From a virus (lineage: Duplodnaviria; Caudoviricetes): DNA of 64,000 nucleotides. The translations under genes were made by a program, and so were the position numbers. How positions within the stretch are numbered: position 1 is the stretch's first letter; each line of letters begins with the position of its first letter. The stretch spans positions 64,001 to 128,000 of the IMG/VR virus record IMGVR_UViG_2818991472_000001, one strand, 5' to 3'. Positions 1-64,000 of the stretch are shown here, piece after piece. Below the pieces are notes generated by a model. The model did no database searches, was not told the origin of the DNA, and saw only the letters and a program-made list of their open reading frames with translations.

Positions 1-308
1 TAACAAGCCCAGGCGGCCTTCTTCCTCGGTCCGAACCGGCCTGGCTCCTGGGGGGTGGGGGCCGCCGCCGTTGGGGCTGGGCAGCAGTACGCGAGGGTCT
101 CCAGGTCGAGCATCCGGTAGTCGCGGAACATGGCGAGGGCCTCGGGGGCGTTGGGCCAGCGGACGGTGCTGGTCCGGCCGTCGTCGGCCTGCACGGTGAC
201 GTGGGCCTGGGCGTGGTCGATGGCGGTGACGGTGGTGCACAGGCCCAGCAGGCCCTGCTGCGGGGCGTGGTGGATGCGGTCGCCGACGGCCAGCGGCGGG
301 TGGATCAC
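1..308 (-). CDS. hypothetical protein, 3'-truncated by window edge
   Basis: GTG at 308 overlaps the TGA of the upstream ORF (GTGA); frame stays open to the window edge. Confidence 0.4.
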   Translation of the reverse strand, partial: MIHPPLAVGDRIHHAPQQGLLGLCTTVTAIDHAQAHVTVQADDGRTSTVRWPNAPEALAMFRDYRMLDLETLAYCCPAPTAAAPTPQEPGRFGPRKKAAWAC

Positions 309-790
309 TTGTCGGTCCCGGGGTTGTAGGCGTTCTTGAGGCGGGGGTTCTCGGCGACCAGGTCGGAGGCGGTCAGGTGGAGCTGCTCGCTGGCGTAGTC
401 GCGCTCGCTGGCCTTGCTGATCTGGTCGAAGTAGAGGGCGGCGGCGACCACCACGGTGTCGGTGAGCATCGCGTTCTGCGCCTCCAGGGTGGTCAGGCGT
501 GGGGTGAGGGCCTTGACGACCGCCCTGGTGATGGCGGCGGCGCTGGCGGCCGGGGAACTGCTCAGGGCGGCGGTGACGACCTCGCTGACGACGGCTTCCA
601 GGCCGGTGGGGTCGAGGCGGACGCGCTCGCGGGGCGGTTCGCCGACTCCGGCGCAGGCGGCGCCCATGAGCCAGGAGAGGTGGTACGGGTTCGGGGCTCC
701 GTGGTGGCGGATCATCCCGGCCTTGGTGAGGTTCGCCTTCCGGCCGCAGCTGGCGCAGGTGCCTTGCGGTGGCAGCGTGGTGGGAGTCAT
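305..790 (-). CDS. hypothetical protein with N-terminal Cys/His cluster
   Basis: ORF track 305..865; start moved to MTPTT (790) after AGGA; CxxC...HH motif. Confidence 0.6.
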   Translation of the reverse strand: MTPTTLPPQGTCASCGRKANLTKAGMIRHHGAPNPYHLSWLMGAACAGVGEPPRERVRLDPTGLEAVVSEVVTAALSSSPAASAAAITRAVVKALTPRLTTLEAQNAMLTDTVVVAAALYFDQISKASERDYASEQLHLTASDLVAENPRLKNAYNPGTDK

Positions 791-1100
791 GGGGTGGGTC
801 CTGTTTCGGCAGTTCAGGCGGCAGGCGGTGGCAGTATGTAGAAGGTTAGTCGCTGGTTGTGACAATCCGGGTCAGGGGTCGGGGTGGTCGGCTCCCCCGG
901 TGACGGTCAGCGTGATCCAGGTGAAGATCCCGGCCGCCGCCGCGCTCGCCAGCGTGACCACGCCGAGGTGGAAGGCGCCTTCGGCGGCAGCGGCGACGGT
1001 GGTGGAGCAGGCCAGGGTGACGGGGGCGGTACGGCGCACATCAGATCCACGGGAGTCGGTTCGGGCATGAAGTAGACGGAGGGCAGCGGGCCGGGGACGA

Positions 1101-1664
1101 TCACCGGCCCTGGCTCACCTTCCACTGGTGGAGGTCCGTGATGTGGCGCGGGAGGCCCTCGTGGCGGCGCCGCTCGGTGAGGACTTCGTCCATCAGCTCG
1201 GTCAGCTCGCCGATTCCGGCGGCGGTGCACAGCACCCGCTCGGCGCGGCTGGTGACGTCCGGGTCGATGACGGCGCGCTCGGTGGCGGCCCAGTCCAGGG
1301 CCCAGGACAGCAGCTGCGGTTCGAGCGTGAGGGCGGCGGTGAGCGGGGTGCGGCGCTGGACGACGCGGTTGTCCAGGTCCAGCACCTCCAGCACGCGGCC
1401 GGTCAGGCGGACCTTCTGGTAGATCGCGGCCACCCCGGTGTGCTGGTAGTTGCTGTAGGACTCCCACAGCTCGGTCAGCCAGGTGTTGACGCCGAGGATG
1501 TCGGCGAGCAGCGGGTGGATCTGCTCGTGGGCGTGGCGGTTGTTGCGGAGGTCGGAGATCGCGGCGACCAGGACGGTGCGGTTGCGCTGCTGCAGGGTCA
1601 GTCCGTAGAGGACGGCCGGGGGCGTGGGGCCGGTGCTGTTGGTGGAGATGGTGGCGATGGTCAT
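1101..1664 (-). CDS. hypothetical protein
   Basis: ORF track 1101..1712; protein-like composition from MTIAT. Confidence 0.6.
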   Translation of the reverse strand: MTIATISTNSTGPTPPAVLYGLTLQQRNRTVLVAAISDLRNNRHAHEQIHPLLADILGVNTWLTELWESYSNYQHTGVAAIYQKVRLTGRVLEVLDLDNRVVQRRTPLTAALTLEPQLLSWALDWAATERAVIDPDVTSRAERVLCTAAGIGELTELMDEVLTERRRHEGLPRHITDLHQWKVSQGR

Positions 1665-1678
1665 CGTGGCTCGCTTCG

Positions 1679-2047
1679 TCAGGCGTTGCGGACGCGCCAG
1701 TAGGTCCGGCACCGGGAGCAGCGGTAGGTGGTCCAGCGCTTGTCGTCCGGGTGGGTGCCGTGGTTCCAGGTGCGGCGGTGGTCGGTGGGCCGGGCGCAGG
1801 CGCGGCCGGTGAAGCCGGGGCGGCCGAGGGTGGTGGTCCTCGGCGGGTGGATGCGGCGGTTGTAGGCGTGGACGGCCGACAGGAGCAGGCGCGGGGCGCG
1901 CAGTCCGTCGACGGGGACGACCGGGAGCGTCTGGTACTCCACGAGGAGGCGGACCTGGTCCTCGGTCTTGCCGAGGAGAGCGGCGGCGTCGTGGAGGGAG
2001 CAGGTGCTGAAGTCGACCGGGACGGCTGTCTTCTTGCTGCTGCTCAT
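1679..2047 (-). CDS. excisionase-like HTH DNA-binding protein
   Basis: SLHDAAALLGKTEDQVRLLV...LP...R pattern resembles MerR-like/HTH_17 excisionase HTH; ATGA coupling to upstream gene. Confidence 0.55.
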   Translation of the reverse strand: MSSSKKTAVPVDFSTCSLHDAAALLGKTEDQVRLLVEYQTLPVVPVDGLRAPRLLLSAVHAYNRRIHPPRTTTLGRPGFTGRACARPTDHRRTWNHGTHPDDKRWTTYRCSRCRTYWRVRNA

Positions 2048-2589
2048 CGGGGCTGGCGGGCCTCGGAGTTGAGCATCAGGGCGGCGATGAGGGCGCGCAT
2101 GCCGTGCACGGTGAAGGTCTTCTTCTCGCCGAGGTCGCCGGGGACGCCCGCCTCCAGGAAGCCGTCGACGATGCTCCGGTAGTCCGGCAGCTCGGGTTCG
2201 CCGACCAGCCTGGTGTAGTCCGGGCCTTCCAGGCGGGCGGCGACGACGTCGGCGGCGCGGGTGAGCGGCCGGGCGTAGAGCAGCGGTTCCTCCGGCTCCC
2301 AGCCGGAGACCAGCAGCACCGTGGCGGCGCCGTCGTGGGTGGCCCAGACGGCGCGCAGCTTGTCGGTGCGGGAGGACTTCACCAGCAGGGCCGGGTGGAG
2401 GTTCTCGGCGTCGATGCTCGCGGGCGAGATCGGGACGATGCCCAGGGCGGCGAGGGCGGCCTTCAGGGCCTTGAGGCGGTCGCGGGTGCTGACGAGGTAC
2501 GGCGCCGGAGCGAGGAAGGGAAGGGTGGTCTCGTACTCAGCTGCGGCGAGTTCGTACCACCCGGGCGTGGCAGTGCCCGAGGACGGCAT
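2044..2589 (-). CDS. hypothetical protein
   Basis: ORF with AGGAGA RBS, coupled to downstream gene. Confidence 0.65.
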   Translation of the reverse strand: MPSSGTATPGWYELAAAEYETTLPFLAPAPYLVSTRDRLKALKAALAALGIVPISPASIDAENLHPALLVKSSRTDKLRAVWATHDGAATVLLVSGWEPEEPLLYARPLTRAADVVAARLEGPDYTRLVGEPELPDYRSIVDGFLEAGVPGDLGEKKTFTVHGMRALIAALMLNSEARQPR

Positions 2590-2738
2590 GGCGGATTCTC
2601 CTGGCAGGAGGAGTGGTGGAGCATTGGCAGGTCCGGCCAGCCTACATGCCGTCTTCGCAGGCCGTCGAGGTCTGAAACGATCTCACGACAGCGCTGCTGG
2701 CCCCGGTCGTCGCTCCAGGGCCAGCAGCGCCAAGCATG

Positions 2739-3746
2739 TCAGAACGCGGGTTCGGCCGGGCTGTCCTGGTTGAACAACCACGCCTCTTCGTCCTGGACAC
2801 AGGTGTCCTCCGGGGAGGGCTCCTGCTCCTCCTCCTGGTCGGCGCCCGCCAGACCGGGGAACAGCTTGGCCACGTGCCGGGCCACCGCGAGGCCGGAGCC
2901 TGCTCCCCGCAGACCGGACGGCGGCTGGTGGCCCAGCTGCCCGGCGGCATCGGTGTAGACCGGCTCCGGGAGCTTCACGTCGAGGTCGAACGAGTCGATC
3001 TCGTCGTCGACCACCTGCTGCGCCTGCAGCAGCTGCCCGTTGGCGTCCCAGGTCACGCGGACCAGCTCACCGGTGACGACCAGCCATCCGATCATGCGGA
3101 CCGCGAGGAGCTGCGGAACCTGGTGGGGGCGAAGACCACGGTCGACCCGGGCCTGCTGCAGCGTCGGGATCAGGTCGCCCGCCAGTTCCGACAGCCGGTG
3201 GATGCCCGATGCGGATTCGAGGTACGCGCGCACGCTGGGGCGGGCGTTGGGGAGGTTGTAGAACATGACGCCGACGCCGTGGTCGAGGAGGATGCGCTGC
3301 AGCGGCTCCTCGCCGCCTTCGGTGACGTACTTGGCCAGGACCGCGCCCTCCTCGGCGGCCACCTTCTCCGGTGAGGGCGAGGCTTCGGGCGTGGGCCTCG
3401 GGGGCACCAGCGCTGCCGTGGCCTCCACGGAGCCCACCTCGGGGCGCTTCGGCCATGCGAGGCGCAGCCGCTGCTCCTCGGCGTGAAGGGCCCGCTCCAG
3501 TTCTTCGGTTTCCACGGACTGCCGCCAGACCGTCAGCGTGCCGCCCTGCGGGTACGCGTACTCCATGGCCTTGGCCGGTGCCGAGCGGTGCTCCGGGTCG
3601 CCGGGATGGTCCTCGGACAGCCACTGGGGCGCGGCGTCATCGGGCAGGAGGCAGGAGGCGGCGTTCCGGGCGTCGACCAGGGACAGTTCCAGATTGGGTG
3701 TCCCGTCCGGCAGGACGAGCGTGTAGACGAACACGGTGTACTCCAA
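2739..3746 (-). CDS. hypothetical protein
   Basis: 335-aa ORF, GC3-rich, acidic C-terminal tail. Confidence 0.65.
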   Translation of the reverse strand: MEYTVFVYTLVLPDGTPNLELSLVDARNAASCLLPDDAAPQWLSEDHPGDPEHRSAPAKAMEYAYPQGGTLTVWRQSVETEELERALHAEEQRLRLAWPKRPEVGSVEATAALVPPRPTPEASPSPEKVAAEEGAVLAKYVTEGGEEPLQRILLDHGVGVMFYNLPNARPSVRAYLESASGIHRLSELAGDLIPTLQQARVDRGLRPHQVPQLLAVRMIGWLVVTGELVRVTWDANGQLLQAQQVVDDEIDSFDLDVKLPEPVYTDAAGQLGHQPPSGLRGAGSGLAVARHVAKLFPGLAGADQEEEQEPSPEDTCVQDEEAWLFNQDSPAEPAF

Positions 3747-3759
3747 AGGGGGCGGCAGG

Positions 3760-4086
3760 TCAGGCAGTGAGGGCCTGGGCGGAAGGCGGCGGTGAGGTGA
3801 TGCTGAGGTGGGGCAGCTGGTTCATGCCGAGTGCGATGTCCACCGTCAGTCCCGCTTTCTCCAGCACCTGGGCGCAGGTCTCGGTGATGTTGAAGACGAG
3901 CCGGGCGTTGGGCGGAAGGCTGGTGGCGACGTAGGTGACCCGGACGGTGCCGTCGGACAGGTCCTCGACCAAGTACCCGGCGTGGGTGACGACTCCGGTC
4001 CTGGAGAGGGAGGCGGCCACCAACCCGGCGTCCCGCAGTGCGTCCGCGCTGCGCTGGGCGAGGCCGGAGAGGGAACGCCGGGTCAT
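3760..4086 (-). CDS. hypothetical protein (single copy of the repeated 'AL..AG...GY.V...V.V...L..AG' module)
   Basis: ATGA overlap with upstream ORF; module shared with larger proteins in this window. Confidence 0.6.
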   Translation of the reverse strand: MTRRSLSGLAQRSADALRDAGLVAASLSRTGVVTHAGYLVEDLSDGTVRVTYVATSLPPNARLVFNITETCAQVLEKAGLTVDIALGMNQLPHLSITSPPPSAQALTA

Positions 4087-4793
4087 CTGGCACCGTCCAG
4101 CAGCCACGGCGGGACGGTCAGGGGCAGCTCGGCGATCTGGGCGGTGGCGATCCAGAACTGCCCGGACTCCGCCAGGCTGGCCAGACGGGCGGACCCGGTC
4201 ACTCCGGGCTCGTCCTGGTCCAGCAGCGCCTTGATCCCCAGCTCGAACTCTTCCTCGCGCTGTTCCCGGACGGCGGCCACCAGCTCCTCGTCGGTCAGTT
4301 CGTCCAGGTGGCGTACGCCCGCGTGCTTCCTGACCCGGCGCCAGATCGCTTCCCTCTCCTGCGCGCGGACGTAGGTGCCGACCTGGCCGTGGGGGGCGTG
4401 CTTGCGCAGGATCAGCAGGGAGTTGAACCTGCGGCGCTCGCTCTCGTAGTCCTCGCCGTGCCGCTCGGCGCTGGCCCGTATCCGCTGGGCGGCAAAGGCG
4501 ACCTGCTGTGCGGTGCGGACGGTGGAGTCGGACAACGCTTCTCCCAGGTCAAAGAGCTGAGCTGCACGAGCACGGCGTGCGGAGTGACGTCCCGTCAGGG
4601 CATGCGCCAAAGAGCGCAGATGACAGACCGGGTGATCCGCACAATGCAATAATGTCAGCCTCTTGCGGGCGCTGCACAGGAACTGGCCAAAACCGAACGA
4701 GCCGATCCTGTGGCCCCCCACCAACAACCGCCGGAGAGCACCGCTGCATGACCAAGAACCAGCCACCACCCCGACCCGACAACACCACCCCAT
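4083..4793 (-). CDS. hypothetical protein (true start probably ~4600-4650)
   Basis: C-terminal ~170 aa look protein-like; N-terminus overlaps an opposite-strand gene. Confidence 0.5.
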   Translation of the reverse strand: MGWCCRVGVVAGSWSCSGALRRLLVGGHRIGSFGFGQFLCSARKRLTLLHCADHPVCHLRSLAHALTGRHSARRARAAQLFDLGEALSDSTVRTAQQVAFAAQRIRASAERHGEDYESERRRFNSLLILRKHAPHGQVGTYVRAQEREAIWRRVRKHAGVRHLDELTDEELVAAVREQREEEFELGIKALLDQDEPGVTGSARLASLAESGQFWIATAQIAELPLTVPPWLLDGAR

Positions 4794-5041
4794 CGAGTGA
4801 ACGCCGCCGGACCCTCACCCTCTATCTCTCGCTCATCGCCCTGGCCATCCTCGCCACCGGCGCGGTCTTCGTCTTCCTCTCCCCCGAGAAGCACACCCCC
4901 GCCGCAGCCGCGCTGTACGTCCTCACCGTCGGCGTCTGCGTGATCGTCATCATCGCGGTTCCCGACCTCCTGGCCTCCCGGGAGCGCCAGGACCGCACCC
5001 TCCCCCCGCCCAGGCCCTCCAAGGGCCGTACCGAGAAATGA
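4748..5041 (+). CDS. small two-TM membrane protein
   Basis: two hydrophobic segments (LYLSLIALAILATGAVFVFL; LYVLTVGVCVIVIIAV); GGAGAG RBS. Confidence 0.65.
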   Translation: MTKNQPPPRPDNTTPSSERRRTLTLYLSLIALAILATGAVFVFLSPEKHTPAAAALYVLTVGVCVIVIIAVPDLLASRERQDRTLPPPRPSKGRTEK

Positions 5042-5042
5042 A

Positions 5043-5078
5043 CGGTGCCCCGGCCGGGCGGACTCGGCCGGGGCACCG
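5043..5078. terminator. hairpin between convergent genes
   Basis: cggtgccccggccg...cggccggggcaccg inverted repeat. Confidence 0.65.
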
Positions 5079-5089
5079 CGTGTTCATGA

Positions 5090-5521
5090 TCAGTAGACCG
5101 GGCAGGACGGGCAGAACGCGGCGCTGACGGCGAGCGGGCCCAGGAAGATCGTGCGGCTGCGCCCACCGGTCTCCCGCAGCGACTTCTTGCAGGAGTAGCA
5201 CTTGCGGGCCGTGATCGACAGGCGCTTGACGTCGCAGGGGACGCAGGCGACGGTGTCGGGCATCTCGGCCCAGGCGACGAGCGGCACGGTGAGTTCGCCG
5301 TTGCTCGGGAAGTGCGGGCAGTAGTAGCGCTTCTTGCGCGGATTGCTGTGCGTGGCGAGGACGTTCCGGAACCAGTCGGGCCGCTCCTCCGGGCGGATCG
5401 TGGACTCGATCGCCTCTCCCCCGGCAAGCTCCCCGAGCACTTCGACGTGCTCCTGGATGTCACGGACGGCGGCCTGCTCCTGGTCGGAGACAGCGATCTC
5501 TGAGGGGTGTCGCTTCATCAT
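5090..5521 (-). CDS. Cys-rich putative zinc-binding protein
   Basis: CPH, CVPC, CYSC, CPSC motifs. Confidence 0.6.
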   Translation of the reverse strand: MMKRHPSEIAVSDQEQAAVRDIQEHVEVLGELAGGEAIESTIRPEERPDWFRNVLATHSNPRKKRYYCPHFPSNGELTVPLVAWAEMPDTVACVPCDVKRLSITARKCYSCKKSLRETGGRSRTIFLGPLAVSAAFCPSCPVY

Positions 5522-5691
5522 GCGAAAGACGCTATTCCCCCAACTACCAAATGTAGAGCCAAAGTTGGGCCCGCGCAATTTCCCGTCTCCAACCGGCCCA
5601 TTGTGTCCGAAACCCCGGCCTCCGGCTGGCCAGATGCCGCCGGTGCCGGGGTTTCAGGTCGCTCCTGCGTACGACTTCTCGCTCCGATGTT

Positions 5692-6489
5692 CTACTGGCG
5701 GCGGTACGCGGCGAGACGGCAGCGGATACCCCACCAGTTGACGTGCGCGGGGGACGCCGACACCTCCACCCACTCCTCGTCCAGCAGCTCGTAGAACCCG
5801 TCATCGGCGTTCGCCCCGCCCCAGCCCTCCCCCGCGTACAGCAGCAGGTCGCCCTGGTACACCGACAGGGCGTGGCGGGCGTGCTCGCCCTGGTGGGGCG
5901 GCCAGACCATCAGCAGCACACGGTCCGGGTGCGCGGCAGCAGCCTCGGCGCCCTCGACCAGCACCGTGGTGTACGGACCGCCGGAGCACCACCGGTTCTC
6001 CCAGCCGGGCGGCAGCGGGTCGTAGGCGGCGACGTCCACCCCGGCCTGCTCCAGCTGCCACGCCCAGTACCCCGTACCGGCGCCGACCTCGACCACGGCC
6101 CGGCCGCCGAGCTGCTCCACCATCCAGGTGATGTCGCCAGGGGACGGGATCGACCAGGCGTACTGCGTGCACAGCTGCTGCCGGGAGGCACCGAGGAGCG
6201 CGAGGCGCATGCTCAGCTCCGGCGCGAAGTACATCGGCTCCATTTGCACCTCGGGCATCGTCCCGAAGACCGGCGGCGTCGACGGCATCCACCGCACCAC
6301 CTCCCAGTACGGGTTCTGCACCCCGTCAGGAACGAGCTGGTCGTGCGGGCCGCCCGCGAGCGGCGCAGCGCCCTCCGAGAAGAAGAACGGCTTCTCCGGC
6401 AGCTCCGGGTTCTTCCAGGCGGCCTGCAGCGCTTCCACGGCCCGCGCGGGGTCGATCAGCGGGCCGTGCCCCTCAAGGATGTCGGTCAT
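5692..6489 (-). CDS. class I SAM-dependent methyltransferase-like protein
   Basis: VVEVGAGTGYW motif I, AYD, LLMVWPP; start MTDIL after AAGAGGG. Confidence 0.75.
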   Translation of the reverse strand: MTDILEGHGPLIDPARAVEALQAAWKNPELPEKPFFFSEGAAPLAGGPHDQLVPDGVQNPYWEVVRWMPSTPPVFGTMPEVQMEPMYFAPELSMRLALLGASRQQLCTQYAWSIPSPGDITWMVEQLGGRAVVEVGAGTGYWAWQLEQAGVDVAAYDPLPPGWENRWCSGGPYTTVLVEGAEAAAAHPDRVLLMVWPPHQGEHARHALSVYQGDLLLYAGEGWGGANADDGFYELLDEEWVEVSASPAHVNWWGIRCRLAAYRRQ

Positions 6490-6686
6490 GCCCTCTTTTT
6501 CCTGAACTCCAGTACGGTGCCCGGCGGTTGGTCCTCCGGGGTCTTGCAGTCCTGCTGGTGCACGGCGTACCAGGCGGCGGCCTGGGTGTGGGAGCGGTCG
6601 AACCCCGAGACCGAGCACCGGCGGCAGGTCGCGATGCCGGTCTCGGGGTCGTACCGGTACGGGAGCCGGGTCACCCGTCGGGTCAC
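6486..6686 (-). CDS. small zinc-finger-like protein
   Basis: CRRC...H...C; GTGA/ATGA couplings on both sides. Confidence 0.5.
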   Translation of the reverse strand: MTRRVTRLPYRYDPETGIATCRRCSVSGFDRSHTQAAAWYAVHQQDCKTPEDQPPGTVLEFRKKRA

Positions 6687-7081
6687 CCGTCGACCGCGCC
6701 CTGCCGCTCGGCCATCTCTTCGAAGGTGTCGAACAGCTCGGGCCACCCCTCGCCGGGGCGCAGCGCCTGGGCCGGGATGCGGCCGGTGGCTACCGCGAGC
6801 CGGATGCCGATGTGCTGGTGGCCCTCGACGGCGAGCCAGCCCGCGCATGCCTCCTCGTCGCCTTCGGGGGATTTGTGGCAGGCGAACATCGGCTGGGAGA
6901 CGATGTCCTCCATGCTGGTCACCTCGATCTGCTCGCTGGTGTTGCGGAGCAGCTCGTACCGCTCGGCGGTGAACTGGCCGGGCTCGGTCTCGCGCTTCCA
7001 CGGGCACTCGTTGCACGGGTAGCGGCGGTGCGGCGTGCCCGTGCTGCAGGAGCCGCGCTCCGGGGTCTGGGCGTCGGTCAC
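6683..7081 (-). CDS. DUF6283-like protein
   Basis: PCNECPW...FACHKS...CAGWL motif set. Confidence 0.7.
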   Translation of the reverse strand: MTDAQTPERGSCSTGTPHRRYPCNECPWKRETEPGQFTAERYELLRNTSEQIEVTSMEDIVSQPMFACHKSPEGDEEACAGWLAVEGHQHIGIRLAVATGRIPAQALRPGEGWPELFDTFEEMAERQGAVDG

Positions 7082-7839
7082 TGCTGGCTGCCCTGGGTCA
7101 GGGCGAGCAGGCGCAGCGCACCGTCGACGAGGTCGACCAGCTCCTTGGGGATGTCGTCGTCGTACTCGGCGAGGGAGCCGGAGAAGCTGGTGGTAGCGCG
7201 GCTGCGGCCGGGCTTGTTCTTCTCGTTGACGACCAGGCCCGCCGCGACGACGGTGCCGACAGCCCACTGGTTGGGCTCGGTCAGGTCGAAGGTGACGAAG
7301 ACGTTGTCGACCAGGATGCGCTCCTCCGGCTTCTCATAGCGGGCCATGATCAGGTCCTTCGGGGGCTCCAGGTGGAGCTTGACGCGGCCGTCGATGGTCT
7401 TGACGGTGGGGACCGGGATGTCGTCCTCGTCGTCAAGGAGTTCGACGATGCTGGTCTTGGAGAGGAAGCGGGAGACCGCGTTGTGCATGGCGGTGTCGAT
7501 CTCCTGGGCCAGGCCCGCGCGCTGGTTGCGGCGCTGCCCCAGCCAGGTGTTGACGTCGTCGCGGACGGCCATGGTGGCGTCGAAGACGACCTGGTCGGAG
7601 AAGCCGTCCAGGTCGGCGGGCTGCTCGAAGGTGTTGGAGACGATCGTCTGGGCCTTGGCTGCGACGTCCTGCCACTGCTTGAAGTGGGCGTTGGCCTGGA
7701 TCAGCTCCTCCATGCTCCGCTCGCTGAAGCGGGAGATGTCTCCGAGCCACGCGCCGGTGGCCTCGCGGGCGGCGGTCTGGTCCTTGATCACCTCCTTGTA
7801 GGCGGAGCGGATCGACTTGGCGACGGACTTGAGCTGCAC
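7078..7839 (-). CDS. hypothetical protein
   Basis: GTG start after AGGAG; coupled to downstream gene. Confidence 0.65.
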   Translation of the reverse strand: MQLKSVAKSIRSAYKEVIKDQTAAREATGAWLGDISRFSERSMEELIQANAHFKQWQDVAAKAQTIVSNTFEQPADLDGFSDQVVFDATMAVRDDVNTWLGQRRNQRAGLAQEIDTAMHNAVSRFLSKTSIVELLDDEDDIPVPTVKTIDGRVKLHLEPPKDLIMARYEKPEERILVDNVFVTFDLTEPNQWAVGTVVAAGLVVNEKNKPGRSRATTSFSGSLAEYDDDIPKELVDLVDGALRLLALTQGSQQ

Positions 7840-7853
7840 GGAGTGGCTCCTGG

Positions 7854-8375
7854 TCAGACGAGATCGGTGGGCAGGGTGGGCAGGATGTTCAGGCTCGCGC
7901 CGTCGTGGTCGCACTCCAGGGTGCCGACGTGGTGGCGGGAGTCGTTCGGGGTGACCGGGTGGACGGACTCGAAGCCGACGGTCCAGGGGTCGAGGCGGCC
8001 GGTGTAGTCGACGCTGGTGACCTTGGCGAAGTACCGCTCCCCGTACTGGCGGTCGTAGACCTTGATGGTGTCGCCCTCGGCGTAGGGCGGCTGCCGGTCG
8101 GTGTGCGGGTCCTTCTTGGCGGCGGGGCCGACACAGGCGATCTCGGCCAGCCGGTCCGGTCCGTCCTCGTGGTTCATCGCGAGGTCGACGGCAGCGGCCT
8201 CGACGGGGTACGCCTCGGTGAGGATGGCGCGGTTGCGGCGGTCGGCGGCGGCGAGGGCGGCGATCAGCGGCCGGGTGAAGGAGCCGACCTTGTGGCCGGG
8301 CAGGTAGCCGAAGTGGTGGAGGGTGTCGCGGGCGAGGGTGACGGGGATCTGGGGGGCCGGGTCGGCGGGGGTCAT
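7854..8375 (-). CDS. hypothetical phage-type protein
   Basis: GSF..LI.A...AD..N...L..AYP motif seen in small phage proteins; GAGGA RBS. Confidence 0.6.
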   Translation of the reverse strand: MTPADPAPQIPVTLARDTLHHFGYLPGHKVGSFTRPLIAALAAADRRNRAILTEAYPVEAAAVDLAMNHEDGPDRLAEIACVGPAAKKDPHTDRQPPYAEGDTIKVYDRQYGERYFAKVTSVDYTGRLDPWTVGFESVHPVTPNDSRHHVGTLECDHDGASLNILPTLPTDLV

Positions 8376-8441
8376 GGGTTCCTCAAGGGGGTTGGTTGGG
8401 CCGGGGTCCGGCAGGTTCATCCTGCCGGACCCCGGTGGGGT

Positions 8442-9023
8442 TCAGGGCTGGAAGGGCCGGTTGCAGTCGTCGGCCCGCTCGGTGGCGCAGATCGGGTCGT
8501 CGGTCAGGGTGTGCTCCCAGTGGCGGCCTTCGTCGTGGGTGCGGTAGGTGACGGGCTGGGAGCAGTAGTCGCAGGGGCGCGGCCGGGGGCCGCCCGGGAC
8601 GGCGCGCTCGTCGGGGGCCCAGGGGGCGAGCAGGTTGGAGTTGTTGACCAGCTCGGGGCGCAGCCGGGGCAGGAGCAGGTTGGCGCCGACCAGGGCCCGC
8701 CAGGCGCGCAGGCCCTCCAGGGTGCGGGCGTCGTCGGTGAGCGGGGGCAGCATGGCCAGGCGGGCGGCGGCCTCGGTGGCGGCCTTGTCGGTGAGCGGGA
8801 TGATCGAGGGCAGCATCACCAGCAGGCCGCTGCGCCCGGAGCGCGGGGTGTTGATCATGGGGCGGTGGGTTCCGGGGGCCGGGTGCAGGGTGTCGTCCCA
8901 GGCGATGTTCCGGTACGCCCACAGGTCGGTGGCGTCCAGGAGCCGCGCGGGGACGGGGACCGGGGTCTCCTTGGTCAGGCGCAGCTGGTAGGTCTGGTTG
9001 GCGGCCAGGGCGGAGCGCTTCAT
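8442..9023 (-). CDS. hypothetical protein with C-terminal Cys/His motif
   Basis: AGGAGA RBS; first gene after repeat promoter at 9090. Confidence 0.6.
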   Translation of the reverse strand: MKRSALAANQTYQLRLTKETPVPVPARLLDATDLWAYRNIAWDDTLHPAPGTHRPMINTPRSGRSGLLVMLPSIIPLTDKAATEAAARLAMLPPLTDDARTLEGLRAWRALVGANLLLPRLRPELVNNSNLLAPWAPDERAVPGGPRPRPCDYCSQPVTYRTHDEGRHWEHTLTDDPICATERADDCNRPFQP

Positions 9024-9089
9024 GGCAGGTGGTCTCCTGGTGGGGCGGCAGGGTCGGCGGGCCTGGCAGTGGCCCGCCTTCTGCACCCC

Positions 9090-9132
9090 AATCTAGTGCA
9101 CCGCTATGCGCATAGGCAAGAGGGTTCACTAG
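9090..9132 (-). promoter_or_regulatory. repeated promoter/operator element, copy 1
   Basis: minus strand CTAGTGAAC-cctc-TTGCCT-N18-TAGATT, with GTGCACTAG overlapping the -10. Confidence 0.85.
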
Positions 9133-9449
9133 GATTGGCGGCGCCCCCTCACCCGGTCCACCGCCCGCTGCGCCGCGCCCTGCCCGTGCTCGCGGTCGAA
9201 CAGCCAGCCGTCGAACTCCGTCGCCCCGGGCCGCAGGTCCACCTTCAGCGGCCGAGCGGCCACGTACTCGAACTGGCCGTCCGGGACCTGCTCAAGCCAC
9301 CGGCGAGCCTGCTCGACCGGCACGTCCTCGGGCACGGCGCCCATTGCCGCGTAGACCAGCGCCACCTGGCCACCGCCCCCGCCCAGCCCCGCCTCGTTGA
9401 ACAGCGCGGCCAGGACCTCGGCCCGGTCCAGCCCCGTGATGTCGATCAT
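9129..9449 (-). CDS. conserved phage-type hypothetical protein
   Basis: MIDITGLDRAEVLAALFN...KVDL...FD.WLFDR..G.GAA pattern. Confidence 0.7.
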   Translation of the reverse strand: MIDITGLDRAEVLAALFNEAGLGGGGGQVALVYAAMGAVPEDVPVEQARRWLEQVPDGQFEYVAARPLKVDLRPGATEFDGWLFDREHGQGAAQRAVDRVRGRRQS

Positions 9450-10024
9450 GAACGGTCCATCTCCGTCTCGGTGCGGTGGCTGGCCCAGGCGGCCAGCGTC
9501 TCGAAGTCGTCGTCGGTCAACCCGGTGGCCGGGTCGACCAGGCGCAGCAGCGCCGGGGCCGCGTGCCGGTCGGCGACGAAGGCGCGGTCGGCGTCGGTCA
9601 CCTCGTCGTCCACCCAGGCGAACGGCCGCCCGGCGGCGTACTCCAGGAGCGCGGCCAGCTTCCAGTGCACCCCGCCCGGCCGGTCCTCCTCCGGCGCGTC
9701 ACCGACCGGCACGAGCGGCAGGTCCGGCAGCTGCTCCTCGCCGCCGACCAGGCCGACCGCCGGTCCGATGTAGCGGTTGGCCAGCTCGTTCCAGCTGGTG
9801 CACCACACCAGGTCGTACGGCAGTGCGCGCAGCCGGGCGCCGTGGCCGGGGTGCAGCCACACCTTCGGCAGCCGCACGTAGTAGGAGGGCTTGCCCGGGG
9901 TGCCGCCGCTGCGCAGGTGGGTCCAGCGGTGCGGCGTGTACCCGGCCGGGCGGCCCTCGGGCCGGGTGCCGTAGGCGTTCAGCGGGCCGTCGACGTCCAG
10001 GAAGAGCAGCGGGCGGTCAGCCAC
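9446..10024 (-). CDS. HAD-superfamily phosphatase (Swiss-army-knife RNA-repair-like HAD)
   Basis: LFLDVDGPLN motif I, VWCTSW motif II, K, WVDD motif IV. Confidence 0.8.
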   Translation of the reverse strand: MADRPLLFLDVDGPLNAYGTRPEGRPAGYTPHRWTHLRSGGTPGKPSYYVRLPKVWLHPGHGARLRALPYDLVWCTSWNELANRYIGPAVGLVGGEEQLPDLPLVPVGDAPEEDRPGGVHWKLAALLEYAAGRPFAWVDDEVTDADRAFVADRHAAPALLRLVDPATGLTDDDFETLAAWASHRTETEMDRS

Positions 10025-10361
10025 GGCCAGCCTCCCGGGCGCCGTGCACGGCGGGCGGGGCAGCGGAGAGCAGCACGTTGTACCGCAGGTGGCTGCTCCG
10101 CTCGGCGAGCAGGCCGTTCAGCCTGGCGGCGGCTCCCTGGGCGACCTCCAGCAGGCCGCGCTCGCGGTCGGTCAGGCCGTCCGGGCCGATGGCGGGCTCC
10201 CGGGGCTCGAAGCCCTCGGCGCCGCAGTGGACGCAGCGCCAGCCCTCGCCGTCCGGCCCGGAGTGGGTGGTCTCGGTGTCGTGGTCGTAGGTGTCCCCGC
10301 AGACCACCCCCGCCCGGTCGTCGGCCAGGGCCTGTTCCAGGCCCTTCGGCGGGTATGTCAC
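10017..10361 (-). CDS. hypothetical protein
   Basis: AAGGAGGAG RBS; CVHCG motif. Confidence 0.6.
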   Translation of the reverse strand: MTYPPKGLEQALADDRAGVVCGDTYDHDTETTHSGPDGEGWRCVHCGAEGFEPREPAIGPDGLTDRERGLLEVAQGAAARLNGLLAERSSHLRYNVLLSAAPPAVHGAREAGRG

Positions 10362-10410
10362 GGTGCTCCTCCTTCGAAGTGCTGTGTTGCTGAGTTAAGC
10401 ATCTCTGCGG

Positions 10411-10785
10411 TCAGCGCGGCTGCGCCTCGGTGATCGACCAGTCGGCGGCGGCCCAGGTGGTGGCGCCGGTGTCGGGGTCGGTGCTCGGTTTCCAGGCCAG
10501 CGGGCCGCCGTGGGCCTCAGCCTCGTGCCGGGCGCCGCTCAGGTCCCCGTGCCGGGTGTGCTCGGCGCCGCGCAGCAGCAGCACCCGGGGGCGCCGGTCG
10601 GCGGGGACGGCCACCACGGTGTGGGCGGAGCGCTCCTCCCAGCCCCAGGCGCCCGTCGTGAGCAGCTGCGCGCCGGGGGCCAGGGAGGCGGCCATCAGCG
10701 CGCTCTCGATGTCGGTCCCCTTCCACAGCTCGGTGCGGTCGGGTGCCAGGACGGCCATCATCCGGTCCGTCACTCGGTGAGTCAT
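10411..10785 (-). CDS. hypothetical protein
   Basis: GAGGAG upstream of MTHRV. Confidence 0.55.
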   Translation of the reverse strand: MTHRVTDRMMAVLAPDRTELWKGTDIESALMAASLAPGAQLLTTGAWGWEERSAHTVVAVPADRRPRVLLLRGAEHTRHGDLSGARHEAEAHGGPLAWKPSTDPDTGATTWAAADWSITEAQPR

Positions 10786-11230
10786 GATCGTTTCATCTCC
10801 TCGTGTCCGGCCACCGTAGTCGGCGGCCGGGTAGCGGGCGCGGGGTTTGTCCGGGCCCATGATGGGCGGGGCGGCCGACACTCCCCCTGGCGCCGGGTGG
10901 TGGCGGCGCAGCGGCTGGCCATACTGGCCCGACCGCCGCCGGGCCGGGCGTGAAGGCGGCGCAGCGGGCCCAGGCGGGCCCCGGGAACCTCCGCCGGGGT
11001 CCTGGGCCCGCCCACGCCCGTTGAGCGCCTAGCCTGGTGGCATGACACCTACGCGCTTCTTGATGTGCCCCGAGTGCGGCGGACCGGCTCCGGTAGACCC
11101 GTTCAACCAGATGGGCCCGCACGACCAGCCCGACGGCAAGCCCTGCGTGATGTCGTGGGATGACGGGGGCCGGGCGTTCCTGGCCAAGGCGGACGCGGAC
11201 TCCGCCTGAGCCCTACGGAGGGCAGGGCCC

Positions 11231-11959
11231 TCACCGGCGCAGCGCCGCGAGCAGCTCGGTGTACTTCTCCGGCTGCTCCTCGGGCCAGACGCCGTAGCCG
11301 TTGCGGGCCTCGTTCAGGTCGTGGGTGATCGCGGAGTACAGGGCCAGGACGGCCGGGTTGTTGCTGATCTCGGAGCGGTCGGCGGTCCAGTCGAAGCCGG
11401 TGTCCTCCAGCCACCCGGCGATGATCATGGCGCGGGTCTTGGTCCGGCAGTCCATCGCCACGATGACGCCCGGGGTGGCGTCGGCGGTCGGCAGGGCGAC
11501 GGTCCAGGCCATCGGGGAGTGGTTCGAGGGCTTGCGGCGGGCGACGACCAGAGTGGCCGGGGCGGCCGGGCGCGGCGGCTTGGCGGCGGGCTGCTCCGGT
11601 GCGGGGTGCTCGGCGAGCAGGGCCTTCACCTCGTCCAGGGTGTCGTACGCCTTGAACAGGCTGCTCCCGCCCCAGGTGCGGGCGGCGGCGGCCTTGAGCA
11701 CGGCGTCCGTGGCGCAGCGGCCGGACTCGACGAGCAGGATCTTGTGGTCCTTGGGCAGCACGGCGGCCGTGGCGAAGGTGCGGCCGTCCGGTCCGCGCAT
11801 CGCCTTCACCGTGCCGTCGCGGCGCACCGAGGTGACCAGCGCCGGAGTGAAGGTGACGGCCTCGGAGGGCTGCTCCTGGTTGATGTAGAAGGCGCGGTGG
11901 ACCTCGCGGTAGACCGCGAGCTGTCCCCGGGTAGCGCGCAGCGGGGCGGTGGTGGTCAT
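11231..11959 (-). CDS. hypothetical protein
   Basis: GGAGA RBS; first gene after repeat promoter at 11999. Confidence 0.7.
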   Translation of the reverse strand: MTTTAPLRATRGQLAVYREVHRAFYINQEQPSEAVTFTPALVTSVRRDGTVKAMRGPDGRTFATAAVLPKDHKILLVESGRCATDAVLKAAAARTWGGSSLFKAYDTLDEVKALLAEHPAPEQPAAKPPRPAAPATLVVARRKPSNHSPMAWTVALPTADATPGVIVAMDCRTKTRAMIIAGWLEDTGFDWTADRSEISNNPAVLALYSAITHDLNEARNGYGVWPEEQPEKYTELLAALRR

Positions 11960-11998
11960 CGGTGTCTCCGGTTCTTGGCAGGGTTGGTGACAGGCAGG

Positions 11999-12040
11999 AA
12001 CCTAGTGCAACGCTGTGAGTATGCGCAAGGTGTTCACGAG
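11999..12040 (-). promoter_or_regulatory. repeated promoter/operator element, copy 2
   Basis: CTCGTGAAC..TTGCGC-N18-TAGGTT. Confidence 0.85.
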
Positions 12041-12498
12041 AACGTGATGGCCGCGACCGCCTCCAGCGTCATCGGCCCGCGCTGCGCCACCGGCCGGGGA
12101 GCGGCCGACCGCCGGACCTCCCCCCGGTCCACGGACACCGCGTACGGCGGCTCCGGCAGGGCCCCGACGTCCCCCTGCACCCTGACGCGCCCGGCGCGCC
12201 ACTCCCCCTGGACCGCCCCCATCACCTGCGCCCAGTGCGCCCGCGCCTGCGGCAGTTGCCCCGGCCCGTACGGGTGCGCCATCACCCGGGCCGCCCGCGT
12301 CTCCCCCACCCGGGCGGAGATCCTGGTGATCCACTCCCGCCGCTCCCAGGCCGGGGCTCCGCCGGTCGTGGTGCGCACGTCGGCGGCCCAGTGCTGAACC
12401 AGGGTGCGCCACCCGTTCTCGTGCACCACGTCCACGGTGCGCAGCAGCGCGGCGGCGGGGTCGGGGCGGGCGGCGGTCTCGATCGGGTGGGGGCTCAT
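12034..12498 (-). CDS. hypothetical protein
   Basis: GGAGG RBS before MSPHP. Confidence 0.55.
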   Translation of the reverse strand: MSPHPIETAARPDPAAALLRTVDVVHENGWRTLVQHWAADVRTTTGGAPAWERREWITRISARVGETRAARVMAHPYGPGQLPQARAHWAQVMGAVQGEWRAGRVRVQGDVGALPEPPYAVSVDRGEVRRSAAPRPVAQRGPMTLEAVAAITFS

Positions 12499-12545
12499 GG
12501 CAGGTCGTCCCTCCGTGGCAGGCGGCAGGCAGGCGGTGGGTGATG

Positions 12546-12646
12546 CGGATTCCGTCGCCGACTGGCAGTGATCGTGCGGAATCCGTGGCTCGGCCCTAGG
12601 GGGCGAGACGACGGAATCCGTAGATTGGGCTACGGATTCCGTCGTC
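12546..12646. repeat. four CGGAWTCCG boxes; the last two form a perfect 17-bp inverted repeat with a 6-bp spacer
   Basis: boxes at 12546, 12577, 12612, 12633; GACGACGGAATCCGTAG-attggg-CTACGGATTCCGTCGTC. Confidence 0.85.
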
Positions 12647-12671
12647 GGGGGTGGCGGCCCGGACGGGGGGC

Positions 12672-12911
12672 TCAGCCGGTGTGGACGGTCTCGCCGTCGA
12701 CGGTGACCTTGATCGGGATGGTGCCGTCCGGCCGGGTCGCGGTGCAGTCGTCGTCCTTGGAGGCGACGCCGATGAGCAGGGTGCCGTCCGGCTCGAAGGA
12801 GACGAACACCCACGTCCCCCCGATCTCCAGGGTGGGGCCCGCGTACATGTCGGCGGGGTGGAACTGGGCGTCGTCGTTGGCGCGCTCGGCGTCGGCGGCG
12901 GAAGAGATCAT
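12672..12911 (-). CDS. small beta-rich hypothetical protein (paralog of 13539..13772)
   Basis: EIGG..V.....DGTL...V......R.D.T.P...TV....V.TG shared by both. Confidence 0.7.
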   Translation of the reverse strand: MISSAADAERANDDAQFHPADMYAGPTLEIGGTWVFVSFEPDGTLLIGVASKDDDCTATRPDGTIPIKVTVDGETVHTG

Positions 12912-13059
12912 GGCGAGTTCTCCAACTGGCTTGGCAGGGTTGTGAGTTGGCCGGACCGTGGCAGTGGTCGGCCGGTCCGCCCGGCGCTGCTCCGTGGCAG
13001 GGTGGCGCAGCGCCGGGGCGTGAACTGGCTTGCAGGGCTTGGCAGTTGCCCGGGTTGGG

Positions 13060-13449
13060 TCAGGCGGTGTGGTGCAGGTCGAGCACGCGGCCGACGTTGC
13101 CGCTGCCCGCCCCGGGGGTGCGGTGCGCGGCGCACCGGGGGTCGAAGTCCACGACGCTGCCCAGGGGGCTGGAGGTGACGAACACGACGGCCGACGCCTC
13201 CCCGCACACGTCCCCGGCGCTGCTGGTGAGCACGCGGCACGGGCGGGCGGCCCAATACCGGAGGATGGCGTCCCGGCCGTCAGGGGTGAGCTGGGCGTCC
13301 CACCCGGTGGGGGTGTCGGCGACCAGGCCGAGCCGGGCGGCCCGGTGGCGGGCGGTGCGGTGCTCGTCGCCGGTGACGGAGTGCTGAGTCAGCAGGCGCT
13401 CCAGGACGGTGCGCACGGGGCGGGACAGCGGGGCGGCGGTGGCGGGCAT
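13060..13449 (-). CDS. hypothetical protein, wHTH-like N-terminus
   Basis: LS.....L.....T....RLGLV.....LTPDGR pattern; GAGAGG RBS. Confidence 0.55.
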   Translation of the reverse strand: MPATAAPLSRPVRTVLERLLTQHSVTGDEHRTARHRAARLGLVADTPTGWDAQLTPDGRDAILRYWAARPCRVLTSSAGDVCGEASAVVFVTSSPLGSVVDFDPRCAAHRTPGAGSGNVGRVLDLHHTA

Positions 13450-13538
13450 GGCGGCCTCTCTGGCGGTCTGGGCGGGGTGCTGGAGGGAGCGGGGCGCAGC
13501 GGGCGGTGCTGCGCCCCGTGGGGGCGGCGTGGGCGGCT

Positions 13539-13772
13539 TCAGCCGGTGAACACCTCGCGGTCGCCCACGGTGATCCGCAGGGGGACGGTGTCGTCGGCCC
13601 GGACGAGGCCCGGGGCGGCGGTCTCCAGGTTGACGGACACGCACAGGGTGCCGTCGTCGTCCAGGTAGGCGTACACCTGGGCGCCGCCGATCTCGATGCA
13701 CGGCAGCGTGCCGGGCTCGGCCGGGTCGGCGGGCAGGAAGGTGGCGGCGGCGTTGGCGGTCTTCGGGTTCAC
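13539..13772 (-). CDS. small beta-rich hypothetical protein (paralog of 12672..12911)
   Basis: GAGGAGA RBS; shared motif. Confidence 0.7.
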   Translation of the reverse strand: MNPKTANAAATFLPADPAEPGTLPCIEIGGAQVYAYLDDDGTLCVSVNLETAAPGLVRADDTVPLRITVGDREVFTG

Positions 13773-13819
13773 GGCGGTCTCTCCTCGCGGTCGTCTGGCC
13801 AACTGGCTTGCGGTGGTGG

Positions 13820-14068
13820 CTAGTTGCTCTGTCCGGGGCGCCAGGCGGGCGGCTGGGCCAGGGTGGCGATGCCTTCCAGCTCCGGGAACAGGCGCAGCAG
13901 GTCATCGGTGGTGCTCGGGGTGAGCCGCTCCATCAGGTCGACGATGACCATGCCCCGGCTCGGCTCGACCCCGAAGCGCTCGGCGTAGGCCGCGACGTCC
14001 ACGGCCACCATGAAGTTGAGCGGGATCGTGACGGGCTCGGGCTGGGCCGGGGTGCGGTCGGTGCTCAC
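13820..14068 (-). CDS. hypothetical protein
   Basis: GGAGG RBS, GTG start. Confidence 0.6.
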   Translation of the reverse strand: MSTDRTPAQPEPVTIPLNFMVAVDVAAYAERFGVEPSRGMVIVDLMERLTPSTTDDLLRLFPELEGIATLAQPPAWRPGQSN

Positions 14069-14134
14069 GAGGGCCTCCAGGGGGCCTACAGCGGCCGCTG
14101 CGCCCCGGTGTGGGGCGCAGCAGCGGCGCGGGTG

Positions 14135-14662
14135 TCAGGCGGTCGGCTCGGTGGCGCTGGTGGCGTCGGGGGTGGCGTCCGGGTCGGTGTCGGCAACGCC
14201 CGGGTACGTCCACTGGTTGGCGTTCTCGGGGAAGGGCCAGCGCAGCGCGGTCAGCTGGGCGCGGGTCTGGGGCGACAGGTAGAACATGCTGGAGAGGGTG
14301 TGCCCGGCGAACAGGTTGACCCAGGCCGGGGGGTCGACGGGCATCCGGCGCTTGCAGGAGCAGTAACCCTGCTCCTCGGGGTCGCACTCGGCGTCGTGCA
14401 GGGTGCGGTACTGCTGCGGGGCGGGGTTGACCAGGGTGACCAGGCGCCAATCCTGCACGGTGCCGCCCATGATGCTGGGCTTGCCGGTGTCGATGATCTC
14501 CCAGAGGCACAGGGTGCGGTTCTTCAGGTCGGCGTCGTCGGCGGCGGCGTCCAGGGCGTCCCGGACGGGGCCGAAGTTCATGTTGTCGGTGAGGGTGTCG
14601 CGGCTGAGGGTGGTGAGACGGAAGCCGGTGCGGATTCCGGCGGCGGGGGTGGTGGCGTTCAC
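14135..14662 (-). CDS. hypothetical protein
   Basis: AGGAG RBS; H..C....C.C motif. Confidence 0.65.
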   Translation of the reverse strand: MNATTPAAGIRTGFRLTTLSRDTLTDNMNFGPVRDALDAAADDADLKNRTLCLWEIIDTGKPSIMGGTVQDWRLVTLVNPAPQQYRTLHDAECDPEEQGYCSCKRRMPVDPPAWVNLFAGHTLSSMFYLSPQTRAQLTALRWPFPENANQWTYPGVADTDPDATPDATSATEPTA

Positions 14663-14750
14663 GGTGGGCTCCTGAGGGGCTGTAGGGGGTGCTGGGCGGT
14701 CTGCGGGCCCCCGCTGCGCCGCGCGGGGCGCAGCGGGGGCTGTGGGGCTG

Positions 14751-15845
14751 TCAGGCGGCGTGCTGGGCGGCGTCGGTCTGGTCGTACGGGAGGGGGATGG
14801 GGGCGGGCAGGGTGCGGGTGGTCTCGGGCCACCCCTTGCGCCACTCCTCGACCACGGTCAGCACGATGGGGCCGGTGACGCCGTAGTAGGCGGCGAGCAC
14901 GCGCACGGCGTCGTCCTTGGTGGTCTGGGCGGTGCCGACGACGCACCCGGCGGTGCCCTCCTCGGCGTACCACTTGCCGTCTTCGGTGATCACGCAGCCG
15001 CCGAAGTTGGCGGAGGTGACCAGGCCCTTGCCGCGTTCGACCATGTCGACGGCGACGGCGGTGGTGGTCATGATCGCGGTGAGCGCGTCGGCGGCGGCCC
15101 GGTGGGTGGCGACGGTCTTGGCGCAGTCGGCGGCGGACTTCTCGGCCTTGGTGGCCACGGTGGTCCAGTGGTGGGCGCGGTCGTCGCCGGGGCGCTCGGC
15201 GAGGGCCCGGCGGTGGCGCTCGGCTTCGGCGGTCTCGCGGCGCTCCTGGTCGGCCCAGTGGGCGGCGCTGCGCTCGTGCTCGGTGCGGAAGCGCTCCAGG
15301 GTGGGGGTGTCGGTGACCACCATGATCACGCCCACCTCGTCCCGGGTCTTGCCCGCGTACAGGGTGATGGTGCCGCCGTTGTTGATCATGACCTCCCCGT
15401 GCTCGGCGCGGACGCGCTCCACCGCCTCCCAGACCTCGGCCGGGGTCTGGTGGGTGAGGGGGCGGGAGGTGCCGCCCCAGGTGTCGGCGTAGCCGTAGGC
15501 GGGGGCGGTGAGGTGCTCGCGGGTGACGGGGATGCCCTTGACGGGGCGCAGCGGGGTGCCGGGGGTCACGCGCAGCATGGGCACGTGGTAGGTGCTCTGG
15601 GCGCCCCGGTGCTGGGAGGTGCGTTCGACGTCGTAGCCGCGCTGCTCCAGGGCGGTGGCGATGTCGTCGAGGGCGGTGGCGTCGGTGCCCTCCCAGGTGA
15701 CGGCGACTTCCCCGGGGGCGGTCTGAGAGACCTGGTAGCCGGTGTGGGGGTTGCGCCGGATGCCCTTGTCCGTGAGTGCGGTGGTGGTGGCGAGTTGGCG
15801 GGAGATGGTGGCGGCGTGGGCGGTGGTGGCGGGCTTCGCGGTCAT
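14751..15845 (-). CDS. multi-module hypothetical protein
   Basis: first gene after repeat promoter at 15890; N-terminal repeated module. Confidence 0.7.
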   Translation of the reverse strand: MTAKPATTAHAATISRQLATTTALTDKGIRRNPHTGYQVSQTAPGEVAVTWEGTDATALDDIATALEQRGYDVERTSQHRGAQSTYHVPMLRVTPGTPLRPVKGIPVTREHLTAPAYGYADTWGGTSRPLTHQTPAEVWEAVERVRAEHGEVMINNGGTITLYAGKTRDEVGVIMVVTDTPTLERFRTEHERSAAHWADQERRETAEAERHRRALAERPGDDRAHHWTTVATKAEKSAADCAKTVATHRAAADALTAIMTTTAVAVDMVERGKGLVTSANFGGCVITEDGKWYAEEGTAGCVVGTAQTTKDDAVRVLAAYYGVTGPIVLTVVEEWRKGWPETTRTLPAPIPLPYDQTDAAQHAA

Positions 15846-15889
15846 CTCGGTGGCTCCCTGGGCGGTGGTCGGTCGAACGCAACAAGGCC

Positions 15890-15932
15890 AAGCTAGTGCA
15901 CAGCGATGAGTATGCGCAAGCTGTGTCACTAG
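15890..15932 (-). promoter_or_regulatory. repeated promoter/operator element, copy 3
   Basis: CTAGTGACA...TTGCGC-N18-TAGCTT. Confidence 0.85.
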
Positions 15933-16012
15933 ATTGGCTGGCCGGGCCGGACAACAGGCCGCCCCGCTGCTCCCGTCACCAGGGGCGCAGCGGGGCGGCC
16001 ACCGCCACGGGC

Positions 16013-16624
16013 TCACTGCTCGCTCGGGTCTCCTGCTTCCTGCTCGAACACGTACGCCCGCCCGCCCACCTCGAAGATCAGCACGTCCTCACGGCTGAGG
16101 TAGTACCACTCCCCCGCCGACCGCCAGTCCACGAAGTCCGCCAGGCCCGTCAGGATGCCCATGCGGTCACGCCCCTCGTACTCGCTGCGGGCCCACGCCG
16201 CCACCGAGTCGAACACCCCCTGGTAGGCGTCCTCCGCGATCTCCTCCAGCTCCAGGGCCGTCACCTCGTGCTCGCCGTTGCGCTGCTCCACGAACAGGCC
16301 CATGGCGTTCACCGCGTGCTCCCCGTGCGCGTCCACCAGCTGCGCGACGGTCTCAAGCCACTGGTGCCCCTCCTCGGCAAGCACCTCGAACCCGTCCCGG
16401 CCCACCTCGGCCACGGCCGCGATGATCTCCCGCTCCCCCCGGGCCGCCCGGTCCGCCAGGGCGTAGCCGACCACCCCGAGGGAGTCCAGTTCCGCCAGCC
16501 GCTCCGTGTCGCCCGCCTCGGCCGCCTCGATGCGCTGCTCCGCGAACGCCCCGTGCACCAGCGGGTCACCCTCGAACTCGGCCAGCAGGCCCTGGATACG
16601 CGCGTCGCAGTCGAACTTGCCCAT
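16013..16624 (-). CDS. ardA: ArdA-like anti-restriction (DNA-mimic) protein
   Basis: highly acidic; C-terminal EDAYQGVFDS...A...FVDW....GG.AYVF resembles the ArdA C-terminal domains. Confidence 0.65.
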   Translation of the reverse strand: MGKFDCDARIQGLLAEFEGDPLVHGAFAEQRIEAAEAGDTERLAELDSLGVVGYALADRAARGEREIIAAVAEVGRDGFEVLAEEGHQWLETVAQLVDAHGEHAVNAMGLFVEQRNGEHEVTALELEEIAEDAYQGVFDSVAAWARSEYEGRDRMGILTGLADFVDWRSAGEWYYLSREDVLIFEVGGRAYVFEQEAGDPSEQ

Positions 16625-16729
16625 GGTGATCTTGAACCCTCTCAGTACCGTCCAACGCCCCGGGACCACCCCGGACCGCCCCACCCAAGGGGGCGCAGCA
16701 CCACCGCCACGCCCCCGCCCACCGCAACG

Positions 16730-17698
16730 CTAGGCCACCTCGGCCACCGGCTTGACCACCGCGACCATCAGCCGCTGCCACTTCGCCAGGATGCCGCCCG
16801 GGGGCACGTCCTCCAGGGTGATCACGCTCTCACCGCGCCCCTGCTCCCGGTACCCGGCCACCACCGCCGAGCGCACCAGCGCCACCGCCCACGCCCGGTC
16901 ACCGTGCTTGCTCCGGGTCGCGTGGGTGGGGAACTCCTCCCACACCCCCTCGAACAGCTCGCCCTGGGGCACCAGCGCCTCAGCGATGGCATCCGCGTCC
17001 GCCCGGCGCCGCTCCCCCTCCCGGTGCCAGTCCAGAATGGTCTGGTCCACCACGCGCAGCGCTGCGCCGTCGCGCCCCTCGATCAGCAGCACGCCGAACC
17101 CGGCCGCCTCCAGCGCCGCCTTAGCCTTGCCCACGGTGTCCGCGTGCCCCTCCGGCGCAGCGATGCGCGCCCCCTTGTCGTCGGAGAACGCCCGCTGGAA
17201 CGCCGCCTGGTTCTGGGCGCGGTAGTACCAGGACACCGTCACGGACGTGCCCCCGCCCTCACCCCGGCCGGGCGCGTCCTGCCGGAAGCCGTCGCTGTGC
17301 ACGCCGAAGAACCCTCCGGACTTGACGCTCTGCTCCAGCCCGGCCCCCTTCAGCACCCGGGTGATGGACCCCTTGACCGGCTCACGCACCGGCGCGGGCG
17401 CGGCCACCTCCACCACCGCCTGCTGCTCCCCGCCCTCACGCTGCTCCCGCTCGGCGCGGACCTCGGCAAGGGTGGCGTCCAGGGCTGCCTGGCGGTCGGA
17501 CTCGATGCCGGTGGCCGTGGTGAACCCGGTGTCGGTGAGGACGTAGCCGCCGTCCCCGGCGGCGCTCAGGTAGCCGTCGGCCGCGAGCGACACCAGGGTG
17601 CGCAGGTTGCCGGTGACGCGGCGCAGCGGGTTGTCGAGGGGGCTTTCGATCCCGGTGAGCAGGGCCTTGGACTTGGCGGGGCTGAGCTTGCGGGCCAT
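16730..17698 (-). CDS. multi-module hypothetical protein (wHTH-like N-terminus + repeated module)
   Basis: GGAGG RBS; first gene after repeat promoter at 17740. Confidence 0.7.
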   Translation of the reverse strand: MARKLSPAKSKALLTGIESPLDNPLRRVTGNLRTLVSLAADGYLSAAGDGGYVLTDTGFTTATGIESDRQAALDATLAEVRAEREQREGGEQQAVVEVAAPAPVREPVKGSITRVLKGAGLEQSVKSGGFFGVHSDGFRQDAPGRGEGGGTSVTVSWYYRAQNQAAFQRAFSDDKGARIAAPEGHADTVGKAKAALEAAGFGVLLIEGRDGAALRVVDQTILDWHREGERRRADADAIAEALVPQGELFEGVWEEFPTHATRSKHGDRAWAVALVRSAVVAGYREQGRGESVITLEDVPPGGILAKWQRLMVAVVKPVAEVA

Positions 17699-17739
17699 GG
17701 GGTCCTCCGGTGCTTGGCAGGGCGTTGGTGACAGGAAGA

Positions 17740-17782
17740 AAGCTAGTGCACCGCTGCGCGTATACGCAAGTGGGTTCACGAG
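17740..17782 (-). promoter_or_regulatory. repeated promoter/operator element, copy 4
   Basis: CTCGTGAAC...TTGCGT-N18-TAGCTT. Confidence 0.85.
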
Positions 17783-17940
17783 ACTTCCCGGCGGGCCAGG
17801 GTGACAACCGGCGCCCCATCACGGCCGGTAACACGAGGTGGAGTCACCACCACGAACTATGACAATCAGTGACCAAAGGGGAAGGGCGCGCTACCCGGTC
17901 TCCCAGGTGCGCGCCCCGCTGTTGTGCCCCCGCTTCTGCC

Positions 17941-18444
17941 CTACTCCTCGGACCACCAGTCGGTGAGGGCCGGGTCGAGGAACGCGGCGTACTGCTCCTC
18001 TCCCAGGAACTCCCGCAGGCGCGGAGTCACCACCTGGGCCGTGGTGAACTCCTCCCACTCCGCGTCCACGTCCGCGCGGGCGGTCTCGTTGCGGTCCAGC
18101 CACACGGTGAAGTCCCCGGCGCTGCGGTCGAAGTCCCGAGCGTTCTCGACCAGGTGGTGCAGCAGGTCCTGAAGGATGGGGGTGCTACCGAAGGGCCCCC
18201 GGGTGCCGTACTCGCCCGGGGTCTCGTACTCAACCAGGAGGTAGCGGCCGTGGTGCCCGGACAGGGCGCCGTCTTCCTTGTCGTCCCCGAGCGCGATCCC
18301 CGTGCCGTCCAGCAGGGCGCGGAACAGGATGACGGCCCAACGCTGAATCTGAACGGTCCCCGGGTCGGCGGTACCGATGTGATGGAAACGGGCGGTGATG
18401 GCGTTGACCTTGATGCGGCCGGACGCGGCGATCTGCTGGGCCAT
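17941..18444 (-). CDS. hypothetical protein
   Basis: GGGAGA RBS; acidic C-terminus. Confidence 0.65.
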   Translation of the reverse strand: MAQQIAASGRIKVNAITARFHHIGTADPGTVQIQRWAVILFRALLDGTGIALGDDKEDGALSGHHGRYLLVEYETPGEYGTRGPFGSTPILQDLLHHLVENARDFDRSAGDFTVWLDRNETARADVDAEWEEFTTAQVVTPRLREFLGEEQYAAFLDPALTDWWSEE

Positions 18445-18471
18445 GGTCGTGGGGTCTCCCTCTGGGGTAGG

Positions 18472-18681
18472 TCAGTTGGTCGGAACGTCGGCGGGGCCAG
18501 CGATGTACCAGCGATCACGATGGGGGCCACCACCGAAGCGGAAGACGAGCGGGCCGACGTGGATGTCTTGGTCGGTGGGGACGTCCACGTAGCTCGCCCA
18601 GTGGAGATTGCCGTTGAGCGCCTCAACGATCTTGATGGCGAGTTCGCTCCGGCTGGGGTCGGAACTGGGATTCCGGGCCAT
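18472..18681 (-). CDS. small hypothetical protein
   Basis: GGAGA RBS before MARNP. Confidence 0.55.
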   Translation of the reverse strand: MARNPSSDPSRSELAIKIVEALNGNLHWASYVDVPTDQDIHVGPLVFRFGGGPHRDRWYIAGPADVPTN

Positions 18682-18736
18682 GGTTCTCCAATCGGGCCGG
18701 GCCCGCCCGGCAGTGGTACCGGGCGGGCGGGGGCGG

Positions 18737-19903
18737 TCAGCGCATGGTGAGGATGTTGTCCCGGGAGGACATGATGGCGGGCTGGTCGGTGTCGGCGTTC
18801 TGAACGAGCCAGGCCCGGCGGCCGTGCAGGGTGGTGGTGTCCCGCAGGATGGCCGGGAACGAGCCGCCGCCCTGGAGCGAGACGACGTTGACCAGGGTGC
18901 CGCTGGGGAAGTCGGAGACCACCGGGGAGCACTCGGTGGCCAGCCACTCCGCGCCGCCGTCGTCGGTGACCTTGACGCGGGTGGGCTCGCCGTCGCGGTA
19001 GACCATGCGGGCCACCCTGCGGACGGTGCCATCGGCAACAGCGACCCGGGCATCCCGGGGGTAGTCGAAGTGAGCCGGGGTGGGGGTGGTGGGGTAGACG
19101 GCGAGCCCGGCCGGGCCGGAGACGGCGGCGCGCACGTACTCGTTGCGGGTGACCAGGTTGGTCTCGATGCTGGCCCGCCACTCCCGGTACGGGTCGTTGG
19201 TGAAGGCGTCGACGATGGCGCTCAGCTTGGGGCCGGTGACGCGGACGACGCCGGGGCCGCCGCTCTCGACGGTGCAGCCGGTCAGCCCGGCGGCGTCGAG
19301 CAGGTCGAGGGCGGGGCCGATGGGCGAGTGGCTGCGGTGGCCGACGCGGTCGGCGATGGGGCCGCTGTTGGGGGCGTCGGGCGCGGGGGTGGTGTCGGTC
19401 ATCTTGGTCACGGTGCCGGAGAGTTCGCGGATCACGATCACGTCGCGGCCGTCGTCGCTCTTCTGGCGGGTGACGGCGGCGCCGCGCCACACGGCGGCCA
19501 CGATCCGGGCGCGGACCAGGGGCGGGGTGATGATGCGGCCGGGCTCGGGGATGCCGTTGGCGGTGACGCTGGTGTTGTACCGGTTGGGGTAGGTGCCGGT
19601 GGCGGGGTTGCAGGCCATGGCGTCCGCGATGGTGCGCACGTGGTCCCTACGGGCCTTGCTCGCCTGGGCGTCGTCGTCACCGGTGGGGGGCTCCTCGGCG
19701 TGGCGGACGGCTTCGGCGCGCCCGGCGGCGGTGAGCAGCACGCGGCGGTTGGTGCCGGTGCCGTGCTCGAAGGCCAGGTCACGGCGGATGAGGGCGTTGG
19801 CGGTGCCCTTGGGGGCGTGGACCTCGTGGCCGAAGGCGGTGAGGGCGTCGAGGAGGGCGGTGATCATGGTCGGGGTGAGCTTGGCGGGCTTGTCCGTGGC
19901 CAT
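18737..19903 (-). CDS. multi-module hypothetical protein, wHTH-like N-terminus
   Basis: GGAGA RBS; first gene after repeat promoter at 19947. Confidence 0.7.
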   Translation of the reverse strand: MATDKPAKLTPTMITALLDALTAFGHEVHAPKGTANALIRRDLAFEHGTGTNRRVLLTAAGRAEAVRHAEEPPTGDDDAQASKARRDHVRTIADAMACNPATGTYPNRYNTSVTANGIPEPGRIITPPLVRARIVAAVWRGAAVTRQKSDDGRDVIVIRELSGTVTKMTDTTPAPDAPNSGPIADRVGHRSHSPIGPALDLLDAAGLTGCTVESGGPGVVRVTGPKLSAIVDAFTNDPYREWRASIETNLVTRNEYVRAAVSGPAGLAVYPTTPTPAHFDYPRDARVAVADGTVRRVARMVYRDGEPTRVKVTDDGGAEWLATECSPVVSDFPSGTLVNVVSLQGGGSFPAILRDTTTLHGRRAWLVQNADTDQPAIMSSRDNILTMR

Positions 19904-19946
19904 GGTGGTCTCCAGTCCTTGGCAGGGTTGGGTGGTGACAGGAAGA

Positions 19947-19989
19947 AAGCTAGTGCACCACTTCGCGTATACGCAAGTGGTTTCACGAG
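19947..19989 (-). promoter_or_regulatory. repeated promoter/operator element, copy 5
   Basis: CTCGTGAAA...TTGCGT-N18-TAGCTT. Confidence 0.85.
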
Positions 19990-20035
19990 AGTGGGGCCGG
20001 GCGGCCCGGGGTGACGGGGCCGCCCGGCTGTCTAG

Positions 20036-20905
20036 TCAGTAGTCCAGGCCCCACGCGGTCATGCGCTCGGACCACTCGCCCAGCACGGTGTGCACGGCCG
20101 TCAGGTCGTCGTACGTGGCGGTGCCGTCGTCCACCAGGCCGAGCACGCTCATGCCCGCCATGTTGGCGTCGGCGATCTCCTCGCGGGTTTGCGCCCGGTG
20201 CTGGCGGAAGCCGGGCAGGTACTCGCCGTAGACGGTGAGAGCCACGTCGGCGACCGCGAACACCCACGACGTGTAGGTGCCCCACGGGCTGTGTTCGATG
20301 TCGTCCCGCATCATCTCGGCCATGATCGCGTCGTAGCCCGGGGTGCGGCCGGTCTCGGGGTGCTCGGGCAGGCGGGCCGCCGCCTTGTGCCACTGGGCGT
20401 AGCGGGCCATGGTGCGGAACGCGGCGGCGACGTCGTCGGTGGTCACCTCGGTGTCGGTGACGTCGTCGGTGTCGATCATGTCGAACACCATCGCGGCCGG
20501 GTAGGTGTCACGGTAGGCGTTGGCCACGACTGCCGGGGTGGCGTGCGCGGTGGTGTCGTCGAGCGCGGTCCCGGTCCGGGCGTAGTGCACGGCGCTCAGC
20601 GCGATGATCCAGTCGACGATGGTGTCGTGGTCCAGGTCGTTGGTGCGGATCTCGTCGATGAGCTCGCGGTAGCCCTCGGTGTTCCAGCCGACGCGGATGC
20701 CCTGGGGGGTGCGGTTGACGGTGGTCCCCAGGATCTCCCACCCGTCGGTTTCGATGCCGGGCCAGTCGGCGGCGGTGGGCTCGCTCGCGCCGCCGAAGTA
20801 CAGGTGGGTGTCGGTGGTCTCGCCGGGGCGGCCGATGACCAGTTCGACGTGCCAGCGGGCCTCGGACGGGGCGACCTGCGGGCGGGGGGAGGGCATGGCG
20901 GGCAT
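20036..20905 (-). CDS. acidic hypothetical protein
   Basis: GGAG RBS; sole gene between promoter copies 5 and 6. Confidence 0.7.
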   Translation of the reverse strand: MPAMPSPRPQVAPSEARWHVELVIGRPGETTDTHLYFGGASEPTAADWPGIETDGWEILGTTVNRTPQGIRVGWNTEGYRELIDEIRTNDLDHDTIVDWIIALSAVHYARTGTALDDTTAHATPAVVANAYRDTYPAAMVFDMIDTDDVTDTEVTTDDVAAAFRTMARYAQWHKAAARLPEHPETGRTPGYDAIMAEMMRDDIEHSPWGTYTSWVFAVADVALTVYGEYLPGFRQHRAQTREEIADANMAGMSVLGLVDDGTATYDDLTAVHTVLGEWSERMTAWGLDY

Positions 20906-20946
20906 GAGGGCTCCAGGGGCGTTCGGGTGCGGTGGTGACAGGAAGA

Positions 20947-20989
20947 AATCTAGTGCACTGTCATGAGTATGCGCAAGACAGTGCACAAG
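20947..20989 (-). promoter_or_regulatory. repeated promoter/operator element, copy 6
   Basis: CTTGTGCAC...TTGCGC-N18-TAGATT. Confidence 0.85.
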
Positions 20990-21041
20990 AATGGGTGCCG
21001 CCCCGTCGTCTCCCGGGGCGGCACCCTCTCTCTCCGCAGCG

Positions 21042-23879
21042 TCAGGCGGGGAGCACGGTCACCGTGATCTCGTCCTCCCGTTCGACCGCCCACCCAGCGG
21101 CCCGGAAGGCGGCCTCATGGGCCCCGGAGAGGGCGCGGGCGAGCTGCTCCCCCTCGCCGTCCGCCCAGACGTTGCACGGGGCGGTGACGCTCACCCGGTC
21201 GTGCAGCCTGGTCAGCTCGTCGGCCGGGGTGTTGTCCACGTTCACCGAGCCGTCGCGCAGGTGGGCGGGGAGCTGGGGGTAGACGCGGTGGCCGATGGTG
21301 CCAAGCTCGGTGTTCTCCCGGCTGAACCCGGCCCGCCACAGCACCTTGCGCGCCTCCACCACGGCCGGGGTGTCCGGGCGCAGGCCGTCCCGGGGATCGG
21401 TGAGGCTGCCGTCCGCCTCCACCGTGAGCCCGTAGCCGTAGCCGACCTGGGGCGCCAGGGTGCTGCTCTCCCGGGCGTTGAGGCCCTCGGCGCGCAGCGC
21501 GGCGACGGCCGCCCGGACCTTCTCCACCGGGGTGGCGTGGGAGAAGTTGACCAGGCAGTAGACGGCGGCGGTGGCGTGGTCGGGGATCGTGTACCGGGCC
21601 GGGTCGGAGCAGTGGCCGGGCATCCTGTCCGCCTTGACCAGGCCGAGGGTGGACAGGATGGAAGTCACCTTCCCTGCAAGGGAGTTGGGGCCGTCGCCGG
21701 GGATGATGTGCCAGACCATGTGGACGGTGCCGGTGCCCAGGGCGGCGGTGGCGGCGATCATGTCCGGCCTGCTGGCCACGGCGAGGAGCGAGCGGTTCCC
21801 GTAACGGGTCTTCAGCCACTGGTCGACCTGGGCGCCGGTGACGGTCAGCTCAGAGCGCTGCTTGCCGTCCAGGTAGGCGGTCTGGCGGTACATGGCGGCC
21901 GGGTCGGTCTTGACGGCCAGCCACTGGGCGCGGATGCGCTCGCTGTCGTCGGCCGCCGGGCGGCTCCACTCCCCCGTGCTGTTCTCGCCACGCTGCCAGC
22001 CGGTGCGGGTGAGGGCCTCGGCGTAGCGGGCGCGGCGCTCGGCCGGGTCGTGGTCGGTCTCCCAGCCCCTCGGGTGCTCGTGCAGGACCAGGAGGCCGGT
22101 GTAGGCGCCGCGCAGGTCGAAACTGGTCATGACGGTGAAGCCCTCGTGCTGCTCGCCCATGGGGGCGAAGCCCGCGCGGCTCAGCGCCTGGGCGGCGGCG
22201 TCGCGGTCGGCCTCGGCGCGGGCCTGCTGCTGGGGCAGGTCGCGCAGGGCGGCGAGCAGCTCGGCGGCGGTGGCCGCGTTGGCGGCCTGGCGGTGGGGAG
22301 CGGGGTGGCTGCGGTCGGTCAGCGCGTGCCAGCGCAGGCTGTCAGGGTTGCTGCTCTGTCGCCAACTCACCTCGTAGGAACGGCCGTTGGCGGTAGTGAA
22401 CAGCCACCAGTTCGACTCAGGGAACTTCGGGTTCATGGGGCGGATGGACTCGCCGTCGCCGACCAGGGGCATGGTGCGGACGATGCGCGGCACCTCGGGC
22501 AGAGCGCGGACGGCGGCGCGGTAGCAGACGTGGGGGAACTCGGCGCCCTCCTCGTGGGCGGTCCACCCGCCGGTGATCTCGTAGCCCTCCCGGCGGATGT
22601 GCTCGGCGACCTCGTTCAGCGTCACGGCCTCGGGGGTGGCGACGCCGTGACCGCCCACCTGCCAGTGGTTGCAGCGGCACACGCAGTCGAGGGCGATGGA
22701 GACGCCGACGAACGGGGACGCCTTGAACACGCGGACCTGCCGGGCGACGTGGTCGCAGGCGGGGGCGGCCGGACGGTGGGCGCGCGGCAGCGGGCGCGGC
22801 TGCACGGGGCCGGTGACGGCCTCACCCACGGTGGCGAAGGCGCCGAACGGCGGCTGCGGGACCACGGCGAAGGCGGGCTCAGGGTCGGCCACGGCCACGG
22901 GCGCGGGGGCAGCGTCGGGGGCCGAGGCGGGCTGCTCGAAGACGTCGACACCTTCGGTGACGCGGACGGCGGCCAGCGGCGCGCGGTCGAGGAGCTTGGC
23001 CACCTCGTCCAGGGCGGCCTGGCCGCGCTCGGCGGAGGCCCGGTAGGCGTCGCCGTCGCTCCGGCCGCAGGTCCAGGCGACCCGGACGCGGTTGCTGCCG
23101 CGCAGGCGGCGCAGGTACAGGCCGTCGGTGTCGAAGCCGCCGAGCTTGTCGGACTGGGCGAGCGTCAGGCTGGCCCGCTTCAGCGCGGCGCGGACGGCGG
23201 GGACGCTGAGCGCCGGGGCGGCGGGCGCGGTCTCGGGGGCGGGGGCGACGTCGGGCAGGTTCTGGGCGAGGGCCTCGGCGCGGTGGTAGACGGCGAGGTA
23301 CCCGTTCGGCAGGACGTGGACGACGTGCAGGCCCCTGGCGCGCAGGGCCTCGGCCATCGGCTCCAGGTCGATCCCGTAGCCGTGGACGGTGACGCAGCGG
23401 CGCTTGGTGTCGCTGGAGGCGGAGAAGCCGTGGCGCTTGGTGTCGCTGTAGCGGGGGAACTCGGCGGTGTCGAGCATGGCGGAGATGCTGGCGCCGGTGA
23501 TGCCGAACGAGCGGGCCTTGCGGCGGGCGGCCTTGGTGGCGCGCTCGACGCAGCGGGAGTCGGTGCAGGGCTGACCCTTGCGCAGGGCGTGGTGGTCGAG
23601 GTGGCCGTTGATCTTGCCCGCGTTCTTGACGGAGAGGGGGCAGGCGTCGAGGGCGGTCTGGTCGTAGAGCCAGGGGCGGTCGTACGGGTCGCGGGCCTTC
23701 AGCGGGGCGGCGTCGACGTCGTCGATCAGCGTCTTGGCCCAGGTGATGGCCTCCTTGGGCGTCATGGTGCGGTTGGGGGCGGGCACGAGGTGGTCGTTGA
23801 TCTTGATGATCGTCGGGTTGTACTGGTTGCCCTGGGGACGGGTGGCCTCGATGGTGCGGCCCTTGTGGGTGGTCTTCAC
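21042..23879 (-). CDS. large (~945 aa) multi-module hypothetical protein
   Basis: GTG (VKTTHKG) after GGGAGA, just downstream of repeat promoter; several copies of the repeated module. Confidence 0.75.
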   Translation of the reverse strand: MKTTHKGRTIEATRPQGNQYNPTIIKINDHLVPAPNRTMTPKEAITWAKTLIDDVDAAPLKARDPYDRPWLYDQTALDACPLSVKNAGKINGHLDHHALRKGQPCTDSRCVERATKAARRKARSFGITGASISAMLDTAEFPRYSDTKRHGFSASSDTKRRCVTVHGYGIDLEPMAEALRARGLHVVHVLPNGYLAVYHRAEALAQNLPDVAPAPETAPAAPALSVPAVRAALKRASLTLAQSDKLGGFDTDGLYLRRLRGSNRVRVAWTCGRSDGDAYRASAERGQAALDEVAKLLDRAPLAAVRVTEGVDVFEQPASAPDAAPAPVAVADPEPAFAVVPQPPFGAFATVGEAVTGPVQPRPLPRAHRPAAPACDHVARQVRVFKASPFVGVSIALDCVCRCNHWQVGGHGVATPEAVTLNEVAEHIRREGYEITGGWTAHEEGAEFPHVCYRAAVRALPEVPRIVRTMPLVGDGESIRPMNPKFPESNWWLFTTANGRSYEVSWRQSSNPDSLRWHALTDRSHPAPHRQAANAATAAELLAALRDLPQQQARAEADRDAAAQALSRAGFAPMGEQHEGFTVMTSFDLRGAYTGLLVLHEHPRGWETDHDPAERRARYAEALTRTGWQRGENSTGEWSRPAADDSERIRAQWLAVKTDPAAMYRQTAYLDGKQRSELTVTGAQVDQWLKTRYGNRSLLAVASRPDMIAATAALGTGTVHMVWHIIPGDGPNSLAGKVTSILSTLGLVKADRMPGHCSDPARYTIPDHATAAVYCLVNFSHATPVEKVRAAVAALRAEGLNARESSTLAPQVGYGYGLTVEADGSLTDPRDGLRPDTPAVVEARKVLWRAGFSRENTELGTIGHRVYPQLPAHLRDGSVNVDNTPADELTRLHDRVSVTAPCNVWADGEGEQLARALSGAHEAAFRAAGWAVEREDEITVTVLPA

Positions 23880-23925
23880 GGCAGGTCTCCCGGTTGCTCG
23901 GGGGCGGTCTTCCTTGGCACCGCTG

Positions 23926-23968
23926 AATCTAGTGCAACATAATGAGTATGCGCAAGATGGTTCACTAG
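23926..23968 (-). promoter_or_regulatory. repeated promoter/operator element, copy 7
   Basis: CTAGTGAAC...TTGCGC-N18-TAGATT. Confidence 0.85.
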
Positions 23969-24043
23969 ATTCGTTCTGGAGACGCCTCGGCGGCCGGGCC
24001 CGGTAAAGGGGCTCCGGCCGCCGAGGGCAGGAAGAACCGCAGG

Positions 24044-26722
24044 TCAGGAGGTCTCCTCCACGGCCTCCACCGCGCCCCGGTTCTGGGTGAACGAGACGAT
24101 CCGCACCAGGCCGACCGCCTCCAGGTACTCGACGTCGGCCGCGTGGACGCTCGCGGGCTCGTAGGCCCGGCGCTTGCCGCCCTTGCCCGGCTTGTCGACC
24201 CAGTGGACGGCCCGGCGGTTGGCCCGGATCGTCTCCAGCAGGGTCTCCTGTGCCTTGGTCAGGTGCTGGGGCAGCTCGGCAGCCAGGTCGGCCGCCAGCG
24301 CGGCGACCTCGTCGGGGGTGGCGACCCAGACCCGGCGAGCGGCGTTCGGGGCGATGTCGCCCCGGGACAGCGTGGGGCGGCCAGTGACGCCGTCGACCCA
24401 CACCCGCCGGGGCAGCTCCGCCAGCGGGTTCGTGAACCGGTCCCGCTCGACCTTGCCGTACTCGTCCGTGTCGACCCAGGTGAGCAGCTTGGCCGCCGCC
24501 GCGTCCCGCACGTGCAGGTACGCGCCGTACTTGCTGGTGTTCAGGGCGATGGCGACCGCCGTCGCGACGTTGATCAGCGGCCGGAGCCCGGTGCCCTCGT
24601 CGACCTTGCTGCCGGTCACCGCCGCCACCACGGCGGACAGCTCGACATCCTCGGGCTTGTAGCGGTGCACGACCTGGTCGGCGGTCAGGTCGCCCCCGGC
24701 GACCAGCTCGGCGAGGTAGCGCAGGCCGTTCGGCTTGTCGTGGCCGGGCACCTCCAGGGCGTCCAGCCACACCTCGAACTGCGCGCGGATACGGGTGATG
24801 CCCAGGCCCAGCATCACGCGCTGTTCCTCGGTCTGCGCGTCCAGCACGGCCCGGGTGAGCTGGCGCAGCCGGTCGCCGCAGGCGACGGCCTTGGCCTCCC
24901 AGTCCGTTTCGAACGGGCGCTGCTCGGGGCGGGGCGGGTCGAAGCTCTCCGGGGCGGGCGGCATGGCGCGGCCGTCCGGGGCAGCCATGATCACCACGTG
25001 CTCGGCGCCGCCGCCGCGCAGCTCCTCGGCGCGCACCTGGGCGTCGTCCCACACGTAGTCGTCGGCGCCGGTGTGGCGCTCGCCGCCGCTGGTCCAGGCG
25101 AGCACGTAGCGCTTACCGGCGGGCAGCGCCGAGGCCGGGGCCGTCGCCCACACCACGGCACTGCTGGCGACGACGTCCCGCCAGCCGTAGCCGCGCAGGG
25201 CCTGGGCGTAGGCGTTCAGCTTGTGGTCAACGCTGTTCGGCTCCTCGCCCGGCTGGGCGCCCATGACCCGGGTGCCGTCGAGGAACTCAAAGACGCGGAC
25301 GTCGTACTCGCTGCCCTCGACGTAGAAGCCGCTGGCGGCGGGGTTGCCGGTGCGGATGTCGTCGCCCACCACGCGCACCGCGCGCTGACCGTCGTCCGTG
25401 AGCACGTGGACGGCGGCGCGCACAGTGGCCAGGCGGTCGAAGCGCGGGGAGGTGCCCTCGGTGATGTTGGTGTCGGTGGGCGGGGTCACCCACAGCAGCT
25501 GCGACGAGGCCATCTCGTCGAAGGTCCACCCGGCGGCGGCCAGGGCCTGGCCGTACTCCCTGAGCTTGGTCAGGGCCTTGCGGTCCTTGGTGTCCCGGAC
25601 CCAGGTCAGCTCACCGGCGGCGTAGTCGTAGACGGCGATCCGGTCGTCGCGGCGCTGGACGACGAACCCGGAGGTCTGCTCGAAGTCCTCGGGGTCATCC
25701 GTGACGGGGGCGGGGTGGTGCCCAGCGGCGGCCAGCACGCGGACGGCGGCCTGCACCACGGCGTCGTCGGCCTGGTCCGGGTAGCAGCCGTGGGCGGTGC
25801 CGCCGTGGACGACGACCGTCCCTTCGATGGGCTCGGCCACGCGGACGGCCAGGACGGTGGCGGGCTGCTGGGGCACGGCGGTGTTCTCCTCGGTGGTGTC
25901 GGGCTTGGTGGTGGCGCTGGCGATCCAGAACTTCTTGCTGGGGTGGTGGAGAGTGTCGGACATGTGCTCGGTGTAGGTGGCCAGGCCCTTCTCCACCAGG
26001 GACTGGACGGTGCGCAGGCTGATGCCGTAGCCCGCGTGAAGCTCGCCCTCCTGGAGGCGCTTCCACGCGTCGGCCTGGGCCGGGGTGAGCGTGATGCCGT
26101 CGGGGGTGGTGAACGTCTCCGGCTTGGCCTTGACGGGCTCGGGACGGGTGCTCGTGCCGGTGACCTTGATGATGTGCTGGTCGGTGCGGTCGTAGACCTC
26201 GGCCGTCCAGCCGTCGGCCCGCAGGGCCTGCACGAACTCGCCGATGTCGTCCTGCAGGGCCTCGCTGACGCCGACGTCGACGCTGTCCAGGCGCTCGAAC
26301 GCGAAGTACGCCTTCGGGCCCTTCCCGGCGGCCTCCAGGGTCTGAACGACCCGGGCGACGACGGGGGCGCCCTCCACGCGGGGGCGCGGCTCGGCGAGCG
26401 CGGTGACCTCCAGCGCCCCTTCGCGCGGGGACTTCTCGTTGTGCTCGACGTCGAAGAAGTCGGAGAGGTACGCGGCGTAGTCGGCCGCGAACTCCCGTGC
26501 GATCCGCTCGCTGCTGCCCAGCCCGACCTTGTCCAGGTGAGGGCCCCAGTAGAGGGAGACGTAGGAGCGGGCCCCCGCGCCACCGCTGCTCAGGCGGGCG
26601 CCGGGCTTGACGGAGGGGTGGGTGTAGCTGGACTCCACCTTCACGGAGACCTGGAACCCGGCCCGCTTCAGGCGGGTCTGGACGAGGGCGACGGTGATCG
26701 TGGGCTTCGTGGTCTCGGGCAT
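24044..26722 (-). CDS. large (~892 aa) multi-module hypothetical protein
   Basis: MPETTKP after GGAGAG; repeated modules and two wHTH-like segments. Confidence 0.75.
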   Translation of the reverse strand: MPETTKPTITVALVQTRLKRAGFQVSVKVESSYTHPSVKPGARLSSGGAGARSYVSLYWGPHLDKVGLGSSERIAREFAADYAAYLSDFFDVEHNEKSPREGALEVTALAEPRPRVEGAPVVARVVQTLEAAGKGPKAYFAFERLDSVDVGVSEALQDDIGEFVQALRADGWTAEVYDRTDQHIIKVTGTSTRPEPVKAKPETFTTPDGITLTPAQADAWKRLQEGELHAGYGISLRTVQSLVEKGLATYTEHMSDTLHHPSKKFWIASATTKPDTTEENTAVPQQPATVLAVRVAEPIEGTVVVHGGTAHGCYPDQADDAVVQAAVRVLAAAGHHPAPVTDDPEDFEQTSGFVVQRRDDRIAVYDYAAGELTWVRDTKDRKALTKLREYGQALAAAGWTFDEMASSQLLWVTPPTDTNITEGTSPRFDRLATVRAAVHVLTDDGQRAVRVVGDDIRTGNPAASGFYVEGSEYDVRVFEFLDGTRVMGAQPGEEPNSVDHKLNAYAQALRGYGWRDVVASSAVVWATAPASALPAGKRYVLAWTSGGERHTGADDYVWDDAQVRAEELRGGGAEHVVIMAAPDGRAMPPAPESFDPPRPEQRPFETDWEAKAVACGDRLRQLTRAVLDAQTEEQRVMLGLGITRIRAQFEVWLDALEVPGHDKPNGLRYLAELVAGGDLTADQVVHRYKPEDVELSAVVAAVTGSKVDEGTGLRPLINVATAVAIALNTSKYGAYLHVRDAAAAKLLTWVDTDEYGKVERDRFTNPLAELPRRVWVDGVTGRPTLSRGDIAPNAARRVWVATPDEVAALAADLAAELPQHLTKAQETLLETIRANRRAVHWVDKPGKGGKRRAYEPASVHAADVEYLEAVGLVRIVSFTQNRGAVEAVEETS

Positions 26723-26762
26723 CAGGGGCTCTCCGGTGGTAGCGCAGGTGGCGACACCGGTG

Positions 26763-26805
26763 AATCTAGTGCACACCAATGCCCATACGCAAGTTGTTTC
26801 ATTAA
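26763..26805 (-). promoter_or_regulatory. repeated promoter/operator element, copy 8
   Basis: TTAATGAAA...TTGCGT-N18-TAGATT. Confidence 0.8.
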
Positions 26806-27115
26806 AGTTGTCATGACCTGGGCAGCTCCTGCCTTGTCACACCGGTCACGCTAGGACCCTGAGCCGACATCCCCGAGCGACGCTCCCAGTCCCCCACCGC
26901 CTCCGCCGCCGACCCGGTCCGGACCGCCGCAGCGGTACGGCGGGCCAGCCGCGCCAGCGCCCGGCGGCCGGTCACCGGGGTCTGCGGCAGCGGCTGGCCG
27001 GGCCAGCGCAGCCGGTGGGCCCGGTTCAGGTGCTCGACGCCGGGTCCGCACTCCCCCTCCCGCTCGCACCGCACCTCCGGCCGGTCCGGATGGGCCTGGC
27101 CGCACTCCCCGGCGC

Positions 27116-27556
27116 TCACGCGGAACCGGCCGGGGCGAGCGCGGCCAGGTGGACGGCGAGCAGCTCGGCGTACTCCTCGTCGTGGCGCGCGGCCAGCTCG
27201 GCCCAGGCGCCGTGCTGGGCCTTGGCCATGAGAGCCGCCTGCCGCTGCTCGTCCTCGGCCTGCATCCGGGCGGCGTGGGCCTCCCGCGACTCCCAGACGG
27301 GGCGGTTCTGGCCCCGGCGGAACGCGCTGGTCCTGACGGCGAGCCCGTTGACGGTCATGGCGGCGAGGAGGTTCTTCAGGGTGTAGTGGGAGACGGCCTT
27401 CTGTATCTGGTCCGACGTCACCAAGTCGCCCGGGTCGACGCCCTGGAGCAATGCGACCCGGTAGGCGATCTCGGTCATGGACAGCGGCCCGGCGTCGGGC
27501 GCCGTCAGGACGGCCTCGACCTCGGCCTGAGTGGGCTTGATGATCATGCGGAGCAT
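27116..27556 (-). CDS. hypothetical protein, possible wHTH
   Basis: TGATG coupling; PLSMTEIA...L..M..NGL pattern. Confidence 0.55.
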   Translation of the reverse strand: MLRMIIKPTQAEVEAVLTAPDAGPLSMTEIAYRVALLQGVDPGDLVTSDQIQKAVSHYTLKNLLAAMTVNGLAVRTSAFRRGQNRPVWESREAHAARMQAEDEQRQAALMAKAQHGAWAELAARHDEEYAELLAVHLAALAPAGSA

Positions 27557-28140
27557 CAGTTCTCCTCGTTCCAGGCCCGGCCGCGCGGGCCCTCCTCGTG
27601 AGGGTCGTCGGGGTAGGGGTAGAAGGGCTCCTGCTCGGCGTCGAAGCCGTGCAGGTGGGCGTGGTCGGCACGCATGATGTAGACGTCGGTGCCGCCGTCC
27701 TCGCCGGGGTGGTTGAAGCGGTAGTCCCAGCACGTCGAACCCTCGAAGTGGCTGCGGGAGGCCAGCGGGGCGCAGGCGAAGTCCTCGGCCCAGTCGCGGG
27801 CGGCCTTGCGGCTGGCGGCCACGTGCAGGATGCCCTGGTCCATGTCGCCGACCACCCAGGGCATCTCCCTGGTGCGGGTGCAGAGCAAGTGGCGGACGGT
27901 GTCGAGGTCGCCGTAGAAGCGGTTCTCGGCCTTGGGGTTCTTCAGGTCCTCGACGCGCCACTGCTCGATCGTGATGGTCAGGCCGCCGCGCGGGCGGTGG
28001 GCGTACATGGGAGTGATCTCGTACCGGCCGTCGCTGGTGCGGTAGTAGGTGAAGCCGAGGCTGTCCTTGCGCCGCTTGAGGGCCCGGGGCTTGATCCGGG
28101 GCGGGAGCTTGCGGGGGGTCTCGATGGTCTCGGTGCTCAC
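27556..28140 (-). CDS. hypothetical protein
   Basis: AAGGAGA RBS, GTGA coupling. Confidence 0.65.
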   Translation of the reverse strand: MSTETIETPRKLPPRIKPRALKRRKDSLGFTYYRTSDGRYEITPMYAHRPRGGLTITIEQWRVEDLKNPKAENRFYGDLDTVRHLLCTRTREMPWVVGDMDQGILHVAASRKAARDWAEDFACAPLASRSHFEGSTCWDYRFNHPGEDGGTDVYIMRADHAHLHGFDAEQEPFYPYPDDPHEEGPRGRAWNEEN

Positions 28141-28415
28141 CGGGAGGTCTCCTTCTCGTTCGGCTCGGCGCAGTCCTCGCACTGCTCGCCCTCGGGGTAG
28201 CCGGGGTGCTGGTGGCACTGGGGCTCGACGCGGACCTGCTCGCCCTCGGCGCGGTAGTACTCGGCGATGCCCTCGGCGGCATCCGCGCTGGGGAAGCCGC
28301 CTTCGATGAGGCGGCCGTCGTCGGCGTCGTCGAAGACGCCGTAGGTCGGTCTGGTGGCGTCCGCCGTCTGAAGGTCGCGGACGGCTCGGTGCAGGCGGTC
28401 GTCGATGTCGTTCAC
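28137..28415 (-). CDS. small acidic protein with C-terminal Cys/His cluster
   Basis: GTGA coupling; CHQH...CEDC. Confidence 0.6.
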   Translation of the reverse strand: MNDIDDRLHRAVRDLQTADATRPTYGVFDDADDGRLIEGGFPSADAAEGIAEYYRAEGEQVRVEPQCHQHPGYPEGEQCEDCAEPNEKETSR

Positions 28416-28987
28416 GGTCTGTCCTTGTTCGTCAACTCGCCCATGGTGGCGATGAGTTGCTGGATGGAGTCGTTGAGTTCGAGCATCGCGAGGGTCTGGG
28501 CCTCGCAGCGGAGCCCGTCCGCCACGGGGTTGGTCTCGTCGAAGCGGGCCGGTATCGCGGCGGCCTCCCGGAGCAGCTCGCGGGCCCTGTCCGCGCCGCT
28601 GCGCACCTGGTCGGGCTCCGGCCTGCTCGGCGTTCCGGTGCGGGAGCGCCACTGGGGGTCGGTCTCCTGGGCCAGCCACAGCCCACGCACCGGGGCGAAG
28701 GCGTCGGTCGTGGTGAACTCCCTGAGCCTGTCGAGCAGTTGGTTCGGCGTGGGGGCCGTCCAGCGGCCGGGCTCGCCGCTGTGGCGGGTCATCCAGGCGG
28801 CCAGTCCGGGGATGGTGAAGTGCTGGGTGCTGATCTCCGCCGCCCACGCCTGCTCGGGGTGGTGGGCGGGCGGGTGGACGGAGAAGACCACGTCGGCAAC
28901 GACGGCGTAGAGGACCTGGAACCGGGCGTCGGGCAGGCTGCTCTGGCCGGTGATCGGGTGCTGCTGCAGCAGGACCGGGGTACTCAT
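28412..28987 (-). CDS. hypothetical protein
   Basis: ATGA coupling with upstream gene. Confidence 0.6.
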   Translation of the reverse strand: MSTPVLLQQHPITGQSSLPDARFQVLYAVVADVVFSVHPPAHHPEQAWAAEISTQHFTIPGLAAWMTRHSGEPGRWTAPTPNQLLDRLREFTTTDAFAPVRGLWLAQETDPQWRSRTGTPSRPEPDQVRSGADRARELLREAAAIPARFDETNPVADGLRCEAQTLAMLELNDSIQQLIATMGELTNKDRP

Positions 28988-29610
28988 GCCAGCCGCTCCC
29001 GGGCGATCTCCTTGAGCTGGGCGAGCATGTCGGCGTGCTTGCGGACCGGGCCGACCTCGTCCAGGCCCGCGCGGATCGTCCAGCCGTTGTCGAGGTCGCG
29101 GCCGGAGCGGTAGCCGGACTGGCTGCGGGCCTCGGCGACCACGTGGTGGGCCTCGGGGGTGCCGTCGGTGTCGAGGCCGGAGTAGGGCCGGGGGTCGTTG
29201 GCGACGGCCTGGTAGTGGTGCGCGTCGACGCGCACGACGCGCAGCGGCTCGGGCACCTTGGCCGGGTCGATCTCCAGGCGCTGCCAGCGGTAGCGCACGG
29301 CGGGGAAGGCGGCGGAGTCGCAGAAGAGCAGGAGGCGCCCGACGACGCTGTCCACGGTCGGGCCGGACCACGTCGGCGGCCGGTCGTCGGTGTCCCGCAG
29401 CCACTGCCTGCGCCCGATCTCGGTCAGGTGCTCGGTGGCGATCACGGCGGTGCGGGACTTCCCGGGGTTCCTCGGGGCGGAGATGGTGAAGACCACGCCG
29501 TCCAGGTCGGCGTACACGAGGGGCTCGGCGTGCCGGGAGCGGCTGGTCTCGCCGGTGAGCGGGTGTCTGCGGCTGAGGTGGAGGCCGGTGGCGGTGGTGA
29601 TCATGGGCAT
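28984..29610 (-). CDS. hypothetical protein
   Basis: AAGGA RBS; coupled operon. Confidence 0.6.
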   Translation of the reverse strand: MPMITTATGLHLSRRHPLTGETSRSRHAEPLVYADLDGVVFTISAPRNPGKSRTAVIATEHLTEIGRRQWLRDTDDRPPTWSGPTVDSVVGRLLLFCDSAAFPAVRYRWQRLEIDPAKVPEPLRVVRVDAHHYQAVANDPRPYSGLDTDGTPEAHHVVAEARSQSGYRSGRDLDNGWTIRAGLDEVGPVRKHADMLAQLKEIARERLA

Positions 29611-29654
29611 GGGGTGGTCCTTGTCCGGGGCCCGCCCGGCGCGGCGGGCGGGGA

Positions 29655-29987
29655 TCAGATGGGCAGCGTCGGGGCGGAGTCGTCGGTCGGCGGGGCGGGG
29701 TCCGGGGGGAGGCTGCCGCGTGCGATCCGGGCCTGGTGGCGCACCCTGCGCAGGTGGTTGACCAGCACAGGGGCGTAGGCCAGGGCGGCTTGCTCGTCGA
29801 GCAGGTGGTTCAGGATCTGCGCGTACCGGGAGGCGGAGATGCCGAGCTGCTCCCGGATCTGGCTCTCCTTGGTCCCCCGGTTGTGCGGCCCCCAGCTGCC
29901 GCTGCGCTCGAAGTCGAGCACCGCGCGCTGGAAGTCGAACAGGCCGTCGGGGCCGCGTACGGGCAGGTCCTCATCGGCCGGGGTCAC
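29655..29987 (-). CDS. DUF3263 family protein
   Basis: LDFER..W...G.KE..IRE.LG.S..RY.Q.LN.L.D...A....PVLV..LRR signature. Confidence 0.8.
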   Translation of the reverse strand: MTPADEDLPVRGPDGLFDFQRAVLDFERSGSWGPHNRGTKESQIREQLGISASRYAQILNHLLDEQAALAYAPVLVNHLRRVRHQARIARGSLPPDPAPPTDDSAPTLPI

Positions 29988-31015
29988 CGCCTGCTCAGGC
30001 GCAGCAGCGCCGGGGCGGAGGAGTCAGTGAGGGAGTGCTGGAGCAGCGGGCCGGGGCTGTGGCGGCGCATCGGGGTGACGGCCGTGTAGGCGTCGGTGTC
30101 GAAGCGCAGCAGCGTGAGGTGTCGGCCATCGGTGTCTATGGCGCGCTGGCCGGTCCGGAACGCGGAGGGCTGCTCGAAGTCGGCGGTGCGGGCGAGGACC
30201 GGCATGGTCAGGTGCTGGTGGTGCCAGTCCGAGAAGCGCTCTCCGAGGACCCGGGAGTGGTGCGCCCAGGGGTAGACGGAGGGGGCGGCGATCCGGCCGA
30301 AGACCCCCGAGTAGCCGGGCTGGCCCGGGACGTCATGGACGACGTCGTCCAGGGCCAGCAGGCCGCCGCCGGGCAGCGGGATCACGTCGCCGGGCTGCAG
30401 GTCGGCGACCGGCTTGGCCGGGTAGGCCCGGCCGTCGACGTACAGGTGCGGCCGGTCGGCGGCCGGGGAGTAGACGTACCAGTGGTCGCGCAGGTGCTCG
30501 GTGGCGGTGACCGCCTTGTCGACGGCCAGGGTGCTGGTGGGGCGGTTCAGCGAGTTGACCCAGGCGGTGCCGTCGAAGGTGAACTCGGTCCGGGCCCAGG
30601 AGGCGGTGCTGGTGGCCCACTGCGACAGGATGCGGTCGCCGGTGGCCGGGTTCTTGGGCACGCGGGCCTCGGGAACGTCCGGGACCAGGTCCGGGGCGAG
30701 GAGCAGCGGGATGCCGTTCGTGGCCCGGACCTGGACGGGACGGTCTCCGGGAAGGATGAGCAAGGTGTCGTTGCCGCCCATGACCGGGCGCTGACGGATG
30801 GCCACGGAGTGGGCGTTCGACAGGGAGGTGGTGTCGACGACGACCATCGCGCAGATGATCGACGGGGTAGCGGAGGCGACGATGACCTGACCGGCGGTCA
30901 GCTCCTTGGCGAGGAGCTGAGCAGCGGTGCTCCAGCGGAGGGCTTCGATGGTGGCAGTGCAGAAGCCGTGCTGGTGCCGGGTGTGCGTCGCGTCCGCCTG
31001 CTGGGCAGGCAGCAT
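29984..31015 (-). CDS. hypothetical protein
   Basis: AAAGGGA RBS before MLPAQ; two 'A.L..G.VI' beta-rich repeats. Confidence 0.65.
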   Translation of the reverse strand: MLPAQQADATHTRHQHGFCTATIEALRWSTAAQLLAKELTAGQVIVASATPSIICAMVVVDTTSLSNAHSVAIRQRPVMGGNDTLLILPGDRPVQVRATNGIPLLLAPDLVPDVPEARVPKNPATGDRILSQWATSTASWARTEFTFDGTAWVNSLNRPTSTLAVDKAVTATEHLRDHWYVYSPAADRPHLYVDGRAYPAKPVADLQPGDVIPLPGGGLLALDDVVHDVPGQPGYSGVFGRIAAPSVYPWAHHSRVLGERFSDWHHQHLTMPVLARTADFEQPSAFRTGQRAIDTDGRHLTLLRFDTDAYTAVTPMRRHSPGPLLQHSLTDSSAPALLRLSRR

Positions 31016-31059
31016 GGCGTTGTCCCTTTGGCAGAGGGGTGAACTTCCTTGGCAAGAAC

Positions 31060-31089
31060 ACCGTAACCCAGATATCTGGGTGACCGCAA
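31060..31089 (-). promoter_or_regulatory. promoter with palindromic operator ACCCAGATATCTGGGT in the spacer
   Basis: TTGCGG-N18-TACGGT on minus strand; 16-bp perfect palindrome at 31066-31081. Confidence 0.7.
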
Positions 31090-31149
31090 TGCCAATTCGG
31101 GGAATTCTGTCTTCTGGGCCGGGACGTGCGCCAGCCAGCTGCGCAGCTC

Positions 31150-31659
31150 TCACCAGTCCAGGGAGAACCAGACGACCTTGGTGTCGCCGCGCTTCACGAC
31201 GCCCCACTCCTCCGCCATGGCCTCGACCAGGAGCAGCCCCCGGCCACCCACCAGCCCCTCACCGTCGGCGCCGTCGATGTCCTCGAAGCTGACCGGCTCG
31301 GACGCCTGCGCGGGCACCGCGACCTTGTCGGCGGACTCGGGGTCGCCGTCGATGACCTCGATCAGCACCCGGGCGTCGGCGCGCAGTTCGGCGCGCACCA
31401 CGACCTTCGCTTCGTCGCCTTCCGGGTCGTCGGCGTGGCGGACGCTGTTGGTGATGATCTCGGACAGCAGGAGCACTGCCGTCTCGATGACCCGCGTGAT
31501 CCCGTGCCACTGCGTCAGGCGCTGGCGCAGGTCGTCGCGGGCGACACCGACGCTCTCGGGATGGGCGGGGTAGGGGCGCCGGTACGGCTGGAATCCGTCG
31601 GGGTTGGCGCGCGCCAGTCTGTTGCTGGCGGCCTTCGCGGTCTGGCTCACAAGTCTCAC
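31150..31659 (-). CDS. HATPase_c ATP-binding protein (anti-sigma/AbaA-like)
   Basis: LLLSEIITNSVRHA N-box, IEVID, GGRGLLLV, WGV...KVVWF. Confidence 0.9.
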   Translation of the reverse strand: MRLVSQTAKAASNRLARANPDGFQPYRRPYPAHPESVGVARDDLRQRLTQWHGITRVIETAVLLLSEIITNSVRHADDPEGDEAKVVVRAELRADARVLIEVIDGDPESADKVAVPAQASEPVSFEDIDGADGEGLVGGRGLLLVEAMAEEWGVVKRGDTKVVWFSLDW

Positions 31660-31866
31660 GCTCCAGGGGCGTACGAGTGGAACCGGGCATCACCCACCCT
31701 GGCCCGACGTGCGCACAGCGTGAGCGTCTCCAATACCCACGGTCCCGCAAGATCCGCGAAACTGCAACAATGTCAGCTGAACGAATGTCATTTCGATAGT
31801 GGAGTTTGACGCTTCGACACGTCAGACTGATCCTTGGACACCGGACGAGACCAGGGAGACAACGGG

Positions 31867-32727
31867 ATGGCGTACGAGGGCGTTCCAACGGTTCGCAAGC
31901 GCCTGCTCGGCTACCACCTGCGGCAACTCCGCGAAGCGGAGGGTCTGAAGTGGGAGGACACCGCTGCTCGACTGCAGGTCGCCAAGCCGACCGTCATGCG
32001 CCAGGAGAGCGGCCACAGCGCGGTCTCCAGCGCCAACCTTGAAGTCCTCCTCGACTTCTACAAGGTCGGCGACCTGGACAAGCGCTCCCGTCTGGAGGCG
32101 TTCCGTCAGCACGGCCGCAAGCGGGGCACCTGGCACGCCTTCGGCACGGAGATCGGCCCGACCCTGCGGGACCTGGCCGACGCCGAGTCCATCGCCACCA
32201 GCATCCTGTGGTGGGAACTCGGGGTCATCCCGGGCATTCTGCAGACCGACGAGTACGCCGAGGCCACACTGCGCGGCGCCAGCGTTCAGGCCACCAACGA
32301 CGAAACGTTGCGCGAACTGGCGCACCTGCGCCGTGAACGCAGGCATACCCTGGAGAAGGACGGTGCTCCCGAGGCGTGGTTCATCCTCGGTGAGGCCGCT
32401 CTGAGGACCAGGACCGGCGGCCCTGGGAAGGCCGTGATGGAGACTCAGATCCGCTACCTGCTCGACATCAGCGAGCAGCCCCACGTGAACATCCAGGTCG
32501 TGCCGTTCGCCGCCGGAGCCCACCCAGGCGTGGCAGGCAGCTTCACCCTGCTCGGGTTCGACCAGGTCCTGACCTACCAAGCCCTGTACTTCGAGACGGC
32601 CGGGATCATCACCGATGAGGAGAAGTTGGTGGGGGAGAACCAGGCAAGGTTCACTCGCCTGCGGTCCCAAGCCGAGTCGACTCAGCAGAGCCGGAAATTC
32701 CTCCGGGAAGTTCTCGCTACTCTGTGA
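31867..32727 (+). CDS. XRE-family HTH regulator with DUF5753 domain (WhiJ/Scr1-like)
   Basis: RRxLGxxLRxLRE, IPGILQTxxYA, ILGEAAL, IQVVPFxxGAH. Confidence 0.9.
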   Translation: MAYEGVPTVRKRLLGYHLRQLREAEGLKWEDTAARLQVAKPTVMRQESGHSAVSSANLEVLLDFYKVGDLDKRSRLEAFRQHGRKRGTWHAFGTEIGPTLRDLADAESIATSILWWELGVIPGILQTDEYAEATLRGASVQATNDETLRELAHLRRERRHTLEKDGAPEAWFILGEAALRTRTGGPGKAVMETQIRYLLDISEQPHVNIQVVPFAAGAHPGVAGSFTLLGFDQVLTYQALYFETAGIITDEEKLVGENQARFTRLRSQAESTQQSRKFLREVLATL

Positions 32728-32756
32728 GTCAACTCGCAAGTACGAAGGGCTCTCCA

Positions 32757-32993
32757 GTGAACACACCATCCCAGGGGTACAAGCAGTGGCGCATCTCGTC
32801 GGAATCGGGCGGTGACCAGGGGTCTTGCGTCGATGTCGGCCTCGGCGACCTCGACGCCGAGACCGAGGAAGTCGCGTTCCGGGACAGCACGCTCCAGGGT
32901 AGGGGGCCGGTCCTCGGCTTCCCTGCGTCCGCAGTGACCGCGCTGACGGGCGCAATCAAGGTCAGGGGCAGCCGTCTCGCGGGCGGCTTCTGA
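32757..32993 (+). CDS. DUF397 protein, copy 1
   Basis: WRISSES...CVDV...FRDS...GPVL.F..A..A....K. Confidence 0.85.
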   Translation: MNTPSQGYKQWRISSESGGDQGSCVDVGLGDLDAETEEVAFRDSTLQGRGPVLGFPASAVTALTGAIKVRGSRLAGGF

Positions 32994-33011
32994 CCAGTGC
33001 GCAACCAGAAT

Positions 33012-33046
33012 GGTGGCCCCCGGCGCGCGATTCGCCGGGGGCCACC
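33012..33046 (+). terminator. hairpin terminator
   Basis: ggtggcccccggcg...cgccgggggccacc. Confidence 0.7.
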
Positions 33047-33186
33047 CCTGTTTCTACCCCATCGGGCCGTCAGAGCCTCTCATACCCGTTTGAAGATGCA
33101 TGGTCACATTCCGGCGATAGACGATCCCGCCCGGGGCATTCTCGCTACGCTGTGAGTCGCAACCCGCGAGAGCGAAGGGCGTTCCG

Positions 33187-33420
33187 GTGACACCGTCTCA
33201 GGGCTACAACCAGTGGCACATCTCGTCCCACTCCAACGGGGATCAAGGCGGCTGCGTCGATGTCGGTATCGACGCAGCCGCCCCCGAGGCCGAGGAGATG
33301 GCCATCCGGGACAGCACGCTCCAGGGCAGCGGGCCGGTCCTCGGCTTCCCCGCCTCCGCCGTCAGCGCCCTCACCAGCGCCGTGAAGACGAAGGGCCACC
33401 GTCTCGCGGGCGGCTTCTGA
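33187..33420 (+). CDS. DUF397 protein, copy 2 (tandem duplicate)
   Basis: WHISSHS...CVDV...IRDS; near-identical to copy 1. Confidence 0.85.
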   Translation: MTPSQGYNQWHISSHSNGDQGGCVDVGIDAAAPEAEEMAIRDSTLQGSGPVLGFPASAVSALTSAVKTKGHRLAGGF

Positions 33421-33444
33421 CCAGCACGGCAACAGAAACGGTGG

Positions 33445-33789
33445 TCACGGCTGGTCCCGTACCCGAGCAGCGCGGTTGGCGATCTCGCTGGAGACCGGCT
33501 TGTAGTTGGCCAGGGCGGCCTCCACCGTGGCGCGGTAGGTGGCCAAGGCGGCCTCGAAGGTCGCCTCGGCGCCGGTCATCTCCTGGTGGGCATCGGCGAT
33601 CCGGTGGCGAGCGGCCTGCAGGGCGGCCTGCCACTGCTCGCGCTCGGCGTCGGTGGCCGGGACGGTGCCAGGCAAGTCGGTGAGCGCGAGCAGCGGGTGG
33701 GTGAGGTCGAAGGTGACCTCGGCCCGGTTGCCGACGTAGGCCAGCTCCTCCACGGGGTTGAGCTGCTTCGGCTTCCAGCTGTCGGTCAC
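33445..33789 (-). CDS. hypothetical coiled-coil protein
   Basis: AAGGAG RBS, GTGA coupling; helical stretch similar to the N-terminus of the upstream gene. Confidence 0.6.
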   Translation of the reverse strand: MTDSWKPKQLNPVEELAYVGNRAEVTFDLTHPLLALTDLPGTVPATDAEREQWQAALQAARHRIADAHQEMTGAEATFEAALATYRATVEAALANYKPVSSEIANRAARVRDQP

Positions 33790-35006
33790 TGGGACTCCTT
33801 GGCGAGCTGCTGGGCCTGAAGGGCCTTGTACTCCTCCGCCTCGGCCACGGTCATCCTGGTGATGAAGAAGTCGGCGCTGTGCCTGTCGCGGATCATCTTG
33901 TGGCCGTGCTCCTGGATGCGCGCGGCGACCCACTCGTACTCGTTGGCGACATCGGGCAGCTGGCCGGAGGCGAGGTCGGAGCTGGCGGCCCGCACTCCCC
34001 CCTCGAAGGTGTAGCTCACCGGGACCTGCTCGGCGGCCTTGACCGCCCTGAAGGTCTGGGCGTTGCGAGGCGGGTGAACGTGGAACCCAGACGTCAACGT
34101 GTCGGCGTTGTAGAGCGCCGCTCCCATTCGGGTGAGCAGCGCCTTCACGTCGTCCATGCCGATCTTCGGGCGGGTGTGGAGCCGCTCGTGCTCGGCGTCG
34201 TCGATGGCCTGCTGAGCCTTGGCTCGCCAGGCCGGGGCGTGGTCGCCGAGGCAGTCGAGGGCGGTGGCGGCGGCCTTGCAGCGGCGGCACCACTTGACGG
34301 GGAGCTTGGTGCCGGTCGGGCACCCCCGGCGGGGTCCGTCGTGCCGGGAGTTGTAGACCTCGTCCGCGCCGGTGACGGCGAGGTCGCCGATGTCCTCCAG
34401 CCGGACCCCGGGAAGGGACTTCTTGGCGACGGCCGGGCAGGCGGCGGTGTGGATGGTCGGGACGAGAGCGTCGGCGGGGAAGCTCTCAGAGATGTCGATC
34501 TTGGGCCGGGCGATCACCCAGTCCCGGCTGCCGAGCACCGCATCTTCGGCAGCCAGTTGCTGCTCGGCCTGGCGCCCCTGTTCCGCTTCGGCGCGCTCGC
34601 GTTCGGCTTCGAGGCTGGCGGCCATCTCCTCGTAGCGGGCGGCGATAGGCTCTCCGGCGTGCTGCTGGTACAGGCGCTCGGCCGCTCCTACGCGGTCCTG
34701 GTACCGCTGCAGGGCGAGTTCGAAGACCTTCTCGTGGACCTTCAGGTCAGCCAGAGCCTCGTCAACCATCTCGGTGTAGACGTCGTGGGCGGTGGCCCAG
34801 ATCTCGACCTCGACCCTGGTGGCCTGGATCGGCCCCTCGCCGCTGCGCGCGTCGTACTCGTCCAGGGCGACGTCGACGGCCTGCTCGCGAAGGGCGGCGG
34901 TGACGAGGCGGAGCTTGCCCAGACGGCCCTGGGTCAGGTCGGAGTCGTAGTCCGTGCGGTCATCCGTGGTCGTGCGCCACAGCAGGGGGCGCTGGTCGGT
35001 GTCCAT
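33786..35006 (-). CDS. hypothetical protein (coiled coil + Cys/His motif), likely leaderless
   Basis: ATG 8 nt after the -10 of promoter copy 9; H...C...CRRC. Confidence 0.7.
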   Translation of the reverse strand: MDTDQRPLLWRTTTDDRTDYDSDLTQGRLGKLRLVTAALREQAVDVALDEYDARSGEGPIQATRVEVEIWATAHDVYTEMVDEALADLKVHEKVFELALQRYQDRVGAAERLYQQHAGEPIAARYEEMAASLEAERERAEAEQGRQAEQQLAAEDAVLGSRDWVIARPKIDISESFPADALVPTIHTAACPAVAKKSLPGVRLEDIGDLAVTGADEVYNSRHDGPRRGCPTGTKLPVKWCRRCKAAATALDCLGDHAPAWRAKAQQAIDDAEHERLHTRPKIGMDDVKALLTRMGAALYNADTLTSGFHVHPPRNAQTFRAVKAAEQVPVSYTFEGGVRAASSDLASGQLPDVANEYEWVAARIQEHGHKMIRDRHSADFFITRMTVAEAEEYKALQAQQLAKESQ

Positions 35007-35013
35007 GGCCCGG

Positions 35014-35056
35014 AATCTAGTACACCCACAAGAGCATGCGCAAGTGAGTTCACTAA
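35014..35056 (-). promoter_or_regulatory. repeated promoter/operator element, copy 9
   Basis: TTAGTGAAC...TTGCGC-N18-TAGATT. Confidence 0.85.
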
Positions 35057-35061
35057 ACCTG

Positions 35062-35991
35062 TCAGGCCGCCAGCCCCGACTCGCGGCTCTGCAGCACCCC
35101 CAGCCGCATGCACTCCATCCTGACCGGCATCGGACCCGGCCAGCCCGGCCAGGCCGACAGGACGCCGTTCGCTGTCCTGATCCCGCGCCGCCACGCCTTG
35201 TGCAGCCCGATCTCCTGGAGCGTCACCCCGGCGCGCAGGGAGACGCCGTGGCGGTGGTTCGCGGCCAGCGTCACCCACATCCCGACCCTGCCCCCGGTCA
35301 GCCCGGCGGTCAGCGAGGCCCGGCCGCCGCTCTCCCACTGTCGGACCGCCCGCGCGGCCACCGGGGACAGGTCGACGCGCTCGCGCTCCCCGAGCCCCTC
35401 CACCCGCTGCGGATTGCGCTGCAGCCAGACGCTGCGCCGGTCGGCCCCGAAGTCGTCGGGGAAGAGCGCGGCCAGCTCCCCCGACCGGGGCGCCGACTCG
35501 ACCACGACGTGCGCCATGGCGACGAAGCGCTGCCACTCCAGCGACCCGGTGGGGCGCTGAGCGTGCTGGAGCAGCAGGCCCTGGAACATGCGCAGCTGCT
35601 GGCCGGAGACCGGCTGCTGGGCTTCCCAGTCGTACGGGACGTACTCGGTGATCTCGATCCCGGCCTGGGCCGCCAGCCGCTCGACCCACAGTGTCCGGAC
35701 GTTGCCGCTGTTCGAGGTGGACGAGTCCTTGGCCGGGCGCCGCGAAGGGTCGCGGAAGGCCCCTTCCTTCGCCAGCCGCCGGAACTCGGCCTGGCCCCGG
35801 CCGGTGAGCAGGGCCGACAGGCTGACCTCGGTCTCGGGGGGCAGCTCTCCCGAGGTCACGGCCCGCTCCAGCTGACGGACGACCATGTTCAGCTGCCGCG
35901 CCTGCTCCTTGCTCCACTCCTGGGAGGCGAGGAGGCGTGCGTGCACGCTGGCCAGTTCGGCCAGGGAGATCGGCTGCTGCCCGCTGCTCAT
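35062..35991 (-). CDS. tyrosine-recombinase-fold protein lacking the C-terminal catalytic Tyr
   Basis: ESAPRSGELAAL resembles box I (TGxRxxEL); RMECMR sits at the HxxR position; ORF ends shortly after with no Tyr. Confidence 0.5.
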   Translation of the reverse strand: MSSGQQPISLAELASVHARLLASQEWSKEQARQLNMVVRQLERAVTSGELPPETEVSLSALLTGRGQAEFRRLAKEGAFRDPSRRPAKDSSTSNSGNVRTLWVERLAAQAGIEITEYVPYDWEAQQPVSGQQLRMFQGLLLQHAQRPTGSLEWQRFVAMAHVVVESAPRSGELAALFPDDFGADRRSVWLQRNPQRVEGLGERERVDLSPVAARAVRQWESGGRASLTAGLTGGRVGMWVTLAANHRHGVSLRAGVTLQEIGLHKAWRRGIRTANGVLSAWPGWPGPMPVRMECMRLGVLQSRESGLAA

Positions 35992-36038
35992 GGAACAACA
36001 CTAGGCGGCGGCTGCCGGGCCGCGCCAAGAAGTCACGT

Positions 36039-36080
36039 GCGCTGAGCCCCTCCGGTCCGGGTCCGGGAGGGGCTCAGCGC
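36039..36080. terminator. hairpin terminator
   Basis: gcgctgagcccctcc...ggaggggctcagcgc. Confidence 0.7.
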
Positions 36081-36100
36081 TGTGCGGGTTCCGGCTGTGG

Positions 36101-37684
36101 CTAGTCGAAGTCCTCGGGGCGCAGCGGGTTGTCGTTCCTGAAGACCCTGGTGTCGTTGTGCCAGGACCAGTCCGGGACGGAGTTCAGCAGGTACTTCTCG
36201 TGCGGCCAGGGCAGGCGTCCGGCCCAGTGGTCGGTGCGGATCACCCGAATCCAGCGGGCGTAGGGCAGGCCGGTGGGGCTGCGGTGGTCCCAGGCAGGGA
36301 CGTGGTCGTCGGACTCCTCCAGGTAGTGGAACAGCTCGTCGGTGTTCGCGCGGAAGATCTTCAGCTGCTCTTCCCGGCTGGCAAGGATGATCTTGGTGGC
36401 GTTCTGGTAGTCGTCGAGCTGGCTTGCCGTCAGCAGGCCCCGGGAGGCGCTGTTCCGGCAGTACGCGGCGAAGTCCTGCACCTTGAAGCCGCCTTCGAGT
36501 ACCGGGGGTTCGGCATCGTCCCAGAGCGCCTGCAGCGTGTCCGTGACGGCGTCGATGCCGGTCTGCCAGCCCACCGCTGCCGCGCGGTCGAGGTACTTCT
36601 TCACCTGGTTGCCGCCGTTGCCGAGGCGCCGCACCCAGCGGCGGGAGCGCAGCTTCTCGATCTGCTCGCCGAGCAGCAGGCCGTCCTCGGTGACGTAGTC
36701 CACGGGGACGTCGATGTGGCCCCAGGTGCGCGCGTACACCTCCAGGGCGACCAGCTCCGGCCGGACCCACTCCCAGCCGTCGATGGCCTCGACAGCGGCC
36801 CGGATGGCCGGGTCGAGCTTGCCCTGGGCGTACTCGCCCCGCCACGACGAGACGGTCCGCCCGTACGTGAAACCCGTGGGCGTCGTGGCGTCGTACGGGA
36901 TGTTGCAGTGCTGGTTGAAGCCGACGAAGGTCGCGATGGCCTGCACGGCCTGCACGCGGCGCTGCTCCGCGAACGACCTGCGCTGTTCGGCGTCGGAGCG
37001 CAGGTCGGCGCCTTTCGCCTTGAGAGCTTCCAGGCGCTGCACGACCTGCGGGCGGGCGCTGCCCTGGGCGATGCTGGCGCGGGTGTCGGCCCACCACCGG
37101 TCGAGGCGGAAGCCGTTGACGGCCGTCCCGTCGGGGACGTTGCTGTGGCCGTGGGTGCGGACGAAGTCGGTGATCAGCCGCAGGCCCTCGCCGGTGTCGG
37201 CGGCGCGGTTGCCCTTGCGGGTCAGTTCCTGGTCGAAGGTCCACCCGGGCCGGGAGCGGAGCAGGATCTCCTCGGCCAGGGAGAGGCGTCCGGACCAGTG
37301 CTGCACGCAGATCTGGTTGATCCACTTGCCGAGGCCCTGGCAGAACGTGTCGATCACGTGGGGGTGCCGGGGCTCGGGACCGTTGTGGGCGAGCCAGCGG
37401 TCGAGGTTGTGCAGCCAGTGCAGGCGGGTGCCCCACTCGTGCGCGCGCCGGGGGGTGGAGGGCTTGTTCGGCAGGATCGGGATCGAGGCGACGGCGGCCC
37501 GCAGCGGGTCGTCCTGGGGCCGCTCCCACAGGTCGGTGAGCCACCAGGCCAGCGGGTCGCTGTCCTCGGGGAGGCGGCCGTCGTGGTCGACCAGGTGGCG
37601 GATGACGCGGGTCAGGTCGTTGACGAGGCCGGGGGTGTTGTCGAGGGTCTTCAGGATGTCCGGAGCGGGCGCGGTGGTGGTCAC
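36101..37684 (-). CDS. helicase-associated (HA) repeat protein, no helicase domain
   Basis: repeated F...HGH.NVP....G..L..W...R units (e.g. FVRTHGHSNVPDG, YARTWGHIDVPVDY); GTGA coupling. Confidence 0.8.
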   Translation of the reverse strand: MTTTAPAPDILKTLDNTPGLVNDLTRVIRHLVDHDGRLPEDSDPLAWWLTDLWERPQDDPLRAAVASIPILPNKPSTPRRAHEWGTRLHWLHNLDRWLAHNGPEPRHPHVIDTFCQGLGKWINQICVQHWSGRLSLAEEILLRSRPGWTFDQELTRKGNRAADTGEGLRLITDFVRTHGHSNVPDGTAVNGFRLDRWWADTRASIAQGSARPQVVQRLEALKAKGADLRSDAEQRRSFAEQRRVQAVQAIATFVGFNQHCNIPYDATTPTGFTYGRTVSSWRGEYAQGKLDPAIRAAVEAIDGWEWVRPELVALEVYARTWGHIDVPVDYVTEDGLLLGEQIEKLRSRRWVRRLGNGGNQVKKYLDRAAAVGWQTGIDAVTDTLQALWDDAEPPVLEGGFKVQDFAAYCRNSASRGLLTASQLDDYQNATKIILASREEQLKIFRANTDELFHYLEESDDHVPAWDHRSPTGLPYARWIRVIRTDHWAGRLPWPHEKYLLNSVPDWSWHNDTRVFRNDNPLRPEDFD

Positions 37685-39960
37685 TTGGCGCTCCCGGCGG
37701 CGGGCAGCGGAACGACGGGCATGTGGTAGGTGCGGCCGGAGGCGGCCTCGTGGCGGCGGGTGGCGTCGTCGGCTTCCTGGATGATCTCCTCGCTGGTCTC
37801 CTCCATCAGGGCCTCGAAGACGGCGGCGTCGCTGGCGCCGTCGGGTCCGTCGTAGCCGGTGACCAGGTGGGCGCCGACGCCCAGGAGGGTGCCGTCGGGG
37901 AAGCCGGAGTCGGGGGCGTCCAGGGGCAGGGTGTCCTTGGTGCCGGGCGGGCGGCCCTCGGGGTACCAGCGCTGCTCTCGGCGGGCCGCCTCGCGCTCCA
38001 TGGAGCGGTCGTGGATGCGGACGAAGACGGAGCCGACCATCACGCCGACGGTGAAGAGGTCTTCCCAGTCGGTCATGACCAGGTCGGTGGCGTCGGGGAA
38101 CCAGCGGCGCAGGATCTGCGCGAGGTCGGCGTCCGGGTCGTCCTGCTCCTCCAGAGCGCTCAGCGGGGTGGAGGGGACGGTGAGGGTGACGCCGTGGCGG
38201 AGCTGGAAGATGTGGCTGACACCCGGGTAGGGCAGCGCGGGGGCGGTGGGCAGGAGCATCTGGTAGCGGGCGTTCTTGGGCTCCTTCTGGCCCTTGAAGT
38301 CGTTTCGGTCCAGCCAGCCGGACTCCAGGGTGACCGGGTGGCTGTCGGTTCCGGTGACGGTCCGGCCGGAGTGGTCGACCAGGGTGATCGGCTCGTTGTC
38401 GGGGGTGCGGGCGGCCCGGGAGAGCAGGTGACGGTGGGCCAGGAGGCGGTCGGGCACCTGGTACTGGTCGGACGGGTGGGCGGTGGGCAGGAGGCCGCGC
38501 AGGGCGAGTTCGGCGAGCGCGATGTGCTGGGCGTTGCGCTCGCGCGGGTGGGTCAGCCAGCCGCCGGTGCCGTCGCTGGTGATCTGGGCGACGGCGTCGA
38601 TGTTCTCGGCGTCGTGGACCAGCAGGGCGAGGGAGTCGGGGTGGGAGTTGGGGTCGCGGTAGTCGCCGGGCGGCCAGGCGGCGCCGGGGTCCTCCTCCAT
38701 CAGGTAGGTGGTGCAGCGCAGCAGGTCGCCGGTCAGGGCCTCGGCCAGGGTGCCGGTGTGGTGCTGGGCGAATCCGGCGAGGGCGGTGGCGGGCTTGCCG
38801 CCGAGGGCGGCGACGGCACGGCACCACCACACCAGGCGGACGGCGGGGCGGCTGGTGCGGTCGAGGCCGTAGGAGAGGGCGCGGGTGGGGGCCTGGGGGC
38901 TGCGGGAGAGTCGGGCCTTGAGGCGGGCGGGGAGGGTGCGCAGCAGCTCGCTGTCGATCTCGGCCTGCGGGATCGGCAGGCCGTTGATCAGGCTGGTGCC
39001 GATCTGCTGCACGCGGGGGCGCTTGCTGTCGTCGCCGGTGTGCCAGTGGCGGATGGAGCTGTGCAGCAGGTTGACGGTGTCGCCGTAGCGGTTGGCTGCC
39101 TGGCCGAGGAGGGTCTGGGTGCCGTTGCGGCTGACCTGGCCGACGACGACGTGGACGGGCAGGGCGATGACGGAGGCGAGGTGGCGCGCGGTCTCGCGCA
39201 GGATCTCGTCCTTGGCTTCGCAGGCGGTGCGCAGGGTGGTGACCACGCGGAGCAGGGCCGGGCGGTCGAGGTTCCAGGCGGCGTCCATGTCGGCCGGGTC
39301 GATGTTCAGGCGCTGCAGCATCTCGGGGCGCTGCAGGGTGGTGCGGGTGGCGTAGTAGCGGCGCATGCCGTCGGCGATGCGCAGCCGGTGGTCGGCCGGG
39401 GAGCCGTCCTTGAAGGTGAGGGTCTGCGGGATGACGACGAGGGGGGTGTGGATGCCGCCCTCGTCCGCCATGATCCACAGGTCGCTGTCGGGGTCCTCCT
39501 GCTGCTCGTAGATCCGGGCGTTGTCCGCGAGGTGCCAGTTGCGGTCGGCGAGGTTGGGCCAGGCGATGGTGGCGCCGCCGCTGGTCTCCTCGACCGTGCT
39601 CCTGCTGGGCAGCGGGGGTACCGTGCCGCCGGAGCTGGAACGGGTGAGCTTCTTGGTGATGTGCCGCTGGATCTCGTCGGCCGGGGGGCACAGCCACGGT
39701 GCCCACATCCGGGTGGTGAGGATCAGCAGGCTCTTGCCCTGGATGGTGGACAGGCCCGCCAGCGGCTGGGTGAGCTGGACGCGGACGGCGGCCGGGTCGG
39801 TGCTCGCCTGGGCGAGCGCCGTGCTGGTGTCCTCGTCGAGCTGGAGGGTGCTCTGGAGGCGCTGGGCGAGCTTGCGGACCGCGTCGGCCTTGGCGGGCAG
39901 CGGCGGCAGCTCGAAGGTCCCGTAGCCGAAGGTGGACGGGGTGTCGTCGATGGACGTCAT
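37681..39960 (-). CDS. large protein with ParB/Srx-like N-terminal domain
   Basis: GGIHTPLVV...RIADGMRRY resembles the ParB-N G..QP...DG.RR motif. Confidence 0.55.
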   Translation of the reverse strand: MTSIDDTPSTFGYGTFELPPLPAKADAVRKLAQRLQSTLQLDEDTSTALAQASTDPAAVRVQLTQPLAGLSTIQGKSLLILTTRMWAPWLCPPADEIQRHITKKLTRSSSGGTVPPLPSRSTVEETSGGATIAWPNLADRNWHLADNARIYEQQEDPDSDLWIMADEGGIHTPLVVIPQTLTFKDGSPADHRLRIADGMRRYYATRTTLQRPEMLQRLNIDPADMDAAWNLDRPALLRVVTTLRTACEAKDEILRETARHLASVIALPVHVVVGQVSRNGTQTLLGQAANRYGDTVNLLHSSIRHWHTGDDSKRPRVQQIGTSLINGLPIPQAEIDSELLRTLPARLKARLSRSPQAPTRALSYGLDRTSRPAVRLVWWCRAVAALGGKPATALAGFAQHHTGTLAEALTGDLLRCTTYLMEEDPGAAWPPGDYRDPNSHPDSLALLVHDAENIDAVAQITSDGTGGWLTHPRERNAQHIALAELALRGLLPTAHPSDQYQVPDRLLAHRHLLSRAARTPDNEPITLVDHSGRTVTGTDSHPVTLESGWLDRNDFKGQKEPKNARYQMLLPTAPALPYPGVSHIFQLRHGVTLTVPSTPLSALEEQDDPDADLAQILRRWFPDATDLVMTDWEDLFTVGVMVGSVFVRIHDRSMEREAARREQRWYPEGRPPGTKDTLPLDAPDSGFPDGTLLGVGAHLVTGYDGPDGASDAAVFEALMEETSEEIIQEADDATRRHEAASGRTYHMPVVPLPAAGSAK

Positions 39961-40314
39961 CAGAGGTCACGTCGTTTCTGCCACGACGCACGGACGGCCG
40001 GAACCGGGGGTTCGACGGACGGTGCGATGAGTGTGGCGTAGGCAAGCGGGTCAGGGTTCCCTGCGGAGGGCCTGGCCGGTCACCGCGACGGTCCCCAACG
40101 TGGTCGGGGCGTGGCCGGAGGCGAAGCGGAACGGGTCCGAAGGGGCCTGCCACGAGCTGCTGGTCCTTCCGGCTGAACCGGACGCGGACGGGGCAGCGGC
40201 TCGACGGCTGCACCGCCAACGATAGACCACACCGGCCGCTGGAGCGCAAGTCCCCAGGTCGACGGCCAAGCCGAAGTTGCCCGTGGGCAGTTCGTGATCT
40301 GCCAAGCTGTCTCC

Positions 40315-40914
40315 ATGACCGAGACGACGTTCCCCTACCGGCTGGCCGACAGCTCCGGCGAGGGCTGGCTGCACACCGGCGACGGCCTCTACAGCACGTT
40401 CCCCCGCACCGACCTGGGCGACATGGAGTACGACCAACTCGTCTCCGAGCGAGGCCCGTTGAGGGAGATCGCCCCCGAGTCGGCCGAGGACAGCCAGGCC
40501 ATCCAGGAGGCCCTCACCGCAGCGGGGAAGAAGGCCGTGATCACCCTGCTCGCCGCCCTCTACGCGACTGCCCGCAAGGTGATGGACCAGAGCGGCGGCC
40601 GGATCGCGGTCATGACGGCCGGTCGCCCCGGCTCCTGGGAGGCCGACCGGCTCAGGAACCTGATCTGGGAGGGCGACGGCGTCAAGCCCAGCCGCGTCGA
40701 CCAGGCCGCCCTGGACACGCTGACCGGCATCTTTGAGCGCTGGGTCCTCACCGGCGACACCGTGGTGGAGATGGCCGAGAACCTCGCTGGCGACGTCGCC
40801 CAGGTCGCCGGGAAGATCGGCGGCTGGAACGCGATCACCGACCAGTGGGTCCGCAGCGCCCAGTACGCCGAGAGTCTCGGGACCTGGCTGGTCGGCGCCG
40901 ACTACCACTCGTGA
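40315..40914 (+). CDS. hypothetical protein
   Basis: GC3-rich ORF from MTETT. Confidence 0.65.
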   Translation: MTETTFPYRLADSSGEGWLHTGDGLYSTFPRTDLGDMEYDQLVSERGPLREIAPESAEDSQAIQEALTAAGKKAVITLLAALYATARKVMDQSGGRIAVMTAGRPGSWEADRLRNLIWEGDGVKPSRVDQAALDTLTGIFERWVLTGDTVVEMAENLAGDVAQVAGKIGGWNAITDQWVRSAQYAESLGTWLVGADYHS

Positions 40915-41084
40915 ACAGGGCGCGAGCCAGTAACTCCGCCTGAAAGTCGGCGACTTGGAGGGGCAGGCCGATTCTTGCCCCTCCGGCCCGCTTCGGTGCT
41001 ATGGTCCTCGCCGAGGGACGGAAGCCCCGTTCCTCACCCCGCTGATCCAGGGACGGAAACCCCGTTCCGAGGAAGGACCCAGCC

Positions 41085-41735
41085 ATGCAGCTGGAGGAGA
41101 TCACCGTCCGCGCTCTGACGGACGACGAGATCAAGGCCCTCACCCCCGAGGACGTCATCTACGTCCCGGACCCCGATTTCAAGCACGACCCGTTCAAGCA
41201 CGACTCCGACCCCAACCCTCTGATCCTGATCCTGGTCGAGGCGCGACGTGCCGAGCGCGGTGAGTACTACCTGAAGCAGGGCAGCCTGCAGGTCCAGAAC
41301 ATCTACGGCGTCGAGTACTGGGTACCGGCCACGCAGGTGTTCACCGCCGACCCCGACGGTCAGGCGATGCCCAAGTTCTCCACCGCCGGAACGAACCTCT
41401 CCCTCGCCCTGTACATCCCCGGCATGAGCGAGGAGGAGGCCAAGACCGCCGTCTTCGACGCGCTGCGGGCCAAGTTCGGTGCTGGCGTTGTCCAGGTGTG
41501 GAACGCCCGGACCCGGCCCGTGAAGGACCTGCGCTACGACGTCTACGAGGAGAAGATGGTCTACCAGCCCGGCCCCTCCAAGAAGGACCCCGGCACCTAC
41601 GTTGCAACGCGGGTCCGAACGGTCGCCAACGGCGTCCTGGGCGGGCAGGTCCAGTACCTTCGCGGGCAGAACGCTGGCACCAGGCTCGTCACTGAAATCC
41701 ATATCCCCGCAGAAAGCGTCACCGAGACGATCTGA
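41085..41735 (+). CDS. hypothetical protein
   Basis: GGAAGGA RBS, strong codon bias. Confidence 0.7.
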   Translation: MQLEEITVRALTDDEIKALTPEDVIYVPDPDFKHDPFKHDSDPNPLILILVEARRAERGEYYLKQGSLQVQNIYGVEYWVPATQVFTADPDGQAMPKFSTAGTNLSLALYIPGMSEEEAKTAVFDALRAKFGAGVVQVWNARTRPVKDLRYDVYEEKMVYQPGPSKKDPGTYVATRVRTVANGVLGGQVQYLRGQNAGTRLVTEIHIPAESVTETI

Positions 41736-41886
41736 TCGGCACGGATTCCCCAATGATGGGGAATCGCATTTCCACACGGGGAAATGGTGTGGTGCACTTT
41801 CCCACGCAGTGACGAGTTCGGGTGCCATCCCTGGTCCGGCTCAGCTGGTGGGGCCGGAGGTGGTAGCCCGGCCCCACCAGCGGCAT

Positions 41887-42819
41887 TTAACGCTGCCAGG
41901 GTTCGAGTTCCGGTTCGACGTTCTTCCAGGCCACGATCCCGAGCGATGCACTGCCGGGGCCCCACGGTTCCTTGCGGGCCCGGGTGGCGTAGCCGTCCTC
42001 CCGCAGGGTGGCGGTGATGAGGGTCTGGGCTTCCGTCCAGTGCTCCTGGTAGCGGGCGAGCTGCGGGTCGGGGAACCAGGCGACGTGGGCGCAGTCGACG
42101 GCGCCCAGGGGCCGCAGGGTGGGCTTCAGGTCCCATACGACGCAGCCCTTCCCGATCCGGGACGGGACCTTCTCCAGCGGGCGCTCCCCGTACACGTAGT
42201 TCTGCATCATCAGCCGAGCGGCTTCGAGGACGCGGCGCACGCGCTCCTGCTCGTAGGCGGCCTTGTTGATGCCGTACTCAAAGTTCGGCCGGGCGGGACC
42301 GTAGGTGGCCCAGGCGTTCGCGGGCTTCCTGGGGGGCTCCACGCCGGGCGCCATCCGGTAGACGAGGATCTCGGCTCCGGGGTGGTGGGTCGGGGTCCAG
42401 AGGTCGCTGTGGAACTCGGCGACGTAGCCGAGGGACTCCAGGGCGGCCACCGTGGCGGCGATCCGCTTCTCCCAGTGCGCAGCGGCCCCGGTCGGGATCG
42501 TGCGCTTGCGGTAGTCGTTGCTGTACTGGGGGCGGTGGGCGACGTCGGGGTACCAGTTGACCACCACGCACAGCTCCGCCCCGTCCGGCCAGCACTCCTC
42601 GGGTGCCTGGAGCGCCTGGCACCAGCCGAGGCCCTTCGGGAGGACCCGGTGGCCTTGGGCGTCCACACCTTCGCCGAGGCCGAGTCGCATCAGGTCCTCG
42701 TTCACGATGTGCCTGGCGCCGAACGGCCGGACCGGTTCGTACGGGGGCTCGTCGTCCTGCTGCTGGGGCTTGGGCTCCGACGTCTCGGCGGGTTCGCCGT
42801 CCTTCACGATTCTCAGCAT
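41887..42819 (-). CDS. hypothetical protein with two divergent copies of the repeated module
   Basis: ...VAALESLGY and ...ATLREDGY module ends. Confidence 0.65.
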   Translation of the reverse strand: MLRIVKDGEPAETSEPKPQQQDDEPPYEPVRPFGARHIVNEDLMRLGLGEGVDAQGHRVLPKGLGWCQALQAPEECWPDGAELCVVVNWYPDVAHRPQYSNDYRKRTIPTGAAAHWEKRIAATVAALESLGYVAEFHSDLWTPTHHPGAEILVYRMAPGVEPPRKPANAWATYGPARPNFEYGINKAAYEQERVRRVLEAARLMMQNYVYGERPLEKVPSRIGKGCVVWDLKPTLRPLGAVDCAHVAWFPDPQLARYQEHWTEAQTLITATLREDGYATRARKEPWGPGSASLGIVAWKNVEPELEPWQR

Positions 42820-42876
42820 GACGGCATTGTGAATCATTCTCGGAAGGTTCTTCAACGATTCCAGAAAGTACGACTG

Positions 42877-42904
42877 CCGTGGGATTGCATATGCAATCCC
42901 ACGG
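42877..42904. repeat. 28-bp perfect palindrome
   Basis: CCGTGGGATTGCATATGCAATCCCACGG between divergent genes. Confidence 0.9.
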
Positions 42905-42969
42905 GACTTATGGGTTCCGGAAAGGCCAAATGGGTGACACTCGCTACTCGCCTCGGTACACTACTTGCC

Positions 42970-43344
42970 ATGTTCGACGGACTCCGGAAGAGAATTGATC
43001 GCTGGCTAGCAGAGAAAGAAGCCAATCCCCCTCCGTTCCCACCGGAATTCTACGTAACCGATAGAGGAATTCGATTCCGCTCATGGCTCCTCGTCAGTAC
43101 ATTCTTTACGGGATTGGCGGCCGTAACGGGAGCCCTGGTCTACTTCGCTTTGTCTCTGCTCTTCATCGTGCTCTCCCCTAATCTCGCAACCGCCATGGAG
43201 GACTACTGGGAAACGGTTCTCTTTTCGTTTCTCGTCGGGGTCCTTTTCATGGTGCGCCATGGCAGTGAGATCGTCGACGGGCTTCTGTGGCAGGGAGCCA
43301 AGAAGGCGGCAGCACGGTATTCCGAGGAGCCGGAGGAAGAGTAG
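42970..43344 (+). CDS. lower-GC two-TM membrane protein
   Basis: MFDGLRK start; hydrophobic segments; atypical codon usage. Confidence 0.6.
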   Translation: MFDGLRKRIDRWLAEKEANPPPFPPEFYVTDRGIRFRSWLLVSTFFTGLAAVTGALVYFALSLLFIVLSPNLATAMEDYWETVLFSFLVGVLFMVRHGSEIVDGLLWQGAKKAAARYSEEPEEE

Positions 43345-43419
43345 GTAGCCCGTGATCGCGGTAGCCTCCATCGGACCGACCTTCCAGCAGCTAACACCAT
43401 CTCAGACAGCGGAGCAGCC

Positions 43420-44037
43420 ATGTCCGACAAGGCAGAGGACCACCCGGACGTGCAGCGGCTCCTCGCTGCGTACCAGCGGCTGCAGGAGACCAGCCTCACC
43501 TTGCTGGCACTGACCGCCCAGATCAGCGACCTCGGCCCCTACGGTACCGAGGAGCTGCCAGACGCCCTGACGGCACTGCGCTCGCTCGTGGAGCAGGAGT
43601 TCTACGTCCACGAGTTGGCAGAGGTTCTGCGGTCGGTCTCCTGCGCCTATACCGTCGACCCGCTCGCCGCCCTGCGCCTGGGCGGCGAGGACCCGTTGGC
43701 GCTGACGGGGGCCATCATGATGATCCGGGGCACGCTCAGCCAGCTCGATGAGCTGGGTGAGCTGTTTCAACTTCCGGTCCTCACCGTGAAGTTGCCGGTC
43801 GACCTCGGCTGGGAGCAGCGCCAGCCCGGGGGCTGCCGGTGCGCCTGCCAGTTCTTCCACCAGGCACCCGGGGTCTGCCTGCGGGCCGGGCAGCCGGGCC
43901 TGTTCGTCCGGGTGGTCTCCAGGCAGGTCTTCTCCCCCGAGCCCGCCGAGGTCGAGACCGGCATGGTGGTGGTGTGCCTGGACTGCTACCAGGCCATCGC
44001 CGCCCGGCAGGACGGCGTGGCCTCCGGTCAGCAGTAG
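43420..44037 (+). CDS. hypothetical protein with Cys/His-rich C-terminus
   Basis: GGAG RBS; CRC...H....C...CLDC. Confidence 0.65.
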   Translation: MSDKAEDHPDVQRLLAAYQRLQETSLTLLALTAQISDLGPYGTEELPDALTALRSLVEQEFYVHELAEVLRSVSCAYTVDPLAALRLGGEDPLALTGAIMMIRGTLSQLDELGELFQLPVLTVKLPVDLGWEQRQPGGCRCACQFFHQAPGVCLRAGQPGLFVRVVSRQVFSPEPAEVETGMVVVCLDCYQAIAARQDGVASGQQ

Positions 44038-44637
44038 GTCAGGCGACGGTCTCGCCCGCCTCCCAGGCCGCCGCGACCGTGTCCTGGTCCACGTCCGGCG
44101 CGAGCTTCGCCCGCCGCATGTCCTCGCACCGCACGTCGGCGCTCAGGAGCGCGATCGTCTCGCCGTCGCCGTCGTACAGCTCGAACGAGTGGCCGTCCCA
44201 CTCCTCCGGGACGGCTCCCGAGAGGGTGCCGAAGTCCCCGCCGCTGATCTTCTCGCCGTCGCTCGGGCGCAGCACGATGTACGCGCGCAGGATGACGACG
44301 TCCGGGTTCGTCTTCTTGGCCATGCCGAGTAAGCCCCTTCCTGGGGTGATGTGGTGGAGGTGGTCGGCGATCACCGACAGCACTGACGCTACGCATCGAG
44401 CCCCTGTGCTTCAACTGTCCTCACACCGCAGGAATTTGGCCGCTCGGAGGGGAAGATCGCTGCTCTGGCTGCCCCGAAGCAGCGCCTGGTGGCGGTGCTG
44501 GATGCGGCTCGGCTGCCATCAGACGCAACGCACGACGCTTCAGGTCCCCGCAGCTCGACCCGCCTTGAATGTCACCGTTCTATAACGATGAGATCCGCCC
44601 CTCGCGCAGCAGTAGGTCAGGTGACCGTCTCGCCCGC
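44029..44637. repeat. 31-bp direct repeat (44029-44059 and 44607-44637) flanking a one-gene cassette
   Basis: CAGCAGTAGGTCAGGYGACSGTCTCGCCCGC, 2 mismatches. Confidence 0.8.
44039..44323 (-). CDS. small acidic hypothetical protein
   Basis: AGGAAGGGG upstream of MAKKT. Confidence 0.6.
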   Translation of the reverse strand: MAKKTNPDVVILRAYIVLRPSDGEKISGGDFGTLSGAVPEEWDGHSFELYDGDGETIALLSADVRCEDMRRAKLAPDVDQDTVAAAWEAGETVA

Positions 44638-45348
44638 ATACCAGTTCTCCGAGGAGGTGAAGTGCCATGTCCAGGGGACTGTCCGGCATGCGTAGATCCG
44701 GCGCTCCCGTCGTGCCTCGTTGCCGCGCACGTCGTGCAGGATCTTGAATTCGAGAAGCTGCTGTTCGGCCTGGTCCCACGTAAAGGGGATCTTCCCGCAC
44801 ACGCAGCGGCTGGGCTTCTGAGCCTGGCCGCTCCTGTCCCATGCCTCCAGGGCGTCGTCGCACCACGTCGTCAGGGGGGTGATTTGCTCAGCAGCAGCAG
44901 CATTCAGTTGGGTGGAGATGGCGATGTTGCGCTGCGCTGAGTCTCCAGCCTCCTCCACCACAGTGAGCCGTGCCCCCATCTGCAGGGCCTTCGAAGCTGC
45001 CTGTGCAATGAGCGTCTCGATCTGAGGCGATCGGGAGCGGAGGCGGACGGCGCTTCCGGCGAGGAGGCGGTTCCATGCCAGTGCGGACGTGTGGCGCGAG
45101 AAGTGCATCTGGATGGGTACTGGAGCCGTGATCCGCAGCATGGTCGCCAGGGCGCAGACAACCTCCAAGGTCTCCAGATCCGCACACAGCCCCATATCGG
45201 CGACTAGATGCCTGGTCTTATTCCGATGCGTGTAGCTGCGTACGACGTGGACTTTCCCGGCGCCTTCGCTCCAGATTCCGCGCACCCTGACGCGCTGGCC
45301 GTTCCGGAGCTGCTTTTGGCGGCTGATTCGTGGGTGAATCATTTGCAT
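44617..45348 (-). CDS. hypothetical protein with C-terminal CGK...Y.C...WH.TS zinc-finger-like motif
   Basis: motif familiar from actinophage proteins; lower GC. Confidence 0.6.
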   Translation of the reverse strand: MQMIHPRISRQKQLRNGQRVRVRGIWSEGAGKVHVVRSYTHRNKTRHLVADMGLCADLETLEVVCALATMLRITAPVPIQMHFSRHTSALAWNRLLAGSAVRLRSRSPQIETLIAQAASKALQMGARLTVVEEAGDSAQRNIAISTQLNAAAAEQITPLTTWCDDALEAWDRSGQAQKPSRCVCGKIPFTWDQAEQQLLEFKILHDVRGNEARRERRIYACRTVPWTWHFTSSENWYAGETVT

Positions 45349-45479
45349 GAAGGCGATTATCTAGCACCAATCCAGTCGGCATCGGGGGTTTCACGAAACA
45401 TCCCATCCTTTCCAGAAATGAAATATAGAGAGTTGATAATCAAATCCTCTCGATGGGACCGGAGAGCCGCCTTGGATGT

Positions 45480-45531
45480 TACTCATGAGTAGCTTGCGGT
45501 AATGGAGGTTACCGCAGGCTACTCATGAGTA
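45480..45531. other. putative tyrosine-recombinase target site (lox/dif-like)
   Basis: 23-bp inverted arms (1 mismatch) around asymmetric 6-bp spacer TGGAGG, 53 bp before the recombinase start. Confidence 0.7.
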
Positions 45532-45583
45532 GCCTGTAGCGTGGGCTGGACATGGTTCCATCTCACGCCCTTGAGGACCGCCG

Positions 45584-46678
45584 GTGACCGCCACCGAGAT
45601 CGTCGACGCCGAGCTGGTCGACGAGCAGCCGCCCGAGGCTCCGCCGCTGCGCGGGACCTCCCTCGTCGTCGCCGACGGCCGGGCTGGAACGCGCCCGGGT
45701 CTGTCCGACGCGGCCCGGCGCCGCCTGGAGCAGTCCACCCCGGAGGAGACGCGCCGCGCCTACCAGCGCGAGTGGAACCGGTTCTTCGCCTGGTGCTGGA
45801 AGAACGCCGTCCGGCCGCTGCCGTGCACCGACGACGACCTGTCCAACTGGGTGGCCGAGCGGTGTGATAGCAGCGACGGCATCTCCGCGATCCGGCAGGG
45901 CATCGGCGCCGTGGTGATGGCGCACGAGACCCGCTACGGAGTCGGCAAGGGGCCCAAGACGAAGGAGAGTTGGCGCATCCTCTCCTCCTACAAGCGCGAG
46001 CGGTTCGACGCCGGGCACCGCGCCGACCAGGCCGCCACCTTCAACGCCGACCAGCTGCGCGAGATGCTGCTCACCATCCCGAACGACCACCCGGCCGGGG
46101 TCCGCGACCGGGCCCTGCTGTGCACCATGGTGGCGTCCATGAACCGGCGCAAAGCCTGGAACTCCCTGGACATCGAAGACGTGACCGAGGACGAGCTGGA
46201 CCCCGAGTCGGCCGACCAGGAGCTGCTGGCCGACCTGCGGGCGTTCGTCGGCCGTTCCAAGACCGACCAGGCCGCCCGGGGGCGCACGGTCGTGATCCCG
46301 CCCGGCGAGCACGAGCTGTCGGACCCGGTGGGGAACCTGCAGGCGTGGCTGTGCGAGATGGGCGTCCAGGGCGTCACCACCGGCCCGCTGTGGCGGCCTT
46401 TCAGCCGGGGCGGGCGCATCCTCGACCGGCGCCTGAACACCGACCACGCCCGCCTCCTGGTCCGCGACGCCGCTGCCCGCGCTGGGCTCAAGGCCCCGCA
46501 CGGGCGCACGTTCAAGGCCCACTCCACCCGGGCCTCCGCCGTCCGCATCGCCCGCAAGGCTGGGAAGACCTGGTCGTCGATCGAGGAGCAGGGCGGCTGG
46601 GTGCCCGGCTCCACGGCTGCCAAGGGATACGACCGGCCGGAGGAGGAGGAGAACGCGATGCGCGGAGCGGGCCTGTGA
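45584..46678 (+). CDS. Cre-like tyrosine recombinase
   Basis: T.RAY...W..F..WC core-binding domain; RDRALL...RR; RSKTDQ..G; HSTR; QGGW...S....Y. Confidence 0.9.
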   Translation: MTATEIVDAELVDEQPPEAPPLRGTSLVVADGRAGTRPGLSDAARRRLEQSTPEETRRAYQREWNRFFAWCWKNAVRPLPCTDDDLSNWVAERCDSSDGISAIRQGIGAVVMAHETRYGVGKGPKTKESWRILSSYKRERFDAGHRADQAATFNADQLREMLLTIPNDHPAGVRDRALLCTMVASMNRRKAWNSLDIEDVTEDELDPESADQELLADLRAFVGRSKTDQAARGRTVVIPPGEHELSDPVGNLQAWLCEMGVQGVTTGPLWRPFSRGGRILDRRLNTDHARLLVRDAAARAGLKAPHGRTFKAHSTRASAVRIARKAGKTWSSIEEQGGWVPGSTAAKGYDRPEEEENAMRGAGL

Positions 46679-46700
46679 CCCGCCCCGCGCACCCGGCGCC

Positions 46701-47165
46701 CTACCGGAACCGCACCGTGGGCACCCGCCGGGCCGAGGCCATCCACCCTGAGTGGGTGTTGATCGCCTCCAGCATCTCCTCCGTCGTCGGGTGCCGGAGG
46801 TGGGGCAGCCAGACCACCACCAGCTGCGCCCGACCTCGGGCGAGGTCCCACCACAGGGCCGGGGGCTCGTCCAGCTCCATGATCACCTCCACGGCGCCCG
46901 GCTCCCCCGGCTTGTCGAACGCCAAGGTGACGGCGCCGGTGCCGTCGTCCCAGAAGCACCATGGCGACGTCATCGGGGCCTCCTGGTCGAGCGGAGTCAG
47001 CGAGGCGTAGGAGGGGAAGGTGTCGATCTCGGCCTGGCCTGCTCCGCCGTACGGTGCGAGCACGACGGCGGCCATCAGGGCATCGCCGACGGGGAAGGCG
47101 GTCGGCTGGGCCAACAGCCGTGGAATGGACGGGACTTGCTGATCCTCGGTGCGCGGGGTGTGCAT
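46701..47165 (-). CDS. hypothetical protein
   Basis: GC3-rich ORF from MHTPR. Confidence 0.55.
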   Translation of the reverse strand: MHTPRTEDQQVPSIPRLLAQPTAFPVGDALMAAVVLAPYGGAGQAEIDTFPSYASLTPLDQEAPMTSPWCFWDDGTGAVTLAFDKPGEPGAVEVIMELDEPPALWWDLARGRAQLVVVWLPHLRHPTTEEMLEAINTHSGWMASARRVPTVRFR

Positions 47166-47170
47166 CGCGG

Positions 47171-47647
47171 TCACCGGTTGGTGGGGAGGACGAGGTTGAC
47201 CCACTCCTGGGCGTTGCCGGGCTCGAACTGGCTCCAGTCCTTCCCCGGGGCGGGCGTCCACCCGGCCACCTGCTCGTAGCCGGAGTGGCGGCTGGGGAGG
47301 ACCATGTAGCCGTGCTCGATGAGCCGGTGCCCGGCGGAGGCCGGGCGGAAGTCGTCCCAGTCGTAGGTCAGGTGCACGAGGTCGGCTCCGCCCTTGGGGT
47401 CGAGGACGCGGAGGGTGAACGGCCCGGTGGTGTCGGCGCTGCAGACGGCGGTCAGCGCGACGGCCCGCTCCCGGGCCTGGATCGCGGCGATCCGCTCCGG
47501 CGACCCGGTCGGCATCGCGGCGATCTCTTCGTCGGAGAGCAGCTCTTCGGCGGGCTCGGCGGGCAGGAGGGCGGTGGTGAACTTGGCCCCGGATTGGGCG
47601 GCTTGGCGGGCCCGGCGGCTGGCGGTCGACTGGTGCTTCGGCGACAC
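47171..47647 (-). CDS. hypothetical protein
   Basis: AAGGAG before GTG (VSPKH); STAS.RAR...GAKFT.AL N-terminus. Confidence 0.6.
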   Translation of the reverse strand: MSPKHQSTASRRARQAAQSGAKFTTALLPAEPAEELLSDEEIAAMPTGSPERIAAIQARERAVALTAVCSADTTGPFTLRVLDPKGGADLVHLTYDWDDFRPASAGHRLIEHGYMVLPSRHSGYEQVAGWTPAPGKDWSQFEPGNAQEWVNLVLPTNR

Positions 47648-47911
47648 GGTGCGCTCCTTGACGCGGCGGACCCCACACCTCCGCCGGATCGGATGCACGT
47701 CGGCACGATTCCAGTGGACGCATTCGCTCTGCACGGGCCCCGGGAGACCTTCACCGAAGCGGTCGGCGATGTGGGCGCCGACCACGGCTCACGGCGTGCG
47801 TGGCTTGCCGCGTGGCGACAGTGTAGCGGTGCCGTCACTGACTGTCTACCACTTCCGGGCGCCACTGTGCCCCGGGCCCTGCTGTTCAGGGTCCGGGGCA
47901 CGGGCTGGCCG

Positions 47912-48193
47912 TTAGTCCTGGGGCGCTGGGGTCGCCCAGGCCGGGGTCGAGGACTGCGGGTCAAGGTCGAACTCGCCGTCGCGGGCGCCGAGGACGAAGG
48001 CCCTCCACTCGTTGGGCGTGTAGGTGAGGGTCGGGCCGTCCGGGTTGCGGCCGTCCCGCATGACGATGTAGCCCTCGACGAAGGCGATCTGGATGATCCC
48101 CTCGGGGTCAGCGGAGATCCATTCGGCCCCGGTGAGGTCCAGGACGGGCTTCCCGTTGGACGGCAGGTCGGGTCCAGCGCTTTCGTCGGTCAT
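47912..48193 (-). CDS. DUF397 / BldB-like protein
   Basis: LDLTGAEW...IQIAFVEGYIVMRD...PDGPTL.YTP.EW.AFVLGARDGEFDL. Confidence 0.85.
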   Translation of the reverse strand: MTDESAGPDLPSNGKPVLDLTGAEWISADPEGIIQIAFVEGYIVMRDGRNPDGPTLTYTPNEWRAFVLGARDGEFDLDPQSSTPAWATPAPQD

Positions 48194-48279
48194 GGGGTGG
48201 GTGGGTGCCCTTCTGGTTGCGGTTCGTGGATCAGCGTACCGCTGGGAGCCGACGCCGGTGGGCGGGTTGGACGAGCTGG

Positions 48280-49230
48280 TCAGCGGGGGCTGGCGGTAGC
48301 GGCCACGGCGTCCCAGAAGTCGTTCATCCGGAAGTGGAAGAGGCCCATGCCGTGGTCGGTCCAGCTCCCGATCGGCTTGGTGATGATCTCGACGCCCTCC
48401 AGGGTCTCGGGGATGTAGCCGTTGCCCCAGCCGAAGTCGATGCGGGGGCGGCGGATGCCGTCGGGGTTGCCCTGGTCGGTGCGGATCAGGCTGGCGGTGC
48501 CCTGCAGCTCCTGGCCGAGGTGCTTGTGGGCGTGCAGGGCGAGGTCGGTGAACCCGGCCCGGGTCATGACGTCCCAGGGGCCGGTGTCGTGGCGGCCGTC
48601 GGCGGTGGTGCGGTTGGCCCGGAACGGCAGGTCGGTCACCACGTCCCAGTCCGGCAGGGTGGCGCGGTCGGCTTCGTCGCCGCTGTAGGAGTTCTGGTCG
48701 CCGAACCACAGGCAGGGGTAGGTGGTCTGGACGCGCTCGCCGAAGCGGTCGTCCGGGTCCTTGGGCCGCTGCTCGTTCTTGCCCCACTTGACCATCATGA
48801 GGGCCTCGCGGCGGCGCCACTCGGCGTCGTTCGAGCACAGGTGGTAGGAGGCGAGGTTGAGTTCGGGGCTGGCCTCGGTCCCGGCCCGGACGGTCTTGAT
48901 CTGGCAGGCCGGGTGCCACCAGCCGGTCTCCTGCGGGTAGTCGGCGACCACGCGCAGCAGCTGCTCGTTGACGAAGATCCCGGGGGCGTTGGGGCTCTCC
49001 CGGGTGCTGGAGGCGGCGATGTAGCCGGTCATGCCGAGGGCGTGCCCGGCGGCGAAGAGCAGGCGCTTGCCGTTGGCGCGGGAGTGGGTCAGCTCCTGCC
49101 GGGCGATGGCGGCGATGCGGTACTTCCGCGTGAGCATGGCCAGGTAGGCGTGGGCCTCGCGCCAGTGCGCGGAGTTCTCGCCGCCGAAGTCGTGCTCACC
49201 GTTGAGGTTCACGAACGTGATCAAGGACAA
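48280..49230 (-). CDS. endonuclease/exonuclease/phosphatase (EEP) family protein
   Basis: FVNL, RQE, SYHL, GDQNS, RIDF, TDH catalytic motifs. Confidence 0.85.
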   Translation of the reverse strand: MSLITFVNLNGEHDFGGENSAHWREAHAYLAMLTRKYRIAAIARQELTHSRANGKRLLFAAGHALGMTGYIAASSTRESPNAPGIFVNEQLLRVVADYPQETGWWHPACQIKTVRAGTEASPELNLASYHLCSNDAEWRRREALMMVKWGKNEQRPKDPDDRFGERVQTTYPCLWFGDQNSYSGDEADRATLPDWDVVTDLPFRANRTTADGRHDTGPWDVMTRAGFTDLALHAHKHLGQELQGTASLIRTDQGNPDGIRRPRIDFGWGNGYIPETLEGVEIITKPIGSWTDHGMGLFHFRMNDFWDAVAATASPR

Positions 49231-49566
49231 GGTCAGGCCCCTCTTGGAGGTGAATCCCGGTGTGGTGGCCCTGTCCCGGCCGAACAGCTGAAGGTGATTT
49301 TCTGACCGATCAACCAGCTACTGTCATGGCTCGGCCGGGGCAGGGAGTCTCGGGTTCGTCGGAGGCCCGGGGGTTTCCGGCGCCTCGGGCCTCCGACAGG
49401 CGGGTGGGGGGAACCGCCTTGGTCCGCACGCGAGACCTACCGGGGAGCTGGGGTCTCAAGCGGTGCGGGCCGCCCCGTGCGGCAACCTGCGCGGGGCGTT
49501 CGTGGGTGGTGTGGGTGCCCCTTCCCGGCTGGGGCTGGTACTGCTACTACCGGGCCGGTCCGGCGG

Positions 49567-49890
49567 CTACTGGATGGCGCGGGCTCGTGCGGCGACCCCT
49601 TCCAGGTGCTCCTGGAAGATCTTGGGTGCGTCGGGGCCCGCGAGGGTGTACAGCGCGACCATCCCGGTGAGGATGGTGTCGCCGATCTCCTTCTTGACGT
49701 CCTCCCACGTGTGGGTGATGCCCTTGCGGGGGTTTTGACCGAGGACTCCGCTGACGGCCTCGTGGACCTCGCCCACCTCCTCCCCGATCTTCATGATGCG
49801 GAGGAGGCGTTCCGTCTCGGGCGGCAGGGTGCTCTTGCCGTCGAGCCAGGCGACGAGATCGCCGATGTGGTCCCAGGTCTGCTGTTCCAT
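49567..49890 (-). CDS. MazG-like nucleotide pyrophosphohydrolase
   Basis: KIGEEVGEV.EA..G..GQNPRKG...EIGD. Confidence 0.9.
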   Translation of the reverse strand: MEQQTWDHIGDLVAWLDGKSTLPPETERLLRIMKIGEEVGEVHEAVSGVLGQNPRKGITHTWEDVKKEIGDTILTGMVALYTLAGPDAPKIFQEHLEGVAARARAIQ

Positions 49891-49924
49891 GCGTTGCGTC
49901 CGCTTCGGGTCGGGGCGCCGTCGC

Positions 49925-50767
49925 TCAGAACAGGGTGGTCTCCGGTTCGGGCTCCGGCGTGCTGGTCGGGTCGGAGACCGTGAGGTGCTGGTCCCCGGTC
50001 ACGTCCACGCGCAGGGTCAGGCCCGAGTGGTCGGTGAGGTTTTTCTCGGTGCGGGGCTCGTGGACGTACGCACAGGAGTGTACGAGGCCGAGCAGGGGGG
50101 TGGAGACGAATGCGTGGTCGTAGCGGTAGCCGTCGTTGGTCCGTCCCACCCAGGAGTACTCCTGGGCGCCGGGGTGCACGTGCCGGAAGGCGTCGTGGTA
50201 GCCGGTCTTGCCGAACCAGCGGTAGTAGTCGTACTCGAAGGGGCGGAAGATCGGGTAGCGGGGGCGGTGGTCGGGTTCCAGGATGTTGAGGTCGCCCATC
50301 ACGATCCTGGGGGTGCCGGTGCCCTCGGGGGTGCGGTCCTGGCACTCGGCGATGAAGCGGGCCTTGCGCTCGGTCTTGGCGGCGGTGGCGTCCCTGGAGG
50401 GGACGTAGAGGCCGAGGATCTCCAGCGGGCCGTCGGTGGTGTGCACGGCGGTGGAGACGGCCCGGTAGGGCAGGTAGTCGAGCGTGACGGGCTGGTGCGC
50501 GGCGAGCCGGAGCCGGGAGACGATCATGACGCCGCGCTCGCCCTTGTCGGGAACGGGGTAGGCCACCTCGTAGCCTGCGCTCCGGAAGCGGTCGGCCAGG
50601 TAGGCGCAGCCGGGTCCGGGGGTGGTCTCGGTGAGGACGAAGACGTCCTCGGGGCGCTGGGCCAGCCAGGCGAGCTGGCGCTGTGCACGCTCCAGCGCCG
50701 GGCCGCCGATGTTGAAGGTGAGAAAGCTCAGGCCGGGTCGGGCCGGTGTCGCTGCCTCAGTTGCCAC
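49925..50767 (-). CDS. exodeoxyribonuclease III-like EEP protein
   Basis: LTFN, VLTE, GLYVP, GDLN, DAFR, YSW, RYDH, TDHS. Confidence 0.9.
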   Translation of the reverse strand: MATEAATPARPGLSFLTFNIGGPALERAQRQLAWLAQRPEDVFVLTETTPGPGCAYLADRFRSAGYEVAYPVPDKGERGVMIVSRLRLAAHQPVTLDYLPYRAVSTAVHTTDGPLEILGLYVPSRDATAAKTERKARFIAECQDRTPEGTGTPRIVMGDLNILEPDHRPRYPIFRPFEYDYYRWFGKTGYHDAFRHVHPGAQEYSWVGRTNDGYRYDHAFVSTPLLGLVHSCAYVHEPRTEKNLTDHSGLTLRVDVTGDQHLTVSDPTSTPEPEPETTLF

Positions 50768-51386
50768 TGGTTCCCCTCCGCAGGGTGCCGATCCTGGAGA
50801 CGATGATGTCGGCGACCCGCTCAGGGCTGCGGTTGGTGCAGTCGATGATCAGGGTGGGGTAGCCGACCTTTTCCAGGAAGGTAGCGGCTTCCTCATAGAG
50901 GGCGGCTTCCTTACGGCTGCTTCCGGGCATCTTCTCGAAGCGGCTGTGGGTGCCCCGGGCGGTCAGCCGGGCGTGGATGACCTCGGGGTCGGCGGTGAGC
51001 ACGACGGTCAGGTCCGGGGTGATGGCGTGCTGGTTGATGGCCCAGATCGTCGTGGGGTCGATGCCGTCGAGCCGCTGCAGCACCAGGGAGGAGCCCACGT
51101 AGCGGTCGCACAGGACGGTGTCGCCGCGTTCGAGGGCGGGGGTGATCTCGGTGGCGATGTGGTGGTAACGGTCGGCGGCGACGAGGCAGGCCAGCGACAT
51201 GCCGGTGTAGGTCTCGGTGCCGTGCCGGGCGATCTCGCCGAGGTTGGCCCGGGAGGGTTCGGTGGTGGCGTGGACTGCCGTTCCGGCTGTGGTCAGGAGG
51301 TGGCCGACGGCGGCGACGGTGGTGGACTTGCCGACGCCGCCGGGGCCGTCGAAGGCGACAAACAGGCCGCGCTCGGTGTCGCTCAC
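50757..51386 (-). CDS. tmk: thymidylate (dTMP) kinase-like protein
   Basis: FDGPGGVGKST P-loop, EPS, ADR, CDRY..SS, PDL; GTGA coupling to the rSAM gene. Confidence 0.9.
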   Translation of the reverse strand: MSDTERGLFVAFDGPGGVGKSTTVAAVGHLLTTAGTAVHATTEPSRANLGEIARHGTETYTGMSLACLVAADRYHHIATEITPALERGDTVLCDRYVGSSLVLQRLDGIDPTTIWAINQHAITPDLTVVLTADPEVIHARLTARGTHSRFEKMPGSSRKEAALYEEAATFLEKVGYPTLIIDCTNRSPERVADIIVSRIGTLRRGTSGN

Positions 51387-52501
51387 GAGACGGCCACCAC
51401 GGGCAGCAGGGCGCGCTTGTTCGGGGCGACGGGGCACATCTCGGCGTCGAGGGCGCCGATGCGCTCCCCGGCGGCGACCACGGCGGCCGGGCATCCCTTG
51501 CCGCAGCCGTCTGCCATCGAGCAGCTGCCGCAGGTGGGGTTGGCTCCGACGGTGTACCGCTCGTGGAAGTTGTAGGCGTCCAGGCGGTCGGCGATGTCGG
51601 TGTCGGTGAAGATGTTGCCGACGATGAACTCGGTGTCGGCGTGCTGGGAATTCGGGGTCCGGGCGGCGAAGACGAGGTAGGGGCAGACGGTGACCTCGCC
51701 CGGGGCGAAGACGTAGATGATCGTCCCGGCCTCGCAGTTCGCGAGGGGTTTGGTGTCGTTGGGGAAGCGGATGTGGACCAGGTCGAGCTGGTCGCTGGCG
51801 AACGGGGAGGTGAGGTCGTGGATGTGCCGCATGTGGTCGTCCGACCGGGCGAGCTTGTTCTTGCTCTTGACGCCGCGCCCCATGCTGGAGAGCGGGTTCA
51901 TCAGGACGTAGGAGGCGCCCTGCTCGCTGGCGAAGGCGCACAGCTGGGCGTACTCCTCGTCCTCGGCAAGGTTGTTCGGGGTGCAGAGCAGGCCCTGCAG
52001 GAGCCCGGCCTGGGCCAGCCGCTTCACCGTCTCCACGGTGGTGTAGAACGACTCGCGGTCGCCCCGGAACTTGCCGTGGGAGTCGGCGGCGAAGCCGTCC
52101 AGGCTGACGTTCACGTGGATGTCGCCCATCTTGGCCAGGGCCGTGATGTGGTCGTCCGTGATCAGGGTGGCGTTGGTGCACAGTCCCACGCCCATGCCCG
52201 CGTCGCGGAAGGCGGCGGTGACGGCGAGGAAGTCGGGGTGCAGGAACGGCTCTCCGCCGGTGAGGGTCACCCGGGTGACCCGGGCCGCCTTCAGCTGGGG
52301 GATGACCTTGGTCCGGATGTCCTCCAGCGGCATCGTCACGCCGGTCTTGAGGGCGCTGACGAAGCAGTGGGCGCAGCCGAGGTTGCAGGGCTCGTTGATT
52401 TGGACGAGCGCCTTGCGGTAGGGCTCCACGACGGAGGTCCGGAAGTAGCAGGACACGGCCTGCTCGTCCGTCATGATCCGGCGTGCTGTCTTCTCGCTCA
52501 T
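51383..52501 (-). CDS. radical SAM protein with SPASM domain
   Basis: CNLGCAHC, TGGEP, TNA, VSLDG; C-terminal CEAG...CPY...CGSC....CGKGCP...C. Confidence 0.9.
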   Translation of the reverse strand: MSEKTARRIMTDEQAVSCYFRTSVVEPYRKALVQINEPCNLGCAHCFVSALKTGVTMPLEDIRTKVIPQLKAARVTRVTLTGGEPFLHPDFLAVTAAFRDAGMGVGLCTNATLITDDHITALAKMGDIHVNVSLDGFAADSHGKFRGDRESFYTTVETVKRLAQAGLLQGLLCTPNNLAEDEEYAQLCAFASEQGASYVLMNPLSSMGRGVKSKNKLARSDDHMRHIHDLTSPFASDQLDLVHIRFPNDTKPLANCEAGTIIYVFAPGEVTVCPYLVFAARTPNSQHADTEFIVGNIFTDTDIADRLDAYNFHERYTVGANPTCGSCSMADGCGKGCPAAVVAAGERIGALDAEMCPVAPNKRALLPVVAVS

Positions 52502-52736
52502 GGGTGTCCCCCATCAGGCCGGAGGCACTGCTGCGCCCCGTGGTGGCGGGGCGTCTCGGTGCTTGGGCCGTGCGTCGAGGTGGTCAGCGGGGACCGGGCC
52601 CGTCTGGCGCCCGGTTGCTTGCGGTGACCACTTCATCACTGGATCAACCATCCTGACAAGAAGGCGAGTTGAATAAATGTCAGTTACTTACGACTGGCAT
52701 GTGCTGCTGGCATGTTTCCGCAGCTCGCCGGACAAG

Positions 52737-52779
52737 TTAGTGAACTGGGTTGCGCATACTCAATCGAGTGCACTACTGT
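52737..52779 (+). promoter_or_regulatory. repeated promoter/operator element, copy 10 (plus orientation)
   Basis: TTAGTGAAC...TTGCGC-N18-TACTGT with GTGCACTAC. Confidence 0.85.
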
Positions 52780-52817
52780 CGTCCATGTCGCCAACCACCA
52801 CGAACGGGAAGCAGGCC

Positions 52818-53582
52818 ATGTCCAAGACTCCGCAGCTCGTCGGCATCACCACCCCCGTCAAGATCACCCTCACGATCGACGACTGGGAGGGCACCTACGG
52901 CACCGAGCGCAACAAGGCCGAGATCACCCAGCAGCTCGCCTCCCTCACCGTGGAGACCATGCTGAGCACCAACCTCCGCACCGAGCTGTGCGCCCTGATC
53001 GGGCAGACCGGCCACATCAGGACCGACGTGCTCCCCCCGAGCAACACCCTCGAAGCCCAGTTCGACATCGCCACCATCGTGGACACCACGATCTGGGAGT
53101 CCACCTACGGCTCCGACGAAGATGCCCAGCAGATCGCCGACGACGTCGCCAACCGCGTCCAGGAGTACGCCGCCGAGGCCCTCAAGCAGCGCGGCATCAC
53201 CGCCCAGGTCGAGCTGCGAGCCACCCCCACCGTCATCGACGCCACCGGCGACTACACCACCCTCTACCTGGTCTTCGCGCCGCGCGAGAACCCCTTCCTG
53301 GCCACCACCACCGGCGGCCTGCAGAACTTCGCCGCCCGCCTCGACGACGACGCCTGGCTGCGCCCCCTGGACTCCCAGATCGGCGAGTTCGTCGACTACT
53401 GGAACCGCCGGGAGCCGGAGGCGGCGCTGTGGGCCGTCACCACGGAGACCGAGAAGCTGCTGCCCGCGTCCGGCACCGAGCCCAACCTTCACGGCCGCAC
53501 CCCGGTGATCTTCCGGCGCGACCAGATCAAGCCCCTGCTCGCCGTCCTCGCCTCCCCCCAGAACCAGAACCTGGGAAACTGA
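52818..53582 (+). CDS. hypothetical protein with internal duplication (alternative leaderless start 52786)
   Basis: WEGTYGT / WESTYGS repeat; first gene after promoter copy 10. Confidence 0.7.
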   Translation: MSKTPQLVGITTPVKITLTIDDWEGTYGTERNKAEITQQLASLTVETMLSTNLRTELCALIGQTGHIRTDVLPPSNTLEAQFDIATIVDTTIWESTYGSDEDAQQIADDVANRVQEYAAEALKQRGITAQVELRATPTVIDATGDYTTLYLVFAPRENPFLATTTGGLQNFAARLDDDAWLRPLDSQIGEFVDYWNRREPEAALWAVTTETEKLLPASGTEPNLHGRTPVIFRRDQIKPLLAVLASPQNQNLGN

Positions 53583-53610
53583 CCCGTCCTCACCGACACC
53601 GGGAGACGCC

Positions 53611-54018
53611 GTGCACCAGCTCCACCCCCGCGAGCACCCGTGGGGTGACATCCGCCTCGACCACAACGGCGAGGCGACGTTCCTGACCGCCGAGCGCTCC
53701 ACCGACCCGGACTGCCTCTTCGTCCACCTCAAGGTCGCCGACTGCCCGCCGGACCACCAGCTCCTCGACAAGGAGGAGCAGGACGCCGGAGCGGTGCTGT
53801 TCCACATCACCGTCAGCATCCGGCTCCCCCGCGCGGACACGATCGTCCTGGCGCAGTACGAGGGCGGCCCGATCGTTCCCCGCGACATGGCAGCGTTCGA
53901 GTCCGCCAAGTACATGCGCGACGAGATCAACAGGGCCGTCTTCACGGCCCGGTTCAACCTGCGGGCCCTGGCCGCCGTCGCCCACCACCATCCGGTCGCC
54001 GCCCAGGGCACCACCTGA
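53611..54018 (+). CDS. hypothetical protein
   Basis: GGGAG RBS. Confidence 0.65.
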   Translation: MHQLHPREHPWGDIRLDHNGEATFLTAERSTDPDCLFVHLKVADCPPDHQLLDKEEQDAGAVLFHITVSIRLPRADTIVLAQYEGGPIVPRDMAAFESAKYMRDEINRAVFTARFNLRALAAVAHHHPVAAQGTT

Positions 54019-54042
54019 CCACGTATCACCTGAAGGAGCGCC

Positions 54043-54462
54043 ATGAGCACCGAGACCAGCAGTGGCCCCACCGAGTGGCAGCAGAAGCGCCAGGAGGCGC
54101 TCGCCGAGCGCGGCCTGGCCGAGGTCGAGCAGTACTCGCGAGCCAGCGACCTCTTCTACCCCGACAGCATCCGCCCGGCCCGCCGGGGCCGGATCGAGAA
54201 CATCATCTCCCTGGGCCCGACCACCGGCGACACCTACATCGCCGAGCTGGTGGAGAAGTTCAACGGCGAGAACCGCACGTGGTTCGCGGTCGTCATCGAC
54301 GGCAAGAAGGACCCCCAGCGCATGTACACCGCCGACGCGGCCCTGCTGCACTACCTCAGCCGGAAGCACAACAATCCGGACGCCTCCACCGCCGCCTGGT
54401 ACGCCGCCCGCGTCCTGGGCATGCCCGACCTCGACCAGGACCCCGCTGCGCCCGCCTCCTGA
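54043..54462 (+). CDS. hypothetical protein
   Basis: AAGGAG RBS; followed by hairpin. Confidence 0.7.
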   Translation: MSTETSSGPTEWQQKRQEALAERGLAEVEQYSRASDLFYPDSIRPARRGRIENIISLGPTTGDTYIAELVEKFNGENRTWFAVVIDGKKDPQRMYTADAALLHYLSRKHNNPDASTAAWYAARVLGMPDLDQDPAAPAS

Positions 54463-54475
54463 CACACAACCTGCC

Positions 54476-54507
54476 CGGCCCCGTCGCTCTCCCGAGCGAC
54501 GGGGCCG
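54476..54507 (+). terminator. hairpin terminator
   Basis: cggccccgtcgctc-tccc-gagcgacggggccg. Confidence 0.7.
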
Positions 54508-54555
54508 ACGTGTTCAGCAGATAAGCAACTGCCCATCTGTAGGAGTCACCGTTCC

Positions 54556-55116
54556 ATGTCTACACTGCGGAGTATGACCGCCAACCCTGCCTCCACCAGC
54601 GAAGCCACGACGCCGCCAGCCCGCGCCGGACGCCGTGGCGGCCGGACTCGCGAACAGAGCCCCGCGCGCGCCGAACGGCGCCGCCCAAAGCAGGAGCACG
54701 ACCGCCAGACACCGGAGCCGTCGCCTGCTCCCGAGGACGCTGCTCAGATCGACTTCTCCCAGCACCCCGCCCACACCACCCCCTGGCGCCGGACCTCCGC
54801 CCTCCCCGCCACCAAGCGCCTGCCGCGCGTCGGGACGCCGTCGACCCGCACAGTCGTCATGACCCGCGAGCTGGCCGCCCACGTGGACGCCGTCCGGGTC
54901 GACATCGGCACTCCCAACGCCGTCGACTTCACCCTGCTCACCAGCAGTCTCCTGCGCGCCCTGGCCCGCGAGCACGAGGACTACAAGATCCGCGTTGAGG
55001 AGTACCGCCAGACCCACGGGGTCGTCCCCGGGCCAGACGTGGTCCCGCCCGGCCCGATCTTCACTGCGCTGAGTGCCGAGGTCGCCATCGTGATGGACGG
55101 CGGCACCGCCCCCTGA
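54556..55116 (+). CDS. hypothetical protein, possible ribbon-helix-helix in C-terminal half
   Basis: disordered N-terminus then TRTVVMTRELAAHVD...FTLLTSSLL. Confidence 0.5.
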   Translation: MSTLRSMTANPASTSEATTPPARAGRRGGRTREQSPARAERRRPKQEHDRQTPEPSPAPEDAAQIDFSQHPAHTTPWRRTSALPATKRLPRVGTPSTRTVVMTRELAAHVDAVRVDIGTPNAVDFTLLTSSLLRALAREHEDYKIRVEEYRQTHGVVPGPDVVPPGPIFTALSAEVAIVMDGGTAP

Positions 55117-55130
55117 CGGTTGGAGCGACA

Positions 55131-55337
55131 GTGAAGTACCCCCGGAGCAACTGCCGGATCTGCGGCCGTGAGGTCTCGATCCCCGGCAACCGCTACGCCC
55201 GGCACGACCCTCCCGGCCCCCGTGCCCAGGTCGACCTGACCAGCTGCCCAGGGAGCCTCAAGGCCGCGATCCCGCCCCAGGCCGCCATCCCGGGTCTGGA
55301 ACTCCACCAGGCCGAGGAGCACCTGGCCCTGTTCTAG
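55131..55337 (+). CDS. small zinc-ribbon protein
   Basis: CRICGR...RH...CPGS. Confidence 0.65.
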   Translation: MKYPRSNCRICGREVSIPGNRYARHDPPGPRAQVDLTSCPGSLKAAIPPQAAIPGLELHQAEEHLALF

Positions 55338-55528
55338 CCCTCCGTCCCCGGGAGAAGCGCCATCAGCCTCAGGGCAACGTCCACCGCGCTCTCGCCCTCC
55401 CGGGCCGCCGCGAGGTCGACTGGCCGGTGGACGGCCAGCCAGTTGTGCAGGCGCTGCATCTGCGCCACCAGCGGGTCGGCCAGGGCCCGGCCCGGGTCGT
55501 CCGTCGGCGGAGGCGGGAAGCCGCTCAT
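55334..55528 (-). CDS. small hypothetical protein
   Basis: ATGA coupling with 55525..55728. Confidence 0.5.
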   Translation of the reverse strand: MSGFPPPPTDDPGRALADPLVAQMQRLHNWLAVHRPVDLAAAREGESAVDVALRLMALLPGTEG

Positions 55529-55728
55529 ACCCACACCTCCGGGCCTGCGGTCTCGGAGGCCAGCTGCGGGTTGGCCTCCTCCCAGCGCTCTCGGACCGTG
55601 ACCGAGGCCGGGACCGACCCGCTGGCGCATGGGCCGTTGTGGTGCTCGACCACCTCGCACGAGTAGTTCTGGAACTCCCCGCCCACCATCGCCCGGCACG
55701 ACCGCTCCGGGAACACTGCTCGACGCAT
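55525..55728 (-). CDS. small Cys/His protein
   Basis: GGAGGAG RBS; C...C....H.GPC. Confidence 0.55.
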   Translation of the reverse strand: MRRAVFPERSCRAMVGGEFQNYSCEVVEHHNGPCASGSVPASVTVRERWEEANPQLASETAGPEVWV

Positions 55729-55852
55729 CTGTCACTCCTCCCTGTTCACCCCTTCGTGGGGTGTAGGGGCAGCACGGCAGGGCACCCCTCCCCCAGCTGC
55801 CGAGTCCTGTCGGCTGCGGGGAGAGAGGTGCTTGGGCTTGTTATAGGAATGA

Positions 55853-56962
55853 TCAGTCGTTGCTGTCCTTGGGGAACGTCGAGGGCGCCGGGGTCGCGAA
55901 CGCTGCCCAGGGCTCCTCACCCTTCGCCCGCTTGCTCTCGGCGTAGGCGACGGCCTCGGAGAAGCTGCGCTGCCGGAGGTCCTTCTGGGCCTCGCGGTTC
56001 AGACGCTTGTACTTGGCGATGGCCTTCGCCTCCAGGCTGTCCCGCACCTCGGTGACCCCCTGCCCGCGCTTGGCGGCCAGGGCCACGACGAGGCGGTCCG
56101 CGAACTCGACGTCCTCCGCAAGGAGCCGAGCGCGATGCTCCGCCGGGAGGAAGTAGAACGCCAGGTCCGGCTCGGCGGCAAGGATGGCGGCGATGTGCGC
56201 CTCACGGAGGGACGTCACGAGGGCGTCGACGGCCTCGCTCTGGGCGGCGGCCTCGGTGTCGATCCAGTCCCCTCGGCCCTTGCCCTGCAGCCGGTTGCCC
56301 TCGGGGTCGGTGATCGCCTTCGCCGCCTTCGTCACCTTGGCGGCCTCGGCCGCCTTGGCCTTGGCAGCGCGGGCCTCGCTCGCTGCGATCTCGTCGGGCG
56401 TGAAGATCTTGGTGGGCCGCTTCCGAATGTCGACGGGGGCCGAGGGGTAGCACACGGTGCAGGCCCGCTCCCCCGCGTCCTCGACGACCTGCTGCTCCGT
56501 TCCGCCGGAGTAGTCGGTCAGCCAGGCGAACTGCGTGCTGGGGCGGCAGGTGGAGCAGTCCATGGTCTTGTGCACGTGGCCGTCGACGTTGGTGACGATG
56601 AAGGCCCGGGTCCAGCCGCCCCGGCGGGCGAACTCGGCATCGTAGGGGGCCTGCTCGGCCTCGATGGCGGCGATGGACTTCTCCGCGTCCTGCAGCCGCT
56701 GCAGGGCGTTGCGGGCGTCGCGTCCGATGTAGGTGGTGTCGGTGTCGGCGCGGTGCTGGGCGGCCTGCTGGGCGGCGTTGAAGTCCATGCCCCACACCTG
56801 GCGGCGGCCCTGGTAGTTGGACCGGTCACCGGCGGCGCGGTGGATGCTGTCCCGGAGGCTGGGCAGCTTGCTCTCGGCCTTGAAGAGCTGCGCGGCCAGC
56901 TGGGCGAGCTGCTTGTCGATGTCGGCGGGGGTGGCGGTGGTGAGGTCCTTGGCAGAGGTCAT
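55853..56962 (-). CDS. conserved actinophage-type protein, likely leaderless
   Basis: WTRAFIV...GHVH...CSTC...WL..YSG...AGERACTVCYPSAP motif. Confidence 0.75.
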   Translation of the reverse strand: MTSAKDLTTATPADIDKQLAQLAAQLFKAESKLPSLRDSIHRAAGDRSNYQGRRQVWGMDFNAAQQAAQHRADTDTTYIGRDARNALQRLQDAEKSIAAIEAEQAPYDAEFARRGGWTRAFIVTNVDGHVHKTMDCSTCRPSTQFAWLTDYSGGTEQQVVEDAGERACTVCYPSAPVDIRKRPTKIFTPDEIAASEARAAKAKAAEAAKVTKAAKAITDPEGNRLQGKGRGDWIDTEAAAQSEAVDALVTSLREAHIAAILAAEPDLAFYFLPAEHRARLLAEDVEFADRLVVALAAKRGQGVTEVRDSLEAKAIAKYKRLNREAQKDLRQRSFSEAVAYAESKRAKGEEPWAAFATPAPSTFPKDSND

Positions 56963-56968
56963 GGAATG

Positions 56969-56998
56969 AATATAGCAACCTAGATATCTAGGTTGCAA
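56969..56998 (-). promoter_or_regulatory. promoter with 22-bp palindromic operator
   Basis: TTGCAA-N18-TATATT, 6 nt before ATG; GCAACCTAGATATCTAGGTTGC at 56975-56996. Confidence 0.8.
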
Positions 56999-57023
56999 GA
57001 TAGGCGGGATAACTTGGTCGAGT

Positions 57024-57587
57024 TCAGAGGGGCGGGTACTGGCCGTACGCTCCCCAGGAGTCCTTGCCCGGGTTCAGAGTGTCGTTGACGCCGAGCTGTT
57101 GGCCGTAGGAAGCGCGGGCCCAGGCTTCGAGACGTGCCGCGTGGCCGTCGGGGCCGGGGATGTACGGGTGGTCGGGGACCGGGGTATCCCATTCGTCGGA
57201 CGGCGCCCCGGGCGGTGCGAACTGCACCACGAGGGCCGCAAGCAGGCCGCCGCCGCCCGCGACCAGGAGGACCGTCTTGAAGATGATCGGGTCCTGGCCG
57301 CGCAACAGAGCTGCAGCGAGCAGGCAGACGGCGGTCGCAGCCACCAGCCAGCCGAGGACCCAGGGGTGGAGGCCGGGGGCAGCACGGCGGACCGACCAGG
57401 TACCGGTGGCCGGGTCAAGGTGATGGACCTGCTGGCGGTACGGGCGCCGGGCCCGGCGGTACAGACGCAGCTGGCCGGTGGGGCTCAGGCCCTTGTAGGT
57501 CCAGTACTGGCCGTCCAGGTGGAGGTACCAGTGCTCGCCGGGGCGTACCGGCAGGTGGGCTATCGCCCTTGCCTCCTCATGAGTCAT
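57024..57587 (-). CDS. membrane protein
   Basis: two TM segments. Confidence 0.6.
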   Translation of the reverse strand: MTHEEARAIAHLPVRPGEHWYLHLDGQYWTYKGLSPTGQLRLYRRARRPYRQQVHHLDPATGTWSVRRAAPGLHPWVLGWLVAATAVCLLAAALLRGQDPIIFKTVLLVAGGGGLLAALVVQFAPPGAPSDEWDTPVPDHPYIPGPDGHAARLEAWARASYGQQLGVNDTLNPGKDSWGAYGQYPPL

Positions 57588-57627
57588 GCCGCCACGGTAG
57601 TGCCGTGGCGGCATGGGAGGGGGGATG

Positions 57628-58872
57628 TCAGGCGGTGGTGACGAGGGAGTTCAGCTTGTCCTCCATCGGCTTCTTGATGGTCTGTGAGATGTAGGAGGGG
57701 GCGACGCCGAGCACGAGCGCGAGGAGAGCGCCGGTGCACTTCTGGCCGTGGTCGGCGCAGATGTCGTGGATCTTGACGGCGAGGTCGACAGTGTCCTCGA
57801 CGGAGCGGCTTCCACGGCGCTCGGGGATCTCGGTGAGGAGAGCGTCCTGGAGCACCTTGGGCAGTCGCGTGAGCGCCGTCTTGCCGTCGGCGCCGACCAG
57901 CCCGAGGGAGAGACGCTGGTCGGCCGGGGGCTTCTGCGGCGGGATGGGGACCGTCACGATCTGCTTCGGGGCCTTGACGGCGGCGGGGAGCACGTTCTGG
58001 GTCTTCGTCAGCGCGGGCTTGACCGGGGCGGGGGTGAGCTGCAGGCCCGCGAGGGCGAGCGTGGTGTTGACGGCCGGGGCTTCCGGCTCCCGGGTCACTT
58101 CCACCGACGGGGGCAAGAGAAGGTCCGTCATCGGGTCGTCGACGACGAGGAACCGCCAGGCCAGCGGGATGCTCTCGTCGGCGGCCTGGGCCTGGGCGAT
58201 CAGGAACCGGGCGGCCGTACGGGCGTCGCAGCCGCTGAACCACATGACCCGCTTGACCTTGAACATCGGCAGCGGGGCGAGCAGGACCTGGGCCCGGCGC
58301 AGGCGCGGTACCGGGGCCGGGAGGATGCCCTGCTCGATCAGCTTCTGCCGCTCCTCGGCCTGCTGGGCGCGGCGCTGCTTCTTGACCGCGTGCCACTTGG
58401 CCTGGAGCGTGCTGAAGTGGGCGCCGATCCACAGGACTGGCGGGAGGGCGTGGTACGTGGAGGCCCAGGGGTTGGGCCAGCTGTCGTGGATGTTGAGCGC
58501 GATGCTCGCGCTGGCGAGCGCGAGGACCATGAGGTTGATTCCCCAGGTCCGGCGGCCGTCCTCGGCAGCGCTGATGGCCTTCCAGGAGTAGGCGAAGACG
58601 CCGAGGTCGGCCAGGAAGGCCGCGACGTACGCTTCGGACGACCCGGCGCTGAAGCCGACCTTCAGGGCGAGGCCGTAGAGGGTGCGGTAGCTGAGGTAGA
58701 ACGCTCCGGCGGCGAGGACGTAGTCGACGCCGTAGGCCAGGGCGCGCTCGCCGATCTTGAGGTGGCGCCACCAGCGGACCTTGGCGGAAGCCAGTTCCTG
58801 GCCCGATTCCGTCGGAGCGGACGCGAACGACACCTGGTCTTCGCTAGTCTTTCTCCTGGACATCCTGAGCAT
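57628..58872 (-). CDS. DUF2637-like membrane protein (Spd/transfer-associated type) with C-terminal HTH-like tail
   Basis: F.LSY..L..LA...G...D....S...N......HALPP four-TM pattern. Confidence 0.7.
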   Translation of the reverse strand: MLRMSRRKTSEDQVSFASAPTESGQELASAKVRWWRHLKIGERALAYGVDYVLAAGAFYLSYRTLYGLALKVGFSAGSSEAYVAAFLADLGVFAYSWKAISAAEDGRRTWGINLMVLALASASIALNIHDSWPNPWASTYHALPPVLWIGAHFSTLQAKWHAVKKQRRAQQAEERQKLIEQGILPAPVPRLRRAQVLLAPLPMFKVKRVMWFSGCDARTAARFLIAQAQAADESIPLAWRFLVVDDPMTDLLLPPSVEVTREPEAPAVNTTLALAGLQLTPAPVKPALTKTQNVLPAAVKAPKQIVTVPIPPQKPPADQRLSLGLVGADGKTALTRLPKVLQDALLTEIPERRGSRSVEDTVDLAVKIHDICADHGQKCTGALLALVLGVAPSYISQTIKKPMEDKLNSLVTTA

Positions 58873-58955
58873 CGTTTCCTCGCGGGAGCGTCGTGGTGGG
58901 TGTTCGGGAAACCCTCGGCGGCTCCTGCTAGAGCACCGTCGGGGGCTTTCTCGTT

Positions 58956-59873
58956 TCACGAGATGGGCTGGCCAGGCCAGTCGGGGTCGAGAAGAAGGCC
59001 CAGGTCCGAGAAGGAGCGTGGCAGTTCCAGCAGTTCCTCGGGGACGGGCAGGCTGGACACCGCCTTGTTCGGCGCCGAGTCCGGCATCCGGTTGGTGCGC
59101 TTGAGCGACCTGTAGACGGGCGCGGTCATGAACGGAGTGCCGTCCGCCCACGCGATGTGGCGCACCGGGTGCCCCTCGTCGCTGGCGATGCCGATCAGCT
59201 GGTCCTGCAGTTCACCAAGGTCCTGGGAGGCCCTGGCGAGCAAGTGCCGCGCCTGGCCCGCAACGCGGAGGCGCTCCATGAGCGGGGTCCAGGTGACCTT
59301 CTTGTCGTAGGCGCCCTCAAGCTCGGGGTTTGTCTCTCCCGAGGGGATGATCTCCTTGAGGAAGCTGAGGTCGGGCAGGCGCTGCTGCGCCTTGTCGAGC
59401 TGTACGGCTTGCACGCCGTTCTTCAACCGGTCGCGGGCGCGGTCGGTCTCGTACCCCGCTTCCCGCCACACGTTGTAGATGGGGCGGGTCTCCCGGGTGG
59501 ACAGTCCGGAGACCGTCCCGAGGTGGATGGCGGGCTGATTCTCCGACCAGCCGAGCAGCCAGAGGCCCTTGCGGTACTCCTCGATCTCGTGGACCGCCTG
59601 CTGCAGGAGCGCGCGGATCGGCACCGTCTTCACCAGTCGGTCGGTGGCGGCGGTGCTGACGAAGGCGTGGGGCCGGTTCTCCGGAGTGGAGCCCTGGCTG
59701 AGCCCCCCTTCGTCACGTATGCGCTGAGGAGGCGTTACACCGTGCAGGCGCATGTGGGAGCCGAGCCCAGCCGGGCCCTTGCAGACCTTCCCGCACGTCT
59801 TGCAGCGGTAGGCGTCCGCGTCGGCTTCCGGTTCTCGCGTCGGCTCGGAACCCGTGGGTGTGCTGGGTACCAC
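58956..59873 (-). CDS. C2H2 zinc-finger protein
   Basis: YRCKTCGK.C....GL.SHMRLH; first gene after promoter copy 11. Confidence 0.7.
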   Translation of the reverse strand: MVPSTPTGSEPTREPEADADAYRCKTCGKVCKGPAGLGSHMRLHGVTPPQRIRDEGGLSQGSTPENRPHAFVSTAATDRLVKTVPIRALLQQAVHEIEEYRKGLWLLGWSENQPAIHLGTVSGLSTRETRPIYNVWREAGYETDRARDRLKNGVQAVQLDKAQQRLPDLSFLKEIIPSGETNPELEGAYDKKVTWTPLMERLRVAGQARHLLARASQDLGELQDQLIGIASDEGHPVRHIAWADGTPFMTAPVYRSLKRTNRMPDSAPNKAVSSLPVPEELLELPRSFSDLGLLLDPDWPGQPIS

Positions 59874-59908
59874 CGAACCCTCCTTCCACGGTCAGGCGTG
59901 ATGACGGA

Positions 59909-59951
59909 ACTCTAGTGAACTAAGTGTTGCATGGGCAATCGAGTTCACTCA
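59909..59951 (-). promoter_or_regulatory. repeated promoter/operator element, copy 11
   Basis: TGAGTGAAC...TTGCCC-N18-TAGAGT with GTTCACTAG. Confidence 0.8.
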
Positions 59952-59953
59952 AG

Positions 59954-60736
59954 TCACCTCGCAGCGCTGTCCTCGGCGAAGGCTTCGGGGTCGATCTTGA
60001 TGATCCGCATGACCGCCTCGGCCGGACGGTTGTCGAGGACGGCATGGACGACCTGCTCCTTGAACCGCCGGAGCACCCTCAGTTCGGCGGCACTCTCCTT
60101 CGCCGCCACCTTCAGGTCCTTGGCGGCCTGGGCCTTGGTGTCCGCGAGTTCCTCTTCGAGCGCGCGGATGCGCTCGGAGAAGCGCTCGAACTCGGCAACG
60201 GCCCCCTCGCGGACGGCTGCCAGCGCGCTGTCGAAGGCCAGCATCGGATCGGCGGCGGAGCGGGTCCTGCGCCGGGGGGTGTTTCCCGAGGAGGCCCGGA
60301 CGTCGTGGGCACGGGCACGGTGGACCCCGAGGTTGCGGAAGCGCTTCCCGCAGTCGGGGCACTCCTTGTCGGCACCGTCGACCGAGCCTTCGCCGGTCTC
60401 CGGCTCCACTTCTCCGACTGGGGTCGGCTCCTCCGGAACCGGGATCTCGGCTGACGCGACGCCGCCCGCGCCGTACTCGGCCAGAGCCGCCTCCAGAAGC
60501 TCGTCGCCGCCCTGGTCAGCCAGGGCCTCGTACGCCTCCTGGAGGGCATTCCGGACGGCGGAGTCCTGCACGCCACCCCAGCCCGGGTCGCTGGTGTCGT
60601 GAGGCAGGTCGAGGCGTCCGCCGTCCGGCGAGGTGATCACCGTGGCGTTGGCCCGGACGGACACCTCCCACCCGGGGAGCTGCTCGGCCATCGACGCGAA
60701 GCGGGCGGTCTCCGGGGGGAGGGTGGGCGATGCCAT
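59954..60736 (-). CDS. C2H2 zinc-finger / coiled-coil protein
   Basis: CPDCGKRF..LGVH...H; AGGAGA RBS; C-terminal coiled coil. Confidence 0.7.
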   Translation of the reverse strand: MASPTLPPETARFASMAEQLPGWEVSVRANATVITSPDGGRLDLPHDTSDPGWGGVQDSAVRNALQEAYEALADQGGDELLEAALAEYGAGGVASAEIPVPEEPTPVGEVEPETGEGSVDGADKECPDCGKRFRNLGVHRARAHDVRASSGNTPRRRTRSAADPMLAFDSALAAVREGAVAEFERFSERIRALEEELADTKAQAAKDLKVAAKESAAELRVLRRFKEQVVHAVLDNRPAEAVMRIIKIDPEAFAEDSAAR

Positions 60737-60781
60737 GGGGTCTCCTGGGTCTAGTTTCAATTCACCCTATGACCCTGATAC

Positions 60782-63700
60782 CTAGGTGTCAACGCTGTTC
60801 CTCGGAGCCGCTCCGAATGGAATCTTTGTCCACACCCTGCCTGTGGAAACAATTATGTCTGATGCCGTCCAGGAGACTTCCGGGAGTTTGGGCATGAATC
60901 GGAAGTGGTCGCCGACGTACGCGAGCGTCATATGCGGTGACCAGCCGTGTTCGCTCGGGGTTCGATAGCCGTGGCCGTTGAGGAATTTCTCCAGATCGGA
61001 GTGGAGGTGAGTTCCTCCGGGGATATCAGCCGAGCCCCAGAGAACATTCTGGCCGGGCTTGGTGAATGTCCCCACGCCTCCGATGCGGACGGTTACCGGG
61101 CGGTGTCGGCTGGCCCAGTTCCCGATCAGCTGCGGCAAGTCGGCGAGCTGCTGGCGGGTGTAGTGACCCGTCTTGCCGAGGTAGGCGAGGGTGACGTGGA
61201 GCTGGGCTGCTGGTTCTCCGCCGGGCAGGGCCAGCTGCTCGGCGATCTCCGGCGGCGGGACCAAGGCCACCATCATGCCGTCCTCGACTTCGGCGGCGGC
61301 CTGGCGGGCGATGCGGTCGGCCTCCTCGGGGGTGGCCTGCCGGAAGAACAGGGTGGCGGTCTTCGGCCTGAGCGAGGTGAGGTCGACGGTCTCGCTGGGG
61401 CCGTACTCGTCGTGGGTCATCACGCCGTCGTAGCCGTCGGCGGCGATGGCTTCGGACAGGGCGCGGCCGGACTTGCCGTCGTAGCGCGCGGACAGCTGGT
61501 GCTTCCAGTTCGACGGGTCGCGGTAGTCGCCGCCGAAGTGCATCCGCAGCGGCCGGTGGAAGGTGATCTGGCCGCCTTCGTAGCGCGGATCGTCGGCCAG
61601 GTGGGAGGGCAGCGCGCCCTGGGTGATGTATCGGCCGTGGGGTTCGAGGTCCTGGGCGAACTGGCTGCCGTGGTGCCCGGCGCCCTCGGTGTTGCGGAAG
61701 TAATCGAAGGTGACGGGGCGATCGTCGCCGGTGTCCTCGGTGTAGGGCTGGCGCGCGGCGGTGTGGTGCCCGGTGGTGAAGTCGTGATGGGTGAAGTCGG
61801 TGCGGAAGTCGCGGTTGTCGTCGGCCAGGTGCAGGGTCCAGGAGATCCCGGTGCGGTCGCTGGCCCGCTCGCGGCTGTGCCAGACGATCTGCGTGGCCGG
61901 GTGCGGCACAGCGGGGAGGTCCTCGGCGGCTTCGTGAGCGGCCCCGTGGGCGTAGTCGGGGTCGTCCTCCCATTCATGGGCGGCGGGAGCGACCTGCTTG
62001 AGCCGTTCGGCGCGTTCGGCCACCGGTTGGGCCGGATCGTGGACGAAGGCGTGGTCCTCGGGAGTGAGGTGGACGGCGGTCCCTGCGTACTGCTCGGCCC
62101 CGAGGTCGTTGGGGTCGTCACCGGGGTGGTGGATCTCGGGCTGGTGGATCTCGGGGCCGTGGTAGGCCCACTCGTTGATGTCGTTGCCGTCTGTGTGCAC
62201 GTGCTTGGCCGGGACGGTGGCCTTCAGCACCGGCCAGTCCGGGCCGGTGCCGTCCATGGCGTGGTTGCGCGCGTACTCGCCGGAGGTGGAGACCCAGTCG
62301 CCGGGGCTGATCCGGTCGACGCCGTGGGGCGCGGCCCGGTAGATCGTCACCGGCTCGTCCGGACGGCCGTGGGCGCGGTGGAGGGTGTGGAGGGACTCCT
62401 CGTGGGGCTCGCCGTAGCTGCCGTCGGCGACGTTCTCCTCGAAGCCGGGGTGGAAACCGGAAGCTCCGTTGGTGGGGTCGTGCAGGGGCGCGCTGTCCGG
62501 GCCTGGCGCTCGGTGCTGCATACGGTAGTCGTCGTCCACAGTCCCAGCTTGCCGTACTGGGAGGACAGCGGCGGCGGCGCGGGTGGGCGCGGCCTCGGCG
62601 GTCTGGTCCTTCTTCCAGTCGGTCAGGTCCTGCAGAGGGTGGCCCGGCGCGGCGTCCAGCGCCTTCCAGACGACATTGCGTTCGTCGTACAGGCCCGTTC
62701 CGTCGGGGCCGAAGGCGTCGTGGCGGTCTTGGTGCAGCTGGTCGTACAGGGCGGCGCCTGCGGCGGCCTGGTCGTCCTCGGGGAGGTGCTCGATCTGCTG
62801 GATCTGGTCGCGGAGGTCGTCGAGGCGGTCCCAGTCCTCTTCAGGGAGGTGGTGGGCGTCGAAGTCGTCGGGAACCTGCACGGGTTCGACGGCCCAGGTG
62901 TCCGTGGTGAGGTCGTAGGCGGCGTACGGCTTCAGGGTGCGGATGTCGAAGCTGTCGGGGTTGACGTAGAAGGTCGACTCCCACGGGCCGGTGGCGTGTC
63001 CGTCCGACTGCAGGCTCCGGTCGTCGTCGTCCAGGCCAGCACGCAGCTCTTCGTTGAGACGCTGGTCGATCTCCTGGTCCGTCAGGTGCGAGAGCGGTGG
63101 GGCGCTGCGGCGGGCCTCGTCGTAGTTGACGCCGATGAGGGTGTCGAGGTCGCCGTTGCCGTACCAGTGGCTGGCTTCGGAGCCGGTGAGGTAGACGCGG
63201 GCCCACCGGGGCCAGTCGGAGCCGTAGCGGGGCGTCCAGAAGTCGTCGAGGAGGTCGAGGAGTTGCTGGCGGATCTCTGGTCGCAGGTGGGTGCCGTCGA
63301 AGAGCCTGGGGTCGAGGCCGGATTTGCCTGGGCCGAAGAAGTGGCCGGTGGGCAGCCAGTCGTGGTGGTGCTGGTAGGGCTGGGTGTTGTCGGGGACGAT
63401 GGTGTTCTGGAAGGTGAGGCGGCGGATGGCCTGGTCATAGTCGTGCAGGCCGACGTAGCCGATGTGGATGCCGCCGTCGTCGGTGGGGCGGTGGACGACG
63501 CGGTGGCCTCGGCTGGCCTTGGTGCTGTTCCAACCCTTGAGGGGCTGGGAGAGGGCGTGGGTCTGCAGCCCGTCGTCGCCTCGGCGCAGGGCTTCGACGG
63601 TGTCGGCGATGCGGCGCTGGTCCTGGCGGTCGAGCTTGGCGAGGTCCTTATGGGCGCCGGGGTGGAAGGTGACCGGGCGGAGTTCGGCTACAGGCCCAGG

Positions 63701-64000
63701 TCCTGCTGCACCTTCTCCCAGGGGATCGGGGTCTCCCCCGAGTTGTCCCGTTCCAGGATCAGCCGCTCCAGCTCCGGGTGCAGACGTGTCGTGTCGTGGC
63801 TTGCCTCGGCCTGCAGTTCGTGACTGGTCATCATGGTCCCCCTTGGCAGCGGTGGTTGGTTCATCAGCATAGGTGCTGTCGCCTGGGGTAGTGCGGAAGA
63901 AGTCGGCGGCGGAGGCCATGGTCCTGCCCCGGGTGACGGTCTTGTCCCGGGTGTAGCCCTTCCACCATGCCTTCCCGGCGTCGGAGCGGTCGCCGTGCTC
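60782..64000 (-). CDS. polyvalent protein (5'-truncated): RelE-like, nucleotidyltransferase, two ART-like modules, 2H phosphoesterase
   Basis: frame is open past 63919 to the window edge (EHGDRSDAGKAWW...); VTFHPGAHKDL..LD...HRVV; LTGS...GDLD; IYRA...GDWV; GYDGV; HVTL and HMTL. Confidence 0.85.
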   Translation of the reverse strand, partial: EHGDRSDAGKAWWKGYTRDKTVTRGRTMASAADFFRTTPGDSTYADEPTTAAKGDHDDQSRTAGRGKPRHDTSAPGAGAADPGTGQLGGDPDPLGEGAAGPGPVAELRPVTFHPGAHKDLAKLDRQDQRRIADTVEALRRGDDGLQTHALSQPLKGWNSTKASRGHRVVHRPTDDGGIHIGYVGLHDYDQAIRRLTFQNTIVPDNTQPYQHHHDWLPTGHFFGPGKSGLDPRLFDGTHLRPEIRQQLLDLLDDFWTPRYGSDWPRWARVYLTGSEASHWYGNGDLDTLIGVNYDEARRSAPPLSHLTDQEIDQRLNEELRAGLDDDDRSLQSDGHATGPWESTFYVNPDSFDIRTLKPYAAYDLTTDTWAVEPVQVPDDFDAHHLPEEDWDRLDDLRDQIQQIEHLPEDDQAAAGAALYDQLHQDRHDAFGPDGTGLYDERNVVWKALDAAPGHPLQDLTDWKKDQTAEAAPTRAAAAVLPVRQAGTVDDDYRMQHRAPGPDSAPLHDPTNGASGFHPGFEENVADGSYGEPHEESLHTLHRAHGRPDEPVTIYRAAPHGVDRISPGDWVSTSGEYARNHAMDGTGPDWPVLKATVPAKHVHTDGNDINEWAYHGPEIHQPEIHHPGDDPNDLGAEQYAGTAVHLTPEDHAFVHDPAQPVAERAERLKQVAPAAHEWEDDPDYAHGAAHEAAEDLPAVPHPATQIVWHSRERASDRTGISWTLHLADDNRDFRTDFTHHDFTTGHHTAARQPYTEDTGDDRPVTFDYFRNTEGAGHHGSQFAQDLEPHGRYITQGALPSHLADDPRYEGGQITFHRPLRMHFGGDYRDPSNWKHQLSARYDGKSGRALSEAIAADGYDGVMTHDEYGPSETVDLTSLRPKTATLFFRQATPEEADRIARQAAAEVEDGMMVALVPPPEIAEQLALPGGEPAAQLHVTLAYLGKTGHYTRQQLADLPQLIGNWASRHRPVTVRIGGVGTFTKPGQNVLWGSADIPGGTHLHSDLEKFLNGHGYRTPSEHGWSPHMTLAYVGDHFRFMPKLPEVSWTASDIIVSTGRVWTKIPFGAAPRNSVDT
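63688..63834 (-). CDS. antitoxin-like 48-aa protein overprinted inside the polyvalent gene
   Basis: AAGGGGG RBS; GC3-rich codons in this frame; C-terminal IPWEKVQQDLGL* typical of antitoxins preceding RelE/ParE. Confidence 0.6.
   Translation of the reverse strand: MMTSHELQAEASHDTTRLHPELERLILERDNSGETPIPWEKVQQDLGL

Follow-up and report, generated by a model that had tools for sequence, protein, structure and literature searches.

The locus analysed here raises the question of what a near-identical 43-bp sequence, repeated ahead of one gene after another across the window (the whole 64,000-nucleotide stretch), does for the replicon that carries it. A sequence-only reading had proposed eleven copies of a promoter/operator element, always intergenic and always aimed at the next gene. 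All eleven sites are real, the proposed starts lying within 3 nt of the measured element bounds, and both position and orientation hold for 11/11 copies, with the last few bases of the upstream ORF overlapped by two of them. The element reads CTAGTGAAC-n4-TTGCGCATACTCA-n5-GTGCACTAGATT, and the count of eleven is exact. A weight matrix recovers every copy at 35-55 bits; at 8 bits it finds, on contig C8, only the 11 copies and their palindromic mirror matches, and 4 weak matches in the remaining 9.93 Mb of the genome. The strict sub-pattern GTGAAC-n3/4-TTGCGY gives 5 matches, against 0.01 expected by chance. No element occurs outside the 11 sites in the 10-Mb genome, and the exact element is absent from every other viral or prokaryotic contig searched; a scan of replicon and chromosome thus confines it to the extrachromosomal replicon C8. 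CTAG, which had been described as scarce in such DNA, is indeed rare in the chromosome (~18 per 100 kb versus ~240 expected from composition), and 13 of the ~52 CTAG sites on C8 fall within elements.

Numbered along the window, with coordinates running from the left arm through the end of the -10, all copies but one lie on the minus strand. Copy 1 (9090-9132; -10 TAGATT at 9090-9095) starts a long unit whose first ORF is 8442-9086. Copy 2 (11999-12040; TAGGTT), in which the gap from left arm to -35 is 1 base shorter, precedes ORF 11231-11959; copy 3 (15890-15932; TAGCTT), with an inward arm extension CACAGC/GCTGTG, precedes ORF 14751-15845; copy 4 (17740-17782; TAGCTT) precedes ORF 16730-17698; and copy 5 (19947-19989; TAGCTT; inner arms CCACTT/AAGTGG) precedes ORF 18737-19903. 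The most complete dyad of all, GTGCACTGTC/GACAGTGCAC, belongs to copy 6 (20947-20989; TAGATT), upstream of ORF 20036-20905. Copies 7 (23926-23968) and 8 (26763-26805), both with TAGATT, stand before a 945-aa ORF (21042-23879) and an ORF of ~891 aa (24044-26719), the left arm of copy 8 being degenerate (TTAATGAAA). Copy 9 (35014-35056; TAGATT) places the ATG of ORF 33786-35006 7 nt past the -10, and this mRNA may be leaderless. The sole plus-strand copy, copy 10 (52737-52779; TACTGT), heads a six-ORF plus-strand unit (52785-55666). Copy 11 (59909-59951; TAGAGT), the most diverged, has perfect arms GTGAACT/AGTTCAC and is followed by ORF 58956-59873, which contains a C2H2 zinc-finger motif, and then by a DUF2637 gene (57628-58872). 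The TAGVTT of the sense-strand consensus first put forward therefore stands for 9/11 copies; TAGAGT and TACTGT depart from it.

Four copies have strong terminator-like hairpins of their own directly upstream, all on the minus strand: a GC-rich hairpin (15957-16000; dG -41) that closes the upstream unit 24 nt ahead of copy 3, a GC-rich hairpin (19996-20028) 6 nt ahead of copy 5, an intrinsic-terminator-like hairpin of 13 pairs with a T-rich tail (20993-21026) 3 nt ahead of copy 6, and a GC-rich hairpin (23985-24026) 16 nt ahead of copy 7. That these are separate from the elements indicates that the elements begin transcription units rather than end them.

The geometry of the element is that of a promoter. 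A -35-like TTGCGC is followed, after an 18-bp spacer, by a -10 of the form TAGNTT, and TANNNT lies 18 bp past TTGC in 11/11 copies. The -35-like hexamer matches the consensus only at TTG, and a promoter scan with an E. coli-type model called none of the element sites. Mapped Streptomyces promoters carry a -10 TANNNT at 80% of start sites and a weaker -35; their 5'UTRs have a median length of 44 nt, and 21% of the mRNAs are leaderless (PMC4895711). Here, the start codon, preceded by a GGAG-type ribosome site, lies 35-55 nt downstream of the element in all but two copies, which are ~5-7 nt upstream of the start codon and possibly give leaderless transcripts. Built around this promoter is a dyad, with its left arm, CTAGTGAAC, centred at about -45 and its right arm, GTGCACTAG, sharing sequence with the first bases of the -10. 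The space between the arms contains a conserved middle box, TTGCGCATAC. The proposal of two inverted 9-bp boxes is borne out, as the proposed register has 69.7% of cells paired, versus 21-41% in shifted registers, and an A/G mismatch is conserved in the dyad of 9/11 copies. The arms, 31 bp apart (22 nt by a second figure), lie on either side of the -35 and reach into the -10. A 31-bp arm spacing is unusual for a simple dimer, and this counts against the explanation that we favour below.

We compared ten relatives, five Streptomyces plasmids or contigs and five IMG/VR genomes, each of which has its own promoter in 9-19 copies in the same hypervariable block. Their -10 is conserved as TAGNNT, frequently followed by GG, and most have a -35 near consensus (TTGACA or TAGACA) at 17-18 bp spacing. 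The palindrome adjoining the -10 is a phage-specific sequence, for example GGCAAC-N4-GTTGCC, CGCACT-N4-AGTGCG, ATGCATAT-CG-ATATGCAT or ACTCCTGCAA/TTGCAGGAGT. In the relatives it is compact (18-20 bp) and sits inside the -35/-10 spacer, whereas here the arms are far apart and bracket the -35; the middle box is similar to the left half-site found in the MH60/G171 and NPDC operators. Within one genome the arms are conserved and the central bases vary; across genomes the sequence differs and palindromy is kept, and together these form the signature of a co-evolving dimeric DNA-binding protein. The downstream genes are almost wholly unrelated from phage to phage. The few homologous genes common to the phages are preceded, in each phage, by that phage's own form of the element, indicating that the signal evolves in concert within each genome and is not carried with the gene.

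C8 is a 155-kb replicon with terminase, portal and tail proteins, a DnaE-type polymerase and DnaB. It is circularly closed, since joining its ends restores an intact 491-aa ORF, homologous over its length to a gene of a relative. On the evidence of its sequence, the replicon is a circular 155-kb myovirus-like Streptomyces phage-plasmid. The 11 units behind the element comprise about 45 genes in a fast-evolving, mostly ORFan block, and ~40 of these, first put forward as candidate anti-defence or host-takeover factors, have no informative match in Pfam or PHROG. The first interpretation thus survives in part: a replicon-specific repeated promoter with an operator-like dyad is supported by the copies, the dyad and the promoter-like geometry, and the element probably marks a co-regulated set of mostly uncharacterised genes, while the conjugative setting, the ArdA-like gene and the ssDNA hairpin fall away.

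The explanation we favour, and consider probable, is that each copy combines a host HrdB/sigma-70-type promoter with an operator for a single element-encoded regulator, which is most likely a repressor. The host housekeeping RNA polymerase would read each copy, and one oligomeric, sequence-specific regulator would bind the operator arms at all of them, most likely occluding the whole promoter, so that the 11 transcription units would switch together. Such a repressor would silence the units in the plasmid-prophage state or shut them after an early phase, and the promoters would fire in its absence, as upon entry into a naive cell. Use of the host polymerase, repression over activation, and timing are all three what we infer from these data. 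A candidate regulator, albeit a weak one, is encoded by a WhiJ/BldB/AbaA-type cassette (31150-33420, both strands), composed of an HATPase_c_2 gene (31150-31659, minus), an XRE-HTH+DUF5753 gene (31834-32727, plus) and two DUF397 genes (32757-32993 and 33187-33420, plus). In seven genomes the WhiJ-like protein varies in step with operator type. It is missing from four relatives, 3/4 of which nonetheless have palindromic promoters, and the promoter region of the WhiJ-like gene has no element-like box.

Alternatively, these could be activator-dependent, middle-class promoters, with a phage-encoded dimeric activator on the dyad recruiting host RNA polymerase. A good -10 with a poor -35 has models in the MotA-box middle promoters of T4 and in MerR-type spacer-bound activators. 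In support of this, the -35 here (TTGCGC) is weak, that of relative A0642 and of some NPDC021080 copies is very degenerate despite a strictly kept palindrome, and the left arm near -45 occupies a class I/II activator position. We nevertheless regard an activator as unlikely, since the near-consensus -35 at 17-18 bp in most relatives makes their promoters look self-sufficient, a spacer-filling palindrome is in a repressor position (the MerR-type exception requires 19-20-bp spacers), and a -10 alone commonly suffices in actinobacterial promoters (PMC4895711).

Could the palindrome instead act as a nucleic-acid structure, either an RNA hairpin in read-through transcripts (a terminator, RNase III site or stabiliser) or a promoter-gating DNA cruciform or hairpin? 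Native arm pairs fold better than between-copy chimeras here (p=0.002 for RNA, 0.02 for DNA), as they do in NPDC021080 (p<0.001) and pRLB1-9.1 (p=0.009), and a few copies in relatives are near-perfect hairpins of 40-45 bp in which the outer stems vary from copy to copy yet remain complementary. There are 3-4 double changes at positions just inside the arms, a modest covariation whose score is reached by 9/500 shuffles. Copy-specific complementarity inside the arms is not predicted by a pure protein-operator model. Still, the folding effect is carried by a minority of copies, those at 12002, 26766 and 35017 folding no better than shuffled sequence, and three relatives show no native-versus-chimera effect. 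RNAalifold returns no consensus structure (-0.9 kcal/mol), Rfam has no match within the window, and the arms are conserved by sequence beyond mere pairing. The left arm is missing from transcripts begun at the element, the four copies with upstream terminators already have that function supplied, and element-hairpin strength shows no significant trade-off with upstream terminators (rho -0.19, p=0.10). The ssDNA hairpin promoter first suggested fails on geometry, because in the folded dyad the -35 falls within the loop and the -10 faces the left arm, which rebuilds no duplex promoter; moreover, phage DNA arrives as duplex. We judge a structural role quite improbable.

Distinctly improbable, too, is that a single strong promoter was multiplied through duplication or gene conversion and is unregulated, with the dyad a passenger that no protein binds. 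Concerted promoter evolution inside each genome would fit, as would the lack of an assigned cognate regulator. Against this, ten further genomes retain a palindrome at the same position though its sequence differs by lineage, which a neutral passenger would not do, and 11 strong constitutive promoters ahead of ~45 foreign genes would probably be costly to a plasmid-prophage. It is most improbable that the elements are integron-attC-like recombination sites bounding exchangeable cassettes and used by one of the tyrosine recombinases of the phage-plasmid. They do lie between ORFan cassettes, in a block where relatives share almost no orthologues, and are imperfect palindromes with the conserved mismatch noted above, but the recombinase-like gene (45584-46678) is a weak match under the Pfam cut-off, orientation and promoter geometry are fixed relative to the downstream gene, and sites are alike within a genome and unlike between genomes, even before homologous genes, the opposite of the pattern for cassette-borne sites. 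Finally, an actinomycete equivalent of the establishment regulons of the conjugative plasmids pKM101 (CUP elements) and pLS20, complete with an ArdA-like gene, would match the presence of many co-oriented genes downstream of a single conserved sequence on an extrachromosomal replicon, and of a DUF2637 gene among them, this family being common on actinomycete conjugative elements, but is already contradicted and has a negligible chance of being right, as C8 encodes a complete phage particle and phage replication set, with no match to FtsK/TraB-type or relaxase proteins on C8 or to ArdA (PF07275) anywhere in the genome, and the relatives are annotated as non-mobilizable and were recovered as viral genomes with terminal repeats.

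On the favoured reading, the element serves the hypervariable, mostly ORFan block of this phage-plasmid as its standard start signal; the control design is a familiar one, here in a phage family that is unstudied. In the Streptomyces phage phiC31, the c repressor binds conserved inverted repeats (CIRs) that stand beside a conserved early promoter family. The likeness is that a temperate Streptomyces phage repeats a single palindromic site at many intergenic early-region positions, with repeated conserved early promoters and tail-less terminators by the sites and a single repressor over all; the family, lifestyle, size (155 kb here, 41 kb for phiC31) and sequence differ, and in the present phage the dyad forms part of the promoter itself over 43 bp and the promoters look host-type. 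T4 middle promoters (MotA box plus -10) share the many copies, the host-type -10 and a phage-specific box that replaces or overlaps the -35, but the MotA box is asymmetric and requires AsiA remodelling of sigma, most relatives here keep a good -35, and no MotA or AsiA homologues are known here. KorA/KorB of RK2 and the gp71 stoperators of mycobacteriophage L5 illustrate how one element-encoded DNA-binding protein silences many transcription units of a mobile element through ~10-30 dispersed short sites. KorB sites, which are ParB-type, often exert their effect from a distance, and the asymmetric, orientation-dependent stoperators of L5 mostly block elongation, whereas the site here belongs to the promoter core. 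In the phage-plasmid P1, likewise a plasmid-prophage with scattered promoter-overlapping operators, the C1 immunity repressor acts at more than 10 dispersed operators, each overlapping a promoter; those operators are asymmetric 17-mers serving functionally diverse operons, whereas here a symmetric bipartite/tripartite site is set in a near-identical promoter cassette, only in the hypervariable ORFan block.

The eleven sites at which the sequence-only reading placed a repeated promoter element all exist, with start positions off by no more than 3 nt. Their sense-strand alignment yields a consensus of about 43 bp in which CTAGTGAAC and TTGCGCATACTCA are separated by four variable bases and TTGCGCATACTCA and GTGCACTAGATT by five, and in which two inverted 9-bp arms flank a middle box. 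For a strict fragment of the motif, 5 matches were counted where 0.01 would be expected, and the copies score 35-55 bits on a weight matrix built from these same copies. When the motif was checked across the whole assembly (10.09 Mb), every match of at least 18 bits proved to be an element site on C8, the 155,259-bp contig of which the window covers positions 64001-128000. With the threshold lowered to 8 bits, C8 yielded the 11 sites and their mirror images, nothing more, and the remaining contigs (9.93 Mb) four weak matches; C8 carries no solitary half-sites. The dyad is well defined, in that 69.7% of cells in the alignment pair in the proposed register versus 21-41% in slid registers, and an A/G mismatch between the arms (GTGAAC vs GTGCAC) is conserved in 9 of the 11 copies. 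CTAG is indeed scarce, being under-represented about 13-fold in the chromosome, and the CTAG sites inside the elements make up a quarter of all those on C8. A 31-nt core pattern had no match in viral_contigs or genome_contigs, a two-arm pattern with a 21-23-nt gap gave only 29 single matches in public contig collections, which is chance level, and near-identical DNA was absent from the phage collection and represented in the plasmid collection by one short unrelated match. By these matches, the operator of the C8 element appears to be used by no other sequenced element in the collections searched.

Several features of the element support a promoter function. A -10 hexamer of the form TANNNT is present in all 11 copies (TAGATT in five, TAGCTT in three, and TAGGTT, TAGAGT and TACTGT once each), and TTGCSY lies exactly 18 bp 5' of it in every copy. 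Each copy is intergenic and points into the next gene, as had been claimed and as a GC3-based gene call bears out; in nine copies a start codon preceded by GGAG follows 35-55 nt 3' of the element, and in the other two the start codon lies 5-7 nt downstream, so that these mRNAs are possibly leaderless. An E. coli-type promoter scan did not call the element sites. Mapped promoters of S. coelicolor carry a TANNNT -10 at 80% of start sites and a weaker -35, NTGACC, and its transcripts have a median 5'UTR of 44 nt, with 21% of mRNAs leaderless (PMC4895711). The elements fit these statistics, though the -35-like hexamer, TTGCGC, shares just TTG with the consensus (TTGACA or NTGACC). The -10 and the placement agree with the proposal of an HrdB-type promoter, and we consider it highly likely that the element is a promoter read by the host RNA polymerase. 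Four elements have an extra conserved stretch, TTCCTGTCACCA, directly after the -10 (window 11985-11998, 17726-17739, 19933-19946 and 20933-20946), and copies 8 and 10 have a weaker form of it, TGTCGCCA. Its CTGTC is reminiscent of the first box in a late-promoter motif present elsewhere on the replicon, and the stretch could serve as a further control site or represent the first transcribed bases.

The replicon that carries the element had been taken for a conjugative actinomycete plasmid. The PHROG matches of C8 include a large terminase, a portal, tail proteins and a tape-measure-like virion protein, together with a DnaE-type polymerase, a DnaB helicase and a second helicase for replication, and its G+C content is 69.6% vs 73% for the chromosome. 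Once the end of the contig is joined to its start (154674-155259 and 1 to about 890, outside the window), a 491-aa ORF runs through the junction without a break and can be aligned over its length to a relative's gene, which shows the replicon to be a closed circle. The gene split by the contig ends is HTH/RepA-like and lies on the minority strand. The C8 portal is about 40% identical to portals of ~140-155-kb actinobacterial phages (of Mycobacterium, Rhodococcus and Gordonia), and it shares 62-69% identity with the portals of a number of Streptomyces replicons. One of the latter is pRLB1-9.1 of Streptomyces sp. RLB1-9, a 154-kb circular plasmid with ParA; others are four Streptomyces replicons of 151-157 kb and dozens of IMG/VR genomes of 150-166 kb, and related portal genes number at least 80 in IMG/VR. 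C8 has no match to FtsK/TraB-type or relaxase families (PF01580, PF03432). Phage genes, a closed circle, plasmid-borne portal relatives and the lack of FtsK/TraB or relaxase matches together identify C8 as a phage-plasmid, not a conjugative plasmid. The ArdA-like gene proposed as a member of the regulon also falls away, as ArdA (PF07275) has no match in the whole genome.

Comparison with the relatives is informative about how the element evolves. The virion and replication modules of C8 share 45-85% protein identity with five Streptomyces relatives, and for the block that bears the elements (roughly window 1-60,000) hardly any orthologues could be detected in them. Almost all of the approximately 60 block proteins are without a match in Pfam and PHROGs, the exceptions being DUF2637, DUF6283 and weak HAD and methyltransferase matches. 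No paralogy was found among the genes downstream of the elements, which indicates that the promoters were not spread by gene duplication. Every relative has its own repeated promoter, in 9-19 copies, in the equivalent block and co-oriented with the genes. In pRLB1-9.1 there are 19 copies, with TTGACA or TAGACA followed by GGCAAC-N4-GTTGCC and after it TAGAGTGGG; in NPDC021080, 17 copies with CGCACT-N4-AGTGCG adjoining TAGGKTGG; in A0642, 11 copies with a 20-bp perfect palindrome, AGCGCACTCG/CGAGTGCGCT, adjoining TAAGGT; and in cg35, 10 copies with CGCACT-N4-AGTACG. MH60 (9 copies) and the IMG/VR genome G171 share ATGCAYATCGATRTGCAT 5' of TAGNTT, a second IMG/VR genome, G172, has ACTCCTGCAA/TTGCAGGAGT 5' of TAGAGT, and two more, G173 and G174, have related CTCC...GGAG dyads. 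The ten relatives thus contain at least 6 distinct palindromes at the same promoter position. Constant throughout the family are a TANNNT-type -10 (in many cases with GG after it), a hexamer resembling a -35 at 17-19 bp 5' of the -10, and a palindrome, the sequence of which varies from genome to genome; within one genome its arms are conserved and its central bases are free. The few homologous genes common to several phages each lie behind their own phage's version of the signal, as exemplified by the ORF at 14751-15845 and its A0642 homologue, both of which lie directly 3' of an element. Such a pattern would be expected if a promoter served by a conserved polymerase were joined to the site of a dimeric DNA-binding protein, the specificity of which diverges from phage to phage in the way that immunity specificities do.

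The palindromes of all ten relatives are compact (18-20 bp) and take up the spacer between -35 and -10. The arms of the C8 element lie 22 nt apart, with their centres 31 bp, or about three helical turns, from each other, and this spacing is constant in 10 of the 11 copies. The left arm is situated 5' of the -35, and the first three bases of the -10 fall within the right arm. The middle box, TTGCGCATAC, is longer than a -35 requires and is similar to the left half-site found in the operators of MH60/G171 and NPDC. In one possible scenario, an ancestral operator of the compact kind gained a few inserted bases and acquired a new left arm on the same helical face. Any protein that reached across both arms would cover the promoter completely, which favours repression. 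For this reason, and because the site fills the spacer in the relatives, most of which have a good -35 at 17-18 bp, and because a plasmid-prophage must silence approximately 45 foreign genes, we favour a repressor over an activator as the regulator. That an activator acts at these promoters would agree with the weak -35 of the C8 element and with the degenerate -35 of A0642 and of part of NPDC021080; given the arguments for repression, we regard it as unlikely. In G174, DNA of 68% G+C, a 16-bp AT-only palindrome, ATCATTTTAAAATGAT, is found about 25 nt 5' of each promoter (e.g. at 7115, 11660, 28519 and 29735), and other relatives have looser T-rich patches in its place, which are possibly UP-like.

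A second alternative is that the 43-bp dyad acts through its structure, either by extruding as a cruciform or hairpin in newly injected, highly supercoiled or transiently unwound DNA and so gating the promoter, or by doubling as an RNA hairpin that insulates one cassette from the next. It draws on what could be footprints of folding, namely copy-specific compensatory changes just inside the arms, the conserved A/G mismatch and the co-varying outer stems of some copies in sister phages. Four of the C8 copies form good single-strand hairpins (z -6.4, -4.0, -4.0 and -3.5), and three have z-scores near 0, i.e. fold no better than shuffled sequence. Native pairs of C8 half-elements fold better than inter-copy chimeras (p=0.002 with RNA parameters, 0.02 with DNA), an effect that recurs in NPDC021080 and pRLB1-9.1, is absent from A0642, cg35 and MH60, and wherever present stems from a minority of copies. 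The covariation score of the C8 alignment beats all but 9 of 500 shuffles, mainly owing to two positions just inside the arms; a fixed-register test for complementarity of the variable columns was not significant for C8 (p=0.30), RNAalifold returned no consensus structure for the element, and Rfam had no match in the window. A subset of copies in sister phages (NPDC021080 contig 133855, 137256, 138476, 144867 and 24262; pRLB1-9.1 64813 and 103319; cg35 116046) form near-perfect hairpins of 40-45 bp, with outer stems that differ from copy to copy yet are complementary and with the -35 position replaced by the complement of the -10 region. Extension of the palindrome could reflect intrastrand template switching or a secondary role at some sites. 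We conclude that structure is not the general function of the element, and a structure-gated promoter or insulating hairpin seems to us highly improbable. The single-stranded hairpin promoter that had been suggested is not borne out, since on folding the left arm becomes the partner of the -10 and the -35 stays in the loop, so that no duplex -35/-10 is rebuilt. What survives of the proposed establishment regulon is a promoter/operator regulon on a phage-plasmid, shorn of conjugation, ArdA and the ssDNA promoter.

Strong GC-rich hairpins stand 3-24 nt 5' of four copies, where the order is thus terminator, promoter, gene; the hairpin at 20993-21026, just 5' of one element, has a T-rich tail and was called a terminator by the scan. 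A test of whether extended hairpins compensate for absent terminators gave only a non-significant trend (rho -0.19, p=0.10), with a positive correlation in C8. The element itself does not qualify as an intrinsic terminator, as the terminator scan called none of the copies and separate hairpins lie upstream of four. Nor does it behave like a cassette site of the integron attC kind, given that the copies of any one genome are near-identical, whereas those of different genomes are unlike each other even in front of homologous genes.

Several candidate regulators of the element were considered. A complete WhiJ/BldB/AbaA-type developmental-regulator cassette (window 31150-33420) comprises a gene for an XRE-HTH and DUF5753 protein, two DUF397 genes and an HATPase_c_2 gene. 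Its two DUF397 genes are paralogous (72% identical), and its promoter region contains AATGTCA direct repeats and a TGACG...CGTCA dyad. The cassette is conserved in 7 of the 11 family members examined, and across six Streptomyces replicons identity between the HTH proteins of the cassette tracks operator similarity, not core phylogeny: pRLB1-9.1 and MH60 have the closest core genes, yet their HTH proteins are just 41% identical and their operators unrelated. Three phages with CGCACT half-sites have a common recognition-helix motif in this protein, and G171 and MH60 have the same recognition helix and the same operator; overall, the protein parallels operator type in 7 genomes, both in its recognition helix and in its pattern of identities. 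The gene is missing from four IMG/VR relatives, three of which still have palindromic promoters, and no element-like box occurs in the cassette's own intergenic region. The sole WhiJ protein studied binds direct repeats adjoining its own locus (PMC10294661). The evidence is suggestive, not general, and on these comparisons we hold it possible, though rather doubtful, that the WhiJ-like protein binds the element.

Another candidate regulator is encoded by the ORF at 58956-59873, the first in the copy-11 unit. The 305-aa product has a C-x2-C-x12-H-x3-H (C2H2) zinc finger at residues 24-44, a motif that to our knowledge is rare in bacteria, and the gene replaces an unrelated conserved gene of about 170 aa ('gene X') found 5' of the DUF2637 gene in five relatives. 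Gene X, which follows the first element, was itself rejected as the regulator because its sequences follow core phylogeny and not operator type (judged by eye). Two further genes were set aside: a tandem-XRE gene 3' of the DNA polymerase, the recognition helix of which is invariant across phages with different operators and hence is not the specificity determinant, and the RepA-like HTH gene across the contig junction, the identity pattern of which is unlike that of operator type.

The region contains other signals and genes. A box, CC(C/T)GCCA(A/C), lies 8-15 nt 5' of GGAG in many 5'UTRs of the C8 phage and all relatives, including genes without a promoter element (window 9040-9060, 11960-11990, 17700-17730 and 19905-19940 are examples of the box), and ACCCGCCA is present in 15 of 70 intergenic segments of cg35. 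The box has no complementarity to the anti-Shine-Dalgarno sequence, and could be a translation signal or a site for an RNA-binding factor. Window 36000-52500 is lower in G+C (65-68%) and free of elements; it holds a weak tyrosine-recombinase-like gene (45584-46678), a DUF6372 gene and an operon of radical-SAM, thymidylate-kinase and exonuclease-phosphatase-family genes (49925-52501). The genes of this stretch must use other promoters.

The element marks the transcription units, and probably a single control point, of approximately 45 genes without assigned function. These belong to the part that evolves fastest in a family of ~155-kb Streptomyces phage-plasmids that is widespread but unstudied; a literature search found no paper on this family or its promoters. 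It predicts 11 transcription starts, and the 43-mer can serve as bait to fish out the regulator. The family is also a natural set of matched promoters and operators of differing specificity that could yield orthogonal, repressible promoters for Streptomyces, and the bracketing arms of C8, set against the compact spacer palindromes of the ten relatives, amount to a small natural experiment in which the operator was rebuilt and the promoter kept. In phiC31 (c repressor and CIRs), P1 (C1 and its operators) and mycobacteriophage L5 (stoperators), one element-encoded protein acts on at least 10 promoter-associated copies of its site, and KorA and KorB of RK2 act on at least 10 sites built into or beside promoters. 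The C8 element would therefore open no new category, as the logic of a single regulator and a multi-copy operator-promoter is already known from these systems. As expected of a dispersed-operator regulon (the type of phiC31 CIR, P1 C1 and RK2 Kor), it has a dyad that overlaps the core promoter, many copies confined to the element that carries them, without a strong chromosomal match, and divergence of the immunity type, in which the sequence of the site changes while its position and symmetry are kept.

Follow-up and report, generated by a model that had tools for sequence, protein, structure and literature searches.

The window analysed here, 64,000 nucleotides of a tailed-phage record (IMG/VR record IMGVR_UViG_2818991472_000001, positions 64,001 to 128,000), lies on contig C8, which has a length of 155,259 bp and a GC content of 0.696, against 0.73 in the chromosome contigs, and whose host is a Kitasatospora-type actinomycete. 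On the plus strand, positions 45584-46678 are occupied by an ORF that begins with GTG, has a GC3 of 0.95 and was judged a genuine gene; it encodes a tyrosine recombinase of the Cre/MrpA type (P0001, 364 amino acids) and is preceded by the ribosome-binding site GAGGA (45573-45577, plus strand), 6 nt 5' of the GTG. A gap of 235 bp separates this gene from a divergent ORF at 44617-45348 (P0002), with a GC3 of 0.78 and no family match. Within the gap lies a palindromic site of 52 bp (45480-45531), placed 52 bp before the GTG start codon.

The repeat finder describes the site as an inverted repeat of the form 23-6-23 with one mismatch (arms 96% complementary), in which the arms TACTCATGAGTAGCTTGCGGTAA (45480-45502) and TTACCGCAGGCTACTCATGAGTA (45509-45531) enclose TGGAGG. 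Its full order is TACTCATGAGTA-GCTTGCGGTAA-TGGAGG-TTACCGCAGGC-TACTCATGAGTA. The left outer box (45480-45491) and the right outer box (45520-45531), 40 bp apart, are both perfect 12-bp palindromes. Between them, the left core arm (45492-45502) would be one half-site for the recombinase and the right core arm (45509-45519) its counterpart in a core that recurs beside homologous genes. The 6-bp spacer (45503-45508, plus strand) is asymmetric and is the putative region of strand exchange, which would give the site its direction. All of this confirmed what the sequence-only reading had described, namely 23-bp arms with a single mismatch, an asymmetric TGGAGG spacer and palindromic outer boxes. The right outer box together with its flanks forms a perfect 22-bp palindrome (45515-45536), followed at 45537-45542 on the plus strand by TAGCGT, a candidate -10 hexamer of the recombinase promoter; the box occupies the position expected for the -35 element and the promoter spacer. 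A promoter and terminator consensus scan found neither a canonical sigma-70 promoter nor a terminator at the locus, and Rfam returned only eukaryotic miRNA-precursor hairpin models far under their gathering scores, to which no weight was given.

No other short-range inverted repeat on the entire C8 contig is as long, and this is the sole long one with AT-rich arms, the arm GC being 0.43 as compared with 0.56-1.0 for the others, which are GC-rich hairpins. In shuffled-window controls (n=20) the maximal arms reached 12-16 nt, against the 23 nt observed. With up to one mismatch allowed, the box TACTCATGAGTA was found in the 10.09-Mb genome just as the two copies of the site; the 28-bp core is single-copy in the genome and its 8-6-8 variants with mismatches are also confined to this site. 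The pattern GGTAA-N6-TTACC occurs twice in the 10-Mb genome, where about one occurrence per 10 Mb is expected by chance: one is the present site and the second is a chromosomal GGTAA-GGGTGG-TTACC (C1:3293193), whose spacer differs from TGGAGG at two of six positions. The shorter pattern TACT-N4-AGTA has no further copy on C8 and 13 copies in the remaining 9.9 Mb. Hence the second copy on the replicon, for which the sequence-only reading had proposed to look, was not found, and the site is single-copy on C8. When IMG/VR and GTDB genomes were scanned for the exact pattern of the composite site, as the core with both boxes or with just one of them, no match was obtained; the same scan of JGI metagenomes gave four chance matches, on low-GC contigs without a recombinase, and comparison of the intergenic DNA with plasmids yielded nothing meaningful. 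Logan contigs from two runs of one sample (X1 and X2) contain the site intact and in their interior. Among the sequencing runs listed as containing this DNA there was no RNA dataset.

The assignment of P0001 is based on its active site and on its predicted fold. The Pfam model PF00589 matches the C-terminal part of the protein only and below threshold (24.1 bits against a gathering score of 27.1, E 3.4e-5); a precomputed PF00589 domain is listed for most of its homologs in the protein database. The active site R-K-H-R-W-Y is complete (R174, K226, H313, R316, W339 and Y349), and across 13 aligned homologs all of these residues are invariant apart from W339, which comes close to it. A sequence search of the PDB matched Cre chains exclusively, over nearly the full length (E 5e-6); HSTR...GGW of P0001 is aligned with HSAR...GGW of Cre and RDRA with RNLA. 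The AF2 model (pLDDT 79, pTM 0.62; residues 1-37 predicted to be disordered), searched with Foldseek against the PDB, retrieved only Cre or Tre among the matches listed to rank 30, the best with an E of 1e-13 and a TM of about 0.6, at a sequence identity to Cre of about 19-20%. Xer proteins came after Cre (E 2e-6), followed by integron and lambda integrases (2e-6 or weaker), and no protelomerase was among the matches listed. Model and Foldseek matches indicate a two-domain Cre fold with no arm-binding N-terminal domain. The NCBIfam XerD/XerC models scored 15-19 bits against cut-offs of 279-371, including the curated models TIGR02225 (19.1 against 329.6) and NF002331 (15.4 against 371 bits). 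By sequence and model P0001 is an active-looking tyrosine recombinase of the Cre/MrpA type, and it is the sole recognisable one on C8, where no second PF00589 gene was found. BLASTP aligned its residues 5-364 with residues 16-371 of MrpA (SCP2.07c) at 27% identity (E 4e-14); the two proteins share an N-terminal (D/E)VV/IV(E/D)AELVD motif and a C-terminal G-x-G-L motif. The motif RSKTDQ, which had been taken as typical of Cre-like resolvases, proved to belong to the MrpA-like clade, where it is aligned with the catalytic-lysine region of Cre, and is no general Cre signature.

P0001 is rare. Its top homologs are metagenomic and 54-57% identical, and three further homologs (P0009-P0011) are 44-46% identical; a survey of 166 further genomes in the genus and of about 400 sampled ones in the family yielded no homolog above 39%, and a related-locus search across genome contigs returned no relative. 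At the locus of the closest homolog (L009, 57% identity) the alignment is gapless over the whole composite, TACTTGTAAGTA-AGTTGAGGTAA-CCACAG-TTGCCACAAGC-TACTTGTAGGTA, where TACTTGTAAGTA is the counterpart of the left outer box. The spacer CCACAG is unrelated to TGGAGG, while arms and boxes are conserved; the core retains GGTAA-N6-TTACC with one change, and a -10-like hexamer of the form TAGNNT is placed at equal offset (TAGCGT here, TAGGCT in L009). The exact GGTAA-N6-TTACC adjoins the homologous gene in four loci (L004, L007, L019 and L020), one of which is the Streptomyces plasmid pRLB1-9.1, where the pattern occurs once in the whole 154 kb, 470 bp upstream of the gene. The site of L007 is GGTAA-CCTCCG-TTACC, its spacer being the reverse complement of TGGAGG plus one change; its arms are just about 5 bp long and the spacer orientation is opposite. 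In L019 and L020 the arms reach 14 bp and the centres are fully palindromic (CATGCA). In the flanking DNA examined, an equivalent long palindrome is missing in L005 (54% identity) and in part in L007.

A sister clade, 34-39% identical and represented in six Streptomycetaceae genomes, carries arms TGACCCTCSATAA of 13-15 bp around a 6-bp spacer, in the pattern SATAA-N6-TTATS; the ATG follows after about 20 bp. The changes in these arms are compensatory (CCATAA/TTATGG against CGATAA/TTATCG), the spacers vary, the site is single-copy in all five genomes searched, and at most of these loci a -10-like hexamer, such as TAGAAT, TAGACT or TAGGAT, stands 3' of the repeat. Among the distant relatives in IMG/VR (25-31% identity) several have repeats of the GATAA-N6/7-TTATC type adjoining the gene. 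Looking for the site near homologs, as had been suggested, therefore produced repeats of the same geometry ([G/A]TAA-6-bp-TTA[C/T]) and, in L009, the full composite. Judged from these loci, the inner core of the GGTAA-N6-TTACC type appears to be the usual target of the family.

The outer boxes have a narrower distribution. They recur in L009 only, at the same spacing of 40 bp, and are missing from mrpS and from the other homolog loci examined. One of the L009 boxes contains a double change that preserves the dyad (TACTC..GAGTA to TACTT..AAGTA), and the two L009 boxes have their central GT in direct orientation. On the basis of these two sequences the boxes look functional, and their pattern is more easily reconciled with two separate dimer-binding sites than with longer recombinase arms. 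Since the box motif is present nowhere else on C8, the boxes would not be part of a phage repressor regulon. Searches with Pfam, NCBIfam and PHROGs pointed to no box-binding protein among the neighbouring genes; P0002 and the other neighbours were given no function, and hence no candidate emerged. A tentative and rather doubtful proposal is that of a distinct architecture, in which a dif-like core is clamped by two identical dyad boxes and a dimeric factor, or a further tier of recombinase subunits, bridges the boxes and gates the core. If it were true, recombination and recombinase expression would be switched together, for instance by the stage of the phage-plasmid life cycle. To our knowledge, symmetric flanking accessory sites have been described for no tyrosine recombinase.

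The closest characterized system is MrpA/mrpS of Streptomyces coelicolor plasmid SCP2*, which is attributed to Warth, Haug & Altenbuchner (2011, Arch Microbiol 193:187), with Warth & Altenbuchner (2013, Arch Microbiol 195:617) as a further source, in the papers that cite them (PMC4685060, PMC3218068, PMC6486577). MrpA expressed in E. coli recombines plasmids carrying mrpS (PMC4685060, whose supplement also gives the mrpS oligonucleotide); MrpA is cited as a resolvase of plasmid multimers (PMC3218068). The natural mrpS in SCP2 (AL645771) is TCTGGCTCTTGATAA-CGTTCC-TTCTCTAGAGCCAGA, of the form 15-6-15, located 17 bp before the ATG of SCP2.07c. Both sites are inverted repeats with a 6-bp spacer and arms ending in TAA, immediately upstream of the recombinase gene, in members of the same host family. 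Their differences are also clear: mrpS is a plain 15-6-15 repeat with no dyad boxes, whereas here 11-6-11 plus two 12-bp palindromes make up 23-6-23; the distance to the start codon is 17 bp in mrpS and 52 bp in the present site; protein identity is just 27%; and MrpA is carried by a 31-kb conjugative plasmid but P0001 by a 155-kb replicon resembling a tailed phage.

With Cre/loxP of the phage-plasmid P1 the locus shares a simple recombinase with the catalytic residues R, K, H, R, W and Y, a single palindromic site near the gene, a myovirus and a circular map, and the expected roles would be the same, cyclisation and dimer resolution. However, loxP is a 13-8-13 site without accessory boxes, and the 11-bp core arms and 6-bp spacer found here depart from the lox-type layout. 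TAA and TTA separated by a 6-bp spacer correspond instead to the layout of the Xer/dif type: XerC/D-dif, XerS/difSL and XerH/difH, which function in dimer resolution, have in common with the present site the 11-6-11 core TAA-N6-TTA. In XerS/difSL the site is also directly upstream of the recombinase gene. In contrast to the Xer modules, P0001 is no Xer protein, Xer matches lying seven orders of magnitude below Cre in Foldseek, and its carrier is a phage and not a chromosome. Crossover cores flanked by extra protein-binding elements are found in TnpI/IRS of Tn4430 and Tn5401 and in XerCD acting at cer/psi, and in such systems the site overlaps the recombinase promoter, leading to autoregulation. 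Known accessory elements flank the core unilaterally and thereby set a direction, whereas here identical dyad boxes are on both sides. Mining for Cre-type pairs has yielded Dre/rox, Vika/vox and the YR series; taking nearby palindromes as predicted sites is an established procedure, and palindromes within 1 kb of Cre-type genes were the targets in about half of the tested pairs (PMC10250229).

The gene content of C8 is that of a large phage. A rough GC3-based gene call places 107 of 140 genes on one strand, and the contig encodes a baseplate J/wedge protein, an NlpC/P60 protein, tail-fibre-like proteins, DnaE and a large terminase; the closest counterparts of its baseplate protein, at 27% identity, are those of 155-kb Mycobacterium myophages. 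An HK97 capsid model found no match in the genome, and there is no tRNA gene near the site. An ORF of 508 codons (GC3 0.84) spans the contig ends, and thus the map of C8 is circular. Plasmid pRLB1-9.1 (154,158 bp), which was deposited as circular and is also an IMG/VR viral genome, has a baseplate protein 66% identical and a recombinase 45% identical to those of C8. Plasmid-like maintenance of C8 is plausible; since no ParA (AAA_31) or ParB_N gene was found on it, the replicon could also be a co-sequenced phage. Gene order was compared with L004, L005 and L007, the closest homolog loci with enough flank, and these have an extra upstream gene overlapping the start of the recombinase, unlike the divergent layout of C8. 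The upstream protein of L005 shares a domain with the window ORF 43420-44037 (38% identity), so that the 1.5-kb stretch 44038-45583, which is of lower GC and contains the site, looks inserted or rearranged with respect to that layout. When the homolog loci were compared with C8 by tblastx, mainly compositional noise was obtained.

These observations are probably best explained if P0001 and the inner 28 bp form a Cre/MrpA-type recombinase with its crossover site, serving dimer resolution or circularisation, with self-regulation and with the outer boxes as accessory elements. We infer here that the enzyme binds the site, where it cleaves, what its biological role is and how the boxes function. 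The crossover site would be GCTTGCGGTAA-TGGAGG-TTACCGCAGGC, each arm binding one recombinase monomer; pairing of two sites would give a tetrameric synapse, in which strand exchange would take place over the asymmetric 6-bp spacer. As each genome copy carries a single site, dimers or multimers of the replicon would be converted to monomers, which is the role assigned to MrpA/mrpS on SCP2, and terminally redundant injected DNA might be circularised as by Cre/loxP for P1. The site being directly 5' of the conserved -10-like hexamer, its occupancy would also keep the recombinase gene repressed. As accessory elements, the outer 12-bp dyad boxes would tune recombination or expression, their ligand being either a dimeric protein or additional subunits of the recombinase; that they are accessory or autoregulatory was already suggested by the sequence-only reading. 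The role is most likely, on this analysis, multimer resolution or cyclisation in the manner of Cre/lox or MrpA/mrpS, accompanied by self-regulation. The earlier proposal of a recombinase/target pair remains the best reading of the sequences, as relatives carry repeats of the same geometry and MrpA has mrpS in the same position. Dimer resolution or circularisation, also proposed before, seems to fit better than integration because the site is single-copy and the replicon has a circular map.

Several other functions could be considered for a palindrome in this position. That it is purely a transcriptional operator of the recombinase gene, and perhaps of the divergent ORF 44617-45348 too, is unlikely; no strand exchange would then occur, and the regulator would be a dimeric protein or the recombinase acting as a repressor alone. 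The 235-bp divergent intergenic position directly before a conserved -10-like hexamer, the outer boxes, each of which has the form of a classic 12-bp dyad operator, the symmetric compensatory change in one L009 box and the direct orientation of the central GT in both would suit such an operator. However, the inner arms follow the family-wide geometry of recombinase sites, with a free 6-bp spacer as in the proven mrpS, and with the box motif nowhere else on the 155-kb replicon there is no regulon. Moreover, one DNA can be both crossover site and operator in tyrosine recombinase systems such as mrpS, and the operator reading therefore overlaps that of a recombinase with its own crossover site. 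It is quite improbable that the site is an attP and P0001 a phage integrase directed to a chromosomal attB. A tyrosine recombinase encoded on a phage genome with a site beside its gene is indeed what many temperate phages present, and the chromosome has a single GGTAA-GGGTGG-TTACC. That motif, however, is at chance expectation and its spacer is different; beyond chance-level matches of 13-14 nt the chromosome contains no copy of the site, and the boxes are absent from it. The replicon forms a contig of its own, circular in map, and no tRNA gene is nearby; the protein, without an arm-binding N-terminal domain and with residues 1-37 predicted to be disordered, resembles in fold and homologs the simple recombinases of the Cre/MrpA kind.

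A hairpin in RNA or DNA unlinked to the recombinase (such as a terminator, RNase III site or cruciform) is very unlikely to account for the 52-bp palindrome. Its stem would be very long and the arm mismatch would pair as G-U on the plus strand, but the repeat is followed by no T tract and lies at no convergent gene end, and its AT-rich arms are unlike the GC-rich hairpins of C8. The arm mismatches of the sister clade are C-A or T-C and include no wobble pairs, which favours a DNA site bound by protein over an RNA stem. In the same way, the L009 composite is self-complementary at just 16 of 23 positions and nevertheless conserves boxes, arms and spacing, which argues for protein recognition and not for a stem. 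Least credible of all is a telomere-resolution target of the protelomerase type, as used by hairpin-ended linear prophages such as N15. The telRL palindrome of N15 is directly upstream of telN, and a large nested palindrome directly upstream of a gene of the tyrosine recombinase type is likewise found here on a phage; in addition, the centres of L019 and L020 are fully palindromic. Yet the centre TGGAGG is not palindromic, the active site H-x-x-R...W...Y is that of Cre, and the Foldseek matches listed run from Cre to Xer, integron and lambda integrases with no protelomerase among them. Furthermore, the site is internal to the intact X1 and X2 contigs of the one sample, and the contig ends are elsewhere, inside a gene.

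The recombinase with its adjacent crossover site, which is the reading preferred here, belongs to a known kind, and its basic biology, multimer resolution by a recombinase at a neighbouring palindromic site, is textbook. The earlier note had spoken of a new recombinase/target pair, and this holds for a new member of the group; with MrpA/mrpS and Cre/loxP as precedents, the system represents no new kind. What sets it apart is that its carrier resembles a phage and that outer boxes flank the core symmetrically. The known carriers of a P1-style Cre/lox module would gain a large circular replicon of myovirus type from Streptomycetaceae, which may be a phage-plasmid, and the outer boxes, conserved in the closest relative, would offer a simple test case for the regulation of a simple recombinase by accessory sites. 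If active, P0001 and its site would provide a further orthogonal single-protein pair native to high-GC actinomycetes, in which MrpA/mrpS and Cre/loxP are already in use for genome engineering.

Sequencing run X3, made from an independent sample, also covers the locus. A join from 46254 to 44474 in this run was rejected as a repeat artefact, as it appeared in one contig only, with a side of 35 nt. The unitigs of the run, for which no variant letters were reported, end at 45454 and 45512, and the summed depth in that bin is doubled.

Throughout the whole replicon, the AT-leaning long repeats that share the 6-bp-spacer geometry of the palindrome at the putative recombination site (window 45480-45531) are reduced to a single further element, a low-GC 17-6-17 inverted repeat at window 12607-12646 (GACGACGGAATCCGTAG-ATTGGG-CTACGGATTCCGTCGTC, arm GC 0.59). 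A possible operator, a 32-bp palindrome devoid of spacer and with one mismatch, is located at window 42875-42906 (TGCCGTGGGATTGCAT|ATGCAATCCCACGGGA, arm GC 0.56), immediately upstream of a gene encoded on the minus strand (41887-42855). In the chromosome, the core motif GGTAA-N6-TTACC appears once, as GGTAA-GGGTGG-TTACC at C1:3293193-3293208, the genome's sole further occurrence. This count equals the chance expectation, and the flanks of the chromosomal motif resemble the phage arms weakly.

Further palindromes are present near the core site in some relatives. At L020, a locus encoding a homolog of the recombinase, one of them (GACAGAAGTCATTC-GAACTC-GAATGTCTTCTGTC, L020:2780-2815) lies about 20 bp from the core, and at L013, a Kitasatospora plasmid locus, nested palindromes (L013:3159-3249) are placed about 650 bp upstream of that locus's own recombinase; these palindromes comprise a 20-7-20 repeat built from two 19-bp palindromes, plus CCTGACAGTCAGG twice. 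In five sister-clade loci (L010, L011, L015, L016 and L017) the sequence CCTAGG is conserved 9-10 bp ahead of the 13-6-13 repeat, where it may constitute an additional element or may correspond to the end of the upstream gene.

In sequencing run X3, for which the organism was sampled independently, the Logan unitigs end at window 45454 and resume at 45512, while the summed depth is doubled in the bin that contains the palindrome (1359 vs approximately 700). No variant letters were reported for this run. The break together with the depth could be an effect of the palindrome on assembly, or could reflect an unseen variant.

Downstream of the palindrome, an 11-codon mini-ORF (window 45553-45588; ATG GTT CCA ... 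CGG TGA) would start a few bases past the predicted transcription start, and its stop codon shares bases with the recombinase's GTG start codon in the sequence GTGA, an arrangement that may represent translational coupling or chance. On the other side, the ORF at 43420-44037, which carries DUF6372 at its C-terminus, is separated from the recombinase by a 1.5-kb stretch of lower GC containing two minus-strand ORFs, the 3' ends of which harbour a direct repeat of 45 bp with copies at 44029-44073 and 44607-44651 (84% identical). The N-terminal 111 amino acids of the ORF at 43420-44037 are 38% identical to the C-terminal domain of the HTH protein encoded directly before the recombinase gene in L005, another homolog locus. 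As for the replicon itself, a 508-codon ORF (GC3 0.84) spans the joined ends of the 155-kb contig C8 (154623-155259 and 1-890), and because this ORF continues over the contig ends, the map is circular, the contig having been cut within a gene.

What the first reader, a model, noticed from the sequence alone, without database searches (positions are those of the whole stretch)
49567..52501. Radical SAM-SPASM + dTMP kinase + ExoIII-like + MazG operon: candidate modified-nucleotide system
Seen in sequence: four co-oriented genes, the first three overlapping or coupled. The rSAM lacks an N-terminal RRE extension and I saw no precursor peptide. A second EEP gene follows at 48280-49230. Established: prokaryotic viperins are rSAM enzymes often encoded next to nucleotide kinases and make chain-terminating ddhNTPs, but they lack SPASM; MazG enzymes hydrolyse non-canonical NTPs; ExoIII-type enzymes remove 3' blocks and AP sites. 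Inference: the rSAM makes an unusual (deoxy)nucleotide, the kinase activates it, and MazG/ExoIII supply pool control or self-immunity. This could be an antiviral or competition system, or a DNA-modification pathway. I know of no description of this combination.
Basis: partly seen in the sequence, partly recalled or inferred. Interest (0 to 1): 0.82.

Follow-up and report, generated by a model that had tools for sequence, protein, structure and literature searches.

The report
Radical-SAM nucleotide-analogue cassette on a phage
Four tightly packed genes (a radical enzyme, a thymidylate-type kinase, an exonuclease-III-type DNA nuclease and a small nucleotide pyrophosphatase) form an unnamed, unstudied cassette that recurs in hundreds of actinomycete genomes, here as cargo of a large phage-like element, and most likely makes an unusual DNA building block while protecting the cell from it.

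Summary
On the minus strand lie a SPASM radical SAM enzyme (51386-52501), a Tmk-family kinase (50760-51386), an Xth/APE1-type nuclease (49928-50767) and a MazG-like pyrophosphohydrolase (49570-49890). The first three are translationally coupled.

The rSAM-kinase-nuclease triad is found in every one of 79 informative related loci, down to 33% rSAM identity, always with different flanks. The fourth slot is filled by unrelated triphosphate hydrolases: MazG-like, NUDIX or CYTH, and HD in a distant variant. I found no RRE domain and no conserved peptide gene.

The cassette is a rare accessory:
- 0 of 166 other species in its own genus;
- 6 of 400 Streptomycetaceae;
- 28 of 301 Pseudonocardiaceae.

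Here it sits on a 155-kb contig that carries tail-sheath, terminase and DNA-polymerase genes.

My best reading, which is inference: the cassette makes a thymidine-type nucleotide or nucleoside analogue and protects the cell in two layers, by pool hydrolysis and by DNA 3'-end/AP repair. The closest precedents are thmABC (4'-thiothymidine) and pVip with its kinase. It is a member of neither family. No function has been tested.

The second EEP gene (48283-49230) is real but is not part of the cassette.

The scan has met the same module before on other DNA (e1-1000797, e1-2804404, e1-2945700).

The parts
51383..52501 (-). Radical SAM/SPASM enzyme, 372 aa. It has no RRE domain and belongs to an unnamed family.
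   Evidence: PF04055 at 4e-21. No NCBIfam model reaches its cut-off; the best is MftC at 101 bits against 265. It has CX3CX2C, a 7-Cys SPASM motif and an invariant N-terminal C18. The AF2 model has pLDDT 91.5. The nearest folds are SuiB/SkfB (Z about 27), BlsE/PqqE/anSME (about 23), viperin (about 21) and AbmM (15.8).
50757..51386 (-). Thymidylate-kinase-family kinase, 209 aa. Its GTG start overlaps the rSAM stop (GTGA).
   Evidence: PF02223 at 8.5e-29; TIGR00041 at 106 bits, above its cut-off of 83. The P-loop, DRY motif and LID arginines are conserved. The sugar-gating Tyr of S. aureus TMK (SSLAYQ) is Leu (SSLVLQ) in at least 90% of 79 orthologues. The host has its own Tmk on contig C1.
49925..50767 (-). 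Xth/APE1-type (exonuclease III-like) EEP nuclease, 280 aa. It overlaps the kinase gene by 11 nt.
   Evidence: PF03372 at 1.5e-13; xth TIGR00633 at 69 bits, below its cut-off of 99. The catalytic residues N19, E47, Y121, D159, N161, D217, D246 and H247 and the YSW...R.D signature are conserved. The AF2 model has pLDDT 94. The top PDB neighbours are E. coli ExoIII 1ako, Neisseria NExo and APE1.
49567..49890 (-). Small MazG-like (all-alpha) NTP pyrophosphohydrolase, 107 aa.
   Evidence: Pfam MazG scores 17.6 bits, below its cut-off. The EExxE...ExxD motif is conserved. ESM Atlas places it in MazG-like clusters (0.95; TM 0.95). The same slot holds NUDIX or CYTH in other clades.
52502..52676 (-). 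Upstream intergenic region, presumed to hold the promoter and leader of the operon. This is inferred only.
   Evidence: It is a 175-bp gap before a divergent gene. There is no sigma-70 consensus hit, no Rfam hit and no conserved small ORF.
48280..49230 (-). Adjacent second EEP-fold gene, 316 aa. It is a neighbour and not part of the conserved cassette.
   Evidence: No Pfam hit. EEP fold by ESM Atlas. No BLASTP similarity to the cassette EEP. Absent from 80 related loci.

Best explanation
This is a self-contained, horizontally mobile operon. In this genome it is cargo of a roughly 155-kb myovirus-like phage or phage-plasmid contig. I read it as a pathway that makes a non-canonical, thymidine-type (deoxy)nucleotide or nucleoside analogue and keeps the producing cell safe from it.

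Proposed steps (all inferred, none shown):
1. The SPASM radical SAM enzyme carries out the radical modification on a phosphorylated nucleoside, probably on the sugar or at C5.
2. The dedicated Tmk-family kinase feeds the substrate or phosphorylates the product. Its nucleoside pocket has lost the sugar-gating tyrosine.
3. The NTP pyrophosphohydrolase destroys or recycles the toxic triphosphate form. It is MazG-like here and NUDIX, CYTH or HD elsewhere. This matches the role of ThmC in the thmABC 4'-thiothymidine cluster.
4. The Xth/APE1-type nuclease removes the analogue, or the 3' blocks and abasic sites it causes, from the cell's own DNA.

The analogue would be used in conflict, against competing bacteria and/or superinfecting phages.

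What is shown: the gene identities, the coupling between genes, the conservation of the cassette, the replacement of the hydrolase by unrelated folds, and the accessory, mobile distribution. The chemistry, the substrate and the biological role are inferred.

My confidence in the general claim, that the cassette makes or handles a non-canonical nucleotide, is about 0.75. My confidence in the specific claim, a toxic analogue plus two-layer self-protection, is about 0.4.
For: Conservation of the core:
- The rSAM-Tmk-EEP triad is present in 79 of 79 informative genome loci, taken from at least 543 matching species.
- It persists in metagenomic variants at 33-52% rSAM identity: L095, L099 and L101.
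- Flanking genes differ completely between loci.

The hydrolase slot:
- It holds NUDIX in 43 loci, MazG-like in 17 plus the window, CYTH in 11, and nothing detectable in 5.
- Distant variants carry an HD/HD_assoc protein and large HAD phosphatases.
- The rSAM tree clades track the hydrolase type.

The kinase:
- It is a second, divergent Tmk besides the host's own.
- It has a conserved Tyr-to-Leu change at the sugar-gating position.

The nuclease:
- It has all ExoIII catalytic residues.
- Its nearest solved structures are ExoIII, NExo and APE1.

Not a peptide maturase: there is no RRE domain and no peptide gene.

Distribution: it is a rare, patchy accessory gene set with some decayed copies. 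It occurs on a 336-kb Streptomyces plasmid and here on a contig with tail-sheath, terminase, UvsX-like and DNA-polymerase genes.

Precedent: thmABC (rSAM + kinase + NTPase) makes 4'-thiothymidine. ThmC alone confers self-resistance, and the three genes travel together with variable flanks (PMC12691670).
Against: - No product, substrate or phenotype is known.
- The cassette has no exporter.
- A kinase that pushes an analogue towards the triphosphate while a pyrophosphatase destroys it looks futile, unless the kinase acts before the rSAM step.
- The rSAM fold is generic SPASM and gives no substrate clue.
- Homology to ThmA, ThmB and ThmC could not be tested.
- In Pseudonocardiaceae the cassette sits next to a divergent LysR-type regulator in ordinary chromosomal surroundings. 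That would also fit a metabolic or repair role.
- Five loci show no hydrolase gene nearby.
Confidence: 0.4

Rival explanations
1. pVip-like intracellular antiviral system. On phage infection the rSAM converts a nucleotide into a chain-terminating analogue and the kinase supplies or activates it. The hydrolase and nuclease limit collateral damage to the host. On the phage-like contig it would act as a superinfection-exclusion cargo gene.
For: - The pairing of an rSAM with a Tmk-family kinase echoes pVip with its kinase and viperin with CMPK2. The kinase has weak PADLOC hits to VakA (1.5e-7) and PDC-M51B (1e-12).
- The distribution is accessory, patchy and mobile.
- Some loci lie next to genes for a Lit-like peptidase U49 and DUF4365, type I R-M, Cas proteins or a GT4-conflict protein.
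- Here it is carried by a phage-like element.
Against: - It is not a viperin. NF038283 scores 52.7 bits against a cut-off of 180, and only the N-terminal core matches.
- It carries a SPASM domain.
- Known pVips need no immunity genes, yet this cassette almost always has two.
- Most neighbourhoods are not defence islands.
- LysR-type regulation in Pseudonocardiaceae is unusual for defence systems.
Confidence: 0.2
2. Nucleotide-pool route to modified DNA, following the logic of phage T4's gp42, gp1, gp56 and den genes. The hydrolase turns a canonical dNTP into the dNMP, the rSAM modifies that dNMP, and the special kinase re-phosphorylates it for incorporation. The nuclease attacks unmodified DNA or trims it.
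For: - The four activities (modifying enzyme, dedicated kinase, dNTP pyrophosphatase, nuclease) mirror phage base-replacement modules. This comparison rests on established knowledge of T4, SPO1 and S-2L and is not tested here.
- In this genome the cassette lies on a 155-kb phage-like contig that encodes its own DNA polymerase.
- The kinase pocket is altered.
Against: - Nearly all other copies are chromosomal, with no phage genes within 7 kb on either side.
- The rSAM has no match in 50,697 cultured phage genomes.
- The nuclease is a repair-type Xth enzyme and not a base-specific endonuclease.
- Genome-wide base replacement in free-living actinomycetes is unlikely.
Confidence: 0.12
3. DNA or nucleotide repair and sanitation operon. 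The rSAM would reverse a radical-repairable lesion, as spore photoproduct lyase does, or repair a damaged thymidylate. Xth, a MutT-like hydrolase and Tmk would complete excision, pool cleaning and salvage.
For: - The nuclease is a bona fide Xth/APE1-type enzyme.
- NUDIX- and MazG-type pool sanitisers are present.
- A LysR-type regulator lies next to the cassette in 36 or more loci.
- LigD genes lie nearby in two loci.
- The rSAM has an invariant extra cysteine, C18, and a nearly invariant one, C108, that could donate a hydrogen atom.
Against: - The distribution is rare and patchy (1.5-9% of species), with decayed copies. This is not expected for a repair function.
- The cassette is carried on a plasmid and on a phage-like element.
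- The SPASM architecture is unlike SPL.
- The kinase pocket differs from that of housekeeping Tmk.
Confidence: 0.1
4. Peptide (RiPP) or cofactor maturase whose nucleotide-enzyme neighbours are coincidental.
For: The best sequence and fold matches are SPASM peptide maturases: MftC, SkfB, SuiB and PqqE.
Against: - There is no RRE domain and no conserved small ORF.
- The association with Tmk and Xth is invariant across 33-80% rSAM identity, and the genes overlap.
- BlsE and viperin, which act on nucleosides or nucleotides, are nearly as close in fold.
Confidence: 0.03

Closest known systems
thmABC 4'-thiothymidine gene cluster of Photorhabdus asymbiotica (PMC12691670)
   Same: - It is a minimal cluster of an rSAM, a nucleoside/nucleotide kinase and a nucleoside triphosphatase.
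- The genes always travel together, with different flanks in each species.
- It has no exporter.
- The NTPase alone gives self-resistance to a DNA-incorporated thymidine analogue.
   Different: - ThmB is described as an AbmG-like nucleoside kinase, not a Tmk-family kinase.
- thmABC has no Xth-type nuclease.
- It occurs in Enterobacterales and Vibrio, not actinomycetes.
- Sequence relatedness of ThmA, ThmB and ThmC to the window's proteins could not be tested here.
- The chemistry of the present rSAM is unknown.
Prokaryotic viperins (pVips) with associated kinases; vertebrate viperin with CMPK2
   Same: An rSAM acts on a nucleotide and is encoded next to a Tmk-family or nucleotide kinase. The gene set is accessory and mobile.
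   Different: - The window's rSAM fails the viperin model (52.7 bits against 180).
- It carries a two-cluster SPASM domain that viperins lack.
- pVip loci lack the nuclease and NTP-hydrolase partners.
Phage nucleotide-pool replacement modules (T4 gp42/gp1/gp56/denB; S-2L PurZ/MazZ/DatZ)
   Same: They combine a nucleotide-modifying enzyme, a dedicated dNMP kinase, a dNTP pyrophosphatase (MazG-like in S-2L) and a nuclease.
   Different: - The modifying enzyme there is a thymidylate-synthase or PurA homologue, not an rSAM.
- Those modules are strictly phage-borne.
- This cassette is mostly chromosomal and is not found in cultured phages.
Albomycin thiofuranose pathway (AbmM rSAM + AbmG kinase)
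   Same: An rSAM and a kinase remodel the sugar of a pyrimidine nucleotide.
   Different: AbmM is a distant structural neighbour (Z 15.8, against about 27 for the top hits). It sits in a large siderophore-nucleoside gene cluster.

Membership tests
SPASM-domain radical SAM enzymes | A CX3CX2C radical SAM cluster motif plus the C-terminal 7-Cys SPASM motif (CX9-15GX4C ... CX2CX5CX3C ... C). | tested here: met
   C39/C43/C46 are present. C256-X11-G268-X4-C273, C324-X2-C327-X5-C333-X3-C337 and C356 are conserved in close relatives. The fold neighbours are SuiB, SkfB, PqqE and anSME.
RiPP-maturing SPASM enzymes (sactipeptide/ranthipeptide/mycofactocin type) | An N-terminal RRE/PqqD-like peptide-recognition domain and an adjacent precursor peptide gene. 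| tested here: not met
   The rSAM core starts at about residue 30. SkfB, AlbA and StsB align only from their residues 96-115. No conserved small ORF was found in 82 loci. All curated models score far below their cut-offs.
Viperin / pVip | The sequence passes the viperin family model (NF038283, cut-off 180 bits). | tested here: not met
   It scores 52.7 bits, covering only residues 35-161, the generic rSAM core. The PADLOC pVip hits are N-terminal only.
Viperin / pVip | A single-cluster enzyme with the viperin C-terminal NTP-binding extension and no auxiliary clusters. | tested here: not met
   A full SPASM motif is present.
Viperin / pVip | Makes 3'-deoxy-3',4'-didehydro-NTPs. | not testable with these tools
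   This needs enzymology and LC-MS.
thmABC-type nucleoside-analogue cluster | An rSAM, a kinase and an NTP hydrolase that co-occur as a unit with variable flanks. | tested here: met
   Searches show this for the present cassette. The criterion is taken from PMC12691670.
thmABC-type nucleoside-analogue cluster | Sequence homology to ThmA, ThmB and ThmC. | not tested
   The Thm sequences (GCF_000196475.1) could not be reached with the tools. Distant rSAM relatives are all unnamed metagenomic proteins.
dTMP kinase (TIGR00041 / PF02223) | The sequence passes the curated model and has the P-loop, DRY motif and LID. | tested here: met
   It scores 106.2 bits against a cut-off of 83.25. The motifs are conserved. 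The nucleoside pocket differs, however: Tyr is replaced by Leu in SSLVLQ and TREP becomes T-x-EP. A true dTMP substrate is therefore not assured.
Exonuclease III / APE1 (Xth) family | The sequence passes the curated xth model. | tested here: not met
   TIGR00633 scores 68.9 bits against a cut-off of 99.05. TIGR00195 scores 65 against 182.55.
Exonuclease III / APE1 (Xth) family | The catalytic N, E, Y, D-N, D and D-H residues, and an Xth/APE1 fold. | tested here: met
   The catalytic residues are invariant or nearly so. The YSW...R.D signature aligns to Xth. The top fold hits are 1ako ExoIII (TM 0.71/0.74), NExo and APE1.
MazG / all-alpha NTP pyrophosphohydrolase | The sequence passes the Pfam MazG model. 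| tested here: not met
   It scores 17.6 bits against a cut-off of 22. The PDB sequence hits have E of 0.26-0.6.
MazG / all-alpha NTP pyrophosphohydrolase | The EExxE...ExxD metal-binding motif and a four-helix MazG-like fold. | tested here: met
   The motif is conserved in 18 orthologues. The ESM Atlas nearest clusters are MazG-like by features (0.95) and by structure (TM 0.91-0.95).

The most novel reading that the evidence does not exclude
The SPASM radical SAM enzyme defines a new, viperin-independent class of nucleotide-modifying enzymes. It would make a so far unknown DNA-directed pyrimidine nucleotide analogue, with a new sugar or C5 chemistry. The cassette would be a portable 'poison plus two antidotes' unit (pool hydrolase and 3'-end repair nuclease), exchanged among actinomycetes, plasmids and phages as a weapon against phages or competing bacteria.
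Probability: 0.4. Interest if true: 0.85.

Novelty: new variant of a known kind. Interest (0 to 1): 0.72.

Why it matters
If the reading is right, several things follow.
- The cassette encodes an unknown natural nucleoside or nucleotide analogue. This class of compound supplies many antiviral and anticancer drugs.
- It would come from an unnamed radical SAM family present in at least 543 sequenced species.
- It would add a second example, after thmABC, of a minimal gene set of rSAM + kinase + NTPase.
- It would introduce a DNA 3'-end repair nuclease as a dedicated self-resistance factor.

The replacement of the hydrolase by MazG-like, NUDIX, CYTH and HD enzymes is a clean case of non-orthologous displacement. 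It tells experimenters which activity to assay. The operon is only four genes and 3 kb, so it is directly testable by heterologous expression.

Tried and rejected
- **Expression data:** no RNA run holding this stretch is listed.
- **Fused forms of the rSAM:** none of 652 aa or more was found. This is weak evidence.
- **Cultured phage genomes:** no match to the rSAM at E 1e-10.
- **Rfam:** no hit in 47500-54500.
- **Promoter and terminator scans:** nothing above the level seen in shuffled sequence.
- **Flanking direct or inverted repeats:** none that could mark an insertion.
- **PADLOC:** the rSAM, nuclease and MazG-like genes match no known defence system beyond the generic N-terminal rSAM similarity to pVip.
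- **Neighbour survey (148 flanking proteins):** the families are heterogeneous. There are only a few defence hits: mad2 in 4, PDC-S07 in 3, type I MTase in 2, Cas in about 3. I did not compute a background rate, so I claim no enrichment.
- **AbmM-like enzyme:** rejected as the closest fold (Z 15.8).
- **L100 variant:** the divergent AP_endonuc_2 protein might be a second, non-homologous AP endonuclease. Its best PDB matches are an uncharacterised TIM-barrel protein (1.7e-4) and a partial Endo IV match (6.9e-4), so I make no claim. The 105-aa gene after that rSAM shows no BLASTP similarity to the MazG-like protein.
- **Literature:** searches for this gene combination found nothing.
- **Distant rSAM relatives:** they carry no organism names, so a link to Photorhabdus ThmA could not be checked.


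Full report
**1. Observation**

The window is high-GC (about 70%). It corresponds to G000:C8:64001-128000, on a 155,259-bp contig of a 10.09-Mb genome.

- **rSAM (51386-52501).** It is a radical SAM protein (PF04055, 4e-21).
- **Kinase (50760-51386).** It belongs to the thymidylate kinase family (PF02223, 8.5e-29). TIGR00041 scores 106 bits, above its cut-off of 83.
- **EEP (49928-50767).** It is an endonuclease/exonuclease/phosphatase protein. Its only NCBIfam matches are exonuclease III models, at 69 bits against a cut-off of 99.
- **MazG-like (49570-49890).** It is a 107-aa protein with a sub-threshold MazG hit.

The rSAM stop and the kinase start overlap as GTGA. The kinase and nuclease genes overlap by 11 nt. 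The last gap is 34 nt.

The MazG assignment was weak by sequence. Two results support it. The EExxE...ExxD motif is conserved in 18 orthologues. The ESM Atlas places the protein among MazG-like clusters by features (0.95) and by structure (TM 0.95).

The 'second EEP' at 48283-49230 has no Pfam hit and no BLASTP similarity to the cassette nuclease. By the Atlas it has an EEP fold. It is absent from all 80 related genome loci, so it is a neighbour only.

**2. The radical SAM enzyme**

It has the CX3CX2C motif (C39, C43, C46) and a canonical seven-cysteine SPASM motif. It also has an invariant N-terminal Cys18 (in SCYFR) and a nearly invariant Cys108.

No curated family claims it. The best NCBIfam hit is the mycofactocin maturase at 101 bits, against a cut-off of 265. 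The viperin model gives 52.7 bits against 180, over the generic core only.

It has no RRE domain: peptide maturases align to it only from their residues 96-115 onward.

A confident AF2 model (pLDDT 91.5) is a generic SPASM fold. Its structural neighbours are:
- SuiB and SkfB, Z about 27;
- BlsE, PqqE and anSME, Z about 23;
- viperins, Z about 21;
- AbmM, Z 15.8.

The fold therefore gives no substrate clue.

An exhaustive profile search finds only 86 clusters (at 50% identity) with E of 1e-30 or better. Below those, scores fall to the level of generic SPASM proteins. The family is therefore distinct and compact.

**3. Conservation**

- More than 1,700 homologues exist, at 66-81% identity, in Streptomyces, Pseudonocardiaceae, Catenulispora and others.
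- A scan of one genome per species found at least 543 species with a relative; I kept 80 loci.
- By tblastn, every locus with enough downstream sequence (79 of 79) has the kinase and the nuclease next to the rSAM, in the same order in all but one (L088, where the kinase is upstream).
- Flanking genes differ completely between genera. None of the window's own flanking genes recurs, and neither does its 45-aa upstream ORF.
- Metagenomic relatives at 33-52% rSAM identity keep the triad: L095, L099 and L101. The 238-aa L099 protein matches the cassette nuclease at 1e-28.
- Other variants swap in related activities. L094 has a large HAD protein, the rSAM and CYTH, between IS elements. L096 has Tmk and HAD genes divergent from the rSAM, a weak EEP, and an HD/HD_assoc protein. 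A further variant has the rSAM, a 256-aa protein and a HAD.

**4. The fourth slot**

Among 76 loci with enough sequence, the gene after the nuclease is:
- a NUDIX hydrolase in 43, mostly Pseudonocardiaceae and Nocardia;
- the MazG-like protein in 17, plus the window (Streptomycetaceae and Catenulispora);
- a CYTH triphosphatase in 11 (Micromonosporaceae, Nocardiopsis and several metagenome-assembled genomes), sometimes in convergent orientation;
- nothing detectable in 5.

A quick maximum-likelihood tree of the rSAM shows that its clades track the hydrolase type. The window's protein lies inside the Streptomyces MazG-type clade (quick search, midpoint root).

Three, or counting HD four, unrelated folds with the same general activity occupy one slot. 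This non-orthologous displacement is the strongest evidence that a nucleoside triphosphate is central to the system.

NUDIX-type loci also carry a divergently transcribed LysR-type regulator in 36 or more cases.

**5. The partner enzymes**

*Kinase.* It keeps the P-loop, the DRY motif and the LID arginines. Aligned to S. aureus TMK, the tyrosine that packs against the deoxyribose (SSLAYQ) is leucine (SSLVLQ) in at least 90% of 79 orthologues. The base-stacking Phe position is variable, and TREP has become T-x-EP. The arginine and glutamine that read the pyrimidine in TMKs are kept. The role I assign to these residues comes from established TMK structures and was not tested here. The host has its own Tmk and ThyX on contig C1, so the cassette kinase is an extra, specialised copy.

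*Nuclease.* It conserves all the ExoIII/APE1 catalytic residues and the YSW...R.D signature. Its AF2 model (pLDDT 94) is closest to E. coli ExoIII, the Neisseria 3'-phosphatase/exonuclease NExo, and APE1. It therefore most likely acts on DNA 3' ends or abasic sites, and not on small phosphoesters.

**6. Distribution and carrier**

The rSAM was found in:
- none of 166 other species of its own genus;
- 6 of 400 sampled Streptomycetaceae, some of them truncated or interrupted by a stop codon;
- 28 of 301 sampled Pseudonocardiaceae.

The last count includes three unpublished genomes (G718, G666, G709). Without them it is 25 of 298.

One copy lies on a 336-kb Streptomyces plasmid. No cultured phage carries it.

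In this genome the carrier contig C8 has these genes:
- a tail sheath (phrog_2839, 2e-60);
- a large terminase (7e-11);
- a UvsX-like recombinase;
- a DnaE-type polymerase.

A neighbouring window gene has relatives in 311 actinophages. Most other window genes have no Pfam or PHROG match. The cassette here is therefore cargo of a large phage or phage-plasmid. First-stage notes of this scan had proposed that; I checked it only in part.

I surveyed 148 flanking proteins from the related loci. The families are heterogeneous: HTH regulators, extra NUDIX genes, LigD, and a few type I R-M, Cas and mad2 hits. There is no consistent defence island.

**7. Interpretation**

The evidence supports, at about 0.75, the general claim that this is a self-contained module that makes or handles a non-canonical nucleotide.

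For the specific mechanism I commit, at about 0.4, to the following:
- The cassette produces a thymidine-type analogue by radical chemistry on a phosphorylated nucleoside.
- The kinase feeds the substrate or phosphorylates the product.
- The hydrolase keeps the toxic triphosphate low.
- The Xth-type nuclease clears the analogue or its damage from DNA.

The closest precedent is thmABC of Photorhabdus, which has the following features (PMC12691670).
- It comprises an rSAM, a kinase and an NTPase.
- These three genes always travel together, with variable flanks.
- They make 4'-thiothymidine, which is incorporated into DNA.
- The NTPase alone confers self-resistance.

From my own knowledge, not checked here:
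- Base-excision-repair enzymes serve as self-resistance factors in genotoxin gene clusters.
- E. coli ExoIII removes 3'-terminal nucleoside analogues.

Both fit the proposed nuclease role.

The presence of two protective genes argues for sustained production in a cell that must survive. That favours an antibiotic-like role over a classical pVip-like abortive response. The antiviral reading remains a serious rival (0.2).

The other rivals are:
- T4-like pool replacement leading to modified DNA (0.12). This is attractive here because the carrier is a phage with its own polymerase, but it is weakened by the chromosomal majority of copies.
- A repair or sanitation operon (0.1).
- A peptide maturase (0.03).

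**8. Novelty**

The gene set is unnamed in Pfam, NCBIfam and PADLOC. I found no paper describing it. It follows the logic of known rSAM nucleotide-analogue systems (pVip with its kinase, and thmABC), but it fails their membership tests where those could be tested. It also adds a dedicated Xth-type nuclease and an interchangeable hydrolase. I therefore class it as a new variant of a known kind.

This scan has already met the same module in other genomes (notes e1-1000797, e1-2804404, e1-2945700). Note e1-2164464 gave me the lead to the thmABC paper.

Noticed in passing
G000:C8 (whole 155,259-bp contig); L097:867-2456, L098:343-2457, L098:8786-9925, L098:10821-11999: The contig that holds the window carries genes for a tail sheath (phrog_2839, 2e-60), a large terminase (phrog_2, 7e-11), a UvsX-like recombinase and a DnaE-type DNA polymerase. 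It looks like a large myovirus-type phage or phage-plasmid, assembled apart from the chromosome.
   Followed up: partly
window 48283-49230 (-); L093:6008-7153 (-): A second, divergent EEP-fold gene lies next to the cassette in the window. An unrelated second EEP gene (PF03372, 1.5e-11) lies divergently upstream of the rSAM in a Solirubrobacterales MAG. Extra EEP genes may therefore recur near the cassette.
   Followed up: partly
window 55856-57073 (-): This 406-aa protein of unknown function (phrog_15500 at 2e-50, phrog_2433 at 4e-40) has relatives in 311 actinophage genomes. They include large Rhodococcus, Mycobacterium, Gordonia and Streptomyces phages.
   Followed up: no
window 60785-64000 (-), runs off the window: A very long ORF (more than 1,072 aa) ends in a 2H/LigT-type phosphoesterase domain (PF13563 at 3e-13, PF02834 at 6e-7). 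This fits the polyvalent-protein note of the first stage.
   Followed up: no
window 1-40000: Ten large minus-strand ORFs (340-930 aa) have no Pfam hit, and nearly all have no PHROG hit. This stretch of the phage-like element is almost entirely unannotatable.
   Followed up: no
window 45584-46675 (+): A tyrosine-recombinase-like gene matches Phage_integrase only below the cut-off (24.1 bits against 27.1). It also has weak XerC/D similarity.
   Followed up: no
L056, L047, L088: Three contigs binned as Melainabacteria, Aeromicrobium and Candidatus Ryanbacteria carry actinomycete-type cassettes at 61-68% rSAM identity. The L047 rSAM is nearly identical to the Lentzea L057 rSAM in the tree (end branches 0 and 0.032). 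These are either binning errors or recent transfers.
   Followed up: no
ESM Atlas structural hit, row 4: A cluster of 268-aa Actinomycetota NUDIX proteins aligns to the whole MazG-like protein (TM 0.85 by query). This suggests that natural MazG-like-NUDIX fusions exist.
   Followed up: no
G268:C1:4692755-4693522 (+) and 4795219-4795986 (-): One Streptomycetaceae genome holds two identical truncated copies of the rSAM (residues 4-259, 80% identity). They lie in inverted orientation about 100 kb apart. This may be a large inverted duplication carrying a decayed cassette.
   Followed up: no
L101:2874-4337 and 7888-8778; L094:10654-11101: Some distant cassette variants lie next to genes for an HTH plus peptidase U49 (Lit-like) protein, a DUF4365 protein, or a GT4-conflict/trypsin/PNP protein. 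These are contexts typical of conflict systems.
   Followed up: no
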